NCBI GenBank assembly: GCA_031414595.1
Contig: JANNVX010000018.1
Span: 64,001-128,000 of the forward strand
DNA length: 64,000 nt
DNA from: Deinococcales bacterium
GTDB lineage: Bacteria; Deinococcota; Deinococci; Deinococcales; JAAFIG01
Direction of reading: 5' to 3'
Shown here: in pieces, positions 1 through 64,000 of the stretch
Numbering within the stretch: the first letter of the stretch is position 1
How the letters are laid out: every line of letters starts with the position of its first letter
Translations under genes and position numbers: made by a program
Notes under the pieces: model-generated
The model's database searches: none
What the model saw: only the letters and a program-made list of their open reading frames with translations
What the model was told of the DNA's origin: nothing

Positions 1-1139
1 CGCTTTAACCACTTGGTCAGCATTCCACTGATTGCCCCAACCCGAGCTAAAATTTTTCGGGGGTTCTGGGCTGGCTCGAGCGGTTCTAGGACTCGAGGAG
101 TTGTGAGCGGAGATTTTTGCACCACGCCATTTTGTTCATCCAGACTTTTAATCGAAAATTCTTTACGACTTTTAATGTCCACCAAGCCAAGTTCATGCAG
201 CACATGCTGGGCGGTTTGCGGACGGTCAGAAACGCGCTCCTCGAGCATATAATCGAGGGTACTCGAGAATTTTTCGCTGATTTCTGGGTTGATTCGTGTG
301 ACCGGCACAAGCCTTGCACCTTTGCGCCGTTCTAAAGCGCTGGGCGGCGGTACACCTGTGATGGCTTCGTAAAAGGTTGCCCCCAGACTGTAAATATCGG
401 TGTACGGTCCAAATTTGGCTTCTGAGGCATACTGCTCGAGTGGTGCATACGCTGGGGTCACAACCCGATGCGAAATTCGCACACTATCTCGAGGGGCAAA
501 TTCGGCGGCACTGCCAAAATCTATTAGCACGGGTTCGCCAGCCACAATCATGATGTTGCTGGGTTTAATATCGCGGTGCAGTAAGTCACGCTCATGTAAA
601 TCAAACAAGCACTCGAGTAGCGGCACAAGTAAACGTTTGGCGCTTTTTTCGGATAATTTACCTTGGAGGATGCGTTGTTCTAAAGTTTCGCCCTCGAGCA
701 TTTCCATTGCCATATACGCCGTGCCGAGTTCTTCCCAAGTCTCGAGAACCGTCACGGCGGCAGGGTGGCGAATCACACGGATGGTATCGGCTTCGATTTC
801 AAAGCGGGTGGTCAGGGTGCGTAAACTTCTGACTTCTCCAGCTTTTGGCAGTACATAACCAGTGCTGTTGTCGCGGGTCACTAAGCCATCTGGAAAAAGT
901 TCTTTAATTGCCACGTACTCGCGCCGAGAATTGTCGAATGCTCGGTAAGTGATGCCAAAACCACCGCGTCCAATGACTGCCAAAATTTGGTATTGACCAT
1001 TTTTTAGACTCTGACCAGCAGGCAATTCATCACTGATGGTGCTTGAATTCTGAATTTGTAAAAACGATGTCCCACAAACATGGCAAACAGTTGCCTCGGC
1101 GGGATTATCGGCATAACAAATCGGACAATTCTGGCTCAT
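1..1139 (-). CDS. Ser/Thr protein kinase with N-terminal zinc ribbon (partial, runs off window start)
   Basis: Not in the ORF track because there is no stop in the window. Manual translation from ATG 1139 gives MSQNCPICYADNPAEATVCHVCG (CxxC..CxxC), GRGGFGITY, VAIKE, HRDIKPSN, IDFGSA, TPAYAPLEQY and TDIYSLG. Confidence 0.92.
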   Translation of the reverse strand, partial: MSQNCPICYADNPAEATVCHVCGTSFLQIQNSSTISDELPAGQSLKNGQYQILAVIGRGGFGITYRAFDNSRREYVAIKELFPDGLVTRDNSTGYVLPKAGEVRSLRTLTTRFEIEADTIRVIRHPAAVTVLETWEELGTAYMAMEMLEGETLEQRILQGKLSEKSAKRLLVPLLECLFDLHERDLLHRDIKPSNIMIVAGEPVLIDFGSAAEFAPRDSVRISHRVVTPAYAPLEQYASEAKFGPYTDIYSLGATFYEAITGVPPPSALERRKGARLVPVTRINPEISEKFSSTLDYMLEERVSDRPQTAQHVLHELGLVDIKSRKEFSIKSLDEQNGVVQKSPLTTPRVLEPLEPAQNPRKILARVGAISGMLTKWLK

Positions 1140-1244
1140 GGATTGATGCGTCTCTCGAGACTGATTGTATGTTTTTATGACGGGCAGTAATGACCCAATC
1201 AAAAACGGGACTCGAGTCACAGCATCATTGTTCTAAAGCTGTAA

Positions 1245-1269
1245 TAATCCGACTGGGTTACTCGGAAAT
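1245..1269 (+). promoter_or_regulatory. Inverted-repeat operator resembling an Rrf2/IscR type-1 box
   Basis: TAATCCGACT-GGGTT-ACTCGGAAAT abuts the start codon of a Fe3+-type ABC ATPase. The regulator identity is inferred. Confidence 0.4.
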
Positions 1270-2289
1270 ATGCTGATTGTTGAATCGCTCACCAAACGTT
1301 ACCACCCAAGCCATCCGCCTGTGGTCAACAACCTTTCTTTTGATTTGCAAGATAACAGCATCACGGCGATTCTTGGTCCAAGCGGCTGTGGCAAAACCAC
1401 CACTTTACGCTTAATCGCAGGGTTCGAGCGCCCAGATGCTGGTAAAATTATTCTGGGCAACACTGAATTGATCTCGAGCAGCCTAGATGTTCCGCCAGAA
1501 AAACGCGAAATTGGCTTTGTATTCCAAGAATATGCACTGTTTCCGCATTTAACGGTTCTCGAGAATACGCTGTTTGGACTTGGTAAACTGCCTAAAGCGC
1601 AACGTTTTGATCAAGCCCGTAGTGTACTGGCGCTGGTCGGTTTAAGCATTTTCGAGAAGCGCTATCCGCACCAGTTATCGGGCGGGCAACAGCAGCGCGT
1701 CGCATTGGCTCGGGCGCTTGCTCCGAATCCTAAATTGGTACTGCTCGACGAACCCTTCTCGAGCTTAGATGCTGGACTGCGTGAAACCACAAGGGGCGAG
1801 GTACGCGAAATTCTGCGGAAAGCCAATGCTACAGCCCTTTTAGTCACCCATGACCAAGAAGAGGCACTGACTTTTGCTGACCAACTGCTGGTGATGCGTG
1901 ATGGTAACTTGGAGCAAGCTGGCGCACCCGAAAGTATTTACGCCACACCACGCACCGCTTTTGTGGCAAGTTTTTTGGGTAAAACCAATCTGCTTCCTGC
2001 TCGAGTCCTCAATAACATGGCACAGACCAGCCTAGGGTTGTTTCCGCTCGAGAATAAAGACGGCAACACGATGTTATCCATTCGCCCAGAAGACTTGCAC
2101 TTCTCGAGTTCTGGCGTGAGCGGCGAAATTATCAGCCGAGACTTTAAGGGACACGACATAACTTTTACGGTTAAAACTCAACACGGTTTCATTCTCATTC
2201 AAACCCCAGCCCCAAATCCGCAACGGGTCGGCGACTTGGTTTGTATTGCCCTCCAAGGTCAAGCGATAGCGGTTCGCGGAAGCGTTTAA
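1270..2289 (+). CDS. ABC transporter ATP-binding protein, Fe3+/polyamine (FbpC/PotA-like) with C-terminal TOBE-like domain
   Basis: Walker A GPSGCGKTT, VFQEYALFPHL, LSGGQQQRVALARAL, LLDEPFSSLD and VTHDQEEA. Confidence 0.9.
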   Translation: MLIVESLTKRYHPSHPPVVNNLSFDLQDNSITAILGPSGCGKTTTLRLIAGFERPDAGKIILGNTELISSSLDVPPEKREIGFVFQEYALFPHLTVLENTLFGLGKLPKAQRFDQARSVLALVGLSIFEKRYPHQLSGGQQQRVALARALAPNPKLVLLDEPFSSLDAGLRETTRGEVREILRKANATALLVTHDQEEALTFADQLLVMRDGNLEQAGAPESIYATPRTAFVASFLGKTNLLPARVLNNMAQTSLGLFPLENKDGNTMLSIRPEDLHFSSSGVSGEIISRDFKGHDITFTVKTQHGFILIQTPAPNPQRVGDLVCIALQGQAIAVRGSV

Positions 2290-2291
2290 TC

Positions 2292-2324
2292 TTTTTACCC
2301 TTTAACCTTTTAACCCTTTTCCCT
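2292..2324. repeat. Degenerate short tandem (about 7-mer) repeat, TTTAACC/TTTACCC-like
   Basis: ttttaccc tttaacc ttttaaccc ttttccct lies just upstream of the asnS -10 box. Confidence 0.5.
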
Positions 2325-2336
2325 TAGAATCTCTCC

Positions 2337-3674
2337 ATGCGAGTTTTTATTTCCGATATTGGGCAACACGCCGAAAACACCGTCACCATTAAAGGCTGGT
2401 TGTCCGATAAAAGCGGCAAAGGCAAATTGCAATTCTTAAAACTGCGTGATGGTACTGGTTTTATTCAAGGCACAGTTTTTATTGGCGATGTCTCCGAAGA
2501 AACTTTTGAACTGGCAAAACGCCTTCCACAAGAATGCAGTCTCGAGGTGACTGGAATTGTCAGGGCAGATGCTCGAGCGCCAAGCGGATTTGAACTGGCG
2601 GTGCGCGATATAAAAGTCGTGGCATTGCCCACCGAGGAATACCCGATAACCCCCAAAGAACACGGCACAGAATTTTTATTAGATAACCGCCATTTGCATT
2701 TGCGACACCGTAAACCTTGGGCTGCTTTGCGGGTTCGAGACACGATTAAACGTGCCATTAACGATTTTTTTCATGACCGTGGCTTTATTCAGTTCGATAG
2801 CCCATTTTTTATGCCAACCGCCGTTGAAGGCACAAGCAATTTATTCGAGATTAACTTGTTTGACGAAGAAAAAGCCTATTTAAGCCAATCTGGACAGTTA
2901 TATGCCGAAGCTGGCGCAATGGCACACGGTAAGGTCTACACTTTTGGACCGACCTTTCGCGCCGAAAAAAGTAAAACCCGACGGCACTTGCTCGAGTTTT
3001 GGATGATTGAACCCGAAGTTGCCTACAACGACTGGGAGGACAATATGCGCCTCCAAGAAGATTTTGTGAGTTACCTTGTCGGGCGCTCACTCGAGGAGCG
3101 AAAAACCGAACTCGAGATTCTCGAGCGAGACACAACTAAGCTCGAGCCAAGCGCGGCTGGCAATTTCCCACGGGTTAGCTACACCGAAGCTATTGAAATG
3201 ATTAGTAAAGCCATCTCGAGCGGTAACTTACCCGAAAATGTCGCAGCCGACACCCAGCCTGTGATTTGGGGCGATGATTTTGGTGCGCCACACGAAACGA
3301 TTGTGGGTTCGTACTTTGACCGTCCGGTGATGATTCACAGTTATCCAGCCGCGATTAAAGCCTTCTATATGCAGCCACAAGCCCATGACCCACGCCTGGC
3401 AGCCTGCAACGACATGATTGCCCCAGAGGGTTATGGCGAGATTATTGGCGGGTCTGAGCGCATTCATGATTACGACTTACTAAAGAGTCGCATTCTCGAG
3501 CATGACTTACCACTCGAGCCATTTGATTGGTACTTGGATTTACGCAAATACGGTTCTGTGCCGCATAGTGGTTTTGGGCTTGGTCTCGAGCGCACCGTGG
3601 CTTGGATTTGTGGTGTGCCGCATTTACGCGAAGTGATTCCGTTCCCACGAATGCTAACGCGGATGAAGCCGTAA
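2337..3674 (+). CDS. asnS: Asparagine--tRNA ligase
   Basis: OB-fold N-terminus (FLKLRDGTG), [39 protein letters not shown] and [17 protein letters not shown] lies 6 nt before the ATG. Confidence 0.97.
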
Positions 3675-3820
3675 TCCCTGGACTTTTTGTGTAAAGCCCA
3701 ATCGTTTATTGCTGTGGAAGTGAGTCTTGATAAATTCAGGAGTGTCTTTCAAGACATGCTAAATCTTGGGGTGAAGGAAGCCTAAAATATTTCCGAACTA
3801 GTGTTGTATCAAAAGCCGAT

Positions 3821-4771
3821 TTAATACGCTCGCCTGACCACACTCATGCCTTGTGTCTCGAGCCAAGCTGCAACCACACCAATAGATTTTTTGACCCCAG
3901 ACGTAATCAAAGGCTGACCAAAAGATTCTAATTGGGCAATGATGCGCCCATCTTCGTTTTTACCGACACTGATGAGCAATTCTTGGGCATAATCGGGTTC
4001 TTCGACTCGAGCCAGAATAATTAAACGGTTTTCTCGAGTGAAGGATTCGAGAAGAATCACGGTGCAATCAGAAAACTGCGCCACGACTTTCTCGAGTGGT
4101 TTGGTTGGCAAATTCCCAGTTAATTGTGCGTGTGGCATGATTTTTTCCTTTGTTATCTCGAGTCGAGCGAATTCTTTTTTTGCAACTTCTTTGACCTTAA
4201 AGCGAGCATGGTGAATATTTAAGCCCTGAGCTTGCCAACGCATCGCGTACTTGGTTTGTAATGCCGCCTGTGGTGGTTCGGCTGGCATAATGTCAAATAA
4301 ACCTGTACTGGCAGCTTGCTCGAGCGCAAAATCATAATACGGCGGGTGGTCGGTGGTCAGCCACAATTCACCGTTTGGGACTAAGCGGGACGATAGTAGT
4401 TCAAAAGTCCCACTTCGGACAAAGCGGTTTTCTTCGTGCTTACCCTTAAACCACGGGTCTGGAAAATTTAAGTAGACCCGAGAAATACTTTGCTCAGGCA
4501 GGGCATTACGAATCAGAAACTCAGCACTCATACGAACCAGCACAGCGTTATCTTTGATTCCCGCAGCAAGGTAGCGTGCAAAGGCTTTTTGTAAACTGAC
4601 TCCGGAAACTTCGACCCCAAGGTAATTGACTTCCCCCTCGAGATGGTGCTGTGCTGCCCAGAAACGTCCATCGCCAAAACCAACTTCTAAAAACAGTGGT
4701 TGGGCTTTAGCAAATAAATCCTCGAGCGGTTGCGGGTATAAAAAATCATTGGGTCGTAAAAAACGCGGCAT
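3821..4771 (-). CDS. trmB: tRNA (guanine-N7)-methyltransferase with C-terminal extension
   Basis: LEVGFGDGRF, LNFPDPWFKGKH, LTTDHPPY and TKYAMRW motifs. Confidence 0.92.
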   Translation of the reverse strand: MPRFLRPNDFLYPQPLEDLFAKAQPLFLEVGFGDGRFWAAQHHLEGEVNYLGVEVSGVSLQKAFARYLAAGIKDNAVLVRMSAEFLIRNALPEQSISRVYLNFPDPWFKGKHEENRFVRSGTFELLSSRLVPNGELWLTTDHPPYYDFALEQAASTGLFDIMPAEPPQAALQTKYAMRWQAQGLNIHHARFKVKEVAKKEFARLEITKEKIMPHAQLTGNLPTKPLEKVVAQFSDCTVILLESFTRENRLIILARVEEPDYAQELLISVGKNEDGRIIAQLESFGQPLITSGVKKSIGVVAAWLETQGMSVVRRAY

Positions 4772-4795
4772 TGGTTAAGAGTATAGCCTATGCTT

Positions 4796-5437
4796 TTAGA
4801 GTTTGCGCCTATCTGCCACAACTTCAAACAATAACCCTGTGAATACCGTCAGGTTTGATTCAGGGGTTTGTTTTGAGTCTGGTAAAAGTTCACCAATAGA
4901 CGAACTTGGCGTTGGATTGTTCTTAAAAAGCGTAGTGATAACCTCGGCTTGCTGGGCATTCAAAACCCCAGTCTCGAGACGCTGCACTAATTTTGGAATT
5001 TCTGGGGCAAACAGAATTTGGAATTGTTCAAAAGTCATGTCTTTTAATTTTTGTTGATAAATAAGATTTTTTTCTTTTTGGTCGTAGAGCAGAACGGGGC
5101 TACTACCCGTTAAAGCAATCGCGGCATTGAAAATAAATTGCAGGGCTGGCAACCACCAAATCAGTGGCAACAAATACCAAAACCAGCCTTTAAGAACCCC
5201 AGTCTTTGCGCCAAAAAAATCAAAGTTGTAGCCAAGGCTCGTGCCGATAGAAAGCGGAATGACCATAAAGAAAAATAAAACCAGCACTTCATCGGGCTTT
5301 GAAATCGTGCCATCTTTTGCCGTAACCAACAACGTAATGATTAAGCAAGTCAGTAACCACGGAATCAAAAACCGTTTTTTGAATGGCTGATAGCGATTGA
5401 GTGGAAAGAGCAACAAGTAACCAAGCAGCGAATTCAT
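4796..5437 (-). CDS. Hypothetical membrane protein (about 3 TM segments)
   Basis: Open frame with hydrophobic helices. The start is placed at MNSLLGY (GAGG upstream), which avoids overlap with yhhQ. Confidence 0.6.
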   Translation of the reverse strand: MNSLLGYLLLFPLNRYQPFKKRFLIPWLLTCLIITLLVTAKDGTISKPDEVLVLFFFMVIPLSIGTSLGYNFDFFGAKTGVLKGWFWYLLPLIWWLPALQFIFNAAIALTGSSPVLLYDQKEKNLIYQQKLKDMTFEQFQILFAPEIPKLVQRLETGVLNAQQAEVITTLFKNNPTPSSSIGELLPDSKQTPESNLTVFTGLLFEVVADRRKL

Positions 5438-5535
5438 GTGACCTCGATTGTTAGCATAACTCATTGTACTTGCTGTACAGACCAAAATTGCAAACGGTGA
5501 CACAAATCACTTTTGGCTCGAGTAGACTGGTTGGC

Positions 5536-6228
5536 GTGAGATTTCGTTTTTTTGACTTTATCCTTGCCGCCTTTGCGGTCTGCTTAGTGGTTTCTAACAT
5601 TGCCAGTACCAAAGTCGCCACGCTTGACCTTGGATTTTGGAAACCCATTTTTGACGGTGGCACGTTTCTTTTTCCCATCACCTATATTTTTGGTGATGTC
5701 CTAACCGAAGTTTATGGCTATAAAAATGCCCGGCGGGTGATTTGGTTTGGGCTTATTGCCAGTCTCTTCTCGAGCCTGATTTTTGCGGCGGTTGGATTGC
5801 TTCCCACCCATGACTCGAGTTTTACCAAAGGCGCATTTGAAACGGTGCTTGGTTTTGTACCGCAAATTGTACTGGCAAGCCTGATAGCATTTTTCTTCGG
5901 TGAATTTTTGAACAGTTTTGTGTTGGCGAAACTCAAAATTGCCACCAAAGGCAAGTTCTTTGCGGCAAGGGCTATTGGTAGCACCTTGGTAGGGCAAGCT
6001 GCCGACACCCTTATTTTTAGTGTGGTTGCCTTTGGGATTGGGGTGGGGGCTGTACCCTCTGAGGTACTTTGGAGCATTATCCTGACCAATTACTTGTACA
6101 AAGTTGGTCTCGAGGTGCTGCTGACTCCGGTCACAACCTTGGTGGTGCAGCACCTTAAAAAAGCTGAGGGTGTGGACAGTTACGACCACAGCACCAATTT
6201 TAACCCCTTTGTATTACGCCACCAATGA
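5536..6228 (+). CDS. yhhQ: Queuosine precursor transporter (VUT/DUF165 family)
   Basis: VSNIASTK, FPITYIFGDVLTEVYG, GSTLVGQAADT and C-terminal TNFNPF. GTG start lies 7 nt after TAGACT. Confidence 0.9.
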   Translation: MRFRFFDFILAAFAVCLVVSNIASTKVATLDLGFWKPIFDGGTFLFPITYIFGDVLTEVYGYKNARRVIWFGLIASLFSSLIFAAVGLLPTHDSSFTKGAFETVLGFVPQIVLASLIAFFFGEFLNSFVLAKLKIATKGKFFAARAIGSTLVGQAADTLIFSVVAFGIGVGAVPSEVLWSIILTNYLYKVGLEVLLTPVTTLVVQHLKKAEGVDSYDHSTNFNPFVLRHQ

Positions 6229-6239
6229 CGTGACTTGTA

Positions 6240-7910
6240 TTACGCCACCAATAAGCGCAAATTCTCGAGTCCAATGCGGTGACAATAATCCCCGAAGCGC
6301 TCATTCTCGAGTCTGATGGATTTGAAATTTTTAAGGAGCGGCTCGAGGGTCGGTATCATTTCTTCGCGTTTGACATTATCTAAAAAGACTTCGGATAGGC
6401 GTGTTCCAAGATGACTTCCCCCAAGGTAAATTGCGTAACTGTTGATGCCACGTCCGACCAAACCAACTTCGGCGCTGTAGGGGCGGGCGCAACCATTGGG
6501 GCAACCAGTCATACGAATGTGAGGCGCAAGGGTGTCTGACTCAAGATTGTGCGTCTCGAGCAGGGATTGTACTTCGCGGATGAGGTCTGGCAGGGCGCGT
6601 TCGGCTTCGGTGATCGCAAGTCCGCAAGTCGGAAAGGCTGGACATGCCATCGAATGTTTAATCACAGGGGCAATGCTGTTGGGTAAGACAATCCCATGCT
6701 TGGTCAGCAGTGCCTCGAGCGCGGCTTTGTCTTGTGGGGCAATGTTGCAAAGCAGCATATTTTGTTGTGGAGTCAGGCGAACTTCGGGAACAAATTGTTC
6801 GACTGCTTTGCGGATTCCAACTCGAGCTTCGTCTTTGATTCGTCCGTTTTCGATAAATAAGCCTAAAAACCAGTTGCCGTCACCTTGTTCAAACCAGCCC
6901 AAATGGTCATCGCCCGAAGTCCACTCGAGAGGTAATGGTGCAGGCAAGCTCAGTCCAAGAACTTCTTCGACTTTTTGCTTAAAGTTGGCAATTCCCATAG
7001 ATTCGACCAAATACTTCATGCGGCTGTACTTGCGGTCATCACGTCTGCCATGGTCGCGTTGCACTGTCACAATGGCTTTAATCGTCTCGAGTAACATTTC
7101 TGGGGGTATGGTAGTCATCGGGTCGCCTAAACGCGGATGGGTGTCTTTGACAGTATGCGATTGCCCGAGTCCTCCGCCGACAATCAAGGTAAATGCCACC
7201 AACCGATCGCCATTCATTACGGGGACAATACCGACATCTTGGGTGTAGGCATCCACACAGTTATCGTTGGGGAAAGCAAAAGCAATCTTAAATTTTCTTG
7301 GCAGATAGGAAACACCATACAAGGGTTCTTCGGTTAGGTTTTCCTCGAGTGTCACGGCTTTTTCGCCATCTAGCCAAACTTCAAAATAAGCTCGGGCGCG
7401 TGGCTTGAGGTTTTCGGACAAGGAAAACGCATGAGCCATGATTTCGTCTCGAGCTTTAGACTTAAATGGGGCTGGACAAGCCACGATGTTACGAACCACA
7501 TCACCACAAGCCGAAAGCGAGGTCATGCGGTGTGCATCTAAAGTTTTTAGAAGCGGTTTTAAGCCGCCCTTTAGTACCCCGTGGTATTGAATCGCTTGGC
7601 GGGTCGTGATTCGCAGGGTGCTGTTGGCGAGTTGGTCAGAGAGGTCGTCCAACTCGAGGTACTGCGCTTTACTCAGCACCCCGCCAGCAATCGCAACCCG
7701 TATCATAAACGAATGCTGGGCGCTTAAGCCTTGGGCTTTACGGGCTTTTCGTACATCACGGTCTGATTGTTGGTAAATGCCATGAAACTTTAAGAGCAGT
7801 TCGGAGGTGTCTATAAAATGGTCTTCGCTGTTCTCGAGTTCGCTTTGTAGTGTGCCACGCAAATAATTACTCTCGAGTTTGACGTGTTCAACTTTACTTA
7901 GGGTATTCAT
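6240..7910 (-). CDS. cysI: Assimilatory sulfite reductase hemoprotein (siroheme/4Fe-4S)
   Basis: KFHGIYQQ, RITTRQAIQYHG, ACGDVVRN, YLPRKFK, ACPAFPTCGLA and TGCPNGCARP. Confidence 0.93.
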   Translation of the reverse strand: MNTLSKVEHVKLESNYLRGTLQSELENSEDHFIDTSELLLKFHGIYQQSDRDVRKARKAQGLSAQHSFMIRVAIAGGVLSKAQYLELDDLSDQLANSTLRITTRQAIQYHGVLKGGLKPLLKTLDAHRMTSLSACGDVVRNIVACPAPFKSKARDEIMAHAFSLSENLKPRARAYFEVWLDGEKAVTLEENLTEEPLYGVSYLPRKFKIAFAFPNDNCVDAYTQDVGIVPVMNGDRLVAFTLIVGGGLGQSHTVKDTHPRLGDPMTTIPPEMLLETIKAIVTVQRDHGRRDDRKYSRMKYLVESMGIANFKQKVEEVLGLSLPAPLPLEWTSGDDHLGWFEQGDGNWFLGLFIENGRIKDEARVGIRKAVEQFVPEVRLTPQQNMLLCNIAPQDKAALEALLTKHGIVLPNSIAPVIKHSMACPAFPTCGLAITEAERALPDLIREVQSLLETHNLESDTLAPHIRMTGCPNGCARPYSAEVGLVGRGINSYAIYLGGSHLGTRLSEVFLDNVKREEMIPTLEPLLKNFKSIRLENERFGDYCHRIGLENLRLLVA

Positions 7911-7926
7911 ATTATCCTTTTGGCAT

Positions 7927-7953
7927 AAAAAAAGCAGACTAAAATCGTCTGCT
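7927..7953 (-). terminator. Intrinsic terminator-like hairpin between the DUF4395 gene and cysI
   Basis: AGCAGAC/GTCTGCT 7-bp stem followed by T7 on the minus strand. Confidence 0.65.
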
Positions 7954-7963
7954 ACTCTAAAAA

Positions 7964-8398
7964 CTAAACTGATTTACGGGCGAAACGGTGCGGTAACATC
8001 CGCCATTGAAAGTATAAAAAGCACCCGACGCAAATTCCAGTGGTTAAGTTCAGCATTGCAAGGGCAAAGACAATAATCGCTACAACCCAAGCCGCAACAG
8101 TTGCACCCGTTAAAAATAAAATACTCGAGACAAGCATAAAAACCCCGCCAAGTCCTTGGGCAAAATTGTGTGGACGTGGGTCGTCTTGCTCGAGTTTAGG
8201 CGTGATTTTTAGGGCTGGGCGTAAAAAGCCGGTGTAGAACTGCTTAAAAAGTGCCAAACGTGGCTCGAATGTCCCAAGCAGCATAATTGCGGCGACCAAA
8301 AACACAATTGGTGCAAATTGTAAGGCAAAAGCAACCGCAATCAGACTGACAATACTGACTTGGTTAAAGCGTAAAACATTGCTGTCAAATTGTTTCAT
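7964..8398 (-). CDS. DUF4395-family membrane protein
   Basis: RFNQ..., DPRPHNFAQGLG and LNLTTGICVGCFLY motifs. The family is often found beside sulfur-assimilation genes. Confidence 0.8.
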   Translation of the reverse strand: MKQFDSNVLRFNQVSIVSLIAVAFALQFAPIVFLVAAIMLLGTFEPRLALFKQFYTGFLRPALKITPKLEQDDPRPHNFAQGLGGVFMLVSSILFLTGATVAAWVVAIIVFALAMLNLTTGICVGCFLYFQWRMLPHRFARKSV

Positions 8399-8934
8399 CT
8401 TTCTCCCATCGAGTCGAGCGATTCAAGCAGTGCCTTAGAAACTTCGCGCTGAGCGGCATCGGCAATCAGCGCCGTGGTCAGTAAAATCCAGTTTGGGACA
8501 TTTCCCGCTTCTAAGCGAATTGGTTGTCCACCATGAACTGTTCCCTCGAGCTTATTGCCCACAATCCAAAACTCGAGCGGATAGCTTTGGTCGCCTTGGA
8601 AAACTTGCCCCGTAAAATGATCCGAACCCAGATAAACCACGGCTCGTTCGATGTGCCTTGAACCAGAGAAACGAATCTCGAGTTGGTTGCTGCTGACTTG
8701 GGCGCTGATTGCAAGGCGCACAGCGCTGCTTAAAACCGTGCCAAGCAAGCTGTGAACCCGCCGCTCGAGTTTTAGGTTTTCGGCAAACCACCAACCGCCA
8801 AGCCTTCCCTCGAGTTGCTGACCATCCCAACGCAGGGCGATGTCGTAACGGGCAAGTGGGTCGTGGATTGCGCCTTTGATGCGCTGGGAAGTGCGGGTGA
8901 TGTGGATTGGGTTTGTACCTAAAAGTAATTGCAT
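8395..8934 (-). CDS. Hypothetical protein (beta-rich, G-x-L-G repeats)
   Basis: 179-aa ORF with SD GGAG and an ATGA overlap with the downstream gene. Confidence 0.7.
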   Translation of the reverse strand: MQLLLGTNPIHITRTSQRIKGAIHDPLARYDIALRWDGQQLEGRLGGWWFAENLKLERRVHSLLGTVLSSAVRLAISAQVSSNQLEIRFSGSRHIERAVVYLGSDHFTGQVFQGDQSYPLEFWIVGNKLEGTVHGGQPIRLEAGNVPNWILLTTALIADAAQREVSKALLESLDSMGER

Positions 8935-9090
8935 GGTGTTCTCCGTTTTGAATGTGGGTTTTGTCTTAATGGTTGGGAATTTTTAAGGACAACAACGCAT
9001 TCGTGGTTTTTGGAGGACACTAAAATTCATGACTCAACTTTATATGGTTTACAAAAATTGTCAAGTATTATTCAATACGCAAATAAAGTT

Positions 9091-9186
9091 TTCTCGAGTA
9101 CAATAGTGCGCCCTCTCGAGTACAATAAAAACGTGATTGGATCAGAAATCTTGGCACTACTGCAACACCTGTCAAAAAGGCTCAGC
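9091..9186 (+). pseudogene. Remnant of the promoter and 5' end of the kinase-STAND-TPR gene
   Basis: 9091-9140 matches 15922-15971 at 49/50 nt, then reads VIGSEIL..LQHLSKRLS versus VIGSQIL..FLHQSKRLS in the intact gene. Confidence 0.75.
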
Positions 9187-9407
9187 AGTAAAACTAGAAA
9201 TTCTCGAGCAGAACGCAAAAGCTGAGACTCGAGGCAAACAAAATCTCAACTGCTCGAAATGGGATTCAAAGCGCAAACTTTAGCATGGCATAGGCACAAG
9301 CCACCCGTGTACAGGTTCTAGGGTCAAGTTGAATGTAGCTATTGGCAACAAAATACAAGTGGGTTAAGATTCTGCACAAATAAAACTTACTGTGCAACTC
9401 TAATTTA

Positions 9408-10434
9408 ACGTGAGTTCGGGTTAAGCCATCGTCAATTCTGTCGGCATGAACTGCAAACTTGGTTTTTTCTCTTGATGACAATAAGCAATTAAGCCACAAA
9501 TGAGGTTCGCTAAGAAATTCATTGGACTACGATGCCTTGAATGCTCAATTTGACTAATGTTTTTACACTGGTCAATAATCGTTTCAACAATACTTCGTTT
9601 ACGAAGAAATAATGCGTCTTCATTTGGCATTGGTTGCTCACATTTCATATTCTTTTTCAATCGAGTAATCAATTGAATACCATGCTCTTCAATCAATTTC
9701 TGAAATAATGCTTTAGAAATATAACCTTTATCACCAAAAATCTTATGAAAGATATTCGAGAATGGATTCTCGATCATTTCCAGTAATCCTTTTCGGTCAT
9801 CAAGATTACCTGCACTCAAGTCAAGCCAGATAATCTCACCAGCATCATTGAATAATAAGTGCAACTTAAATCCGAAGAACCAACCCACACTGGTTTTACC
9901 ACGAGCCGCTAGACCAGCAAAGACTTTGTGGTTATGAATTCGACGATTGTGACAAACACTGAGTTTGGTACTATCCACAAAACTGATTCCCGAACAACGT
10001 CCTAAATGAGCAAATAGATAGGCTGATAAAGGCAATACTGAACGAGGTATCCACTCAACGAAACGATTATAACTTGGTAAAGTTGGGAACTCGCTTCTTA
10101 GGTAAACACAAACGTGTCGAGTGTAAAACCATTTGAAATCACGATAGCGTTGCTGATGGAATAAAATTAGGATAGTCATGATTTCGCTACCTGTCATACT
10201 TAAAGCCCGTTCTCGAGTACCAGTGGTGCTTGGTAAGGCGTTTTTAGGGTGGGTTTTGATGAATTCTTGGTTGAAATCATCGACTTCGCAGAATAATTCG
10301 AGTAAAGTCATACTGTCCTCCTTGTTGTTTTGTTGCAATTACAGCGTACAGGAGGACGCTTCTTATGTTGATTTATTCTATGAGAACAGAATGCAGTGGT
10401 GTTTTCTGTTAATACCTTTAACCCGAACTCACGT
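9408..10434 (-). mobile_element. Complete IS982-family insertion sequence
   Basis: Perfect 17-bp IRs ACGTGAGTTCGGGTTAA (9408-9424) and TTAACCCGAACTCACGT (10418-10434), 7-bp direct repeat TAATTTA at 9401-9407 and 10435-10441, and a single transposase. Confidence 0.93.
9421..10311 (-). CDS. IS982-family DDE transposase
   Basis: PSYNRFV, FVDSTKLSVCHNRRI, GWFFGFKLHL, FGDKGYIS, RKRSIVETI and IEHSRHRS. SD AAGGAGG precedes ATG 10311. Confidence 0.95.
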   Translation of the reverse strand: MTLLELFCEVDDFNQEFIKTHPKNALPSTTGTRERALSMTGSEIMTILILFHQQRYRDFKWFYTRHVCVYLRSEFPTLPSYNRFVEWIPRSVLPLSAYLFAHLGRCSGISFVDSTKLSVCHNRRIHNHKVFAGLAARGKTSVGWFFGFKLHLLFNDAGEIIWLDLSAGNLDDRKGLLEMIENPFSNIFHKIFGDKGYISKALFQKLIEEHGIQLITRLKKNMKCEQPMPNEDALFLRKRSIVETIIDQCKNISQIEHSRHRSPMNFLANLICGLIAYCHQEKKPSLQFMPTELTMA

Positions 10435-10438
10435 TAAT

Positions 10439-13400
10439 TTAATTCTGGTCTGCCAGTTCTTGCCACCCAATGTCAAATAAAATAGTCTTGGCTCGTCCGG
10501 GGTTGTTAATGCGATGAATAAATGGTTTTGAACCTTCTAAAATTTCCACAACGTATAACCAATAATTCTTGGTCTTGCGTTCTCTAATTGCTGTTCTAAA
10601 TTCATTTGCACTCAGACTCACAAATGCCCGTTCTTTCCAAGTGCCTCTTATTGCTTTTAATTCAATCAAACGTTTTTCTCCGCCGCCTTCAGAATAAATA
10701 TCGTACCCATCCCAAGTTTCCCGACAATCCGTAGCCTTTCTTTTTTGCGAAAGCTCAAAATCTACAACTGCATCAAAACCGATTTGTTCAGTCTCTTTGT
10801 TGGTGATGTAACGCTGCATCCCGTCTTCACTAGGTCTTGTATCGCTCGATGCTCGTACTTTAGTTCTGTCACTTACAGGTCGGCGCTTAGAACTTCTTTT
10901 TGACTGTGGTTTTGATTGAGGCTGCGATGATGAATTTGGCGGGGGTGTTTTTGGCATTCTGCGGGCTGTTTGATTTGGTTCTTGTGACTTAGAACTTGCC
11001 GAGCTTCGGTTTTGACTTTGGGTATTGTTAATCTGTGGAATTGGCAGTTCGGGCGGGAATGGCTGAGGTGGTGGTTTTGTCTCGACACTTTGCGAAAAGG
11101 AGGATACTTTTCCTGCATCTTGAGTAGCCGAAGGTTCTGGTTTTTCGTCTTGCGAATTGTCTATGGGGAAGTCATCTTCATTTATATCTTTATCTTCGGA
11201 ATTTTCGCCCTGTAAATCATCTACAGAATCGGTGTCTAAATCTTCAACTTCTGGTTCTTGAGAGACTGTGGCTGGAATACCTTCATTTTGCTCTGATTCT
11301 TTAAGTACAAAAAATTCAGCTTCTTCAAGTTCGGAATCTGTAATACTTTCATTAAAAACTCGGACAAACCAATTTCTATTATGTGGTTCGATGTCAAATA
11401 TGTGACACAAAATTTCATGTATTTCTATGTCTTCATTGGTCAAAAATAATTCATTTATTTTTTCATCAAAAAAGTATTTTACACGGCTTATTTCTCGCTT
11501 GTATTCGTTGCCATAGTTCACTTCCCATCTCACTTTAATCTCTGAGACCATACTAGCTTTTAATCTTTGATATATTTTTTTATACTCTAGTAGTTTAGTT
11601 AGTTTATTTAGTATCCGAAATGCAATTTTTTCTTTTTCAATTAATTTTTCTTTGAGTTTTTCATGTACAACCAATTTTTCTTGATTATCAGTTGGAATTC
11701 TTATGACTGTTAGTACATCAGTAAGTTTTTTAATTCCTAATTTTTCATATAAAGTTGGAAATTCTGATGTTTCAAGTAACCTTAACTGCGATTTATCAAT
11801 CTCAAGATGATCGGCTTTTACTTTACTTAAGTCATCAATAATGACTTCTTCTGGCAACCACCAACAGTTTGGTTCATTTTTGAACTTGTGATAAATTATC
11901 TTTGCGCTTCTTAGGGTAGCGAGAACATCAAGAACTTTCGAGTCTAAACTCGGTTCTGCCAAAATGTGGTTTAATTTTCCTAAACAATAATCATAAACAG
12001 TCCTATCTTCTGTTGTAAATTTTTTACTCTGAGCAATTTCAAGAACCACATCTCGGTAATCTTGATAGCCAGGTGGGTTTTTGATGCCCAACATTTCAAT
12101 TAAACGCTTTAGTTCTTTATGTTGCGGTCTTAATTGATGACGTTTTTCTCCAAGGTTGTGATTATCTAAAAAACTCTGGTTCGCAGTAAAACCATCAAAA
12201 AGTGGCATCAGTTTCAATTCTGATACAACATTACCCAAGTCTCCTTCTGAAAATCGATTTAAGCGCTGAAGAAATTTCAACTGCAATTTTTCATCTCTAA
12301 TTATTTTTTTGATATGGTCAACAAAATATCTAATCTTAATCTCCGCAAAACGCAGACGGCTAAAAATAGCTTTGGGAATCTCAAAATCTGTAAACGAATA
12401 TCCGCTTGGAGTACCATACTCCATAAAAACTTTCTCGGTCATACAAAATAGGTTTTTAGGTGCAAACCACTGATTATGGTTTTCATCTGGTAGCCACGGA
12501 AAATCAAATATTTTCCAGAAATCAGGATTTTTCACTTCTTCCCGTTTTTCGAGGAATTCGAGAATTTTAATCCGTTTTTCTCGAGTTTTTGTACTTATTG
12601 GAGTGGCTAATTGGCTTTTCAATTGGTCAGCCACATCTTGTACTGTTGGTGATTTTCGCACCCCTAATTTTTCTAGGAGACTGCAAGCTACTTGGTCAAA
12701 ATCTGAATGGATTTTTGTGTATTCTGAGCCGAATAAATCATTCATGACTTCATTTGGAAACCAAACTTCATTGGGTTTTCTCCAGTTTTCATCGGTGCAA
12801 AACACTATTTCAACTGATTTCCAGGCTTCCATTTTTACTGAATCTATATGTTTTGACAAATGTGTAAAAATGTGGCGCTTCTCGGTTTTATCAGATAAGG
12901 ACTTAAAATAATTCAAAAGTTGGTCATTAAAATAAATATCTGGCTTTAGCGGTTTGATCTGGATTGTTTCAAGCCAAGTGGTGTACTTTTTGGCAAATTC
13001 TTTCTGAAGTAAAACTTTTACCTCAAATGGGTCATCAAATTCTTCACCAATAACAACTTCATTATGTTTATGGAAGTTTCCAAACGCGTCAGGGAAAATA
13101 CATAGCTCTTTAAGCATGAGAAACTCTGGTATCTTGGGGTCAATCCTACAGCTTAACCTAGAAATTAAGTTATCTAATCTCCAATTATCCTTGTATTTAA
13201 TTTCAAAATCTTTAATATCTTGCGAACTTGATTTGGCAATTCTTTCTAATGTCTTATCTAATCTTATTCTGCAATGTGTCTCAATATATTTCTTTAGTCT
13301 TTCTGGAAGCAAACTGTACCACTCTAGGTTAATAATTTCGTCCAACCTGAACCAAGGATAGTAAGCTGCTTGGCTGTCTGCATCAAGATAAAACAAATTG

Positions 13401-14932
13401 CTTATTTTTGTACAAGTTCCATTCTGAGAAATGCAAAAATGGAGTTCTGACAAAGTTTTACAACTGTTTTCATCAATATCGTTTTCAAATAGCTTTAGTG
13501 TTTCTAAAAAAGGCTTAATAGAATCAAAAGTAACATAATGCTCTCTTTTTTCGGTCAATATAGATTTGAGGGCATCAAGGTAATGATTCAACCTAAATTT
13601 CACGACGTTAAAAGACGTTAAAATTGTTTTGTATTCCTCGAGAGAGGGGTGAGGAAAATGCCAATCTTGTTGCTCTCTGATGGCGTGCTTAACAACATCG
13701 GAAATTTTATCGTTAAACGTAAAAACCTTGCTGGAATTTTCCCATTTTTCGGATTCGGTATAAATCCAATTTCCTTGCGAACTAATCTCTTTACATTTTT
13801 CCCAGTATTGAAGCACAAATTTTTTTAAGTATCTTTCGGATTTGGTATCTGCATCCTTAACTCGAGAAAAAAATATATACACTGATAAATGGCTCGAATT
13901 ATTTTTCAGATACTCGAGCATTGGTAGAATTAACCCCTGAATATCTTTTAATACACAGGAATTCCACTCTTCGTTGTTAGTCCCTGATTTCATTTCCAAT
14001 CTTTTCCGACTTAGCTCAGGATAAAATCCAGCATTGATATGAAATGGTAAACCTGTTGCTTCATCTGTTGGCAAAAAAACAAAAATCTTTCCTTCAAAAT
14101 GATCCATTTTTCTTGGCATGACAACAGATATATTGGTATCGCGCCCTAGTTCTTTATCTTGTTTCAGTTCTTCCGCCTGAAGCCATGCTTGAGAATTAGC
14201 AGAAATAGGCTGGATACCATAAAAATACTCTTCTGCTGTTCCTGGCTGCTCAACAATGGTGACATTTTTTTCATGAACCGTCTTCTGAATGCGAATTTGT
14301 TCTACCGAATTTCTGTATAAAATAAAGGTGGTCAAATGGCGTAAAAAGAAAATGACATGGGGCATTATTTCTTTTGCGGTGTCAAAATAGCTTTGGATGT
14401 CGGATTTTTCAATCTTTTGAAGCCCCAATCCCTTTCGGGTTTCAGAATATTCAAATGCCCAAGGCAATTCAAAAGTGGTTAAAAATCGTTGTGTAACTGG
14501 ATTTTCGATTGGATAACTTCTTCCTTGATTTTCTCCTTCTACTTTTGGAACCAATTCCCATTTCTCTTGTCTGGAATGAACAAAGGCTGTGTCGCAAAAT
14601 TGATAAACAGATACGAACCCAATACCAAATTTTCCAATGGCAGTGGAGTCTTCTCTTTTATAGCCACTGGCAATTTCTCGAATTTTTTTAAGATGTGTTG
14701 CTTGCATTTCCACATTATTTCCAACGACGATTTTATCGTCTTGAACATCGAAATGAAATTTTGTAGCATAATTTGCAGCGTCATCCTCAGTATCCTTGGC
14801 ATCATCAGCATTTTGGAGCAACTCGTGCAGCATTGCATCAAAACCGCTCATTCCCGATGATAGACTTATGCTAATCAAGTTAAGAGTATTAGCGCCATAT
14901 TCTTCGGACTTACCACGTTTTTCATTGCTCAT
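10439..14932 (-). CDS. Large sacsin-like GHKL ATPase with C-terminal DUF3883 (NOV-C) PD-(D/E)xK-like domain
   Basis: N-terminal ELLQNADDA, IGKFGIGFVSVY, FVFLPT..TGLPFHINAGF; acidic and Pro/Ser-rich linker; C-terminal GYDIYS..LIELKA..LSANE..YWLYVV. The DNA is AT-rich. Confidence 0.85.
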   Translation of the reverse strand: MSNEKRGKSEEYGANTLNLISISLSSGMSGFDAMLHELLQNADDAKDTEDDAANYATKFHFDVQDDKIVVGNNVEMQATHLKKIREIASGYKREDSTAIGKFGIGFVSVYQFCDTAFVHSRQEKWELVPKVEGENQGRSYPIENPVTQRFLTTFELPWAFEYSETRKGLGLQKIEKSDIQSYFDTAKEIMPHVIFFLRHLTTFILYRNSVEQIRIQKTVHEKNVTIVEQPGTAEEYFYGIQPISANSQAWLQAEELKQDKELGRDTNISVVMPRKMDHFEGKIFVFLPTDEATGLPFHINAGFYPELSRKRLEMKSGTNNEEWNSCVLKDIQGLILPMLEYLKNNSSHLSVYIFFSRVKDADTKSERYLKKFVLQYWEKCKEISSQGNWIYTESEKWENSSKVFTFNDKISDVVKHAIREQQDWHFPHPSLEEYKTILTSFNVVKFRLNHYLDALKSILTEKREHYVTFDSIKPFLETLKLFENDIDENSCKTLSELHFCISQNGTCTKISNLFYLDADSQAAYYPWFRLDEIINLEWYSLLPERLKKYIETHCRIRLDKTLERIAKSSSQDIKDFEIKYKDNWRLDNLISRLSCRIDPKIPEFLMLKELCIFPDAFGNFHKHNEVVIGEEFDDPFEVKVLLQKEFAKKYTTWLETIQIKPLKPDIYFNDQLLNYFKSLSDKTEKRHIFTHLSKHIDSVKMEAWKSVEIVFCTDENWRKPNEVWFPNEVMNDLFGSEYTKIHSDFDQVACSLLEKLGVRKSPTVQDVADQLKSQLATPISTKTREKRIKILEFLEKREEVKNPDFWKIFDFPWLPDENHNQWFAPKNLFCMTEKVFMEYGTPSGYSFTDFEIPKAIFSRLRFAEIKIRYFVDHIKKIIRDEKLQLKFLQRLNRFSEGDLGNVVSELKLMPLFDGFTANQSFLDNHNLGEKRHQLRPQHKELKRLIEMLGIKNPPGYQDYRDVVLEIAQSKKFTTEDRTVYDYCLGKLNHILAEPSLDSKVLDVLATLRSAKIIYHKFKNEPNCWWLPEEVIIDDLSKVKADHLEIDKSQLRLLETSEFPTLYEKLGIKKLTDVLTVIRIPTDNQEKLVVHEKLKEKLIEKEKIAFRILNKLTKLLEYKKIYQRLKASMVSEIKVRWEVNYGNEYKREISRVKYFFDEKINELFLTNEDIEIHEILCHIFDIEPHNRNWFVRVFNESITDSELEEAEFFVLKESEQNEGIPATVSQEPEVEDLDTDSVDDLQGENSEDKDINEDDFPIDNSQDEKPEPSATQDAGKVSSFSQSVETKPPPQPFPPELPIPQINNTQSQNRSSASSKSQEPNQTARRMPKTPPPNSSSQPQSKPQSKRSSKRRPVSDRTKVRASSDTRPSEDGMQRYITNKETEQIGFDAVVDFELSQKRKATDCRETWDGYDIYSEGGGEKRLIELKAIRGTWKERAFVSLSANEFRTAIRERKTKNYWLYVVEILEGSKPFIHRINNPGRAKTILFDIGWQELADQN

Positions 14933-15058
14933 TGTCAAAGCCTCTTTGCTACAGAATTAAAACTCGATATGGCAGACAGCATAGCATCCAAAAACAAAAA
15001 TGCGCCCAAGCCATAAGCTCGAGCAACCCGATTTTCTACGTTGCTGTATACTCCACGC

Positions 15059-15301
15059 ATGGTTGCTTACCCACCAGAACTCGAGGATTTACCGGAATTA
15101 TTTAGCTTAGACGATTCTTCTGTGCATTTGGCTTCATTGGCTGCCATCTCGAGACTCCAAGCCAAGGGCATTGATATTTTTTATTTTGACGAAGATTTAG
15201 CTGTGCATATCCTAGAGAAACCTTCTGGACAACGTTTCGAGATTCGCTACACTGGCGAACCTAAAGCTGCTTTTGAAATTATCCGTGCCTTAGATGCTTA
15301 A
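15059..15301 (+). CDS. Small acidic protein, putative antitoxin/partner of the Zeta-like ATPase
   Basis: TATACT lies 6 nt before ATG 15059, and the stop overlaps the start of the next gene. Confidence 0.6.
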   Translation: MVAYPPELEDLPELFSLDDSSVHLASLAAISRLQAKGIDIFYFDEDLAVHILEKPSGQRFEIRYTGEPKAAFEIIRALDA

Positions 15302-15896
15302 AGCACCACGCTTAATTATTTTTGGCAGGGCAAACGGCTCAGGCAAAAGCACCCTAACAAGTTTCTACAAACGAAAACTCATTACCTCGAGTGTGCTTCT
15401 TGACCCTGATGCCATTGCTCGAGAATTAAACCCAAATGAACCTGCCAAAGCTGCGATTCAAGCCGCTCGATACGTTTTGCAGCAGCAGCAAATCTTCTTA
15501 AACTCTGGTCAGAGTTTTGTTTTAGAAACAACTTTATCCAGTCAAGGGAATCTTGAGTTGATTCAGGCAGCTAAAACCCGTGGCTGGCTGGTTCGGTTGT
15601 TGTATGTTGGCTTAACTGACCCAATGATAAATGTTCAAAGGGTTGCAAGCCGAGTGCTTGATGGCGGTCATGATGTTCCTGAAACTGATATTCGGCGGCG
15701 ATTCGAGCGTTCAATGAAAAATTTGTCGGTTGCGGCTGAATTGGTGGATTTACTGAGCATTCACGATAATTCTGGTCGTTCCATGCGTCGGGTGGCTTTA
15801 ATCAAGCAACAACGGATTTTGCGGTTAGAAACAAAAAATAGTGTTACATGGTGGGAAATTGCACTGTCTCCATATTTGAAAAAGCTCGAGTCTTGA
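15294..15896 (+). CDS. Zeta-toxin-like / COG4185 P-loop kinase
   Basis: ANGSGKSTL, DPDAIA, SFVLETTLS, RVASRVLDGGHDVP..IRRRF and HDNS. Confidence 0.85.
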   Translation: MLKAPRLIIFGRANGSGKSTLTSFYKRKLITSSVLLDPDAIARELNPNEPAKAAIQAARYVLQQQQIFLNSGQSFVLETTLSSQGNLELIQAAKTRGWLVRLLYVGLTDPMINVQRVASRVLDGGHDVPETDIRRRFERSMKNLSVAAELVDLLSIHDNSGRSMRRVALIKQQRILRLETKNSVTWWEIALSPYLKKLES

Positions 15897-15963
15897 ATTG
15901 AACCCAAATCCTGAGAGCATCTTCTCGAGTACAATAGTGCGCCCTCTCGAGTACAATAAAAGC

Positions 15964-18894
15964 GTGATTGGTTCTCAAATCCTGCATTACCAAATCACCC
16001 GTCAACTTGGCGAAGGTGGCATGGGCATTGTTTACCAAGCCTTTGACACGTGGTTAGAACGCACTGTCGCCCTAAAATTCCTGCATCAGTCAAAACGCTT
16101 AAGTTTAGCGGCACTGCGTGGTTTTGCCAGAGAAGCCAAAATTGCCGCCCAACTCGACCACCCAAACATTGGTACAGTCTTTGCTTTAGAGCGCAGCCAA
16201 GATGATGTTTTTTTAGCAATGGCGTATTACCCCGGACTTGGACTCGATGCTCGGCTTGAACAGGGTACAATACCCATACCAGAAGTGATGCAGTACGCCC
16301 TTGAAATTGCCAAGGGACTCGAACATGCCCATTTGCATGGCGTGGTTCACCGCGATATTAAACCCAGCAATATATTTTTAGCCCAAACCCAAAGTGGCTC
16401 GAGTTGTAAAATCCTTGATTTTGGCTTATCTAAATTAGGTGAACGCAGCACTGTCCAGAGCATCAATATGGTCGGAACACCTGCTTATATGTCGCCAGAA
16501 CAATTGGACGGCAAAGCCTCGAGTAAGTCTGACCTTTGGGCTTGGGGAGCAGTGGTTTACGAGATGCTGTCTGGGGTGTCACCATTTAAGCGTGAATCCA
16601 TGATTGAAACATTTCAGGCACTCTTGTTAGAAGAACCTGTTCCCTTGCAAACTCGAGTGCCAGAAGCACCCGAAGTGCTGCTAAATTTAGTGCAGCAGTG
16701 TTTACAAAAAAATCCCGATGAGCGCCCCCTCGATGCTCGAGAATTGGTACGCAGTTTGAGTCAACCAAGTTTAAGTACAAATCGAAGTTCGATACTGTTA
16801 CTGCCTGTGCCAGCGACTGCTTTTATTGGGCGCGAGAACGAATTAGGCGAGTTGTCTGAGCGTTTTCAAAATACCCGACTTGTGACAATCACGGCGGCTG
16901 GCGGTATGGGCAAAACCCGTTTAGCCCTCGAGTACGCTCGGATTCATCAGTCCGATTATGCGGGTCATGCCTACTTTATTGATTTAGCCAAAATCACCGA
17001 TGCAAATTTGGTGGCGGGTCTGATTCTCGAGACGGTGCTTGGGCGGGCATCTGAAGACCCTAAGCAGCGTTTATTCCAAGAACTAAGAGATAAAGTGTGT
17101 TTGTTGGTGCTTGATAATTTTGAACACTTGATGTCAGCTTCAACCTTTGTGGCAGAGTTACTTGGTCAAACCAATCAAGTGCATCTGCTGATTACTTCCA
17201 GACAAACCCTTGGGTTAAAAGCCGAAACGGTTTTTGGACTGACGGGTTTAAGCACACCCACCGAGATTGACTTTACTTCTAACCACGCCGTCATACTTTT
17301 TACTCGAGTGGCTCAACGTTTTGATGCTAATTTTAATTTACAGTTTGAAGATTTTGAGCTTTTCAATCAGATTTTTATGGCGGTGGGTGGAATGCCTTTG
17401 GGTTTAGAACTGGCAGCCTCTTGGTTACGCAGCCTGAGCCTAAAAGAAATCCTACAAGAACTGCAAAACAACACCGATTTTCTAAAAAGCCAAGATGACC
17501 ATGTGTCTGAGCGTCACCGCAGTATCTCGGCGGTGTTTGCCTCGAGTTGGGATTTATTAAGCGCAGTAGAACAAAATGCCTTGGCACAACTGACGATTTT
17601 TCAAGGTGGTTTTGACCGCGACTTGGCTCGGGTTGTCTGTCAGGTGGATATGGTGGTGTTACAACGTTTGGTCAGTAAATCCTTACTTTACAAATCTGAA
17701 CAGCACTTTCGTTTTCATGAAATGATTCGTCAGCAAGCAGCGAACCGATTAAGCAGAGTAGAACAGCCGCGTTTACTCGAGAATTTAGTGAACGAATGTT
17801 TAAGTATCGCCAAAAATTGGTTTAACAAACGCCAAAGCGGACAGCAGCACCAAAGTGTTTTTGAGCGTTTGACCCAACTGACCGATAATTTTCGTTTGGC
17901 TTTAGAATACAGTTTAGAACATCAAAAAAGTAAATGCCTCGAAATCTTTTTGCTCTTGGGGCATTACTGGTCTATTCGAGGTTACTTTAAGGAAGCCCTG
18001 TACTGGCGTGAACAATTGCGTCAAACCATGAATTTCACAGCCCTAGAAAACTTATCAGTCGAAACACTTCATATCCGTTGGTTGGATCGCACAGGCAAGT
18101 ACCGTGAAGGTTTAGAAATTGGTAAAACCTGTTTAGAACAAGCCATAAAACTCAATGTTGCGACCCACCAAGCCCAACTGCATTTACACCTAGGTCAAAT
18201 TTTACTAAACTTAAACCAATTGGAACAATCTAAACAACATCTTCAACAAGCGGTGCGTTTTTTTCGCTATCAAAATCAGACTTTTAGCAGCATTGAAGCG
18301 ATTAATTCGCTCGGTGTGATTCATAATTTACTTGGCAACCTCAAAAAAGCCCGCTCGAGTTACCAAGAAACGATTCGGATTTGTCTATCATTTGGTGAGG
18401 AACGGATTGCACATCTTGCAGCAATCAATATTGCCACCGTAGATTTGGTCGAAAGCAACACGATTATCCACCTAGAACTTTTTACCAAGGCACTCGAGTA
18501 CGTCAAAAAAATAAAAGATTTGGTCAATCTTTCCGAAAGTTATTCACTGCTTGGCTATTATAAAATCACAATTCAAAATTTTAAGGAAGCCAAACAGTGT
18601 TTTCTCGAGGCGCTGCATATCTCGAGTTCCTATCAAAACGAAGTCGAATGTAGTGTCCATCTGCTTTTTCTGGGTTTTATTGCTGGGCTGGAAAATAATG
18701 CAGAACAAGCCCAGCCTTTACTCGAGGCTTCAAATCGGCTCAATCCAAATTTTGCCAATGGCTATTATTCTTTTGAATTATTCGCTAAACGGATTAGTAA
18801 CGATCCTCGAGTCAGTCAGCTTTGGGAGCAAGCTAAAACGCAAACCATCAGCCCGATGACTTTGGAGTTGGCAGTCGGGCTTGCCTTTGAGTAA
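15964..18894 (+). CDS. Ser/Thr kinase - STAND (NB-ARC-like) NTPase - TPR protein, copy 1
   Basis: Kinase motifs GEGGMG, HRDIKPSN, DFG, GTPAYMSPE; NTPase motifs GGMGKTRLA, LLVLDNFEH, GMPLGLELAA, FHEMIRQ; helical TPR-like C-terminus. GTG start lies 6-7 nt after TACAAT. Confidence 0.92.
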   Translation: MIGSQILHYQITRQLGEGGMGIVYQAFDTWLERTVALKFLHQSKRLSLAALRGFAREAKIAAQLDHPNIGTVFALERSQDDVFLAMAYYPGLGLDARLEQGTIPIPEVMQYALEIAKGLEHAHLHGVVHRDIKPSNIFLAQTQSGSSCKILDFGLSKLGERSTVQSINMVGTPAYMSPEQLDGKASSKSDLWAWGAVVYEMLSGVSPFKRESMIETFQALLLEEPVPLQTRVPEAPEVLLNLVQQCLQKNPDERPLDARELVRSLSQPSLSTNRSSILLLPVPATAFIGRENELGELSERFQNTRLVTITAAGGMGKTRLALEYARIHQSDYAGHAYFIDLAKITDANLVAGLILETVLGRASEDPKQRLFQELRDKVCLLVLDNFEHLMSASTFVAELLGQTNQVHLLITSRQTLGLKAETVFGLTGLSTPTEIDFTSNHAVILFTRVAQRFDANFNLQFEDFELFNQIFMAVGGMPLGLELAASWLRSLSLKEILQELQNNTDFLKSQDDHVSERHRSISAVFASSWDLLSAVEQNALAQLTIFQGGFDRDLARVVCQVDMVVLQRLVSKSLLYKSEQHFRFHEMIRQQAANRLSRVEQPRLLENLVNECLSIAKNWFNKRQSGQQHQSVFERLTQLTDNFRLALEYSLEHQKSKCLEIFLLLGHYWSIRGYFKEALYWREQLRQTMNFTALENLSVETLHIRWLDRTGKYREGLEIGKTCLEQAIKLNVATHQAQLHLHLGQILLNLNQLEQSKQHLQQAVRFFRYQNQTFSSIEAINSLGVIHNLLGNLKKARSSYQETIRICLSFGEERIAHLAAINIATVDLVESNTIIHLELFTKALEYVKKIKDLVNLSESYSLLGYYKITIQNFKEAKQCFLEALHISSSYQNEVECSVHLLFLGFIAGLENNAEQAQPLLEASNRLNPNFANGYYSFELFAKRISNDPRVSQLWEQAKTQTISPMTLELAVGLAFE

Positions 18895-19007
18895 CATATG
18901 GATAGAATAGCGAATGTAGGGGTTATCTATTCGCATCAGTTTGACAAAATTTACAGTACAGGACAACAAAACCTAATCCTCAAATTGTATTGCCCATATC
19001 GCGTTCC

Positions 19008-19244
19008 AACCCTCACCCAACTCGCTTAGGCTCGTTACCCTCATCCCGCTAAACAGCGCGGGAGAGGGTTGTTCGGTTTGTTTTGCCGCTTTATATTTGA
19101 GACTTGAAAACCAAAAAATACTGTTTCAAACAAGTTTTTTGAGGCAGACAAAAGTCAAATCCCAAATCCCAAACCCCAAACCCTCCCCAAGCGAAGCGTG
19201 GTTTGGGGGAGGGTGGCGAGCTTCAAGCGAGTCGGGAGAGGGGC
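19008..19244. repeat. Inverted pair of CCCTC..GGGAGAGGG REP-like palindromes with an AAA(T/C)CCC heptamer array
   Basis: 19008-19070 and 19181-19244 are related in opposite orientation (ccctcacccaactcgcttaggctcgttaccctc versus rc ccctctcccgactcgcttgaagctcgccaccctc). Four 7-mers lie at 19157-19184. Confidence 0.7.
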
Positions 19245-19396
19245 TGACTGACTGTGGTTCTATGCGTGCTGAAAGGTTTTTGTTCTCAAATTTATACCTG
19301 TGGGAGGGGCTTGTTCCTTCCTTTTGAAGGCTTTAGTCTGTAATCTATTGCTGTTTTCATGTAGAATTTTTGCGTTCTGACCAGTAGAATCTAGCT

Positions 19397-22339
19397 GTGG
19401 TTGGGTCTAAGGTGCTTCATTATCAAATCATTCGTGAAATTGGCACGGGTGGGATGGGCATTGTTTATGAAGCCTTTGACACATGGCTAGAACGTCCTGT
19501 TGCCCTTAAATTCCTGCACGAATCGCAGCGCCTAAGTTTGGCTGCCTTACGCGCCTTTGCCAGAGAAGCCAAAATTGCAGCCCAGCTTGACCATTCACAT
19601 ATTGGCACGATTTTTGCCTTAGAGCGCAGTGAAGAAGCGGTGTTTCTGGCAATGGCGTATTACCAAGGGGAATCGCTGACTGAGCGCTTAAAACGCGGGG
19701 CATTGCCGCTTGAAGAAGCCAAGCGTATTGCTTTAGAAATCGCCAAAGGGCTTGAACACGCCCATTTGCATGGTGTGGTTCACCGCGACATTAAACCAAG
19801 CAATGTTTTTTTGGCGAGCCAACCAGACGGCTCGAGCAGCACGAAAATCCTTGACTTTGGCTTGTCCAAACTTGGGAGTCGTTCACCTGCCAAAAGTCAA
19901 GCTGTGGTTGGAACACCCGCCTATATGTCGCCAGAACAACTGGACGGCAAAGCCTCGAGTAAAACCGACCTTTGGGCTTGGGGAACTGTGGTTTATGAAA
20001 TGCTGTCTGGGGTTTCGCCGTTTGAGCGTGAAAGCATGACTGGTATTTTCCAAGCTATTTTGTTGCAAGAGCCAATACCACTCGAGACTCGAGTCCCAGA
20101 TGCGCCCGAGGTACTGCTTTCCTTGGTGCGTCAGTGCTTACGCAAAAACCCAGAAGAGCGCCCACTCGATGCCAGTGAGTTAATCCGTGCCTTACAACCT
20201 ATCCGTGTGCTTTTGGCTCGAGTCAATCAGGATCATTTGCCAATGCCGACCACGGTTTTTATTGGACGAGAACACGAACTACTTGAACTTGAACAACAAT
20301 TTGTGGGGACTCGGCTTTTAACCATTGCTGCGCCCGGTGGCATGGGTAAAACCCGTTTAGCGCTTGAGTATGCCCGCTTGCACCGCGCAGAATTTGCCGA
20401 CGGGGTACATTTTATTGACTTAGCCCGACTTCAGGATGCGACCTTAATTCCAAATGCAATCCTTGAAGGTTTGGGCTTAAACACCGACGAGAACCCCAAG
20501 GAACGGCTTTTAAGCGAATTGTCTGAAAAAAACGCCTTATTATTGCTTGATAATTTTGAACACTTAACCCACGGTTCTAGCTTGGTGGGCGAATTACTGC
20601 AAAAAACCACTGGCTTAAAAGTGATTGTCACTTCAAGGGAAACGCTTGGATTTAGAAATGAAAAAGTCTATGCGCTCCAAGGTCTGCGCCTTCCTAGTCA
20701 CACCGATTTTGTGGGTAACGATGCGGTGATGCTTTTTACCCGAGTTGCCCAGCGTTTTGATGCCCATTTTAACCTTGACCCAAATAAGGATTTAGTCGTT
20801 TTTCAACGTATCCTAAGCGCAGTCTATGCCATGCCGCTTGGTTTAGAACTGGCTTCGAGTTGGTTGCGCTTGCTGTCTTTAGAAGAAATTGCCGACGAAC
20901 TCGAGCGCAACCTCGATTTTTTGGCAACCGAATCGCCAGATATTCCCGAGCGTCACCGCAGTATGGCGGCTGTTTTTACCTCAAGTTGGGAATTATTAAG
21001 CAGCCAGGAACAACAAAAATTAGCCCAACTGACGGTTTTTCGTGGCGGTTTTGACCGAGAACTGGCCGATGTGGTTTGCGGTATTGACATGCTGAGTTTG
21101 CAACGCTTGGTCAGTAAATCCTTACTCTATAAAGTCGAGCAGCAATACCGTTTTCATGAAATGATTCGCCAGCAAGCCACTTTGTATTTGCCCGAACCCG
21201 AGCGCCAGCGTTTACTCGAGAATTTGGTGGATGAATGCCTGAGCATTGTCAAAGATTGGTATGAAAAACGCCAAAATGGAAAAAACAACACCGCTATTTT
21301 TGCCAAATTGTTAAAACTGACCGATCAAATCCGCCTTGCCCTCGAGTGGTGTTTGGCGTATCACCCCAAGAAATTACTCGAGTTCTTTTTAATTCTTGGG
21401 CAATACTGGTCTATTATTAGCAATTTTCAAGAAGCCCTGCATTGGCGTGAGCAAGTTCGTCAAACCAACGACTTAAGCCCAGAAGAAGATGTTGCCCTCG
21501 AGACGCTGCATTTGCGTTGGTTATTTATGACTGGGCATTATAAAAAAGCCCTGCGTTTGGCTGCACTTTACTTACCTAAAGCCGAACAACTGCCAGACCG
21601 AACTTACGAAGCCCAACTGAACCTCTTGGTTAGTCAAACCCACTTAAACACCAACCAGTTTGAAATTGCCAAGGTTCACGCCAGAAAAGCCGTCTTTTTA
21701 TATCAAAAAATCGGTGTGTACTTTGGTTTTATGGCAGCCATCAACATGATTGGGGTGCTGCACAACTGCATGAACAACCTTAAAAAAGCCCGCTCGAGCC
21801 TAAAATTTGTGATTCGATTAACTGGTGCTAGTCAAGACGAACGCAGCTTATCTGTTTCGACCCTAAATCTTGCTACGGTGGATTTGGTCGAGACAAACAC
21901 GGTTCATGATATTGCCGCTTTCACCCATTCGCTCGAGTACCTGCACCGAATCAATGATTTGGTCAACACTGCCGAATGTTACGCGATTCTTGGTTATTAT
22001 CACATCACCCAAGCCGATTATGCTGCCGCCAGAAATGCTTTTGGCGAAGCCTTACTCATCTCGAGTGGCTACCAAAATCAAATTGAATGCAGCGTGCAAA
22101 TTTTATTTCTTGGTTTTGTGGCAGCCCTACAAGGCAAAACCAAACGAAGCAGCGAACTGCTGCACTTATCGCACTGTATCAACCAAAGTTTTGCCAGTGG
22201 CTATTATGCCTTTGAAACCTTTGCCAAGCGAATTGCCGAAAACCCTGAAATTGCTGCGCTTTGGGCAGATGCCCAGCAAAAATCTAAACCCAGTCATTTT
22301 TCGTTTGAAAATGCAATCAAATTTGCTTTGCAACCCTAG
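19397..22339 (+). CDS. Ser/Thr kinase - STAND NTPase - TPR protein, copy 2
   Basis: Same motifs and collinear with copy 1. TAGAAT lies 6 nt before the GTG. Confidence 0.92.
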   Translation: MVGSKVLHYQIIREIGTGGMGIVYEAFDTWLERPVALKFLHESQRLSLAALRAFAREAKIAAQLDHSHIGTIFALERSEEAVFLAMAYYQGESLTERLKRGALPLEEAKRIALEIAKGLEHAHLHGVVHRDIKPSNVFLASQPDGSSSTKILDFGLSKLGSRSPAKSQAVVGTPAYMSPEQLDGKASSKTDLWAWGTVVYEMLSGVSPFERESMTGIFQAILLQEPIPLETRVPDAPEVLLSLVRQCLRKNPEERPLDASELIRALQPIRVLLARVNQDHLPMPTTVFIGREHELLELEQQFVGTRLLTIAAPGGMGKTRLALEYARLHRAEFADGVHFIDLARLQDATLIPNAILEGLGLNTDENPKERLLSELSEKNALLLLDNFEHLTHGSSLVGELLQKTTGLKVIVTSRETLGFRNEKVYALQGLRLPSHTDFVGNDAVMLFTRVAQRFDAHFNLDPNKDLVVFQRILSAVYAMPLGLELASSWLRLLSLEEIADELERNLDFLATESPDIPERHRSMAAVFTSSWELLSSQEQQKLAQLTVFRGGFDRELADVVCGIDMLSLQRLVSKSLLYKVEQQYRFHEMIRQQATLYLPEPERQRLLENLVDECLSIVKDWYEKRQNGKNNTAIFAKLLKLTDQIRLALEWCLAYHPKKLLEFFLILGQYWSIISNFQEALHWREQVRQTNDLSPEEDVALETLHLRWLFMTGHYKKALRLAALYLPKAEQLPDRTYEAQLNLLVSQTHLNTNQFEIAKVHARKAVFLYQKIGVYFGFMAAINMIGVLHNCMNNLKKARSSLKFVIRLTGASQDERSLSVSTLNLATVDLVETNTVHDIAAFTHSLEYLHRINDLVNTAECYAILGYYHITQADYAAARNAFGEALLISSGYQNQIECSVQILFLGFVAALQGKTKRSSELLHLSHCINQSFASGYYAFETFAKRIAENPEIAALWADAQQKSKPSHFSFENAIKFALQP

Positions 22340-22361
22340 GAGCGACTAGCTTATTGGTGTT

Positions 22362-22385
22362 CACGTATTTCTCGAGAAACACGTG
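22362..22385. terminator. CTCGAG-centred 24-bp near-perfect palindrome between convergent genes
   Basis: CACGTATTTCTCGAGAAACACGTG. Confidence 0.5.
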
Positions 22386-22398
22386 CCATGTAATTTTC

Positions 22399-23574
22399 TT
22401 AAAGTCGGCGCAGCATCATCGCTAAACCATTTGCCCCACCCATGCACAGACTGGCTAAACCAATTTCTTTTTGTTGCTGTTCTAAGGCATGAAGCAGCGT
22501 TACCAGTATTCTTGCGCCACTGCATCCAATTGGATGCCCCAAGGCGACAGCCCCACCGTTGATATTAACTTTACTCGGGTCAATACCGAGTTCTCGAGTC
22601 ACGGCGAGGGCTTGGACGGCAAAGGCTTCGTTCAATTCAAATAAATCAATGTCAGCTAAACTCATTTTTTGTTGCTCGAGTAATTTTCTTGTGGCTGGCA
22701 CGGGTGAGAGTGTAAACCACTTTGGCTCGAGTCCAGAAGTAGCATACCCGACAATCTCTGCCAGAGGTTTTAGCCCGTGGGCTTTGGCGGCATCTTCGGA
22801 CATAATCAGTAGCGCGGCTGCCCCATCGTTGATACCGGGTGCATTACCCGCCGTGACTGAACCATCTTTTTGAAAGGCTGGACGGAGTTTACTTAAACTT
22901 TCTAAGCTCGAGTCAGACCGAGGGGCTTCGTCGGTGTCCAAAACCACTGCGTCTTTTTTGGTCTCGAGAGTTAGTGATGCGATTTCGGACTTAAAACGCC
23001 CCGCTTGGATTGCCGCGACTGCCTTTTGATGCGAATAAAGTGCAAATTCGTCTTGCTCGAGTCTCGAGAACCCCATTTCTCTGGCGGTTAGTTCGGCAGC
23101 GTCGCCCATGCGCCAATGCTCGAAAGCGCACCATAAACCATCGAGCATATTGGCATCTTTGAGTTCTTGATGCCCAGCCTTGAAGCCTTCCCTTGCGCCA
23201 AACATCAGGTAGGGTGCGTTGCTCATGCTTTCCATGCCGCCAGCCACGGCAATGCTAAAATCCCCAGCCCGAATTCCAGAAGCTGCCATCATCACGGTTT
23301 TCATCCCCGAGCCACAAACCACATTGACCGTGGTTGCGCCACTTGAGGGCAACATTCCCGCGTTTAATGCCGCTTGACGGGCTGGGTTCTGCCCTACGCC
23401 AGCTTGTACCACGTTTCCCATGATGGCTTCTTCGACCAAGCTAGGCTCGAGTCCCGCCTTGGCTATTGCAGCCCGAATTACATGTGAACCGAGTTGTGGG
23501 GCGGTTAGCCCTCCTAAGCCTCCCAAAAAACGTCCAATTGGAGTCCGCAGCGCCGAAACAATTACAGATTTCAT
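22399..23574 (-). CDS. Acetyl-CoA C-acetyltransferase (thiolase)
   Basis: [40 protein letters not shown] and SLCMGG. TAGAAT lies 7 nt before MKSV. Confidence 0.95.
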
Positions 23575-23626
23575 AGTCATTATTCTACATGGAAACCCTT
23601 TGGTCTCGAGCCTCGTATTGCTAACT

Positions 23627-24106
23627 ATGGACTGGATTCCCAATGCACTCTTTGTTTTAATTTGGCTTGGCGCTCTGGTGGCGACTTTTATTCCAGTTAT
23701 TCCAGCCACATTACTGATTTGGGGAGCGGCACTGCTTCATGCACTTTTGACTGGTTTTCAACCCTTAACTTGGGGCTATTTACTGGCGCTAGGCGTTCTG
23801 GCAGCCGCCGCCATGCTGGTAGATAACGTGGCAGCCGCTTGGGGGGCAAAAAAATTTGGTGGCTCGAGTTATGCGGCTTGGGGTGCTTTAGTCGGCGGCT
23901 TACTGGGGATTTTTCTAGGTCCAATTGGCTTTTTAATTGCGCCGTTTATTGGTGCGGTGCTTGCCGAAGTTCTGTTTGCCAAAAAAACGTGGCTCGAGGC
24001 TGGCAAAAGTGGTTTTGGCACATTGCTGGGTATTCTTGGTGGGGTTGGTATGAAACTGCTGATTCATGTCGGAATGGGTGTTTTGGTTTTGATACAAATT
24101 TTTTAA
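23627..24106 (+). CDS. DUF456-family membrane protein
   Basis: [16 protein letters not shown] and PFIGAVLAE pattern. Confidence 0.85.
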
Positions 24107-24486
24107 CCTATGCCTAAGTTTGACAATCTGAATGCCTATCGCCATGTAGAGTGGTGATAATGGCTTTAGGTCTAAACAAACAAACCTAGTAACCTCGGTA
24201 TTGGCGCACAAGCCATTTGGCAATGGCAACCCGATGTCTCGAGTCGCCTCACCCTCGGACTCGAGAGTACACTGCTGTTTGGTAACGGCATCGGGATTAC
24301 TGGCGGATTCAACTTTATTGGCTTTGACTCGAGCCTTGGTAATTTTAGTGTCAAACCCGGATTTTATATTCGGCTCGAGTTTTTGTTTAGCGAACAGACT
24401 TTTGGATTGCGGTAGGGGTAAACTCAATCCGATTTGTAACGTCCTACAGGCGACCATGCCCGACAGGTGCGCGTTTATGGTCAAGA

Positions 24487-24510
24487 GGGCGAGGCATGCC
24501 TCGCCCCTAC
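24487..24510 (-). repeat. GTAG-type REP element
   Basis: Minus strand reads GTAG followed by the perfect palindrome GGGCGAGGCATGCCTCGCCC, 10 nt past the ALDH stop. Confidence 0.75.
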
Positions 24511-24519
24511 GGTTTTTTG

Positions 24520-26937
24520 TTAATATTTCGTCCCACCTTCTAAACTTTCACCATACGGAATCCAAATGTTTTTGACTTGGGTGGCTTCACGCAGGGCTAT
24601 TTTTGGCTCGAGATTGCCGACATCTAAGCCCTCGAGATTCCATGTGCGTTTTAGGTTGCCAGCACTGGCTTTTTCAAAGGTTTCGCCATGAGCCGCAAAC
24701 CAAAGGGCATCCACATCCAAATGTTCGGCTAGGGTCTTACCAAGGCTGCTCGGGTCGCCCGTGACGATATTGACCACACCGCTCGGAATATCTGAAGTCT
24801 CGAGAAGACTGTAAAAATCGGTAGCCACCAAAGGATTTTCTTCGCTCGGCACAAGTACCACTGTGTTACCCAAGGCAACCGCAGGGGCTAGAAGGGCAAT
24901 CATGCCCAAGAGTGGCTGTTCGGATGGGCAGATTAAACCAATCACACCAATTGGTTCATTCATTGCCAGCGCCACACCACGCATTGGGATACTATGAACA
25001 GCCCCATCAAATTTGTCCGCCCATGCCGCAAAAGTAAATAAGGTTTCGATGCTTCGTTCAACCTCGAGTTTGGCGGATTTTAGATTGCCAGTCTGGGACG
25101 ATAGGCGGTTTGCAAATTCGGTTTCTCGAGAACTCAGATTCTCGGCTAAGTAATACAAAATCTGCGCCCGATTGTGCGCCGTGGCTTTTGCCCAACCAGA
25201 AGCCGCCTGAGCCGCCTGAGCCGCCTGAGCCGCTTCGACTGCGTTACGGATGTCTTTGCGGTTTCCGTCGCTGACTTCGCCGAGAAGAACCCCAGATGCA
25301 GAATAGACAGGTCTCGAGTACCCAGAATCTGGACGGGTTTGTTTACCACCAATGAATAATTTCGGGGTTCGGTCTATCGGGGGCATGGTTGAATCATTGA
25401 TTTGTGGTGAGACCCCCGTCGCTTTAGGCTCCGTTGCCCCTACGGTTTTTGCCTTCGCCTTTTGCCCTTCGCCTTTTGCCTTTAGGTACTCATACATCCC
25501 TTCGCGTCCGCCTTCGCGTCCAAAACCAGATTCCTTGACCCCTCCAAAACCCGCCGCCGCGTCCATTTGATTGGTGCAATTAACCCAAACAATGCCCGCT
25601 TTGATGCGCGGGGCAACCTCGAGCGCCAAGTTGATGTTCTCTGTCCAGACACTCGAGGCAAGACCGTACACCGTGTTATTGGCAAGCCCAATCGCTTCTT
25701 CGATGGTGCGAAATGGCATCATCACCACCACAGGACCAAAAATCTCGAGTTGGGCTACAATACTGCTGGGCGATACCGCACTAAAGACACTGGGCGGATA
25801 AAAGTAACCATTGGTGGGACATGTCCAACTTGGTTGCCACAAGCTCGAGCCTTCGGACACGCCTTGTTGCACCAGACTGCTGACCCGCTCGAATTGCTCG
25901 AGGCTGCACAATGCACCCATGTCAATGTTTTTTTCTAGTGGATTGCCGATTCTAAGGGTTTCCATTCGCGCCCTCAGCTTAGTCAGCAGGGCATCATGGA
26001 TACTCTCATGCACCAGAATTCTCGAGCCAGCACAGCAGACCTCGCCTTGGTTAAACCAAATCGCATCTACCACGCCTTCGACCACGCTGTCTAAATCGGC
26101 ATCATCAAAAACCACAAATGGTGATTTACCACCCAACTCGAGCGAGAGCTTTTTGCCTGTGCCAGCCGTAGCTTTACGAATTTGCTTACCGACTTCGGTA
26201 CTGCCAGTAAAGGCGATTTTATCCACACCTGCGTGGTTGACCAGTGCTTTACCCGTTTCACCATCTCCCGTAACAATGTTCAGCACACCCGCCGGAAGCC
26301 CAGCCTCGAGCGCAATTTCAGCAAACAACAATGCGGTGAGAGGCGTAAATTCGGCTGGTTTAAGCACCACGGTACAACCCGCCGCTAGTGCAGGAGCAAC
26401 TTTCCAAGCCAGCATCAGCAGTGGAAAATTCCACGGAATAATTTGTCCGACCACACCAGCCGCCTCAAAACCAGCAAATTCTGTCCCCAGCAGTTGCGCC
26501 CAACCTGCATGATGATAAAAATGCCTTCCGACCAGTGGCACATCAATATCTCTGGTCTCACGGATTGGCTTACCATTGTCTAAGGTCTCGAGAACCGCCA
26601 ATAAACGGCTGTGTTTTTGCACTAACCGCGCCAAGGCGTACAAGTACCGCGCTCTGGCATGACCAGACAGGGCTTTCCATGCGGGTAAGGCTTTACGAGC
26701 GGCTTTGACGGCGGCATCCACATCTTCGTTTCCGCCAGAGGAAAACTGCGCCAGTACAGATTTATTAGCGGGGTTAATCGTCTCGAGGGTTGTGCCAGAT
26801 TTGGCTTTGACCCATTTGTTATTGATGAACAGCTTGAATGATTTTTTATGCGACTCGAGCCATGCCAAGGCTTCGGCAGCGGATTCGGGGGCAGCACCAT
26901 ACTCAAGGGTATCAAAAATTTCGGCAACAGTTGGCAT
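24520..26937 (-). CDS. Two-domain aldehyde dehydrogenase (ALDH16-like)
   Basis: PWNFP, FTGSTEVG, LELGGKSP, FNQGEVCCAGSR and EIFGPV, followed by a second degenerate ALDH domain ending KNIWIPYGE. SD AAGGAG. Confidence 0.9.
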   Translation of the reverse strand: MPTVAEIFDTLEYGAAPESAAEALAWLESHKKSFKLFINNKWVKAKSGTTLETINPANKSVLAQFSSGGNEDVDAAVKAARKALPAWKALSGHARARYLYALARLVQKHSRLLAVLETLDNGKPIRETRDIDVPLVGRHFYHHAGWAQLLGTEFAGFEAAGVVGQIIPWNFPLLMLAWKVAPALAAGCTVVLKPAEFTPLTALLFAEIALEAGLPAGVLNIVTGDGETGKALVNHAGVDKIAFTGSTEVGKQIRKATAGTGKKLSLELGGKSPFVVFDDADLDSVVEGVVDAIWFNQGEVCCAGSRILVHESIHDALLTKLRARMETLRIGNPLEKNIDMGALCSLEQFERVSSLVQQGVSEGSSLWQPSWTCPTNGYFYPPSVFSAVSPSSIVAQLEIFGPVVVMMPFRTIEEAIGLANNTVYGLASSVWTENINLALEVAPRIKAGIVWVNCTNQMDAAAGFGGVKESGFGREGGREGMYEYLKAKGEGQKAKAKTVGATEPKATGVSPQINDSTMPPIDRTPKLFIGGKQTRPDSGYSRPVYSASGVLLGEVSDGNRKDIRNAVEAAQAAQAAQAASGWAKATAHNRAQILYYLAENLSSRETEFANRLSSQTGNLKSAKLEVERSIETLFTFAAWADKFDGAVHSIPMRGVALAMNEPIGVIGLICPSEQPLLGMIALLAPAVALGNTVVLVPSEENPLVATDFYSLLETSDIPSGVVNIVTGDPSSLGKTLAEHLDVDALWFAAHGETFEKASAGNLKRTWNLEGLDVGNLEPKIALREATQVKNIWIPYGESLEGGTKY
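25202..25233. repeat. In-frame 9-bp tandem repeat (GCCGCCTGA) x3.5
   Basis: Encodes AAQAAQAAQAA in the second ALDH domain. Confidence 0.9.
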
Positions 26938-27082
26938 AGGGGAATTCTCCTTCATGATTCTTGAACTTGATTACTAGCTCATCTTATTTACACAATTACA
27001 TAACCACTACATAAGAAAAATCCGCTCTAAAAGCAATTTATTAAATCTAAGTCAAAAGAAAATTCTCATCATTACACAAAAC

Positions 27083-28543
27083 CTAAGCCCAAAAAGGCAA
27101 ATAACTCATTTCTTTTTTTGACTTACCTTCAGGATTCGACAACTTTACTAAACCATTCTCGAGCGTTTCCTTAATAATTTTTGAAGCCAGAGGATAATTT
27201 CGCTCTTCTATCTTAAACCTTGCCCGAACAGTTGCATTGGTCATTTTTTGACCACTCACCCATAGTAGGCTGGCATGTTGATAACAAGCCCTGATTTTTT
27301 CATCTCGAGACATACCTGACAAAGAACGCGGTGCAAACAAAACAGTCACTGTATTATCGCCAGAAACACGAAAGTCTGGTGGGGGCAATTGAAATAATTC
27401 AGCCTGAAAAATCACTTTATCAATCCCCGAACCACGTTCCTCACAAAAATACATCCGACGCATTAACCTTGCCAGCGTTTCATTACGTGAACGAGGAGGT
27501 TGATCCAAAAACCGATTTGGTTCAATCAAAGGCGCACCGGGATTGACAAATTCAATTCGATCCTCAAAAACTTCAATCACCACACCAGCCCCAACAATCC
27601 CAAAATCTTGATGAATCAACGAATTGACCAACAACTCACGCAAAGCCAATTCTGGATACAAACCAACTTCTTCACGTAAAACCTGACCGATTTGTTCATT
27701 TGAAGGCAAATGTTCTTGAATAAACCGAACTGCGTCATCAATATCCAAAGCATACCCACGCAATTGAATCTGACGTTCACGAATTGTTTCTACTTTGTTG
27801 CGACCTCGGTAAACAACCACCCGCAATGCTTTGCGTTCTAGCCGCTTAAAAATACTCAAGTCTCGAGCAAAAAGTATTGCCCCACAATTGGTGATCGAAA
27901 AAAAACCATTGCGCTCAATCAAAAACCCTTCTTCAGTCAAGCGATGCAGAATCAAATCACGTTCAGTGGGCAAAGGCAACTGCATTCGCTTAAAAAACTC
28001 AAAGTAATCAAGCAACCCAAGCACAGCATCAGCAGTCAAATCAGACAGCGCAATATCGGTTTCAAAATGTGTAACTTTGAACAACTCCCAAAGTCGGCGC
28101 TCTTTCTCGGGATAAGCACTGAGTTGGGTTAAATTCTCTCCAACCCGAATGTATTCTTCTTTATCTTTATTGAACCGCGTTGGCGAGCCTCGAGCCGCAG
28201 GAACTTCAAGAATTACCACAGATAAGCCCACTACATCAAACTCGAGAAAACGAAAATCCAAACGCGGAGTTAAACTAACCTGCAACCACAACTCCAAAGC
28301 CTGATTGCCAACTCGAGCAGTTCGGGGTTGAAAAGAAGTCCCAACAATTTGGCGCGAACCATCCTCAACACCCCAAACAATATATGCAAAAGGTTGAATG
28401 TGCAAAGCTGCCGAGTTAGACAAGCCAGAGATATACTTTGCAATTCGTTCGGGATCATCGTTATTATGCTTAAACTCGAGCCATTCCGTTTCAGACGGGA
28501 ATGACAACAAGTAATCTAACAATTGCCCAGAAGAATCGTTCAT
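27083..28543 (-). CDS. AlbA_2 (Schlafen-like) - HATPase_c_4 - HTH protein (COG2865)
   Basis: ETEWLEFK, YISGLSNS, IVWGVED, YPELALRELLVNSLIHQDF, RIEFVNPG, SRNETLA and EERGSGIDK. Confidence 0.88.
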   Translation of the reverse strand: MNDSSGQLLDYLLSFPSETEWLEFKHNNDDPERIAKYISGLSNSAALHIQPFAYIVWGVEDGSRQIVGTSFQPRTARVGNQALELWLQVSLTPRLDFRFLEFDVVGLSVVILEVPAARGSPTRFNKDKEEYIRVGENLTQLSAYPEKERRLWELFKVTHFETDIALSDLTADAVLGLLDYFEFFKRMQLPLPTERDLILHRLTEEGFLIERNGFFSITNCGAILFARDLSIFKRLERKALRVVVYRGRNKVETIRERQIQLRGYALDIDDAVRFIQEHLPSNEQIGQVLREEVGLYPELALRELLVNSLIHQDFGIVGAGVVIEVFEDRIEFVNPGAPLIEPNRFLDQPPRSRNETLARLMRRMYFCEERGSGIDKVIFQAELFQLPPPDFRVSGDNTVTVLFAPRSLSGMSRDEKIRACYQHASLLWVSGQKMTNATVRARFKIEERNYPLASKIIKETLENGLVKLSNPEGKSKKEMSYLPFWA

Positions 28544-28547
28544 ATCA

Positions 28548-28587
28548 ACTCGAGGGTATCAAAAATTTCAGACAACTTTGGCATAGG
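28548..28587 (-). pseudogene. Duplicated 5' end of the ALDH gene (part of a 14-codon mini-ORF, 28540-28584)
   Basis: 33/40 nt identical to 26901-26940; MPKLSEIFDTLE versus MPTVAEIFDTLE. Confidence 0.7.
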
Positions 28588-28588
28588 C

Positions 28589-29245
28589 TTAGTTTACTCG
28601 AGAAACGAAACTGGTGATGGCTTGTACCAGTCTAGCTTGTATATCTATAGACCCAAGTACATTCCCCGCAATCTCGAGGCTGTGATTTGCACCTTCAAAA
28701 ACAATCACTTGACCATTATTTGCAGCCCTCACTGGCTCGAGTACAACTGGGTCGTAATGCTGGTCGCTCGAGCCGATAAAAAAAATACCCTGATGAGATT
28801 TTGTGGTAACGACTTTGAGGAACTGCTGATTCTTAAAAAGCGGTGTTAGCCAAATAAACTCAGTCTCGAGGTTTAAGTCCTGCTCGAGAATTTTTGCCAG
28901 CAACAGTGTTCCCATTGATTTTCCAACCAAGGTAATTCGGGTGTACTGACTTAAACCCTGAATGGTCTCGAGGATGGCGATGGAGTCTGCACCAATACTT
29001 TCTTCTTTTTCACGATCAGTAAACGCCTTAAATTTTGACCTTCGGTACGTTGGTTCAATTTTCAATTCATCCGCACCAAGTTGATGCAGCAGCCTTCTCG
29101 AGTAGTACAAGGCAGGATGCTCTAAGGTATAGCCAATTCCGGGCAGAAAAACCGCGAGATGCGTATTATTTTCTTTTTCGCAAGTCAGGGCGTTTTCTAG
29201 CAATTGACTTGAATATCCAGTAATTTTCAGTTCTCGAGTTCCCAT
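28589..29245 (-). CDS. Alpha/beta hydrolase
   Basis: FLPGIGY, nucleophile elbow GKSMG, IGSSD and GANHSL. Confidence 0.85.
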   Translation of the reverse strand: MGTRELKITGYSSQLLENALTCEKENNTHLAVFLPGIGYTLEHPALYYSRRLLHQLGADELKIEPTYRRSKFKAFTDREKEESIGADSIAILETIQGLSQYTRITLVGKSMGTLLLAKILEQDLNLETEFIWLTPLFKNQQFLKVVTTKSHQGIFFIGSSDQHYDPVVLEPVRAANNGQVIVFEGANHSLEIAGNVLGSIDIQARLVQAITSFVSRVN

Positions 29246-29321
29246 AGTTGTAAGCGTATCACACATAAAAAGTGGTCAGTTTCCGCTATTTGAGTCTGCC
29301 AATATCATGTACTTTAGCGGC

Positions 29322-29846
29322 ATGAAAATCTTTGTTTTACTACTGATGCTCCTTGGCTCAGCTTTTGCCACCACTATTTTTGAATTTAGCCCCAAAGAAA
29401 CCACTTGGTATCTTCGCAACGATTCGGTCATGGGTGGAATCTCGAGAAGCCAAATTGCTTTTCGGGGCGGCATTCTCGAGTTTACAGGGCGGGTGCGCTT
29501 AGAAAACGGTGGTGGTTTTTCTGGGATTCGTGCAATCGCAGGGCGCTACGATTTATCTCAATTTTCGAGTGTCGTGCTTCGGGTTCGCGGCGATGGTAAA
29601 CGCTATGGCTTGCAACTTGGAACAAATGCTAATAGCCGAATAACCTACCGAATGCAGTTTAATACTGTGGCAAGTAAATGGATAGAAGTTCGTTTGCCCT
29701 TTGCGGCTTTTCGTGCCATGCGTTCAGGTGAATTTATCAAAACTGTACCCCTTGACCCTAGCCGCATTGCCTTTTTTGGCTTGACTTTTGGCAATGGCAA
29801 AGCAGAACGCTTTAAGCTCGAGTTGGATTGGATTAAAGGACGATAG
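29322..29846 (+). CDS. CIA30-family protein with signal peptide
   Basis: NDSVMGGIS, LENGGGFS, RVRGDGKRY and FKLELDWI. Confidence 0.88.
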   Translation: MKIFVLLLMLLGSAFATTIFEFSPKETTWYLRNDSVMGGISRSQIAFRGGILEFTGRVRLENGGGFSGIRAIAGRYDLSQFSSVVLRVRGDGKRYGLQLGTNANSRITYRMQFNTVASKWIEVRLPFAAFRAMRSGEFIKTVPLDPSRIAFFGLTFGNGKAERFKLELDWIKGR

Positions 29847-29929
29847 GCGTTCAACTATCGGTGACAACCAGAATTCCTTAAGCAAAACTTGAGAAATCAT
29901 GGTCTAAACGGAGTAAATCCATATTTGGC

Positions 29930-30295
29930 TTAAAAAATCAGCTTAAATAACCACCATGCTGCCAAACCCCACAGCAAAATCATAAAAATCAATCCACCAA
30001 GACTGATGGGCTTCTTCTCGAGCAGCCCAGCTTTGGCTCGAGCCTCGTTGATAACATCGGCAGGAATGAGTTTAAGCACCAACCAAACCCCAATTGGAAC
30101 AAGAATAATATCGTCGAGCATACCAAGAATGGGGATAAAGTCTGGAATTAGGTCAATCGGCGAGAGTGCATAGGCTGTGACCAAAATTGCACCAACCCGA
30201 GCCAAAAGCGGTGTGCGTGGGTCTTGTGCGGCACAATACAAAGTTAGCACCTCGCGTTTAAGGTGTTTGGCAGCTTGTTTGATGGTTTTGAGCAT
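29930..30295 (-). CDS. YkvA/DUF1232 membrane protein
   Basis: YALSPIDLIPDFIPILGMLDD. Confidence 0.9.
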   Translation of the reverse strand: MLKTIKQAAKHLKREVLTLYCAAQDPRTPLLARVGAILVTAYALSPIDLIPDFIPILGMLDDIILVPIGVWLVLKLIPADVINEARAKAGLLEKKPISLGGLIFMILLWGLAAWWLFKLIF

Positions 30296-31245
30296 TATCC
30301 TAGTAGGGCATCTATGAATTCTTTGGCATCGAACGGTTGTAAATCTTCGGCTTTTTCGCCGACACCGATAAATTTAAGCGGCACACCAAGTTCACGCACT
30401 ATCGGTATCACAATTCCGCCCTTAGATGTGCCATCTAATTTGGTGACAATTACGCCCGTTAGCCCCACCGCTTCATGGAACTTTTTGGCTTGCTCGAGAC
30501 CATTTTGCCCTGTGACGGCATCTAAGACCAACCAGATTTCACCAGGTTCTTTCTCATCGGCTTTTTGAATGGTTCGTTTAACTTTTTTTAATTCTTCCAT
30601 CAAGTTGTGTTTGTTGTGCAAGCGCCCAGCCGTATCAACAAATAATAAATCTACGTCTCGAGCCTTTCGAGCAGTCGTCGCATCAAAAGCCACTGCCGCA
30701 GGGTCAGAGCCGTCTAAGCCCTGCACCACACCAATTCCAAGCCGTTCACCCCAAACCCCAAGTTGAGTTCCAGCCGCCGCCCTGAAGGTATCACCCGCCG
30801 CAAACATCACGCTTTTATTTTTTGAAGTGTAATACTGCCCGAGCTTAGCAATGGTCGTGGTTTTACCCACACCATTGACCCCAATCATCAAAATCACTTT
30901 ACCTTTTAATTCCACCGTGCTTTTTTTGGCATCTGGGGTAAAACCAGCTTGGCGAAGTTTTGCCCGAAATGCGTCTGGCTCGAGTTGCACCGTCAGGGCT
31001 TGAGCAAGGGCTTCCCGAAGGTCGCGTTTACCGCTCTGTTTCATATATTCACGCACATCATCTAAAATTTCGTTGGCGTATTTAGCCCCAACGTCTGCGC
31101 CAATCAAAGCAAATTCTAAATCCTCGAGCGTGGTTAAATCGGGTTTCTCGGGGGTAATTTCTATCGCCCCGAGTGGACCTGCCATTTGGTTAATTGCGGT
31201 GCGGGTTTTAGAAAGACCGTCTTTTAAGCGCTGAAGCCAACTCAC
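30295..31245 (-). CDS. ftsY: Signal recognition particle receptor FtsY
   Basis: GVNGVGKTTTIAKL, DTFRAAA, DTAGRL and TKLDGTSKGG. GTG start (MSWLQRLK) lies 6 nt after TACAGT. Confidence 0.96.
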   Translation of the reverse strand: MSWLQRLKDGLSKTRTAINQMAGPLGAIEITPEKPDLTTLEDLEFALIGADVGAKYANEILDDVREYMKQSGKRDLREALAQALTVQLEPDAFRAKLRQAGFTPDAKKSTVELKGKVILMIGVNGVGKTTTIAKLGQYYTSKNKSVMFAAGDTFRAAAGTQLGVWGERLGIGVVQGLDGSDPAAVAFDATTARKARDVDLLFVDTAGRLHNKHNLMEELKKVKRTIQKADEKEPGEIWLVLDAVTGQNGLEQAKKFHEAVGLTGVIVTKLDGTSKGGIVIPIVRELGVPLKFIGVGEKAEDLQPFDAKEFIDALLG

Positions 31246-31318
31246 ATACAGACTGTAGCATCTTTTAAGCGGGATTCTTAAGCGGGTGTTAGACTCAAGC
31301 GCACCAAAAGGACTCAAA

Positions 31319-31777
31319 ATGCGAAATGCCACCACCCAAGACATTGGAAAACTCATCGAATTGATGACCGAGTTCTATGCCGAATCGAATTACGAACTGA
31401 ATACTGTAGAGGCAACTCGAGCTTTTGAAACCCTGCTGAGCGATTCGCGCTTGGGTTTCGTTTGGATCATCGAAGCCAACAATACAGAAGCTGGCTATTT
31501 GATTGTGACCCTAAAATTTGCGATGGAATACAGTGGCACAAGTGCTTGTCTCGATGATTTATTTGTAAAGCCGAAATTTCGCAACCGTGGTTTAAGCAGT
31601 GCTGCATTGCAAGAATTACGGGTATACTGCCAAAATAATCATATTCGAGCCATGACCGTAGAAGTCGGTAAGGATAATGCCGCAGCCCAAAAGGTGTACC
31701 GCAGAACAGGTTTTCTCGAGTTGGGAAATCGGGTTTTGCTTGGTATGGCTCTTGCAAACCCAAGTCATGTTGTTTAA
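31319..31777 (+). CDS. GNAT acetyltransferase
   Basis: LDDLFVKPKFRNRGL and NAAAQKVYRRTGF. Confidence 0.88.
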   Translation: MRNATTQDIGKLIELMTEFYAESNYELNTVEATRAFETLLSDSRLGFVWIIEANNTEAGYLIVTLKFAMEYSGTSACLDDLFVKPKFRNRGLSSAALQELRVYCQNNHIRAMTVEVGKDNAAAQKVYRRTGFLELGNRVLLGMALANPSHVV

Positions 31778-31872
31778 CTTATTTCAGCCAAACCAAGACC
31801 CCTGCATTCATACCTGTGCCTCGAGCCAGTTTGCCCAAGATTTAGCACATCTAAAGTCGTTAAAATACAACC

Positions 31873-32643
31873 ATGAAGTTTTTTATCTTGGTTTTGTTTT
31901 TACTTTCCTCGAGTAGTTTAGCCCAAGGCAGTAATGAAACCATTCCGCCGGGTGTGTTTGCAGCTTTTTTGGCAGGTTTAATTTCATTTTTGTCGCCTTG
32001 TGTGTTACCGCTTGTCCCGAGCTACTTGGCGGTACTTGGCGGCGGTACAGGAAAAAAACCAATTGTTGGCGCACTGCTTTTTGTACTTGGTTTTACAATC
32101 GTCTTTATTTCTTTTGGCGCAGGGGCGAGTGCTTTGGGCAGTTTAATGCGTCAGAACAAGGATTTACTCGGTCAGATTGGTGGGGCGCTGATTATGATTT
32201 TTGGGGTAATTTTTTTAATCAAAGACCGTGTACCGTTTTTGAACCAAGAATATCGTGCTGACCTTGGCACAGCTTCTAAGTTTGGGCTGGTGGCATTGGG
32301 GGCGGCGTTTGGTGCGGGTTGGACCCCGTGTATTGGACCGATTCTGGGCGTGATTCTAAGCATTGCTGGCTCGAGTGGAAACTTAGGAACTGGGGTTGGG
32401 CTGCTTTTTATTTATTCGCTTGGTTTAGCTATTCCGTTTTTGCTGGCAGCATTGGCATGGGATAAAATTGGCTCGAGATTTAAGACTATCGGGCGGTATG
32501 TGGGTGTGGTTGAAAAAATTAGTGGGGTATTGCTGATTGTGGCTGGCTTACTACTGGTGACTGGTAATTATGCCGAGCTTGGACGGCAACTCCAAGCCAT
32601 CACTCCGACTTGGTTACTCGATTTTGAACGCAGCTTAAAGTAA
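31873..32643 (+). CDS. ccdA: Cytochrome c biogenesis protein CcdA
   Basis: SFLSPCVLPLVP and GWTPCIGPIL. Confidence 0.92.
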   Translation: MKFFILVLFLLSSSSLAQGSNETIPPGVFAAFLAGLISFLSPCVLPLVPSYLAVLGGGTGKKPIVGALLFVLGFTIVFISFGAGASALGSLMRQNKDLLGQIGGALIMIFGVIFLIKDRVPFLNQEYRADLGTASKFGLVALGAAFGAGWTPCIGPILGVILSIAGSSGNLGTGVGLLFIYSLGLAIPFLLAALAWDKIGSRFKTIGRYVGVVEKISGVLLIVAGLLLVTGNYAELGRQLQAITPTWLLDFERSLK

Positions 32644-32786
32644 TGATGTGGTTTTCAGATTAAAATCATTGATGAAAATTTCAAAAATATTTTTCAATCT
32701 TTTATTCATGTTTTACATGATTGCCTGTGCTTTTCTGGTTAAACCGAGAATTCGCTCGGGATAAACTTAATTCAAACAGGAGCAAC

Positions 32787-33506
32787 ATGAATCTCAAAAG
32801 AGCTTTTTTATTAACTGTCACCGCCCTAGGTCTCTCAAGCGCAGCTTTGGCAGATGGCTTTAGTGCCACCTTGGAAGTGCCAATAGTGCCTACTTTTTCG
32901 GCTAAACTGGGCTTAAATTACAGCCTTGAAGTCAGCCCGAACCTGTTTATCGGTGGCAGTCTTAACTCAACAATTACGCCCGGTGCGACCAATGTTTTTG
33001 GTTTGACGGCTCGAGTTGGGGCGAAGTACGTGCTGTTGCTCTTAAAAAACAGCACCACTTCAGTCAATGCCTATCTTGGCGCAGGGGTCAATGCTTCGGT
33101 GATACCAGCCCCGTTTACGATTGGATTAGACCTGAATGCGGGTATCAATGCAATCACTGCCATTGGTGGCGGCTTTAAGTTCTATGGTGGGGTTGATGGA
33201 GTCGTTGCCTATGTTTTCACAGGAGGTGCATTTGTGTTTTCGCTTGCGGCTAACGCAGGTGTTTTTTTTGAACCTGTTACCAACCTCGAGTTTCGTTTGC
33301 AAGGCTTGGTCGCTTTGGTTGGTACGGCTGGACTTACGGGCTTTGGATGGGGTGTTGGCAGCAGTTTGTATTATACCATTGTCCCACAATTTAAGGTCGG
33401 TTTAACGGCTGCTTATGGCTCGAGTGGTGCGTTTGTCTTTGGTCTTGGCGCATTATTTGCCGAGAAGCCCGGTACACTTGGAATCGCTGGAAATTACCTC
33501 CCATAA
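32787..33506 (+). CDS. Secreted putative outer-membrane beta-barrel protein
   Basis: Signal peptide ending SAALA, alternating Gly/aromatic beta strands and SD AGGAG. Confidence 0.65.
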   Translation: MNLKRAFLLTVTALGLSSAALADGFSATLEVPIVPTFSAKLGLNYSLEVSPNLFIGGSLNSTITPGATNVFGLTARVGAKYVLLLLKNSTTSVNAYLGAGVNASVIPAPFTIGLDLNAGINAITAIGGGFKFYGGVDGVVAYVFTGGAFVFSLAANAGVFFEPVTNLEFRLQGLVALVGTAGLTGFGWGVGSSLYYTIVPQFKVGLTAAYGSSGAFVFGLGALFAEKPGTLGIAGNYLP

Positions 33507-33520
33507 ATTTAAGCCCAAGA

Positions 33521-33549
33521 AAGCGGCGGCTTATGGCTGCTGCTTTTTT
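33521..33549 (+). terminator. Intrinsic terminator
   Basis: AAGCGGCGGC-TTATG-GCTGCTGCTT followed by a T run. Confidence 0.7.
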
Positions 33550-33660
33550 ATGCAGCCAGTTTTGTGACTACAACCTTTTTAAGCTCGAGTGACCCAGCCA
33601 ATAACTTTGAACTTCATGGTTTGCTGGTTTTGAAACTTGGAAATCGGTAAACTAAATCGT

Positions 33661-35322
33661 ATGAACCCACACGATTGGAATTCTGTTGCATCACACTTTG
33701 CTGCTCTCGAGTCTGCCCCATTATCGGCGGCGACCGCCCAAACGTGGTTACAGTCTTGGAGTGATTTAAGCGCCGAGATGACCGAAGCCTATTCTCGAGC
33801 CTACCGTGCCAAAATGGAAAACACGACCGATGCTGCTGCCGAAGCAGTCTATTTGAACTTGGTCGAAAACGTTGTGCCAAATCTTAAAATTGCCGAGAAC
33901 ACCTTGGAAAAACGCTTTGTGGCACTGACCGATTATACCGATGCCCAGACCTTTGAATTTTATAAGCGCACCAAAGCCAGCTTAGCCATTTTTGCTCAAG
34001 CCAATATTGCCTTGTCAGTCGAAGAAAGCAAATACGAAGTTGAATACGATAAACTCATCGGTGACATCAATATCCAAATTCGCGGTCAGGAACTAACACT
34101 GTATGGTGCTTGGGCTAAGTTACTCGAGCCAGACCAAACTTTGCGCCAAGAAGTTTACACCGCACTGATGGCAGCATGGCAAAAAATCCGTCCTCAACTC
34201 GAGAAGATGTTCTTAGAATTGCTGTCTTTACGGCGGCAAATTGCTACAAATGCTGGTTTTGCCAATTACCGAGAATTTATTTGGCAAGCCAAAGCGCGGT
34301 TTGATTACACCCCCGCAGATTGCCTTGAGTTTCACCAAAGCATTAAAAAAATTGTTGTGCCAATCGCTGCCAAAGCCTTTGCCAAACGCCGTCAAACCAT
34401 GCAACTCGAGACACTGCGCCCGTGGGATACATCCGTTGACCCAAGCGGACTCGAGCCGTTGCGACCTTTTGCAAATGTCGGTCAACTGATTGACCAAAGT
34501 TCAAAAATTTTCTCGAGTTTATCCCCAGAATTTGGTGAAATGTTCGACACTATGCGTCAAAAGAACTTGGATTTAGACAGTCGCAAAGGAAAAGGACCCG
34601 GCGGATTCTGCGACTTTTTTAATCAAAGTGGAGAAGCCTATATTTTTATGAATGCAGTTGGTACTCAAGATGATATTCAGACGCTTTTTCACGAAGGCGG
34701 ACATGCTTTTCATGCCTTAGAAAGCCATAAACATCAAAAACTGATTTGGAATTACCACGGACCAATGGAATTTAACGAAGTTGCCAGTATGGGTATGGAA
34801 ATGCTGGCGATGCCATACTTAGAAGCGTCCAAAGGTGGGATGTACACCGCACCAGAAGCCAAACGCGCTCGAGCCGAACACCTTTTTGATGCGGCGGTGG
34901 TGTTCCTGCCATACATGGCGTGTGTGGATGCTTTCCAGCACTGGTTGTATGTGGATGCACCAGATGATGTCAGCATCAGCGCCATCAATGCAAAATGGGC
35001 AGAACTTTACTCGAGTTTCTTACCGCATTTAGATTTTAGTGGTATCGAAGATGGAATGGCATTTCGTTGGCAACGCCAAAGCCATATTTTCACAGCCCCG
35101 TTTTATTACATCGAATACGGCATTGCCCAAGTCGGTGCGTTACAAGTTTGGCAGAATGCCGTTGAAAACGAAGCAGAAGCTGTCCAGAAATACCGCCAAG
35201 CGTTGCAACTGGGCAATACAAAAGGCTTAAAAGAACTGTTTGAAACGGCTGGACTGACATTGCGGTTTGACTCGAGCCACTTAGCGAGTTTAATGCAATT
35301 GGTTGAAGCTGCCCTCGAGTGA
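33661..35322 (+). CDS. M3-family oligoendopeptidase (PepF-like)
   Basis: HEGGH zinc motif, EVASMGME and [12 protein letters not shown]. Confidence 0.92.
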
Positions 35323-36309
35323 TGCGGGTACTCGAGTGGGTTTCCTAAATTCAATATCCTCTGGTTCGCCACCATCTTCTCGCACAATCAAATTGGGGTT
35401 CTGAGCGCGTAGAAATTCCACAATGCCCCAAACCAAATCGTCTGGTGTGCTGGCGGCACTGGTAATCCCCACGGCTTTCACACCATCGAGCCATTCGCTT
35501 TTGATGTCACTGGCACTGTCCACGCGGTATGCCTCGGCGGTGATTTCTTCAGCTAGTTCGACCAAGCGCATTCCGTTACTTGAAGTCAGGCTCGAAACAA
35601 CCAAGAACAAATCCACTTGTGGGGCAATGATTTTCACGGCTGCCTGACGGTTTTTGGTGGCGTAACACAAGTCGCTTCTCGAGGGGATGGTTAGGTTCGG
35701 AAAGCGTTTTTTGAGAATCTCCACGGTTTTATCGGTGTCATCTACACTTAAAGTTGTTTGGGTTAACACAATGCACTTATTGGGGTCTGGGACTTCTACG
35801 GTCTGTGGGTCTTGCATTTTTTGGTCGGCTTTGCGGTTTCCCACGACGTTGACCAGAATTGTGTTGTCTGGGGCTTCGCCAAATGTTCCAATAATTTCTT
35901 GGTGCTGGCTCGAGTCGCCAATCAGTAAAATGCTGTAACCCATACCAGCATAGCGTTTAGATTCAGAATGCACCTTAGTGACCAATGGACAAGTTGCGTC
36001 CAGTGTGGTCAAACCGCGTTTATTTGCCTCCTCACGCACTTTAGGCGAAATGCCATGAGCGCTAAAGACCACGGTTGTCCCCTGACCGCTCATCCCCTCG
36101 AGTTCGGCTAAATCCTCTACAAAACGCACGTTATGCTCTGCCTCGAGACGATTTACCACTGTTTGATTATGGACAATCGCGTGATAGGCAATGATGTCGC
36201 CTTCGTTACTGGCTTTGTTTTCTAAGGCAGCATCTTTCAGGGCATCAATTGCCATGACCACCCCAGCACAGTAGCCACGCGGACGAGCCAGAATTACAGT
36301 CTCTATCAT
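35290..36309 (-). CDS. ispH: 4-hydroxy-3-methylbut-2-enyl diphosphate reductase
   Basis: [33 protein letters not shown] and SSNG. Confidence 0.96.
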
Positions 36310-36367
36310 GATTTTACAATAACGCTTGTGGTTAAGACAGGTGTCTCGAGTGAGCAAATCCAAGCTC

Positions 36368-36431
36368 TTGATTTTTCAAATAAATAGTGCTACATTCTGA
36401 GTTAGTTCACAATCTAAATTAACTAACTCAG
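36368..36431 (+). promoter_or_regulatory. Sigma70 promoter with palindromic ROK operator
   Basis: TTGATT-N17-TACATT, then CTGAGTTAGTT-N13-AACTAACTCAG (perfect 11-bp arms, 36397-36431). Confidence 0.75.
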
Positions 36432-36440
36432 GAGACTGGC

Positions 36441-37637
36441 ATGATAGTCAAAGGCGATCCAAGCGCCCTCAGAACCATGAACCGCACTAGCATCTTGCGT
36501 ATTTTGCGGCGGGTTGGACCAATTAGCCGCACTCAACTTGCTGAGCTAACTGGTTTGAGTCCAGCCTCGGTCAGTGGGGTCACAGCCGAACTGATTGCCG
36601 AAAAACTTCTGGTTGAACAAAGTATTGGCGAAGCTGGCTCGAGTGGTGGAAGGCGACCCATTTTTATTAACATTGACTACTCGGCGCACTTTGCGATTGG
36701 CTTAAAACTCTCCGAGCATCGGCTTGAGGCTGTGCTAACCGATTTGTCCTTGAAAGTCCTGACGCATCTTACTGAAGACCTCACCGAACACGACCCAATT
36801 CGAGTCACAATGCAAATAGCCGCCCTTTGTAAAAAACTGTATAAACGGGCGAAGGTTTCACCCGACGACCTGATTGGCATTGGCATTGGGCTTTCGGGTG
36901 TCATAGATGCAGTGAATGGTATTGCTGTTCATGCGCCGTTGTTGGGTTGGAAGCAGATAAAAATAGCCGAGATGGTCAGTCAAAAAACCAATTTACCAAG
37001 CTGGATAGACAATGATGTCAATTCTTTTGCGGCGGCTGAACGGCTTTTTGGTCATGCTAAACACGCCAATAGTTTTATTGCTGTCGCCATCGGGCGTGGT
37101 CTTGGTGCAGCCATCATTTGCAACGGCGAAATTCACCGTGGGCGCGATGGTGGGGCTGGCGAATTTGGGCATAATAAAATTCTGCTTAACGGACGGACTT
37201 GTAGTTGTGGCAGACAAGGTTGTTTGGAAGCCTACACCACCGAACCAGCGCTTTTGGGACTTTTTCTTGAACGTTTCCCAGAACACCGAGGAATAAGCAT
37301 TCCAGATTTGGTACAACTGGCAAACGCACAACACCAAGGCGCAATTTCTGTACTCGAGACGGCGGGGGCTTTACTAGGGCAGCATATTTCTTATTTGGTC
37401 AATGCCTTTAACCCAGAACTGATTGTCTTTGGTGGCGAAGGTGCAGAACTCGGCGATGCCTTTTTTGAACCGATGCGCCAAAGTCTGCGTAGTCTAGCCT
37501 TCGATGGTCTAGCGACTGAATTACCCTTAATTGTTGTGCCGTGGGCAAATGATGACTTTACACCGTGGGCGCAAGGTGCTGCTAGTTTAGCAGTCCAACA
37601 CGCATTTGATACAGGAGTGCTACTCAAAAACGCCTAG
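36441..37637 (+). CDS. ROK-family transcriptional repressor
   Basis: N-terminal HTH (ISRTQLAELTGLS), GGRRP, DNDVN, GEFGH and CSCGRQGCLE. Confidence 0.94.
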   Translation: MIVKGDPSALRTMNRTSILRILRRVGPISRTQLAELTGLSPASVSGVTAELIAEKLLVEQSIGEAGSSGGRRPIFINIDYSAHFAIGLKLSEHRLEAVLTDLSLKVLTHLTEDLTEHDPIRVTMQIAALCKKLYKRAKVSPDDLIGIGIGLSGVIDAVNGIAVHAPLLGWKQIKIAEMVSQKTNLPSWIDNDVNSFAAAERLFGHAKHANSFIAVAIGRGLGAAIICNGEIHRGRDGGAGEFGHNKILLNGRTCSCGRQGCLEAYTTEPALLGLFLERFPEHRGISIPDLVQLANAQHQGAISVLETAGALLGQHISYLVNAFNPELIVFGGEGAELGDAFFEPMRQSLRSLAFDGLATELPLIVVPWANDDFTPWAQGAASLAVQHAFDTGVLLKNA

Positions 37638-37741
37638 ACCTTAAGACTCAAAACCGATTCTCGAGTACGAACCGTATCGTAACTCGCTTTAGAAAATACG
37701 CCCCGAAACCCTTCGCCCTCATTCTATTAGGAGACTCAATC

Positions 37742-39007
37742 ATGAACAAAAAAATTCGTTATACCGCCCTAGCTGCTTTTGCTGTACTTGCGCCCATTGG
37801 TTTAATGGCAGAAGCCCAAAGTAAAAGAGTCGTGTTTTTATCGGTTCAAAACGCCACTGAAGGCTTTACTGGTGTGATTGGTAAACTGGCTGCCGAGTAC
37901 AGCAAACAAAACACCAATGTGGCATATGAATACCAAAATGCACCGCAAGCCGACCTTGCCCAAAAATTGCAATTATTGACTGCCAGTAACAGCCTACCGA
38001 CCATGTACAATGTGGCAGAACCAAGCCTGCTGATGCAGTTAGCCGAAAAAGGACAAGCTGCCGACATTGAAGAATTATTTAAGCAATACGGTATCTTTGA
38101 TAAACTGAACCCTGCGGCTGTGGCATTGCAAAAATCAATTACTGGTGGAAAATTACTTGGGCTGCCGCTCGAGTTAAATATTGAAGGAATCTGGTACAAC
38201 AAAAAACTCTTTGCTGACAATGGCATCAAAGAACCGACCACATGGGATGCGATGATGGCAGCCGCCGCCAAGTTCAAAACGGCTGGGATTCAACCCTTTG
38301 CGGCGAGCGGCGAACAAAAATGGCCCATCACCCGTTTAATCAATGGTTATGTCGCCCGTAAGTACGGTGCAGATGCAATGGCTCGAGTTGCCAAAGGCGA
38401 ATTAAAAGTCACCGATGCCGGATTTGTCGAAGCCGCTAGAGCCGTACAGGACATGGGTAAAAAAGGTTACTTTGGCGCGGGAGTCAACACCCTTGATTAC
38501 GGTAGCGCTCAGGATTTATTCCTCCAAGGCAAAGCCGCCATGTTCTACATGGGTTCTTGGGCATTGGGCAGCTTAAACGACCCGAAGCAAAATAAAATCG
38601 GTGCGGAAAACGTCGGCTTTTTTAACTTCCCAACAGTGCGCGGCGGCAAAGGTACACGCAACGAATGGTCGTTAAATACGGGTATTGCCACCGCAATTAA
38701 CCCAAAGCAAAACGATGCGGCACTCGGTGCATGGCTCAAGTATGTTTTTAGCAACTACGGTGAACGCGCCCTAACCGACAATGGACAGATTTCTGGTTTT
38801 AAGGTCGCTAAACTCCCCGCTAACTTGCCCGCTTTAACCAAAGCAACCTTGGCTAAACTTGGTGCAGCCAAGAATGCCTACTTGTGGTTTGAAGCGAAAT
38901 TTAGCAATAAGGCTTCCTCGGTGGCTGGTGACAATGTGCAATTGCTGGTGACAGGCGACATGACCCCAGAAAACTATCTGGCAGAATTACAAAAAGCCTT
39001 GAACTAA
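37742..39007 (+). CDS. Sugar ABC transporter substrate-binding protein
   Basis: Signal peptide, WYNKKLF..PTTWD and FLQGKAAMFYMGSW. Confidence 0.92.
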   Translation: MNKKIRYTALAAFAVLAPIGLMAEAQSKRVVFLSVQNATEGFTGVIGKLAAEYSKQNTNVAYEYQNAPQADLAQKLQLLTASNSLPTMYNVAEPSLLMQLAEKGQAADIEELFKQYGIFDKLNPAAVALQKSITGGKLLGLPLELNIEGIWYNKKLFADNGIKEPTTWDAMMAAAAKFKTAGIQPFAASGEQKWPITRLINGYVARKYGADAMARVAKGELKVTDAGFVEAARAVQDMGKKGYFGAGVNTLDYGSAQDLFLQGKAAMFYMGSWALGSLNDPKQNKIGAENVGFFNFPTVRGGKGTRNEWSLNTGIATAINPKQNDAALGAWLKYVFSNYGERALTDNGQISGFKVAKLPANLPALTKATLAKLGAAKNAYLWFEAKFSNKASSVAGDNVQLLVTGDMTPENYLAELQKALN

Positions 39008-39063
39008 ACCGAACCTAGGGCGGTGTCAAAGCCGCCCATTTATGCTCGAGAACGGAGGTTGTC

Positions 39064-39948
39064 ATGCAGGGAACGTTGCGCGATTGGAAAGCCGTTCTGG
39101 TTTTTGTCGGTCCAGCTTTGCTGATTTACACCATCATTTTACTTGTTCCGATTGTCTGGTCGGTTGGTTATACTTTTTTTTCAGGTTCACCGTTGGCTGG
39201 CTTTAAGTTTGTGGGTTTGGATAATTATGGACAAATTTGGCAGGATCAAAAATTCAAGGAAGCCCTTTGGTTTGGTACAAAATATGCGGCGGTGGTCAGT
39301 CTTGGACAGGTAATTTTAGGTTTGTTACTGGCGATGCTGTATATGTTTTATTTGCGTAAATCCTCGGTTTTGATTCGCACCCTCGTTTTTTTGCCTGTGG
39401 TCTTACCAACTGTAGCAAGCGCCCAGATGTTCGCTAAACTTTTTGCGATAGCACCGCAGTACGGGCTGGTCAATAGCCTGCTACAAGGTCTTGGTCTCGA
39501 GTCTTGGGTGCAGGGCTTTCTTGGACAGGCAAACAGTGCTTTTTGGGTGATTGCCGCCATGGACATTTGGAAAGCCATGGGCTTTTATGCAGTGCTGCTG
39601 TTTGCTGGTTTGGTTGAAATCCCCGAAGAAGTCTTAGAGGCAGCCCGAATAGATGGAGCGCAGGGTTGGACGTTATCAAGGTTTGTGGTCATGCCGTTGC
39701 TGATGCCAATTATCATCTCGAGCCTGATTTTTAGCTTAAATGGCACACTCAAGGTTTTTGATTCCATTCTGGCTTTAACGGGTGGCGGACCGGGTACAAC
39801 CACCATGCCCTTAACGCTATACATGTATAAAGTCTCGTTTACCTATAACGATTATGGGTACGGCTCTACTGTGGCATTGACCTTGGCGGTACAGTGCGTA
39901 CTGGTGACGCTGTTGGTACTCTGGCGGTCAAGAAAAGGACAAAGCTAA
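39064..39948 (+). CDS. Sugar ABC transporter permease
   Basis: FVGLDNY and EAA motif EAARIDGA. Confidence 0.93.
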   Translation: MQGTLRDWKAVLVFVGPALLIYTIILLVPIVWSVGYTFFSGSPLAGFKFVGLDNYGQIWQDQKFKEALWFGTKYAAVVSLGQVILGLLLAMLYMFYLRKSSVLIRTLVFLPVVLPTVASAQMFAKLFAIAPQYGLVNSLLQGLGLESWVQGFLGQANSAFWVIAAMDIWKAMGFYAVLLFAGLVEIPEEVLEAARIDGAQGWTLSRFVVMPLLMPIIISSLIFSLNGTLKVFDSILALTGGGPGTTTMPLTLYMYKVSFTYNDYGYGSTVALTLAVQCVLVTLLVLWRSRKGQS

Positions 39949-40802
39949 TGCGAAACTCGAGACAAAAAAGTATTTTACAACACCTGAGCAATATCCCCGT
40001 TCTTGCTTTGGTCTTGCTGGCGGTGTTGGTCAGTGTTTATCCTGTCTTTTGGATTTTTATCTCGAGCCTTAAAGGGGTCGAAGAATTTTCAGGAAGCCCG
40101 ATGTGGGCGTTACCCAAGGAATTGCACTGGGAAAACTATGCTAGAGCTTGGACAGAAGGGAAAATGAGTACCTATTTTTTGAATAGTATCCTCACGGTTG
40201 TGCCTTCCTTAACTTTGGTGGTGCTGCTTGGGGTCAGTGCAGCTTTTGGGATTGAAATTATGCAATGGCGTTTTGCCAACCTGACCACATTGGTTTTTTT
40301 GACCGCAATTATGGTCCCACTGCAAATTGTGATTCTGCCGCTTTTTACGATGTACTTTGCGACCCGTTTACTGAATACCCATCTGGCATTGATTATCACG
40401 TATGTAGCCTTTGGCTTGCCGCTGGTGGTGTTTTTTATGACTGGCTACTTTAAGACCTTCTCGAGAGAAGTGATTGAAGCGGCAATTATGGACGGCGCGA
40501 GTATTTACCAAGTCTTTTTTAAGATTGCCCTGCCAATGGTGATGAATGCTGTGGTGACGGTGGCATTGGTACAATTCTTTTTTATGTGGAATGACTTGTT
40601 GGTTTCCTTAACCTTTACCACCAGCCCAGATATGCGAACCGTTCAATCGGGCTTACTGAATTTTGTCGGGCAATACGGGCAGCGAGAATGGGGTCCAACC
40701 TTTGCTTCGGTGGCAATTACGGTTGCTCCAACTGTGTTGGTTTACTTATTCCTCAATCAATTGGTGATGAAAGGACTTGCTTCTGGCGCGGTGAAAGGAT
40801 GA
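39948..40802 (+). CDS. Sugar ABC transporter permease
   Basis: WENYARAW, EAAIMDGA and GLASGAVKG. Confidence 0.93.
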   Translation: MRNSRQKSILQHLSNIPVLALVLLAVLVSVYPVFWIFISSLKGVEEFSGSPMWALPKELHWENYARAWTEGKMSTYFLNSILTVVPSLTLVVLLGVSAAFGIEIMQWRFANLTTLVFLTAIMVPLQIVILPLFTMYFATRLLNTHLALIITYVAFGLPLVVFFMTGYFKTFSREVIEAAIMDGASIYQVFFKIALPMVMNAVVTVALVQFFFMWNDLLVSLTFTTSPDMRTVQSGLLNFVGQYGQREWGPTFASVAITVAPTVLVYLFLNQLVMKGLASGAVKG

Positions 40803-43342
40803 ATAGCGACTGGCAGAACTCGAGTTTAGTTGCTGAACAAGTCAAAATTTTACTCGAGCAGTTGAGTTTAGAAGATAAAATCCGTTTGGTCAGTGGGCAA
40901 TTTATCCGTGGTAGTACAGTAAAACCACTATCTGACTTACCACTGTTTAATATGGCAGATGGTCCTGCGGGTATTCGCACCTCACCCGATGCCACCACTG
41001 CCACGAGTAGCACTGCCTTACCCGCACCGATTGCTTTAGCTGCCACTTGGAGTACAGAGTTAGCCACCAAGTACGGTCATCTACTTGGACTCGAGGCGAA
41101 ACTGACTGGGCATAATGTGCTGCTTGGTCCTGCCATAGATTTGGCTCGAACGCCACTGGCTGGACGTACTTTTGAATCGTTTGGCGAAGACCCCTTGTTG
41201 CAGTCGCGCATGGTTGTCCCCGAGGTACAAGCCATTCAAGCCCATGGGGTTCAAGCCAGCTTAAAGCACTTTATTGTCAATAACCAAGAGCATGACCGCA
41301 ATTCTATAAACGTGATGGTAGACCAACGCAGCCTCTTTGAAATCTATTTACCGCCGTTTGAAGCCGCAATTCGCCTTGGTGGGGCTGCTTCGGTGATGGC
41401 AAGTTACAACCGTGTGAATGATCAATTTGCTTGTGATAACCAAGATATTCTCTCAAAGATTCTGCGTGACCAACTTGGTTTTCGTGGCTGGGTGATCAGT
41501 GACTTTCTGGCGAATCACAGCACTGCTAAATCCGCCAATGCTGGGCTGGATTGGGAATTGACCATGCCACATGCCAGTCAATGGCGCTCCCATTTACTCG
41601 AGGCAGTGAAAAACGCAGAAGTTTCACTCGAGACCTTAAATGAAATGGTTCGCAGAATTTTACGTCCAACCATTGGTTTGGGAATGCTCGAGTCTGGGTT
41701 TGAGCAATTGATTTTAACCCATGACCATGCGGCGGTGGCGCTCGAGATTGCTGAACAAAGCATGGTGTTACTTAAAAACGTCAATCACTTATTACCGCTT
41801 TCGACTGACAAAATTAAAAGTATTGCGGTGATTGGTGCAGATGCCGATACCGTTTCGGCGGCGGGTGGCGGCAGCGCTTTGGTGCAACCTCTGCGTGAAA
41901 TTTCAGTGCTTGATGGCATTAAAACTCGGGTTGGCTCGGGGGTAAAGGTTCTGTACGCGGCTGGCACAGATGCCATTGGTGCGGGGGTACTGCTGCATGG
42001 TGACAACTGCATTCCATCGTCAGTCCTCAAGCAAGCCGATGGAAGACAGGGTTTACTGGCACAATACTGGAATAACCTCGATTCTACGGGTGAACCCGTT
42101 ATCACTCGGATTGAACCGAATATCGAATTTATTCGTGGTTTTTTTGATTTTCCCGGTTTTCAAATCAGTGCCGCTTCGCATCACCTCGAGTTTTTTCCAA
42201 TGGCGGTTGAACCTATTTTTTCGGCTTGCTGGACTGGGTTTTTCATACCTCCTATGACTGGAGAGTATGCCCTGTCCATCACTTGTGCGGGTCGAGCAAA
42301 ATTATTTATTGACCAAGAGCGATTACTCGAGGTACAAAGTCAACTTAAACTTCATGCTGACGCATTGCACTGGGACGGCTCTGGAGCAGCTTTTCAGAGT
42401 CAAACCATGCAGCTTATTGCTGGGCAAAAATACGCAATTCGCCTCGAGTACGCTTCAGACTTCCCTGAACTTTGTATGCTTTACGGCGCTCAGTTACGGC
42501 TTGGTTGGCAGCCGCCGAAAGGCACACTCACACCAAAAATGCAGCAAGCTGTAGACTTGGCTCGAGTTTCGGATGTGGCAGTTGTGGTGGTGCGTACTTT
42601 TGAATCCGAAGGGCTGGACAGACCAAATTTGCGGCTACCATCAGGGCAGAATGAACTGATTGAGGCTGTCAGTCGTGTCAATCCAAAAACCATTGTGGTG
42701 CTGATGACTGGCTCGAGTGTAGATGTTAGTAATTGGGAAAGCACTGTCCCAGCTATTCTCGAGGCTTGGTATGCAGGGCAAGAACAGGGTAGCGCTGTGG
42801 CTCGGATTTTATTTGGTGATGTTGTCCCATCGGGTAAATTACCAATTACTTTTCCACGTTCCCAAGACCAAATGCCGCCGCTCGAGTATCCGGGAGTTGA
42901 TGGTCAAATAACCTACGCCGAAGGCTTAAACATTGGCTATCGAGGTTACGACCAACACAACATTGAACCGATGTACCCGTTTGGTTTTGGTTTGTCTTAC
43001 ACCAGTTTTTCGTACAGCAACCTAGAAGTTTTGCAAGACACACTTGTCACCATTCAGTTTGACCTCGAGAACACTGGAGCTTATACGGGTATCGAAATTG
43101 CCCAGCTTTACCTCGAGATGCCAGATAACCAAGCACCAAAGAAACTGGCTGGTTTAGCTCGAGTTTGCTTACAGCCACAAGAAAAGCAAACCGTTTGCAT
43201 TTGCCTAGATGCCGATTCGCTCGAGCGCCCATTTTCGATTTGGGATGATGGTTGGAAACGTGTTTTCGGGCAGTACCGCATTTTGGTCGGTGCGTCGTCA
43301 AGGGATATTCTTTTAGAAGGCATCTTAGTGGTGAGTCCATGA
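40799..43342 (+). CDS. GH3 beta-glucosidase with PA14 insertion and Fn3-like tail
   Basis: DGPAGIR, GRTFESFGEDP, KHFIVN, GWVISDF, EGLDR and YPFGFGLSYT. Confidence 0.93.
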   Translation: MNSDWQNSSLVAEQVKILLEQLSLEDKIRLVSGQFIRGSTVKPLSDLPLFNMADGPAGIRTSPDATTATSSTALPAPIALAATWSTELATKYGHLLGLEAKLTGHNVLLGPAIDLARTPLAGRTFESFGEDPLLQSRMVVPEVQAIQAHGVQASLKHFIVNNQEHDRNSINVMVDQRSLFEIYLPPFEAAIRLGGAASVMASYNRVNDQFACDNQDILSKILRDQLGFRGWVISDFLANHSTAKSANAGLDWELTMPHASQWRSHLLEAVKNAEVSLETLNEMVRRILRPTIGLGMLESGFEQLILTHDHAAVALEIAEQSMVLLKNVNHLLPLSTDKIKSIAVIGADADTVSAAGGGSALVQPLREISVLDGIKTRVGSGVKVLYAAGTDAIGAGVLLHGDNCIPSSVLKQADGRQGLLAQYWNNLDSTGEPVITRIEPNIEFIRGFFDFPGFQISAASHHLEFFPMAVEPIFSACWTGFFIPPMTGEYALSITCAGRAKLFIDQERLLEVQSQLKLHADALHWDGSGAAFQSQTMQLIAGQKYAIRLEYASDFPELCMLYGAQLRLGWQPPKGTLTPKMQQAVDLARVSDVAVVVVRTFESEGLDRPNLRLPSGQNELIEAVSRVNPKTIVVLMTGSSVDVSNWESTVPAILEAWYAGQEQGSAVARILFGDVVPSGKLPITFPRSQDQMPPLEYPGVDGQITYAEGLNIGYRGYDQHNIEPMYPFGFGLSYTSFSYSNLEVLQDTLVTIQFDLENTGAYTGIEIAQLYLEMPDNQAPKKLAGLARVCLQPQEKQTVCICLDADSLERPFSIWDDGWKRVFGQYRILVGASSRDILLEGILVVSP

Positions 43343-44160
43343 TTGAAATTCCGCTCTGGCACAATCTAGGCTCGAGTCAGAGCGAACAACTATCGTGGAG
43401 TTCAACCCAGCCACCGTTTCGTTTGGTACGCAATGTCAGTCAGCCCAGCTTAAGTGTTTTCCTACCAGACCCAAGCATCAACACACAAGCTGCTGTGCTG
43501 ATTTGTCCGGGTGGAGGGTTGCACGTCTTGGCAATTGACCATGAGGGTTTTGAAGTGGCTGAGTGGCTTACGGCTCGAGGTATTGCTGCAATGGTTCTCA
43601 AATACCGTCTGCTCGAGACTCCGCTTGATGATGCCGAATCTGAAGCGTACATTCAACACAACTTGGCTGACCCAAACATTATGCGCCACTTTTCGACTCT
43701 TCACCAAGCAACCATTCTTGCCGATGGACAGCAAGCCATGCGTTTGGTGCGCGAACACGCGTCCATTTGGAACATTCGCCCAGACCGAATTGGCATGATT
43801 GGATTCTCAGCCGGTGGTTTTCTAACCGCGTCTGTGGCACTTGTTCACGATGTCTCGAGCCGCCCAGATTTTGTTGCCCCAATATATGCTGCTCTGTGGG
43901 AAAAACCACAAGCACCACCCAACCCCATGCCGATGTTTTTGGCACTTGCCAGTAACGACAGCTTTGGACAAATCATGATTCAAAGCAGTTTGAACTTATA
44001 CAACGCATGGCAACAAGCGGGCGTGAGTGTCGAACTGCACGCCTATGCCCAAGGACAACATGGTTTTGGCATGAATAAACAAGGTTTACCAAGTGATTAC
44101 TGGATCGAACGTTTTCACGAATGGCTTGAGTCCCAAGGTTTGTTCGAGGTGTCCGTATGA
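43339..44160 (+). CDS. Alpha/beta hydrolase (carbohydrate esterase-like)
   Basis: ICPGGG, GFSAGG and GQHGFG. Confidence 0.85.
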   Translation: MIEIPLWHNLGSSQSEQLSWSSTQPPFRLVRNVSQPSLSVFLPDPSINTQAAVLICPGGGLHVLAIDHEGFEVAEWLTARGIAAMVLKYRLLETPLDDAESEAYIQHNLADPNIMRHFSTLHQATILADGQQAMRLVREHASIWNIRPDRIGMIGFSAGGFLTASVALVHDVSSRPDFVAPIYAALWEKPQAPPNPMPMFLALASNDSFGQIMIQSSLNLYNAWQQAGVSVELHAYAQGQHGFGMNKQGLPSDYWIERFHEWLESQGLFEVSV

Positions 44161-47100
44161 CTCTAACCATCTCGAATTTGCGTTGTGAATCCTTAACCAA
44201 CCCATTGACGATTGTTGTGCCGTATCCGCGCCTAAGTTGGATTGTTGAATCTCTGGCGCGTAACCAAGTGCAGAGCGCTTATGAAATTTTGGCAGCAAGC
44301 TGCCCTGAATTGCTCGAGCCAGCCAAAGCAGATTTGTGGTCGAGCGGCAAAGTTCAAAGCGATGAGACACTGAACATTGAATACTGTGGGCAGAATCTCG
44401 AGCCAACCAAGTATTGTTATTGGAAAGTTCGGGTTTGGAATGGCGAAGGTATCGTCTCGAGTTGGAGCGAAACGGCTTATTTCGCGGCGGGTTTAACCCA
44501 CAACGATTGGACAGCCGATTGGATTGGTTTTGATGCTACCCGTGATATAGAACTGCCACTTGCTCCTTTTGAAAATGCCAAATGGATTGGCACTGACTCG
44601 AGTGCGGTTTTTCTGGGTGAATTAACCTTGCCAGAAGATGCCAAAATTGCCGATGCTCGAGTGATGATTGCCTCAAATGGACATTTTACTTTGTATTGGG
44701 CGGGTGAGTATTTTGCCCAGAGTCCTCGTGACCAGCATCCCTATATGCGGCGCATGACCGAACGCTTAGAAGCGGGCTTAAACCGCTTTATGATTCGGGT
44801 AGAAGCACCCGAATCGGTGGCGCTGATTTTTCGGTTGGTGGTGCTGCTCGCAGATGGACAAGAAATCAGTTTTTGCTCAAATGAATCTTGGAAAATCAGC
44901 CCGAACATCCTCAAAAATTGGTACGAAGCAGAAGCCCATTCGTGGGTAGAAGCCCGAGTTTTGGCAAATTATGGCGATGCCCCTTGGGGGTTTTTGTATG
45001 GTGATGACAATTTTTTACCACCACCAAGTTATTTGCGCGGCTCACTCGAGTTAGAAAAACCAATCAAGCAAGCCACATTATTTGTTACGGCACTTGGTCA
45101 TTTTGATTTTTTTATCAATGGTCAGCGAATCAACCACAGTTACTTTGACCCCGGCTGGACGGATTACCATCAGCGTTTGTACTACCGTGCTTTTGATGTC
45201 AGTCAGCACTTGCATTCTGGCAAAAATGTACTTGGTGCAGTCCTTGCCGATGGTTGGTTTAGTGGTTATATCGGTTGGTATCACGAGCGCGACATTTACG
45301 GCTTGAATCCGCGTTTGCGAGCGCAGTTACACCTCGAGTTTATGGATGGAACAAAAGAAATTGTGACCACCAACAGCACATGGCAAGCCAGCCTTGGGGG
45401 AATCAGGGAAGCCGATATGCTGATGGGCGAAGTTTTTGACTCGAGGGTCGAGAAAACGGATTGGAATACGCCTTTTTATGATGCTTCTGACTGGCAGGCT
45501 GTCAATACTGGTACAAACTTAAATCCAATCTTTGAGCCTCATCCCGCCCCGCCAGTCGTGGCACTCGAGGCAGCGTGTTTTGTGCCTCGAGTGATCACCG
45601 AGCCAAAGAAAGGTATTTATATTTTTGATTTAGGGCAGAATTTTGCTGGTGTGGTGCGCCTCAAAGTAAAGAACCCCAGTTCAGGGCAGCGAATTACCAT
45701 TCGTCATGCCGAACGCCTGAACAGCGATGGAACGCTTTATACCCGTAATCTTCGCACGGCTCGAGCCGTAGATGTTTATATTTGTTCTGGTCAACCCGAA
45801 GAAACTTGGTCGCCGCGTTTTACCTTTCATGGGTTTCAGTATGTCGAAGTAACAGGTTTAACTTCCGCGCCAGATTTTGAAACCATTATGGGAATTCCGC
45901 TCAGTTCTGATACGCCGTTAGCTGGTTCGTTTGAATGCTCCGATGAACTGGTCAATAAATTGGTGAGCAATACCTACTGGTCGCAGCGTTCAAACTTTCT
46001 TGAAGTGATTACCGATTGTCCGCAACGCGACGAACGGCTTGGTTGGGGCGATGGTGCTTGGACTTTTATTGGTGCAGCCGCAATGCGAAGTGATGTTCAG
46101 ACTTTTTATAACAAATGGACACAAGATTTTATTGATGCCCAACTTCCCGATGGACAATTCCCGTGGTTAGCCCCGTTGGTGGTGCTAAGTGCCAACAACA
46201 TCGGACCGCTTTGGTCTGGCTCGAGTCCGGCTTGGTCAGATGCGGGGATTATCTGCCCGTGGATGATTTACCAGCGTTATGGCGACCTGCGCCAACTCGA
46301 GCGCTCGTACCCAGCCATGGTTAGGCAAATTGAGTGGTATGTCAATACTAGTGGCGCTGATTTACTACCGCCCGAAGAATTTGTCAGTCTGGGGGATTGG
46401 TTAAACCATAATGCCCCAATTCCGCACGATCTTTTCCGCACGATGTTTTTTGCGTATAGCACAAATTTATTGGCGCAGTCGGCTCGAGTTTTGGGGTATC
46501 TTGAAGATGCACAGCGCTTTCTGAATTTGTATGAGCGGATTAAAACCGCTTTTCAAGCCGAGTATCTACTGCCTGACGGACGAATTTTCGGCGATGTCCA
46601 AGGTTGTTATGCCCTCGCTATTACTTTTGATTTACTCGAGCCAGACCAAGCCAAAAAAGCCTTAGAACACCTGATTAAAAGAATCGAAGCTGACCAGTTT
46701 AGACCCAGCACTGGACTCGAGGCAACGCTGCCCTTGATGCTGGCTTTAAGTAAAATGAAACGTTCCGATATAGCCTATAAATTGCTGCATAACCGCGAGT
46801 TTCCTGGTTGGAATTTTTCTATTCTGAATGGCGCAACCACGATTTGGGAGCGCTGGAATTCTTGGACTCCTGAAAACGGATTTGGTGACTCGAGTATGAA
46901 TTCGTTTAATCATTTTTCTTTGGGTGCGGTGTATCAATGGATAACCGAAACGATTGGCGGGATTCGACTGAGCGGGGTTGCGTTTAAGCACATCATGATT
47001 GCCCCACAACTCGGTGGAGTTGTTTCCTCGGCTCAAGCCGTTTTGAACAGCCCCCGAGGGCGAATTAAAACTGAATGGAAAATTGAAAACGATCACTTTT

Positions 47101-47285
47101 ACCTAGCTGTAGAAATACCAGCCAACACCACGGCTACCCTTGTTCTGCCAAACTCGAGTCATCAGAATGTGACCGAAAACGGTTTGCCACTCGAGTCAGC
47201 TTTCATTCATTCCCAAGAAGCCAAACAATTGACTTTAAGCCTTGGTTCAGGGTTGTATCAATTTTTGGTTAAACAGTTTGAGTAG
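44157..47285 (+). CDS. GH78 alpha-L-rhamnosidase
   Basis: DLWSSGKV, FDLGQNFAG, FTFHGFQY, DCPQRDERLGW, ATTIWERWNS and MNSFNH. Confidence 0.93.
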   Translation: MTLTISNLRCESLTNPLTIVVPYPRLSWIVESLARNQVQSAYEILAASCPELLEPAKADLWSSGKVQSDETLNIEYCGQNLEPTKYCYWKVRVWNGEGIVSSWSETAYFAAGLTHNDWTADWIGFDATRDIELPLAPFENAKWIGTDSSAVFLGELTLPEDAKIADARVMIASNGHFTLYWAGEYFAQSPRDQHPYMRRMTERLEAGLNRFMIRVEAPESVALIFRLVVLLADGQEISFCSNESWKISPNILKNWYEAEAHSWVEARVLANYGDAPWGFLYGDDNFLPPPSYLRGSLELEKPIKQATLFVTALGHFDFFINGQRINHSYFDPGWTDYHQRLYYRAFDVSQHLHSGKNVLGAVLADGWFSGYIGWYHERDIYGLNPRLRAQLHLEFMDGTKEIVTTNSTWQASLGGIREADMLMGEVFDSRVEKTDWNTPFYDASDWQAVNTGTNLNPIFEPHPAPPVVALEAACFVPRVITEPKKGIYIFDLGQNFAGVVRLKVKNPSSGQRITIRHAERLNSDGTLYTRNLRTARAVDVYICSGQPEETWSPRFTFHGFQYVEVTGLTSAPDFETIMGIPLSSDTPLAGSFECSDELVNKLVSNTYWSQRSNFLEVITDCPQRDERLGWGDGAWTFIGAAAMRSDVQTFYNKWTQDFIDAQLPDGQFPWLAPLVVLSANNIGPLWSGSSPAWSDAGIICPWMIYQRYGDLRQLERSYPAMVRQIEWYVNTSGADLLPPEEFVSLGDWLNHNAPIPHDLFRTMFFAYSTNLLAQSARVLGYLEDAQRFLNLYERIKTAFQAEYLLPDGRIFGDVQGCYALAITFDLLEPDQAKKALEHLIKRIEADQFRPSTGLEATLPLMLALSKMKRSDIAYKLLHNREFPGWNFSILNGATTIWERWNSWTPENGFGDSSMNSFNHFSLGAVYQWITETIGGIRLSGVAFKHIMIAPQLGGVVSSAQAVLNSPRGRIKTEWKIENDHFYLAVEIPANTTATLVLPNSSHQNVTENGLPLESAFIHSQEAKQLTLSLGSGLYQFLVKQFE

Positions 47286-48387
47286 AAATTTCTGCCAAAA
47301 AAGCCTTGACCCGTTTTGTTAAACGCTCGGTCTCGAGCAAAAAAGCATCATGCCCATGTGGGCTGCTGAGTTCCCAATACTGCCCGTTTTGTACGGTTTC
47401 GGCAATTTCTCGAGCTTCGGCGGGTAAGTACAAAATATCTGATGAAATTCCGACGCTTAAAATCGGTACAGCAATCTGCTCGAGTTGAGCAGGGGAGAGG
47501 TCAAACCTGTCCATTGCCTTGGTAATGCAGATGTAACTATTGGCATCAAAGCGCTCGAGAAGCCGCTCACCTTGGTGTTCTAAGTACGTTTCCATCGCAA
47601 AGCGCTTTGCGTCGGTGGGGCTGGGACGACGACCTTGGGTTAGCCCAAAAGATTCTGGACTGCGAAAAAACAAGGTCGTGATGGCTCGAGCCAGTGCCAA
47701 ACCTTGGGGCTGAGCCGTGTATTTGCCGTTTTTATAGTCTGGGTCGTTTTGGATTGCCATTCGTGCCAGATGATTAAAAGTAATCCCCCATGCACTATGT
47801 CGGGCTGGAGCGCCAATAATTACCCCAGCACCAATTTCGGGGTATAAACGCAGCCACTCGAGGGCTTGCATTCCGCCCATGCTGCCGCCAACCACCGCTT
47901 TGATGCGTTGTACCCCCAGATGCTCGAGCAGGGCAGCTTGAACCCGTACCATGTCGGTGATGGTGATGTCTGGGAAATTGTTGCCGTAAGTACGGTTGGT
48001 GCTTGGGTCAAGGCTGGTAGCCCCTGTACTGCCATAACAACCGCCCAGTACATTGGCGCAAATAATAAAATCGGTTTCGGTGTCAAGCATTGCCCCCGCG
48101 CCAAGGCTTTCCGACCACCACGAAGCCACACTGCTCGAGCCAGTCAAGGCATGACAGACCACCACAGCATTGTCTTTGGCTTGGTTTAACTGCCCGTAAG
48201 TGCTGTATGCCACCCGAACCATTGGCAAAGTACCACCCATCTCGAGTTGCAGAGGCTCTTGGACAAACAAGGTGGTGTGACGGACATCCAATTCTGAGGG
48301 TTTGGGTTCAGGAAAAAGTACCCGAACCTCAAAATCCCCAAGGCGTTCAATTTCAAAGTTTTGTTCTGGCTTAAAAGATACGGTCAT
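47269..48387 (-). CDS. metX: Homoserine O-acetyltransferase
   Basis: CHALTG, NVLGGCYGSTG, GGSMGG, RFDANSY and HGHDAFL. Confidence 0.94.
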   Translation of the reverse strand: MTVSFKPEQNFEIERLGDFEVRVLFPEPKPSELDVRHTTLFVQEPLQLEMGGTLPMVRVAYSTYGQLNQAKDNAVVVCHALTGSSSVASWWSESLGAGAMLDTETDFIICANVLGGCYGSTGATSLDPSTNRTYGNNFPDITITDMVRVQAALLEHLGVQRIKAVVGGSMGGMQALEWLRLYPEIGAGVIIGAPARHSAWGITFNHLARMAIQNDPDYKNGKYTAQPQGLALARAITTLFFRSPESFGLTQGRRPSPTDAKRFAMETYLEHQGERLLERFDANSYICITKAMDRFDLSPAQLEQIAVPILSVGISSDILYLPAEAREIAETVQNGQYWELSSPHGHDAFLLETERLTKRVKAFLAEISTQTV

Positions 48388-48632
48388 GCGACTTCCAGAC
48401 TATCCACCAAACAATACTCGAGAATGATGGCTTCTATCCCTTCCAGTAAAGTATTCTTGATGACTAGGCTACTTGTTAGGTCAAATTCTCGCTTTAGAAT
48501 CTCGAGTTGTAAATGCCAAGGTTGTAGGTCATGTTGGCAAACAAATTGCCCTCGAGGAAAACGTCGTTTTTGGATTCCAGTGGCATAATGCACCAATGTA
48601 CGATATGAACCACAAGTTGGACAGTCAAGCAT
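48384..48632 (-). CDS. Small hypothetical protein with CxxC and CxH motifs
   Basis: 82 aa with SD AAGGA; fills the metY-metX gap and overlaps metX by ATGA. Confidence 0.65.
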   Translation of the reverse strand: MLDCPTCGSYRTLVHYATGIQKRRFPRGQFVCQHDLQPWHLQLEILKREFDLTSSLVIKNTLLEGIEAIILEYCLVDSLEVA

Positions 48633-48640
48633 TAAAATCC

Positions 48641-50040
<1,400 letters not shown>

Positions 50041-50066
50041 AGGACTGCATTGAATTAACCCATTCT

Positions 50067-50267
50067 CTTATCTCTGCCGCGTGGCGGCTGGAATTAGCAC
50101 CGAAAGGGTTAAATTTGACTTTTATTACAACACAAATTCACTCACCCTAATCGGTGATTAAACATTCGCATTGTAAAGAGTTGAGTCATTTGTTTCCTAG
50201 GTTGCTGCGACGCTCTTTCGTGTTTTGCACGGATTTCGAGCCAGTCTCTTGCGTCGCTCTGGATAAG
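50067..50267 (-). ncRNA. SAM-I (S-box) riboswitch, expanded
   Basis: Minus strand CTTATCCAGAG..GAGACTGGCTC..GCAACC..GGTGCTAATTCCAG..GATAAG. P1 CTTATC/GATAAG, P2a GCGACGC/GCGTCGC and pseudoknot CTGG/CCAG, located upstream of metY. Confidence 0.9.
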
Positions 50268-50363
50268 TGGTGTGGCACGCCGATGAAGCGCACAGGTTCG
50301 CAAAAAACTGAACTTAGTAAGAACTGTAAGGTACTTGGGCTAAATTTGTCAAGTGCAAAAAAA

Positions 50364-50726
50364 TTACTCGAGCGATTTGCGTTCGCGCCGAGCTTCGCGG
50401 CGCACTTTTGGGTCTAAACCAATCATCAAAAAGAAGTTCTCCAAAGCGTTTTCTTTACCTTTGATGTCTGGATGTGCGTCTTCGGCTGTACCATTGACGA
50501 ACGGTAGGGCGCGGTACAACTCGAGGGCTTTGACCACCACATCTTCAGCCGCGCCCGATTCGGCGAGTTCTGCCAGTGTGCCGTAAATTTCGCGCCGACT
50601 TTCGGCATGTTGCGTGAAAGTTTCAGGGCTTGGTGTTTCGGGCGCTCTGAGTAAATCCTGTTTGGCAATTCGGCGATAATGCTTTAAGCCACGTAGAATT
50701 TCCTCGCTCGAGTAGGTTACATTCAT
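50364..50726 (-). CDS. Conserved-looking hypothetical helical protein
   Basis: 120 aa with strong SD AGGAGG and an upstream TTGACA-N17-TATACT promoter. Confidence 0.75.
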   Translation of the reverse strand: MNVTYSSEEILRGLKHYRRIAKQDLLRAPETPSPETFTQHAESRREIYGTLAELAESGAAEDVVVKALELYRALPFVNGTAEDAHPDIKGKENALENFFLMIGLDPKVRREARRERKSLE

Positions 50727-50815
50727 GCCTTACCTCCTAGAATTGTGGACACAAATGCCGCCCGTGGGCGGCGAAGTTGAAGAAGCCAAGTAAGATTCTG
50801 ATTCACGATGCCTAG

Positions 50816-50844
50816 AGTATAAGTTTCTAGGGGAATGGTGTCAA
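50816..50844 (-). promoter_or_regulatory. Near-consensus sigma70 promoter
   Basis: TTGACA-17 nt-TATACT on the minus strand. Confidence 0.75.
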
Positions 50845-50938
50845 CGCACCCAAAAATTAAATTTTTCACACTCGAGCCACAAAGTAGGTTAGATAGGTTG
50901 TTTTGCTTGGGTGTGCCTACCATGTTACCTTAGCAGCC

Positions 50939-51823
50939 ATGACCGAAGTCCAAAAAGGTTTTTTTGCGGCTCTGGCTGCCAGTGCAATTTGGGGTGGAAT
51001 GTATGTGGTCTCGAGAATCGTTCTCGAGGTGATTCCGCCGCTTCCATTGGTGGCATTGCGGATGTTGATTTCGACACTTTTTATTTTTGGATTGTATTTT
51101 TTACTGCGCCGTGAATTGCGTATCCCCAAAAGCGCATGGTCTCGAGTGGCGGTCATGGGGATTGTTGGCTATGTGGTCAGTATCTCGGCGCAATTTATTG
51201 GCACAAAACTGGCGGGTGCAGCCCTTGGGAGTTTAATCACCACTGCCTCACCGCTTTTTACAGTGGCAATCGCGGCTCTTTTTGGTTTTGAAAAAGTCGC
51301 ACCTCGGGCATGGCTTGGTTTAGGGCTGGGGATGGTGGCAGTTTACTTACTCAGTGGCGTAAGTGGCGGCGGTGATGCCACAGGTGCATTGTGGTTGGTT
51401 CTTGCTGCCCTCACATGGGGGGTACTTGGAGTGGTCGGCGGTCAAACCGTGGCTAAACTCGATGCTTTTGCGGTGACAGCATGGGCAAGTTTAATCGGAT
51501 GTATTGGCACATCTGCCCTGATTCCCCTCGAGACCAGCCCAATTCGTTTTGAAGCAATTAACCTTCCCGTTATTCTAGGAATACTTTACTTGGGGATTGT
51601 TTCAACTGCTGTTGCCTTTGCCTTGTGGGTGTATGGAGTCTCGAGGGCGGGCAGTGTTTTATCTGGAATCGCTTTTTTTGCCCAACCCGTGGTTGGGTCT
51701 TTACTTGGGGCGTTACTGCTGAATGAAAAACTGAACTCGAGTTTTATAATTGCCGCAGGGTTATTATTTTTTGGTGCTTGGCTGGCACGACCTACGCCAA
51801 GCAAGCAACCAGAATCCGCTTAA
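50939..51823 (+). CDS. DMT/EamA-family transporter
   Basis: IWGGMYVV, about 10 TM segments in two EamA repeats, QPVVG..LLLNE. Confidence 0.9.
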   Translation: MTEVQKGFFAALAASAIWGGMYVVSRIVLEVIPPLPLVALRMLISTLFIFGLYFLLRRELRIPKSAWSRVAVMGIVGYVVSISAQFIGTKLAGAALGSLITTASPLFTVAIAALFGFEKVAPRAWLGLGLGMVAVYLLSGVSGGGDATGALWLVLAALTWGVLGVVGGQTVAKLDAFAVTAWASLIGCIGTSALIPLETSPIRFEAINLPVILGILYLGIVSTAVAFALWVYGVSRAGSVLSGIAFFAQPVVGSLLGALLLNEKLNSSFIIAAGLLFFGAWLARPTPSKQPESA

Positions 51824-53296
51824 GGACAGCAACAACAACAGCACTGCCAAGGCACTGGCTTCGCCAATCTGGTTAGGACGGGCAAGACGTTGGTAAATCA
51901 AAGTGGTTAGGGTTGCCCATTCTGGACGCGAGAGCATTAAAGTCGCAGCGAATTCCCCGACGACCACAGCAAATGCAAGGGCGATGCCACTGCGAATAGA
52001 AGGCTCAATTAACGGCAGCAGAATAAACCAAAATTCTTGCCACCTGTTTGCTCCATCTAAACTGGCAGCTTGGAGCATCTCTGGCTCGAGTTGCCGCAAT
52101 GCCGCAAGTGTGGCTCGAGTGATGAGTGGGTAGGCGGTTAGGGCATACACAGCAATCAGAAGCGGCAGACTGGCGCTTAGGCTTGGGTACGAGACCAGAT
52201 AAGCCACCCCAAGCAGGGTACTCGAGATGGCAAGTGGCAATAAAGACAGCGCATCTAAAAAATTGTTTTTGCTGCGCCAAACGGCGAGCGCGTAACTGAT
52301 GCCTAATGGTATGGCAACCGCTAAAGCCAAAGCTGCAAAGCGAAGATTGTTCCAAATGGCGGTGCTAAGACTGATTTGAAAAACACTGCTCGAGACAGCA
52401 AAAAGCTGTTGGTAATGGCGTAATGTCAGTCCTGTAGGACTCCAAACACTTTTTATTAACACAGTTAAAAGTGGTGCAAAAGTCAGAAGTACCAAAAATC
52501 CGATGCTCCCAATCAATGCCCCTCGAGTCCAACCAGTGGCTTTAGGGCGGTACGCATCAAAATTTTGGCTTTGGCTGTGGCGACCTTCAAAACTTGTCAC
52601 CAACCACGCCGCACCAAAAGTGATTAAAAATTGTAGCAAGGCTAAACCAGCCGCCACCTCGAGTTCAAGACGTTGGATGCTTAAGTACATCTCGACTTCT
52701 ACGGTGGCAAAAACAGAACCACCCAGTAAAAGTGGCACACCAAAACTGGCAAAGGTGTACAAAAATGTAAAACCCGCTCCGATAAATGCACTTGGCAGCG
52801 CCAAAGGCAGCGTCACAAAACGCCAAACTTGCCATGTCGTTGCTCCTTCAAGCCTTGCCACATCCTCGAGTTCAAGGCTACGTGAACCCAAAGCCGTCAT
52901 CACAAAGCGAATGGCTAAGCCAAGGTTATAAAAAATATTTGCCAGTAGCACCAGCCACAGCGTTCCCTCGAGATTATAAATCCAGCCTTTTGCGCCAAAT
53001 AAGCCCAGAAAACCAAGGCCTGCCACCAAAACTGGCACGACAAAAGGAATGCTGAGTATGGCTTCTAACCAAGGCTTACCACGAAACGAAAATCTCGAGA
53101 AGAAACTGCCAAACATCAAAGCCAGAACCAGAACCAGCAGACTCGAGAGGCTGGCTTGCAGTAAAGTCATGGCTAAGCGTTCAAGGATAAACGGGTTAGT
53201 AAAGACTTGTAAATTGATACCTCGAGCCAGCAAGGTCAGGGTTGGAATCACCAAACAAAATAGTAAGAACAGCAAAAGTGGTATTGAGAGCAGCAT
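51764..53296 (-). CDS. ABC permease, ThiP/FbpB-like (two BPD_transp_1 repeats)
   Basis: PFVVPVLV, EDVARLEGA, QAASLDGA and GEFAATLML. Confidence 0.85.
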   Translation of the reverse strand: MLLSIPLLLFLLFCLVIPTLTLLARGINLQVFTNPFILERLAMTLLQASLSSLLVLVLALMFGSFFSRFSFRGKPWLEAILSIPFVVPVLVAGLGFLGLFGAKGWIYNLEGTLWLVLLANIFYNLGLAIRFVMTALGSRSLELEDVARLEGATTWQVWRFVTLPLALPSAFIGAGFTFLYTFASFGVPLLLGGSVFATVEVEMYLSIQRLELEVAAGLALLQFLITFGAAWLVTSFEGRHSQSQNFDAYRPKATGWTRGALIGSIGFLVLLTFAPLLTVLIKSVWSPTGLTLRHYQQLFAVSSSVFQISLSTAIWNNLRFAALALAVAIPLGISYALAVWRSKNNFLDALSLLPLAISSTLLGVAYLVSYPSLSASLPLLIAVYALTAYPLITRATLAALRQLEPEMLQAASLDGANRWQEFWFILLPLIEPSIRSGIALAFAVVVGEFAATLMLSRPEWATLTTLIYQRLARPNQIGEASALAVLLLLLSLSGFWLLAWRRSCQPSTKK

Positions 53297-53409
53297 TGTT
53301 TTTATTGTCTTGCAATTCGAGTCAAAACACAATGGTTTTTGGGTAACGAGTACAATGGTTTGCTGCTAAACTAAGTGGCATGAAAATTCAGTCATTCAGG
53401 TAATGGATA

Positions 53410-54036
53410 ATGCGGCTTGATAAACTCCCTCCTGTTGGTCATTTTGAACGCTCACAAGATGAGATACTTTCGCAAAGCATCACGGCATACTTCTTGGGAC
53501 GTTGTGAATTCCCAAATAATCAAGCCGAAATCAGTATTCTTGGACATGAAACCATGCCGCCAACGGTTTATGACCTCGCTTGGAAACTCGAGCCGTCCGA
53601 AAACTGGTTCGCCCACCGCCTCGGCACGATTTACCATGATGTTAATGCCAAAGGTGAATTTGTCAGTGCTGGCGCAGCCGCGATTTTGGTCACGGACAGG
53701 CATGTTCGTCTAATGGTTGGGGCTGGTGTCTACAATAAATCCTTGGCGGTGCGTGGTTCGCGTTCCGAAGGCACGCATTTGGAAAAGTACGTTTTTAGGT
53801 TTATTGAATTAGCCAGTATTGCGGCTGGCGACGTTTTAATTTTAGAACACTGGAAACTCGGCAAGTTCTTTCTCAAAATCCCGTGGGCGAGGTCTTTGGC
53901 AGCACTTATTTCGGGGCTTCGTGTCAATGCCAAATCGCCTAAAATTCTCGAGAATAGTGTCATCACAAGCGCCCAAAAAAACCGTCTTGGTTCGGTTCGC
54001 ACCGTGCAGATTTTGGATGTTCAGGGTAAAGTGTAG
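53410..54036 (+). CDS. Hypothetical protein
   Basis: 208-aa ORF filling the gap; no family recognised. Confidence 0.55.
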   Translation: MRLDKLPPVGHFERSQDEILSQSITAYFLGRCEFPNNQAEISILGHETMPPTVYDLAWKLEPSENWFAHRLGTIYHDVNAKGEFVSAGAAAILVTDRHVRLMVGAGVYNKSLAVRGSRSEGTHLEKYVFRFIELASIAAGDVLILEHWKLGKFFLKIPWARSLAALISGLRVNAKSPKILENSVITSAQKNRLGSVRTVQILDVQGKV

Positions 54037-54050
54037 TCAAAGAGGTCATT

Positions 54051-54773
54051 ATGAAAATAGGTTTACAACTGTACAGCATCCGTGATTCCCTTGGCTTAGA
54101 TTACTTGGCAACCTTGCAACAAGTTAGACAAATGGGGTACTCAGGGGTTGAATTGTTCGGAGAGCATCATTCGGGTGCTGACACCAAAGCCATGCTCGAG
54201 ACTTCTGGTTTAGTGTCAATAGCCCATCATTTTACTTTTGACCAACTGCGCTCTGATTTTGCAGCTTGTGCTGGACGCGCTAAAGAGATTGGCACGGACT
54301 TTTTGGTCTGTGCATGGAGTATGCCGTCTGAAACACTCGGTTGGCAAGAAATTCTAAACGGATTATCTGAAATTGCCCAAAAAGCTCAGCAAGCCAACTT
54401 GCGTTTTGCTTATCACAACCACGACCATGAAATCCGTCAAACCTTAAATAATACTTCAGTGATGGAGCAAATTTTATTGCTGACAAATGGCGAAATAGAT
54501 GTGGCTTGGGTTCATGCTGGCGGACAAAATCCAGCCGTTTTTCTCGAGCAACATGCTCAAAAAGCACACTTGCTGCACATTAAAGATGTTTTACTCGAGG
54601 GTGAGACTTGGCAAACTGTAGAACTCGGACATGGTACTGTGCCACTGAGCGAAGTTTTACAAGTTGCTCTAAAAACCCCGTCCGAATGGCTGATTGTCGA
54701 ACAAGACCACAGTCCAGACCCGTTAGGCAGCGCAGAACGCAATATACAGTGGTTAAAGGCTGCTCTGGGATAA
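54051..54773 (+). CDS. Sugar phosphate isomerase/epimerase (xylose-isomerase-like TIM barrel)
   Basis: GLQLYSIR, YHNHDHE, LHIKD and IVEQD. Confidence 0.9.
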   Translation: MKIGLQLYSIRDSLGLDYLATLQQVRQMGYSGVELFGEHHSGADTKAMLETSGLVSIAHHFTFDQLRSDFAACAGRAKEIGTDFLVCAWSMPSETLGWQEILNGLSEIAQKAQQANLRFAYHNHDHEIRQTLNNTSVMEQILLLTNGEIDVAWVHAGGQNPAVFLEQHAQKAHLLHIKDVLLEGETWQTVELGHGTVPLSEVLQVALKTPSEWLIVEQDHSPDPLGSAERNIQWLKAALG

Positions 54774-55645
54774 TGAAATACTTGGTGCTGCTGCTTGTCT
54801 TGTTGTTCTCGGATGCTTTGGCGCAGACTCGAGACGCTTGGGCAGCCCCTTGGGATGGTTATTTTCTGCCGCTCGGCACAGCCCCAATAGCGGGTGGTTG
54901 TGCCATAGACGCTGGGTTTCGGATTGCCAATTACCTCAGTTACAATTCGGGCGCATGGGGCAATATCAATACCGATGTTGAGGTCTGGACAGCCAAAATT
55001 GGAATTCGAGCCTCGAGTCCAATTGGTGAATTTAGTGCCGCCATTCCAATCTATTTGGCATGGGGCGGAATCCTAGACCCTGTGCTAAATGTGATTCATC
55101 GCTGGCTTGGGGTTGGGGTTAGCCCAGAGCCGCCGCTTTCCGAAATTCGCTACAGTTTAGCCACTGGCGAAAGCAAAATTGTCGGTGGTACACGCTTCGG
55201 CATTGGCGACGCGCTGCTTTCTTGGGCGTACAACCTCGAGCCGTTTTGGGTACGAACCACTCTAGGTATTCCAACGGGTGATGCAAACCAGTTTTTTGGT
55301 TCTGGCGGCTGGCGAATTCAACTGTCGGCAGGTCTCGAGCAGAAATTATTCGGGGTGCAAATCGGAGTTTTAATTCCGCTTGGGATACAAACTGCTATTG
55401 AGGTCTTCAAACCACAAGCCAGTCTGCAAATGCGATTTTGGTGGCAACTGCCGTATCAATTACCTCTGCTGCTCGAGCTTCATGCTACTACTAGCCCTGT
55501 GCAAATCGGTGGACAATTTGCGGCTACGGTCATTGCAATTCGGTTTGTTTGGCAGACCAATGCAGGGCAGTTTAGTTTTGTTGAAGATATTTCACCAACC
55601 CTCCCAGATGTGGTTTTGGCTTGGGATGGAAGATTTTTATGCTAG
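54773..55645 (+). CDS. Secreted hypothetical protein (DUF3187-like)
   Basis: Signal peptide, GGILDPVLNVIHRWLG, GIGD and PTGD..GSGG. Confidence 0.55.
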   Translation: MKYLVLLLVLLFSDALAQTRDAWAAPWDGYFLPLGTAPIAGGCAIDAGFRIANYLSYNSGAWGNINTDVEVWTAKIGIRASSPIGEFSAAIPIYLAWGGILDPVLNVIHRWLGVGVSPEPPLSEIRYSLATGESKIVGGTRFGIGDALLSWAYNLEPFWVRTTLGIPTGDANQFFGSGGWRIQLSAGLEQKLFGVQIGVLIPLGIQTAIEVFKPQASLQMRFWWQLPYQLPLLLELHATTSPVQIGGQFAATVIAIRFVWQTNAGQFSFVEDISPTLPDVVLAWDGRFLC

Positions 55646-55652
55646 ATAAAAC

Positions 55653-55692
55653 TTGACATGCTCTGACTTTGTGACTACATTGTAATTACAAA
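55653..55692 (+). promoter_or_regulatory. mazEF promoter with overlapping palindromic operator
   Basis: TTGACA-N17-TACATT with imperfect palindrome TTTGTGACTACATTGTAATTACAAA (55668-55692). Confidence 0.75.
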
Positions 55693-55704
55693 GGAAGTGT
55701 TTTT

Positions 55705-55965
55705 ATGCTAACTACTCATACGCAATTGGTGAAAATTGGTAATTCCCAAGGGATTCGGATTCCAAAAGTGATGCTCGAGCAACTGGATTTTGAGGGTGGC
55801 GTAGAACTCATTGTTTCAGCTAAACAACTGATTGTGCGTTCTAAACGAATACCGAGACAAGGCTGGGCAGAACAATTTAAGCAAATGCACAAGTTGGGCG
55901 AAGATCAATTGCTTGAACCAGAAATCATAGAAACCACTTGGGAAAAAGAAGAATGGCAGTGGTAA
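55705..55965 (+). CDS. mazE: AbrB/MazE-family antitoxin
   Basis: KIGNSQGIRIPK..RQGWAEQF..EEWQW. Confidence 0.9.
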   Translation: MLTTHTQLVKIGNSQGIRIPKVMLEQLDFEGGVELIVSAKQLIVRSKRIPRQGWAEQFKQMHKLGEDQLLEPEIIETTWEKEEWQW

Positions 55966-56276
55966 GTCGTTTTGAAGTTTATTTGGTCAATCTCGAGCCA
56001 ACTGTTGGTGCAGAAATTCAAAAGATTCGCCCATGTGTGATTGTCTCACCAGATGAAATGAACGACCATATTCAAACCGTGATTATTGCGCCAATGACCA
56101 CAAAAACTCGGCAATTCCCAAGTCGAGTAGCTTGTCAATTTGAGAACAAAGCCGCTTTTGTTGTGCTAGACCAGCTACGAACCCTTGATAAAATAAGACT
56201 GGGAAAATACTTGGGTAAACTCGAGCTTCAAACTCAAGCAGAAATTCTTGGTGTTTTACGCGAAATGTTTGAATAA
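55953..56276 (+). CDS. mazF: PemK/MazF-family toxin
   Basis: VNLEPTVGAEIQKIRPCVIVSP and LDQLRTLDK. Confidence 0.92.
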   Translation: MAVVSRFEVYLVNLEPTVGAEIQKIRPCVIVSPDEMNDHIQTVIIAPMTTKTRQFPSRVACQFENKAAFVVLDQLRTLDKIRLGKYLGKLELQTQAEILGVLREMFE

Positions 56277-56278
56277 TA

Positions 56279-57595
56279 CTATCTGGTTAATTCCTTTCTT
56301 GCCGTACTGACTACATCGGTTAGACTCAAATCTGCCCAACCTTTGGATGTGCCAATAGCGCGTTTGTAAACCTCGAGAATCCGTTTGGTCATGGTGGTGT
56401 GCGACCCTTCAATAAAGGCAAAGGCTTTAGCGGCTGCCGCAAACTCGAGGCGTTTGGGTTCGTTTTGCAGTAGCTCCAAGGCTTTATCGGCAAAAGCCTG
56501 TGGGTCGGTAGGGTCTACTAAGAATCCTGTTTTTCCATCTAGTACACAAGTCGTGATGCCCATTTCGGCTCGTGCCACAACGGGGCAACTGCACACATTG
56601 GCTTCGAGGGCAACTAAGCCTTGGGTTTCGCTTACGCTGGCAAAAACAAATAAATGAGCGTGTTGATAATAGCCACTGACTTCGGTGTTTGCCACATAAC
56701 CCGTGAACGTCACGGCTTGCTCGAGTTTAAGTGTTTTGCAGTAGGCTTCTAAGGTTTTGCGCTCAGGACCGTCACCAACAATAATCAGGTGCGTTTTGGG
56801 CATGGCAGTGTGAATCAACTTAAAACGGTCAAGGAGTGCGTCTATGGATTTTTCCTTACCGATTCTCGAGACGGTCAGCAATCGCTTATGGTCTTTTGGA
56901 ATGTTGTGCTTTGGGAATGGGTCGGGTTTAGGTAAGGCTAATGCCTCGAGGTTGATACCGTTCGGCACAACTGAAATCGGACTTTGCACACCCATTTCCA
57001 CCAGTTCATCCGCCATTGGTGCGGCTGGACTAATAATCTCTAAGTTACGATTGCACAACCATTGGTCTATTCGGGCGGCTAAGGCTTGGGTGCGGTGTTC
57101 TAAACCATCACTCAGGCGCTGCGAAACTCTGGTGCGGCTTCTCGAGCCGCGCACATACCAGCGTTTATCGTTCATTAACCATGACATTGTGGCATAAAAC
57201 GGGGCGTAATGCACGTAATCCCTGAATCTTGTGTGGTAAGTCATGACCACAGGAACATTCAGTAAGCGCCCAATGCCTAAACCAATCACTGGCATGACCA
57301 CGCCGTGGGTGTGAATAATATCAAATTTCTTTTGCCTGAACTCGAGAATTTTGCGTAAACTAGGTGGAAACGCATACCGTTGCTCTGGTTGCGGGCGGTA
57401 CGTGGTTGAACGAACCCGAATCACATTGGCTTCTGGTATTTGCTGCGGGTGTTTTGGGGCAACAATCGTCACAACATGCCCCATTTCCTCGAGTCCACGT
57501 TTTAGATTGACCACACTGGTGACGACCCCGTTAATTTGAGGCGTATAAGTATCGGTAAAAAGAGCGACCCGTAAAGGGCGGTTTGTTTGAGCCAT
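56279..57595 (-). CDS. GT4 glycosyltransferase (diacylglycerol glucosyltransferase-like)
   Basis: FTDTYTPQINGVVTS, TYHT, RIGKEK and ETQGLVALEA. Confidence 0.9.
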   Translation of the reverse strand: MAQTNRPLRVALFTDTYTPQINGVVTSVVNLKRGLEEMGHVVTIVAPKHPQQIPEANVIRVRSTTYRPQPEQRYAFPPSLRKILEFRQKKFDIIHTHGVVMPVIGLGIGRLLNVPVVMTYHTRFRDYVHYAPFYATMSWLMNDKRWYVRGSRSRTRVSQRLSDGLEHRTQALAARIDQWLCNRNLEIISPAAPMADELVEMGVQSPISVVPNGINLEALALPKPDPFPKHNIPKDHKRLLTVSRIGKEKSIDALLDRFKLIHTAMPKTHLIIVGDGPERKTLEAYCKTLKLEQAVTFTGYVANTEVSGYYQHAHLFVFASVSETQGLVALEANVCSCPVVARAEMGITTCVLDGKTGFLVDPTDPQAFADKALELLQNEPKRLEFAAAAKAFAFIEGSHTTMTKRILEVYKRAIGTSKGWADLSLTDVVSTARKELTR

Positions 57596-57633
57596 AAAGT
57601 AGTTTACGCGATTTTGTGGCTCAAGCGCAGGGT

Positions 57634-58200
57634 TTAATTGAAGGCTGCTTTTGGCTGTATGTTTTGGCTTAAACCTTGGTGCAGTAATTCTTGACGCAGT
57701 TGCTTGGTGCTGCCCGACAAAACAATGATTTTTGCGTGGTCAAGCGCCATTATCGTGGTGTTTTGATGCTGATAATCGGTTTCGTAAACCGACCAAGCCA
57801 TAAACGGGGCGATACTTTTGGCACAAATCATGGCAGCACTGATGTCCGGCACAACGATTTCGCTGTAGGCTTGGCGTTTTTGTTCGTCTAAAAGCCGCAT
57901 TGCTTCGAGTAAAACTGCACTGGCATTCAAAAACATTGTGCGGCTGATAGCTTGTTTAACAAACTTAAAGTAACCAGTCTGGCGACCCACAATTTCTAAG
58001 GCGGCTTTCATACCGTGTAAGCGCAGATGCTCGAGATGGGTAATCACCCCACGCTCCAAATGCAGCGTTGCCCCATTGACTTGCAGCACACCAGTGGACT
58101 GACTTTCAATTAAGTAGGCAATTAGCGACCCCATGCCGTCTACGTGTTCAAGAATGCCTTCTAAGTAACCTGAGGTGATAACCGTCTGATTGCTGGACAT
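57634..58200 (-). CDS. DUF4388-like domain protein
   Basis: STGVLQV..G.ITH..G.FKF..LLEAMRLLDE pattern and SD AGGAG. Confidence 0.65.
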   Translation of the reverse strand: MSSNQTVITSGYLEGILEHVDGMGSLIAYLIESQSTGVLQVNGATLHLERGVITHLEHLRLHGMKAALEIVGRQTGYFKFVKQAISRTMFLNASAVLLEAMRLLDEQKRQAYSEIVVPDISAAMICAKSIAPFMAWSVYETDYQHQNTTIMALDHAKIIVLSGSTKQLRQELLHQGLSQNIQPKAAFN

Positions 58201-58394
58201 AAATTCTCCTAATCTATAGCTTCTAGGCAATGCCTTTGATGCTTAAAAGAATAGTTCTACAGCAGTTTTTTGTCGTCCACCCTTGAGTCTGGGATAAAGC
58301 CCAACTTTGGAATAGGAAGGGGATTTTGTGTTGTACGGTTTTCTCATTTCACGATGATGGGCAAAACCCAACTTGCTTGACGCTCAGGCTGTTT

Positions 58395-61300
58395 TTATGC
58401 CTCGAGCCTTAAGTGTTTTACTGGCTCGAGGCGGGTAAAGCGTTTGTTCTCGAGTAGGTAAAACAGGGCAGGTACAACATACAGCGTAAGAATTGTGGTG
58501 GTCAGTAAGCCCCCAAATATGATTGTGCCAAGTCCGCGCCGTAATTCTGCCCCTTCGCCACCACCAAGAATCAGGGGAATGCTAATCACCATCACGGTTA
58601 GCGTGGTCATGATGATTGGTCGTAAACGCAGTCCTCCCGAAGAAATCAGGGCTTCGGCTAGGGTCATGGTCTTGCTGCGCTCAACCACAAAATCCAGAAG
58701 TAAAATCGCATTTTTGGTACTTAAACCAATCAAGACAACCATGCCAAGTACACCAATCACATCAAAGCCAATCCCAGACAGTGCCAGCGCCCAGACTCCG
58801 CCAACGATGGCAAGTGGGACGGGGACAAGTAAGTAAATCGGGTAACGAAAACTATTAAATTGTGCGCCTAAGACTAAGTAATTAAGAATTAAAGCCAAAC
58901 CGATAGCAATCGGGGCAAAGCGTACCAAGTCGCCAGTTAAGGCAGCATCAGAACTCGAATCGCCACTGCCAAAACGCACTTGGTCATCAAGGACTTTTTG
59001 ACTTATTAAGCGCTGCTCGAGGTCGGTGGTAAAGGCACTGGCAGCATCGGTAGACTTAAAATTAACGTTGATTCTGGCAGAATAGGCTTTGTTGTTGCGG
59101 TTAATTGTGGTCGGGGCTTCGCGCAGTTCAAAATGTCCGAGTTCGCCAATCGGTAAGCTCACCCCAAGGCTGGGGGCTAGTATGGGTAAGCCGAGTAAGG
59201 CTTGGGTATCGGTGATGGTTTCGGGACGTAAGCCAACCATAATCGGGATGCTTTCGCCGTTCGGTGAGCGCATTTCGCCAGCTTTGCTCCCCTCGAGTGA
59301 TTCGCGTAAGACATTGGCTAGGTCAGCACTGCTCAGTCCTGTGCGCTCGAGTTGAATCAAATTTGGAATAAAAACCCGTTCTGGGGCGCTGATACCTAAG
59401 CTGCTGCGGCTGCTGGCAACCCTGGGGTCAGCACGAATGGCTTTTAGGACAGCCAAGTGCCGAGCCTCGAGCAATTCTTGGCTTTGGGCGTTGAGAATAA
59501 TCGTTGTACCTGTACCTGTGCTGCCTTCTTCACCAGCCAAAACCCGAACTTCGGCTTCTGGGTTTTTGGCAAATAAGGTTTTGACTTGGCTGCGCCATTT
59601 TTCTACCAGCACAAATACATTCTGGCGTTCTTTGGGTGGTATTAACTCGAGGTTGAGACTGGCACTGTCGCTGTTGACAGTGGTGGTGGTGCTTTTGACC
59701 TCAATCTGCGCGGCAGCAAATCGTTCTAATCGCCGCGTCAGGGCATCGGTGGTTTGGAGGTTTGTGCCTGATGGAAGGCTGAGTTGAATCGTGGCAATAC
59801 TGTTATCCGAAGCGGTTTGGAAGGTAAAAGGCACAAGCCCAAATGCCATGCCGCCAGAAAGTAAAAACAGAACGGCGGCAATCAGAACAATCGGTGACAA
59901 GCGCAAAACTACCCTTAAACTGCCTTCATAGCCACCCCGCAACCACTCGAGAAAACTGTTGGTCACAGTAAACATGGCATTACTTAAAGTTGTAAAAAGA
60001 GTAAACGCAAATACCACGGTGTGGCGTAAAACCCAGAGCAGCAAAGGATAGAGTAAAACACCCAGCACCGCCCACGGACTGACAAAATACAGTCCGAGTG
60101 CCAAACCAAGCCCACCAAGCCAGCCTAGCCAATTTTTGAGGATACCAATTGTCCAAATGGTACTGGCTCGAGCCTCGAGTAAACTGCTAAATGCCCCACG
60201 CCACGATTTAGGTTTTGGGTCTGGGGTATACGCCATGCGTACCGTTAAAAAGAAAATTGCCTCGAGCCACGAGAAAAAAATCGCGGCAGCTAAACCAAGT
60301 GCAAATTCCCTGAAGAACTGCCCAACGATACCAGGTAAGAAACTAATTGGCAGTAAGACCGCCAGCAACGACCAAGTTGCTGCACTGACGGCACTAAAAA
60401 TCTCGGATGTACCTTTAAGCACCGCCTCTATTCTCGAGTAACCCATATGGATGTAGCGCTCAACATTCTCGGCAACCACAATGCTGTCATCCACCACAAT
60501 ACCCATGGCGACAATTAGGGCAAGTAAGGTAATGATATTTAAGCTAAAACCCATCAGCGAAAAAAGTAAAGGGGCAGCCGCCAATGAAATCGGAATGGCT
60601 AGAATAACCGCAAAAGCGGTGTTGACTTTACCAAGTGCCATCAAGCAGATGATGGCAACCGCGATTGCCACCAAAATACCTTCTTTAAGGGTGTCATCAA
60701 CACTGTGCTGGATATAACTAGCGCCGTCGCCAACGGTTGTAATCGTAAAACCAGTCGGTATATTCACACCAGCCAAAGCCGCCCTCGAGTCGCGTACCAC
60801 ACTGACGGTATTGGAAATACTGGTTTTACGAAGGCTCAGTAACACCACAGCTTGCCCATTGACCCGAGAGTATGACTCGAGTTTAGATTCGCTGCTTCTG
60901 ACAAAAGCCACGTCCAGTACCCGTAAACCACGACTAGCATCTATTTGAATGGCTTCGATGTCCTCCACACTTTGCAAAATGTTGCGGGTGGTGATGCCAA
61001 CCCTACGTCCGTTAGCATCAAGCGTACCAGCTGGCAACTCGAGACTCTGATTTTGGATTGCCGCACTGACCTGAGCGGCGGTTAAGTTATAGCTGCTGAG
61101 TTTATCAGGCTCGAGCCTGACTTGAACTTCGCGTTTAGACGCACCGAGTAGCTGCACCGCACTAACCCCAGAAACACGCTCAAGCACAGGTTTAAGGTTC
61201 TTATCTGCCCATGTACGGGCAGCCTGTAAACCCTTGGGACTCGAGATGGCAATTTGCAGCACAGGTACAGCCGCCAAATCAAATTTTTCAACCACTGGTG

Positions 61301-61724
61301 CATTGGCGGCACTTGGTAATTCGGCACGGAGACTCGAGACTCGTCCTGCCAATTCATTGGCAGCACTGTCTATATTTGTGCCATTCTTAAAATTGATGAT
61401 CACTTGGCTAAAACCAGCCCCCGAGGTGCTGCTGATGTCGGTCACACCAGCAAGGGTCGAAATGTTGTCCTCAATAATTTTGGAAACACGCCTGTCCATG
61501 TCTAGCGGCGTACCACCGGGGTAGACTGTGGTGATGGACAAAACAGGGATACTCAGGGTTGGGTATAAGTTCACACCCAATCCGGGTATGGCAACCAGCC
61601 CAAACAACACCACAGCTAAGAACATCCCGATTGCCAGAACATAGCGTTTGATCATAAATGCAATCGCGGGATTGGTTTTGACGGTTTGGCTGTCAGAATC
61701 GGTCATGGTTTGGCGGTGGTTCAT
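58395..61724 (-). CDS. RND efflux permease (AcrB family)
   Basis: GIVVDDSIVVAENV, KNAILLLDF and RLRPIIMT. Confidence 0.95.
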   Translation of the reverse strand: MNHRQTMTDSDSQTVKTNPAIAFMIKRYVLAIGMFLAVVLFGLVAIPGLGVNLYPTLSIPVLSITTVYPGGTPLDMDRRVSKIIEDNISTLAGVTDISSTSGAGFSQVIINFKNGTNIDSAANELAGRVSSLRAELPSAANAPVVEKFDLAAVPVLQIAISSPKGLQAARTWADKNLKPVLERVSGVSAVQLLGASKREVQVRLEPDKLSSYNLTAAQVSAAIQNQSLELPAGTLDANGRRVGITTRNILQSVEDIEAIQIDASRGLRVLDVAFVRSSESKLESYSRVNGQAVVLLSLRKTSISNTVSVVRDSRAALAGVNIPTGFTITTVGDGASYIQHSVDDTLKEGILVAIAVAIICLMALGKVNTAFAVILAIPISLAAAPLLFSLMGFSLNIITLLALIVAMGIVVDDSIVVAENVERYIHMGYSRIEAVLKGTSEIFSAVSAATWSLLAVLLPISFLPGIVGQFFREFALGLAAAIFFSWLEAIFFLTVRMAYTPDPKPKSWRGAFSSLLEARASTIWTIGILKNWLGWLGGLGLALGLYFVSPWAVLGVLLYPLLLWVLRHTVVFAFTLFTTLSNAMFTVTNSFLEWLRGGYEGSLRVVLRLSPIVLIAAVLFLLSGGMAFGLVPFTFQTASDNSIATIQLSLPSGTNLQTTDALTRRLERFAAAQIEVKSTTTTVNSDSASLNLELIPPKERQNVFVLVEKWRSQVKTLFAKNPEAEVRVLAGEEGSTGTGTTIILNAQSQELLEARHLAVLKAIRADPRVASSRSSLGISAPERVFIPNLIQLERTGLSSADLANVLRESLEGSKAGEMRSPNGESIPIMVGLRPETITDTQALLGLPILAPSLGVSLPIGELGHFELREAPTTINRNNKAYSARINVNFKSTDAASAFTTDLEQRLISQKVLDDQVRFGSGDSSSDAALTGDLVRFAPIAIGLALILNYLVLGAQFNSFRYPIYLLVPVPLAIVGGVWALALSGIGFDVIGVLGMVVLIGLSTKNAILLLDFVVERSKTMTLAEALISSGGLRLRPIIMTTLTVMVISIPLILGGGEGAELRRGLGTIIFGGLLTTTILTLYVVPALFYLLENKRFTRLEPVKHLRLEA

Positions 61725-63040
61725 GGTTTCACCACGCTGACTATTGCTCCTGGCTCGAGCGCGGCTGGAACAGGAAAAACCACCACTGCCCCGCTTGGAA
61801 TCCCCGAAACCGCAACTTGACCGGCACTTTCGGACAGCACCCGAACGGCTGCCCGTCCTGCAGTGTTATTTTTAACAAGGTAGACAAAGTAATTCTGCCC
61901 TTCGGCACGAAGCGCCGCCGATGGCAAAATCACCCCTTTAGCCAGTCGTAAATTGTACTCGAGGCGAATGGTCGTACCAAGTTTCAAACCCGTTAAATTT
62001 TGATTTGGTAAAATTCTGCCACGCAAGCGCACCAAACGATTCTCCGATGGCACTCGAGCCTCCTCCGAAACTTTTGCAGCAACTCGTTTGCCCTGCACGA
62101 CAACACTGAGCCGTGTTCCTGTTTTTAGTAAATCGGCATCAAAAGCTGGCACTTGAAAAACCAATTTCAGGCTACTCGGGTCAATCAAACGCAGCACTTT
62201 AGTACCTGCGGTGGCAAATTCACCTGTTTCTACAAAAACCTCGGCAATTTCACCCGTAAAAGGTGCTTTGACACTGGCTCGAGCCACATCTGCTTGCAAC
62301 TGCACCACCCGATTTTGTGCCTGCGCCACTGCAATACGTTGGCTTTCTAAGCCCTCAGAAGTTGCCCGACCAATCCGCCCCAAAGCCGCCCGTGCTGTCT
62401 CGAGTTCGGTCTGGGTATTTTTTAGTGCGGCTTGCGAATTTTGCAATTCGACTAAGGAAACTCCACCCAAGGCATAAATTTTTTGATTGGCTGTCACAAT
62501 TCGGGCTGCATTATCCACTGCCACCAGACTCGAGGACAAGCGCAAACGTGCCTGACTTGCATCCTCTGGATTCTGGCGTGTTGCCGAACGCCACGCCACT
62601 TGTGCCGAAGTGAGGGCTAAACGCGCATCTTCAAGGGCATTTTGGGTTTGCGCCGACTCGAGCAGCAAAATGGTCTCGCCAGCTTTGACCAAAGCACCAG
62701 CTCGTTTCAGGATTTTTAAGACCCGCCCAGAAGCCTCCGCAACCACGTTAGCATCAGTAACTGCAACCAAGTTCGCACTGACGCTTCTCGAAGTGCTAAG
62801 AACACCCTCAGTGCTTTTGATCACCTGAACAGCAGTCCGTTCAATAACAGGCTGAGAGGTAATAGGTTGAGCCGCTTTGGTTTCCTCGGCGCAGGACAAG
62901 AGGCTCGAGGACAGAAAAAGCGCGACTAGGAGTTTTGGCAAAAGCGCGGGTGTGGCAGGGCGATGACTACGGAAACTCATGTTATTCATGCGTAGGGGCG
63001 AACCTTGTGTTCGCCCCATAACAGATGATTCATCGGTCAT
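61721..63040 (-). CDS. RND membrane fusion protein (lipoprotein); start uncertain
   Basis: LLSC lipobox, lipoyl halves G.V..G and KAPFTG, LPSAAL. Confidence 0.9.
   Translation of the reverse strand: MTDESSVMGRTQGSPLRMNNMSFRSHRPATPALLPKLLVALFLSSSLLSCAEETKAAQPITSQPVIERTAVQVIKSTEGVLSTSRSVSANLVAVTDANVVAEASGRVLKILKRAGALVKAGETILLLESAQTQNALEDARLALTSAQVAWRSATRQNPEDASQARLRLSSSLVAVDNAARIVTANQKIYALGGVSLVELQNSQAALKNTQTELETARAALGRIGRATSEGLESQRIAVAQAQNRVVQLQADVARASVKAPFTGEIAEVFVETGEFATAGTKVLRLIDPSSLKLVFQVPAFDADLLKTGTRLSVVVQGKRVAAKVSEEARVPSENRLVRLRGRILPNQNLTGLKLGTTIRLEYNLRLAKGVILPSAALRAEGQNYFVYLVKNNTAGRAAVRVLSESAGQVAVSGIPSGAVVVFPVPAALEPGAIVSVVKP
62992..63017 (+). repeat. GTAG-type REP element
   Basis: GTA-GGGGCGAAC-CTTGT-GTTCGCCCC. 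Confidence 0.7.
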
Positions 63041-64000
63041 GACCCTTTCACCAATCCTGTCACGTCAACCCCTGCGGCTAGGCTCAAGCCTGATATAGCC
63101 CGCAAGTACCCATTTTCGGCTCGAGCCACCGATTGTTTGGCTTGTAACTCGGTCAATTGGGTTGCCTCGAGTTGAACTTTTGAGATTAACCCTTGTTTCA
63201 GGCGCTCCTCGTCATTTTTGGTGTTACGGGTGGCGACGGTTAAGTTCTGCTTGGCGACCCCAATGCCTTCGGCAGCCGCATTGACCGTGCGAATGGTGTC
63301 TCGAAAGGTATTGACGGCGCGGCGTTTAGTGCTGGCAAGCGCACGGCGGGCATTCTCGAGTCCCGATGCAGCCTCGCGTTTTTGTTGTTCTGGGGTGTAA
63401 TCGTTGTCGGTAATTTTGACGTTTAGCTCGGCAAATTCTACCGCTTGGATGGCTTGAACCAGTTGTGGTGCGCGGTCTTCAAGGTTCTGCTCGAGTTCGG
63501 CAATGTTTAATTTTACCGCCCTATACGCTGGTGCTTCGGCGATATTGACTTCTGCCCCACGTGCTAAACCCAACACCCGCGCAAGGCGTGCCATGATCAC
63601 AGGACGGGAGGCTTTGGTGTCTGACAATTGTTGTTGCACACCTGCTACATCGGTTTCGGCGCGTTGGACATCTACAGGTGTGGCAGTTCGGGCTTGCAGT
63701 CGGGCTTTGGTGATTTCAAGGGTGCGGCTGACGAGTTTTAATTGTGCCTCGAGAACTTCTACTGCGTCTTTGGCTTCGGCTAAATTAAGAAATTCACTGA
63801 CAGTTTCGTTGCTTACGTCTAGTCGCACACTGGCGAGTTGGGCGGTACTTATTTCTGCGCTGTGCTTGGCTTGTAATAAATCGGTAATCAGGGCGGTTGG
63901 GTCGGCATTGCGAGCGGCGAATGTTCGATTGGCTAAAACCAAGGCATTCTCGGCATTTTTAATATCGCTATTGGCTTCCAGTGCCATAACCACCCCACGT
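63037..64000 (-). CDS. TolC-family outer-membrane efflux protein (5' end outside window)
   Basis: Two OEP-like helical repeats (ARLQARTATPVDV, RLKQGLISKVQL) upstream of the MFP and RND genes. Confidence 0.8.
   Translation of the reverse strand, partial: RGVVMALEANSDIKNAENALVLANRTFAARNADPTALITDLLQAKHSAEISTAQLASVRLDVSNETVSEFLNLAEAKDAVEVLEAQLKLVSRTLEITKARLQARTATPVDVQRAETDVAGVQQQLSDTKASRPVIMARLARVLGLARGAEVNIAEAPAYRAVKLNIAELEQNLEDRAPQLVQAIQAVEFAELNVKITDNDYTPEQQKREAASGLENARRALASTKRRAVNTFRDTIRTVNAAAEGIGVAKQNLTVATRNTKNDEERLKQGLISKVQLEATQLTELQAKQSVARAENGYLRAISGLSLAAGVDVTGLVKGS

Follow-up and report, generated by a model that had tools for sequence, protein, structure and literature searches.

The window, by which the whole 64-kb stretch of DNA that was analysed is meant, carries on its forward strand asnS, encoding asparaginyl-tRNA synthetase (positions 2337 to 3674), a gene which harbours 11 copies of the palindrome CTCGAG, nine of them in codon phase 0, where they encode Leu-Glu, and one each in phases 1 and 2. 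Comparison of 16 orthologues from the family revealed many of these sites at the same codon in 10 to 13 genomes, and at alignment column 741 Leu-Glu is found in 16/16 family sequences as compared to Thr-Glu in 3/3 outgroups. A preceding sequence-only reading of the stretch had counted nine sites by hand between positions 1 and 1000 and another nine between 2941 and 3600, and both counts are exact. From the peptides which it gave as examples, a 15-residue peptide is indeed part of asnS (3108 to 3152, forward strand) and contains three CTCGAG (at 3111, 3120 and 3141), whereas 'ISSSL' and 'ARV' do not occur in the protein, the nearest strings being AISSG (phase-2 site 3215) and ARA (phase-1 site 2572). 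On the reverse strand, a site-poor segment (9421 to 14938; 36-38% GC, about one site per kb) encodes an IS DDE transposase and a 1,499-residue protein with sacsin/NOV_C domain. A dispersed repeat about 370 bp long, of which congeners possess many copies, is represented at 18900 to 19350 by a copy without CTCGAG, and the forward-strand genes for a ROK regulator/kinase and a sugar ABC transporter (36441 to 39948) show 1.6-2.3 sites per kb at a normal GC content of 47-49%. Scanning the 42 open reading frames of the window for methyltransferase-like proteins yielded a TrmB-type tRNA methyltransferase domain as the sole match, in agreement with the earlier statement that no candidate enzyme is encoded here.

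In total the window contains 337 CTCGAG (5.3 per kb), as compared to 13.4 expected from its base composition, i.e., 0.21 per kb, which reproduces the 'about 0.2/kb' given beforehand. A hundred dinucleotide-preserving shuffles yielded 7.03 copies on average and 13 at maximum, and at least 337 copies were reached in 0/100. Within the whole genome (4,488,778 bp, assembled into 120 contigs) 23,235 copies were identified as compared to 972 expected, which amounts to 5.2 per kb or about one site per 190 bases. The genome-wide ratio of observed to expected copies is 23.9, 43.6, 18.1 and 3.8 under Markov models of order 0, 1, 2 and 3 respectively, whereby CTCGAG ranks first among the hexamers under orders 0, 1 and 2. 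The claim that CTCGAG is a highly iterated, HIP1-like signature is thus confirmed as an observation, with an excess larger than was reported, and the interpretation attached to it is, overall, partly supported. The unit is strictly the hexamer: its flanks hold at most 0.04 bits of information per position. Its transition neighbours TTCGAG, CCCGAG and CTTGAG are found in the genome at 1.07-1.23 of expectation and hence are not depleted, and the HIP1 word has 0 copies in the genome. GAGCTC is present in six copies in the entire genome, and GATC occurs at 0.14 of expectation.

Coding sequences hold 20,127 sites as compared to 1,902-2,017 in 10 synonymous-codon shuffles, each of which leaves the proteins, and with them all dipeptides, as well as the per-gene codon usage unchanged; the about tenfold excess therefore survives a shuffle that keeps both codons and dipeptides. 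As had been claimed, all three codon phases are used, with 11,995, 3,920 and 4,212 sites genome-wide against about 1,300, 390 and 260 after shuffling, corresponding to a roughly 9- to 16-fold excess in each of them. Considering the codon shuffle and the fact that the density is 5.16 per kb in coding and 5.28 per kb in intergenic DNA, the bias acts on DNA and not on protein, as the sequence-only reading had held, and depends on neither protein sequence nor codon usage. Codon choice follows the word closely: CTC makes up 85.6% of the Leu codons preceding GAG, yet 7.5% of those followed by a codon other than GAx, and GAG makes up 92.6% of the Glu codons following CTC but 20% of those following non-Leu codons. 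Moreover, CTCGAG pressure altered the proteins and dragged the proteome along, as Leu-Glu occurs at 2.23 times expectation, the highest value of all 400 dipeptides, with Glu-Leu at 0.98, and about 11,000 extra Leu-Glu pairs are found in the proteome.

Placement of the sites is near Poisson (variance/mean 0.89 in 500-bp and 1.01 in 1-kb bins), and no local clusters were found in the genome. The longest stretch free of CTCGAG measures 4.9 kb in 4.5 Mb, and the only four gaps of at least 2.5 kb are all islands of accessory genes with 32-39% GC. Sorted by the GC content of the genes, site density rises from 0.5 per kb at 28-32% GC to 6.5 per kb at 52-56% GC, and scarcity of CTCGAG in low-GC mobile or accessory DNA is a genome-wide rule, which the transposase-carrying segment of the window fits. 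The notion that sites also sit in promoters and hairpin centres is not supported, given the similar intergenic and coding densities and the finding that perfect stems flanking CTCGAG are, in intergenic and coding DNA alike, no longer than expected by chance.

The signature is not confined to one assembly. It was identified in 19/19 independently assembled genomes from five genera of the family, an uncultured group of Deinococcus relatives within the Deinococcales, one of these genomes being a single contig, at about 4-7 CTCGAG per kb and over a locus GC content of 44-60%. Other genera of the Deinococcales possess a weaker signature (2.5-3.6-fold over codon shuffle), and in genus g13 8/8 genomes hold 1.4-3.0 sites per kb; among the Deinococcales outside the family, one genus shows no enrichment and another is depleted. 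In the high-GC genus g9, a plain codon preference for CTC and GAG is seen, and CTCGAG is about as numerous as GAGCTC. An origin of the sites in assembly or library preparation is contradicted by per-run assemblies of two runs, possibly the source samples of the metagenome-assembled genome (MAG) itself, which reproduced the same 6 kb with 0 differences; related strains were found in a second study. A literature search did not reveal an earlier report of CTCGAG hyper-abundance in Deinococcales.

Alignment with two congeners showed 162/189 (86%) and 197/224 (88%) of the sites to be conserved, as compared to 68% and 66% of control hexamers, and third codon positions are identical in 92.8% and 93.2% of cases within sites versus 83.7% and 83.0% outside (p = 7e-7 and 3e-9). 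Of the sites compared at about 78% identity, 66-81% persist versus 22-27% of controls. Losses and gains were counted in a 22-kb three-way alignment from one window, in which 30/357 ancestral sites (8.4%) were lost as compared to 21.7% at baseline rates, i.e., 2.6-fold slower. Gains from words that differ at one, two and three positions numbered 6, 4 and 5 against 1.52, 0.19 and 0.012 expected, whereas twelve control words gave ratios of 0.27-1.49; after calibration on 250 random words, 15 gains stand against about 1.7 expected, a roughly ninefold surplus. Compared with background, sites are hence retained, decay more slowly and form faster. At several gain positions more distant congeners also carry the site, so the polarity is uncertain and some apparent gains may instead reflect import or loss in parallel. 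Since 0/189 and 1/225 sites align to gaps, they arise by substitution and not by insertion, and among the site hexamers that differ, 10/44 and 10/51 do so at three or more positions, as compared to 7% of controls. Around multi-base gains the rate of private differences is raised 3.6-fold (within 15 bp on either side) and 2.2-fold (within 50 bp) as compared to 2.3- and 1.6-fold around ordinary clustered changes, a hint of recombination.

An all-against-all comparison of 40 methyltransferase open reading frames from five genomes revealed patchy pairs but no orthologue group common to the family genera; absences within the family are, however, weak evidence, as its MAGs are 57-94% complete. For each of the C5, N6_N4, Eco57I/TaqI-type and D12 classes there are good genomes in which the enzyme is lacking or not an orthologue: G018, a complete genome in a single contig, gave no N6_N4 match, G001 no C5 match and G008 no Eco57I-type match, C5 methylases are non-orthologous between genomes, and D12 enzymes are heterogeneous, G003, G001, G009 and G010 having weak or broken ones or none. 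PF02384-type proteins with scanned neighbourhoods mostly are Type I HsdM subunits adjoining hsdS/hsdR, and three specific candidate proteins are sporadic in the family. Among nine PF07669 matches in the genome, the best one is a 559-residue protein on contig C89, whose nearest solved structures are M.BseCI and CamA and which is sporadic as well (4/19 family genomes). A TaqI-like group of orphan type (Eco57I and TaqI_C domains) with housekeeping-gene neighbours is found in several Deinococcales genera, and related enzymes of 25-35% identity occur in 4/19 family genomes; as 3/8 genomes of genus g13 carry the group and 8/8 are enriched, enrichment is not mirrored by carriage of the group today. 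The recognition words of these candidates are not readable from sequence. The Pfam XhoI model (PF04555) had 0 matches in the genome and likewise matched none of 14 control genomes. Canonical Vsr was found in 0/19 genomes by a search that detected it in the controls E. coli, B. subtilis and Caulobacter, and MutH-family proteins in 2/19, each beside a D12 (Dam-type) methyltransferase, most likely forming an ordinary GATC restriction-modification pair, which fits the depletion of GATC. ComEC is present in 18/19 genomes; being common in bacteria, it shows uptake capacity but is no proof of specificity.

The uptake sequences of Haemophilus (USS) and Neisseria (DUS) occur genome-wide, in all frames and evenly, are rare in recently acquired DNA, show 'dialects' at family level and have been accounted for by molecular drive instead of per-site selection. 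CTCGAG resembles them in its even, genome-wide, all-frame accumulation and its scarcity in accessory DNA, but is a bare 6-bp palindrome at 5 per kb, whereas they span 9-12 bases, lack symmetry, have structured flanks and occur about once per kb; a longer, asymmetric motif with information in its flanks was not found for CTCGAG. In Campylobacter, the orphan adenine methylase CtsM marks a short, abundant, palindrome-like word (RAATTY, m6A) and uptake prefers DNA so marked; RAATTY is abundant mainly because that genome is AT-rich, unlike CTCGAG, which exceeds composition 24-fold. In E. coli, methylase-linked repair (Dcm/Vsr) slightly enriches its own site CCWGG, a small effect. The present case differs, as Vsr was found in 0/19 genomes, a C5 methylase is not conserved and the transition precursors are not depleted; the family genomes match no Dcm/Vsr-type drive and, with MutH in 2/19, no Dam/MutH-type one.

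Like CTCGAG, HIP1 (GCGATCGC) and the alternate HIPs of cyanobacteria are short GC-rich palindromes found inside open reading frames as well as in the DNA between them. In Xu et al. 2018, HIP1 is described as 15- to 300-fold over-represented, conserved between genomes and periodically spaced over long ranges (10-90 kb). Elhai 2015 links HIP to DNA methylases, reports that some lineages use another palindrome instead, and states that every genome rich in the HIP word possesses a methyltransferase specific for it; more recent work links HIP1 to natural transformation. CTCGAG shares with the HIP class an order-of-magnitude excess, occurrence in every frame as well as in non-coding DNA, and conservation above background, but is a different word of 6 instead of 8 bp from a different phylum, is about five times denser (5.2 per kb versus roughly 1 per kb as quoted by Elhai for HIP1), and has, unlike HIP1, a measurable effect on proteome dipeptides; also unlike HIP1, a cognate methylase conserved across the Deinococcales family was not found in what are mostly incomplete MAGs. 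The same word is nevertheless methylated within the phylum: the supplement of Blow et al. 2016 lists Type II m6A enzymes for 'cTcgAg' without a nuclease partner, i.e., M.Mru1279II, M.Mch9957IV and M.Mhy14884I, with 99.5% of CTCGAG methylated in M. ruber, 94.1% in M. chliarophilus and 94.6% in Marinithermus hydrothermalis. The suggestion of an analogous methylation system in this lineage is thus backed by cultured members of the phylum and not by a methyltransferase conserved in the family. Passages of the same paper on Nocardia describe a conserved orphan CTCGAG m6A methyltransferase and clustering of the motif near dnaA, not a genome-wide hyper-abundance, whereas the present genome is without local clusters.

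Based on these findings, CTCGAG is a highly iterated palindrome of this lineage and a HIP-like genome signature, namely a strict 6-bp word of the kind read by restriction-modification-type proteins, which a directional process on DNA has raised family-wide to about one per 190 bp in resident DNA. It represents a second, independent case of iterated palindromes, a puzzle so far known from cyanobacteria. We tentatively prefer, with a confidence falling somewhat short of even, the idea that CTCGAG marks DNA as 'self' and is read in the course of DNA uptake, recombination or repair. Alleles carrying it would preferentially be taken up or retained, and, as each site is worth too little for selection alone, it would spread as a recombination-coupled molecular drive until balanced by coding constraint. 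The mark probably bears adenine methylation (CTCG-m6A-G), as it does in cultured Meiothermus and Marinithermus. ComEC in 18/19 genomes, the recombination hint around multi-base gains, the scarcity of sites in low-GC accessory DNA, the weaker signature in other genera and the methylation in cultured phylum members are consistent with this idea, as are the site conservation, two cognate methylases and methylation-dependent enhancement of transformation that are reported for HIP1. Against it, a methyltransferase conserved across the family was not found in these mostly incomplete genomes, and known uptake sequences are longer, asymmetric and possess structured flanks, whereas CTCGAG is a bare 6-bp palindrome. 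In a rather unlikely variant no methyltransferase is needed: a family-conserved protein would read bare CTCGAG, and its density would tell self from foreign during uptake, recombination or degradation, the putative reader, at the same low probability, being e.g. a domesticated restriction-enzyme-like protein or a competence-associated DNA binder. If true, this would be the first case of a 6-bp palindrome raised to saturation as a 'self word', strongly enough to double one proteome dipeptide, and within the order Deinococcales the word would exist in graded, lost and inverted states.

Direct selection for a chromosome-level function, in which many evenly spread copies would be bound by a conserved DNA-binding protein other than a methyltransferase, is likewise regarded as rather doubtful; nucleoid organisation, which has also been proposed as a role of HIP1, is one example. 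This explanation predicts conserved sites and their fast gain just as well, sites are conserved beyond matched controls with synonymous positions included (an argument that Xu et al. 2018 used for selection on HIP1), coverage is uniform and a conserved methyltransferase was not found in the family. Yet 23,235 sites leave each with a minute fitness value despite gains at about nine times baseline, thousands of amino-acid pairs were changed, placement is Poisson-like instead of regular, without local clusters, and no reader protein is known. Repair-driven conversion, whereby methylation-linked mismatch or very-short-patch repair would correct near-cognate words or heteroduplexes towards the full, methylated site, is considered quite improbable. 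An adenine methylase creates no deamination mismatch, Vsr was found in 0/19 genomes although its control worked, MutH belongs in all likelihood to the GATC pair mentioned, a methyltransferase is not conserved in the family, the undepleted neighbours contradict efficient correction, and multi-base gains lie in divergent flanks and not in hexamer-confined patches. The sequence-only reading had favoured this idea in the form of an orphan XhoI-type methyltransferase with repair-driven site creation, which may hold but finds no support in the methyltransferase, Vsr, MutH and neighbour-word results. In its favour, the hexamer changes as a unit, as seen from the surplus of words with three or more differences, and the cultured relatives listed in the Blow et al. 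2016 supplement methylate CTCGAG without a listed partner nuclease. A repair-type conversion model for HIP sites is also proposed in Elhai 2015.

Equally improbable appears an unmethylated uptake signal, for which competence machinery preferring CTCGAG-carrying DNA, together with recombination, would suffice, as was modelled for the accumulation of Haemophilus and Neisseria uptake sequences. Near-universal ComEC, sites in all frames and in non-coding DNA with even coverage and scarcity in accessory DNA, family-wide occurrence with weaker forms in neighbouring genera, and gains riding on divergent tracts would fit, and a conserved methyltransferase is not required. However, CTCGAG provides 12 bits and nothing in its flanks, whereas known uptake signals combine asymmetry and flank structure in words of 9-12 bases that occur about once per kb, uptake by Thermus and Deinococcus is described as sequence-independent, and no candidate receptor is known. 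The assumption of a frozen relic, i.e., sites made by an ancestral process and now slowly decaying under coding constraint, is disfavoured as very improbable: the many asnS sites common to 10-13 of 16 genomes across genera and the patchy carriage of methyltransferases are compatible with it, but recent branches gain sites at a rate well above baseline, synonymous positions within sites are under constraint, and unconstrained relic sites should have decayed in intergenic DNA, where density equals that of coding DNA. The view that the word simply follows from amino-acid, codon or dinucleotide usage, as genus g9 with its preference for CTC and GAG might suggest, or is an assembly or library artefact, was refuted and retains practically no probability. 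The excess is 10-fold over a protein- and codon-preserving shuffle and 44-fold over the order-1 model, intergenic density equals coding density, GAGCTC is rare, all independent family assemblies are enriched, the per-run contigs match the stretch exactly, and the sites came about by substitution instead of insertion.

Finally, CTCGAG occurs in closely spaced doublets. The window contains the doublet CTCGAGNCTCGAG with a spacing of 7 at 20081 to 20093 and a second doublet at 23056 to 23068, and this spacing was identified 101 times genome-wide. Spacings of 8-20 are under-represented, and a spacing of 6 never occurs, as it would create the avoided word GAGCTC.

The analysis firmly establishes CTCGAG as a DNA-level, hexamer-specific and family-wide signature, which is ancient, is still being maintained and created, and reshapes the encoded proteins; the bare claim of a real, maintained signature akin to HIP1, the highly iterated palindrome of cyanobacteria, can be regarded as virtually certain. 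The 64-kb window carries 337 copies of CTCGAG, as compared to 7.0 on average and at most 13 in 100 dinucleotide-preserving shuffles and to an expectation of 13.4 from base composition. In the host genome (4.49 Mb in 120 contigs, 47.2% GC) CTCGAG is the most frequent hexamer, with 23,235 copies (5.18 per kb) where 972 are expected. Under Markov models of orders 0, 1 and 2 the observed number exceeds expectation 23.9-, 43.6- and 18.1-fold, ranking first each time, and the ratios of 3.8 and 1.16 under orders 3 and 4 are low because these models contain the sub-words of CTCGAG itself. Within the genome 69% of all TCGA falls into CTCGAG, and HIP1 proper (GCGATCGC) has no copy there. For the coding sequences (3,628 ORF-genes called, 3.89 Mb), synonymous codons were permuted per gene among positions of the same amino acid, by which proteins, dipeptides and per-gene codon usage are kept; 20,127 sites were observed as compared to 1,902-2,017 in ten shuffles, and this null is conservative, as the preserved codon usage is already inflated by CTCGAG. 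The excess hence persists under the kind of shuffle which the sequence-only reading had named as the check on its claim. By codon phase 11,995, 3,920 and 4,212 sites were observed, with about 1,300, 390 and 260 expected from the same shuffle, and density is 5.16 per kb in coding and 5.28 per kb in intergenic DNA. That reading had reported the use of all codon phases, and phase-1 and phase-2 sites are indeed present in asnS; its hand counts of nine sites in the first kilobase and nine in 2941-3600 were exact on recount. One of the three peptides it quoted, of 15 residues, was found exactly, with three sites, while the other two are absent from asnS as written.

An assembly or library artefact, which had been raised as a possible refutation, is excluded, since the signature was found in 19/19 genomes of the family, one of these a single contig, and since the sites recur in per-run contigs: window positions 1-6000 were rebuilt with 0 differences in the per-run contigs of two runs at a depth of 34-43, which may be the source samples of the metagenome-assembled genome (MAG) itself. 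Related strains were found in a second study.

The protein relatives of asnS belong to MAGs titled Deinococcales, Trueperaceae or Deinococcota bacterium. The loci of the clade (n=19, GC 44-60%) carry 2.6-8.2 CTCGAG per kb and three outgroup loci 0.1-0.7. All 19 family genomes, from five genera, contain 12,028-35,442 copies, roughly 4.3-6.8 per kb by rounded genome sizes, with the reversed word GAGCTC present in 0-568 copies. Across 121 genomes of the order, raw CTCGAG counts extend from genus g7, with 40-942 per genome, up to genera g13, g22 and g24, with about 3 per kb. Since the codon pair CTC-GAG is favoured at high GC anyway, a codon-aware test was applied to 12-60 kb from each of seven other genomes, whereby the ratio of observed to codon-shuffled counts was 10.7 for the window, 3.6 for g13, 2.8 for both g22 and g6, 2.6 for g24, 2.5 for g21 and 0.72 for g9, with 0 observed and 4.1 expected in g7. 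For Leu-Glu the observed-to-expected ratio stands at 2.10 in the window and at 1.15-1.77 in the five genera of moderate enrichment, with g9 at 1.20 and g7 at 0.74. Considering both measures, the trait is graded across the order, being saturated in the family and moderate (2.5-3.6-fold) in several genera, with one genus lacking it and another showing the inverse. Among viral contigs at least 126 stretches with three closely spaced CTCGAG were found and the DNA of 80 loci was read, mostly from high-GC contigs also rich in GAGCTC; five picked records carry 0.55-3.7 CTCGAG per kb over the whole record, none of them linked to this family. Two high-GC viral records (loci L117 and L102) contain CTCGAG and GAGCTC at 100 vs 1 (36.9 kb) and 18 vs 1 (4.8 kb), and these may derive from phages of a moderately enriched host lineage.

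The unit of the signature is strictly the hexamer. Its flanks hold no more than 0.04 bits per position out to 15 bases on each side, with intergenic (n=2,715) and coding (n=19,601) sites being alike, and the extended palindrome CCTCGAGG occurs in 178 copies, extended palindromes being if anything avoided. Perfect stems flanking CTCGAG are no longer than expected by chance; the sites are therefore not hairpin centres, contrary to the remark in the sequence-only reading, and with uninformative flanks an extended-palindrome reading is rejected likewise. Placement is near-Poisson (variance/mean 0.89 at 500 bp and 1.01 at 1 kb), rising to 1.86 at 10 kb alongside a GC correlation of 0.3-0.4, and the codon period is the only periodicity seen in the spacing. 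A spacing of 7 is favoured (101 cases), spacings of 8-20 are under-represented and a spacing of 6, which would create GAGCTC, has 0 cases. Origin-like clusters were not found genome-wide: the richest 300 bp hold 9 sites, and at least 8 are reached in 4 windows where about 5 are expected. An origin by insertion or as a footprint is rejected, given that only 0/189 and 1/225 sites align to gaps in close relatives; sites arise via substitution.

Site retention was compared over the first 20 kb of the window in five congeners, with control hexamers serving as baseline. In the close congeners G004 (93% DNA identity) and G006 (91%), 63/70 and 69/81 sites are kept, as compared to 68% and 62% of control hexamers, and in the more distant G002 (79%), G003 (76%) and G007 (78%) the figures are 53/68, 33/50 and 46/57 as compared to 26%, 22% and 27%. 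Extended to 60 kb, 162/189 sites are kept in G004 and 197/224 in G006, with controls at 68% and 66%. Third codon positions are identical within sites in 334/360 and 382/410 cases, outside in 83.7% and 83.0% (p = 7e-7 and 3e-9), and matched for codon, third-base identity is 92-93% within and 70-79% outside sites for CTC and 94% within and 81% outside for GAG. Intergenic sites follow the same trend, which is not significant (8/9 and 15/19 kept vs 72% and 66%). Many asnS sites fall on one and the same codon in 10-13 of the 16 family genomes, and several shared sites coincide with replacements towards Leu-Glu, as in column 741, where LE is found in 16/16 family members and TE in 3/3 outgroups, and in column 861, with LE in the family vs LK.

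Losses and gains, all from this one window, were polarised by majority rule among G000 (the window's own genome), G004 and G006 over 22,274 three-way aligned bases. Ancestral CTCGAG was lost at 30/357 sites (8.4%), the baseline expectation being 21.7%, while gains numbered 6 from words one base off, 4 from words two off and 5 from words three off, with 1.52, 0.19 and 0.012 expected. Gain ratios for twelve control target words are 0.27-1.49, and the inflation of multi-step gains by ordinary clustering of changes, gauged with 250 random control words, yields pooled ratios of 0.84, 1.73 and 8.9 for the one-, two- and three-off classes, so that the calibrated total is 15 gains vs about 1.7 expected. 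As the tree is roughly ((G000,G004),G006), only 11 of the 15 gains fall on branches of safe polarity, and some may be parallel losses or imports, because more distant congeners carry the site at several gain positions. Differing site hexamers have at least 3/6 bases changed in 10/44 and 10/51 cases, as compared to 6.9% and 7.5% of controls (p = 7e-4 and 4e-3), many of these being synonymous changes of both codons at once, for instance from CTC-GAG to CTT-GAA. The private-difference rate around multi-base gains is raised 3.6-, 2.2- and 1.65-fold within 15, 50 and 150 bp on either side, around ordinary clustered changes 2.3-, 1.6- and 1.3-fold; many gains hence ride on short divergent tracts, which suits recombination import better than a change limited to the six bases, and a very short patch within the hexamer is unsupported since the flanks diverge too.

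The proteome is pulled along. CTC makes up 85.6% of Leu codons preceding GAG but 7.5% of those followed by a codon other than GAx, and GAG makes up 92.6% of Glu codons after CTC but 20% after non-Leu codons. Leu-Glu is the most over-represented of all 400 dipeptides (2.23, with Glu-Leu at 0.98), 60% of these pairs are spelled CTCGAG, and the derived surplus of about 11,000 pairs is near the 11,995 phase-0 sites.

Genes of 28-32% GC carry 0.5 CTCGAG per kb and those of 52-56% GC carry 6.5, a 12-fold increase where about 4.5-fold is derived from composition alone. The longest CTCGAG-free gap in the genome is 4.9 kb, and only four gaps of at least 2.5 kb exist, all of 32-39% GC. They encode a polysaccharide cassette with glycosyltransferase, flippase and acetyltransferase, a peptidase of the clostripain family, a set of small ORFs which lies downstream of a 3,646-aa ORF and includes one with SUKH immunity domains, and a block of small ORFs of no known function. 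Within the window, an IS transposase together with a 1,499-aa sacsin/NOV_C protein (9421-14938, 36-38% GC) carries about 1 CTCGAG per kb, and a dispersed repeat of about 370 bp (about 18,900-19,350) carries 0. The density rise beyond composition and the site-poor accessory DNA together indicate that CTCGAG accumulates in resident DNA, whereas DNA that is mobile or was acquired recently has few copies. The 1,499-aa protein (10439-14938), with its sacsin-type domain N-terminal and NOV_C C-terminal, adjoins the transposase and may be mobile cargo with a role in defence; the repeat (18,930-19,300), of which dozens of partial copies exist in congeners at 72-96% identity, mostly in G006, looks like a MITE-type mobile element. 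A ROK-family gene with two sugar ABC-transporter genes (36441-39948) carries 1.6-2.3 CTCGAG per kb despite 47-49% GC. The tRNA genes, used in place of rRNA because the 16S rRNA of the MAG was not assembled, hold 7 CTCGAG in 68 genes (5.3 kb), with 27.5 derived from genome density and about 1 from base composition. Five of the seven site-bearing genes form one array within 3 kb (Ser, Ser, Cys, Thr and Glu; contig C56:144-2945), with CTCGAG in each.

No DNA methylase is encoded in the window, in agreement with the sequence-only reading. The genome as a whole has matches to nine Eco57I/TaqI-type, five C5 and one D12 methyltransferase, and to eight of the N6_N4 type above the curated cut-off with a further, weaker match, a richness which agrees with the extreme avoidance of nearly all other palindromes. 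GGCC occurs 152 times where 13,951 are expected, GGGCCC 0, TGCGCA 2 and CGATCG 3 times, 33/64 six-base palindromes lie below 0.1 of expectation, and the other palindromes with a TCGA core are near absent (ATCGAT 0.07, GTCGAC 0.03, TTCGAA 0.02), with those containing AATT escaping (CAATTG 2.15, AAATTT 2.07, GAATTC 1.30, AATT itself 1.64). Judged by sequence matches, no methyltransferase class is conserved across the family: the Eco57I type, with strong matches scattered over the family, has no match in G008, C5 none in G001 and N6_N4 none in the complete genome G018, while D12 enzymes of several groups match in 18/19 genomes, weak or broken in G003, G001 and G009 and with no match in G010. An all-against-all comparison of 40 methyltransferase ORFs from five genomes gave only patchy pairs. 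PF02384-type proteins (about 500-690 aa; neighbourhoods in five genomes) adjoin hsdS and/or hsdR, as in Type I systems, in G000 (two), G018 (three) and G011, exceptions being a stand-alone 499-aa enzyme in G003 and a 485-aa protein in G001. As single candidates a 663-aa protein on contig C4 (3/19 family genomes) and a 559-aa protein on C89 (19/121 order and 4/19 family genomes), whose relatives elsewhere mostly lie within open frames of 1,100-1,400 aa, were dismissed as sporadic across the 121 genomes of the order. The 307-aa ORFs adjoining the G017 and G003 enzymes are mutually unrelated. The XhoI nuclease model gave no match in the genome, and it matched no control genome either. Outside the window, at C1:27108-28231, a Dam-type (D12) methylase lies directly beside a 210-aa protein of the MutH/Sau3AI family, and G004 has this pair too; given this neighbourhood and GATC at 0.14 of expectation, the pair resembles, and most likely is, a GATC restriction-modification (R-M) pair, which would explain the GATC depletion.

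Methylases of this specificity are known from cultured relatives. The rows of Blow et al. 2016 (PMC4752239) list Type II m6A enzymes on cTcgAg, with no partner nuclease in these rows, namely M.Mru1279II of Meiothermus ruber (99.5% of sites methylated), M.Mch9957IV of M. chliarophilus (94.1%) and M.Mhy14884I of Marinithermus hydrothermalis (94.6%, annotated as Eco57I-type), with no such enzyme listed for M. silvanus. The same source describes a conserved orphan CTCGAG methylase in Nocardia, where the motif clusters near dnaA; unlike there, G000 has no CTCGAG super-clusters. A stand-alone TaqI-like group of the Deinococcales (Eco57I and TaqI_C domains, housekeeping flanks), which may be the published enzyme family, was discarded as the writer here, given its presence at 48% identity or more in 9/121 order genomes and 0 of this family. 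It occurs in g13, g14, g20, g23 and g27 and is broken in g24, and in g13 it is found in 3/8 genomes, yet all eight carry 1.4-3.0 CTCGAG per kb; its distant relatives in this family (25-35% identity) reach 4/19 genomes. The nearest literature matches for CTCGAG itself concern, as far as their matching passages go, honeybee intergenic motifs and Halobacteria specificity tables. No report of CTCGAG hyper-abundance in prokaryotes was found, nor any paper pairing CTCGAG with 'highly iterated palindrome' or with 'over-represented', 'palindrome' and 'genome', the search covering sources other than bioRxiv preprint supplements.

Why HIP1 saturates cyanobacterial genomes has been debated for three decades, and to our knowledge it has so far been essentially the sole natural case. 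The analogy to HIP1 drawn from the sequence holds, CTCGAG being enriched at the DNA level, in all phases and equally in intergenic and coding DNA, with conserved sites. The CTCGAG family thereby represents an independent second HIP-type case which is denser, phylogenetically graded and experimentally approachable. HIP1 reports (Elhai 2015; Xu et al. 2018; Rodriguez-Cruz et al. 2026; 2024 preprint) jointly describe a word in 15-300-fold excess whose conserved sites are interpreted as a sign of selection, along with two cognate methylases, a repair model based on methylation and a methylation-dependent boost of natural transformation. CTCGAG differs in being another word in another phylum, about five times denser and with a measurable cost in protein sequence.

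As each of the roughly 23,000 sites is worth too little to account for a ninefold excess of gains, drive is more economical than ordinary selection, and CTCGAG would spread as a drive rather than by per-site selection. Such a drive may be recombination-coupled, which fits the low site density of accessory DNA, the divergent tracts at gains and the presence of ComEC (18/19 family genomes). The bare 6-bp palindrome, together with the adenine methylation of CTCGAG in cultured relatives, suggests a methyl mark and a reader or writer of the R-M type. The composite of recombination-coupled drive, reader or writer and mark is put forward tentatively, as the best single reading but one with somewhat less than an even chance of being correct. 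The orphan XhoI-type methylase proposed earlier was decided neither way, CTCGAG m6A in cultured relatives speaking for it and the lack of a conserved methylase class in the family against it. As no methylase is conserved in the family, three rivals stay in play: direct selection with a non-methylase reader of CTCGAG, uptake through an unmethylated signal, and a repair-driven conversion towards CTCGAG. The last is weakened, as Vsr was matched in 0/19 family genomes with its control working, the MutH family in only 2/19, adjoining the D12 enzyme, and as the transition neighbours of CTCGAG are undepleted.

The graded states within one order permit a comparative search for the responsible genes, and the cultured Meiothermus and Marinithermus with proven CTCGAG adenine methylation render the methylation, uptake and repair hypotheses testable at the bench; XhoI is predicted either to shred DNA of the family or to fail to cut it entirely. 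CTCGAG density furthermore offers a strong marker for binning these MAGs and for placing them taxonomically, and it flags foreign DNA within them. Apart from the signature, a 1,631-aa protein pairing annexin repeats with an eCIS core domain, unusual for a bacterium, is encoded in G018 (C1:4774032-4778927, locus L307). The window itself contains three Ser/Thr protein kinase genes (3-1220 and 15294-22339), two of which encode proteins of about 1,000 aa with fused AAA ATPase domains, one also with TPR repeats; these two are adjacent and lie directly downstream of a zeta-toxin-like kinase gene (15294-15896).
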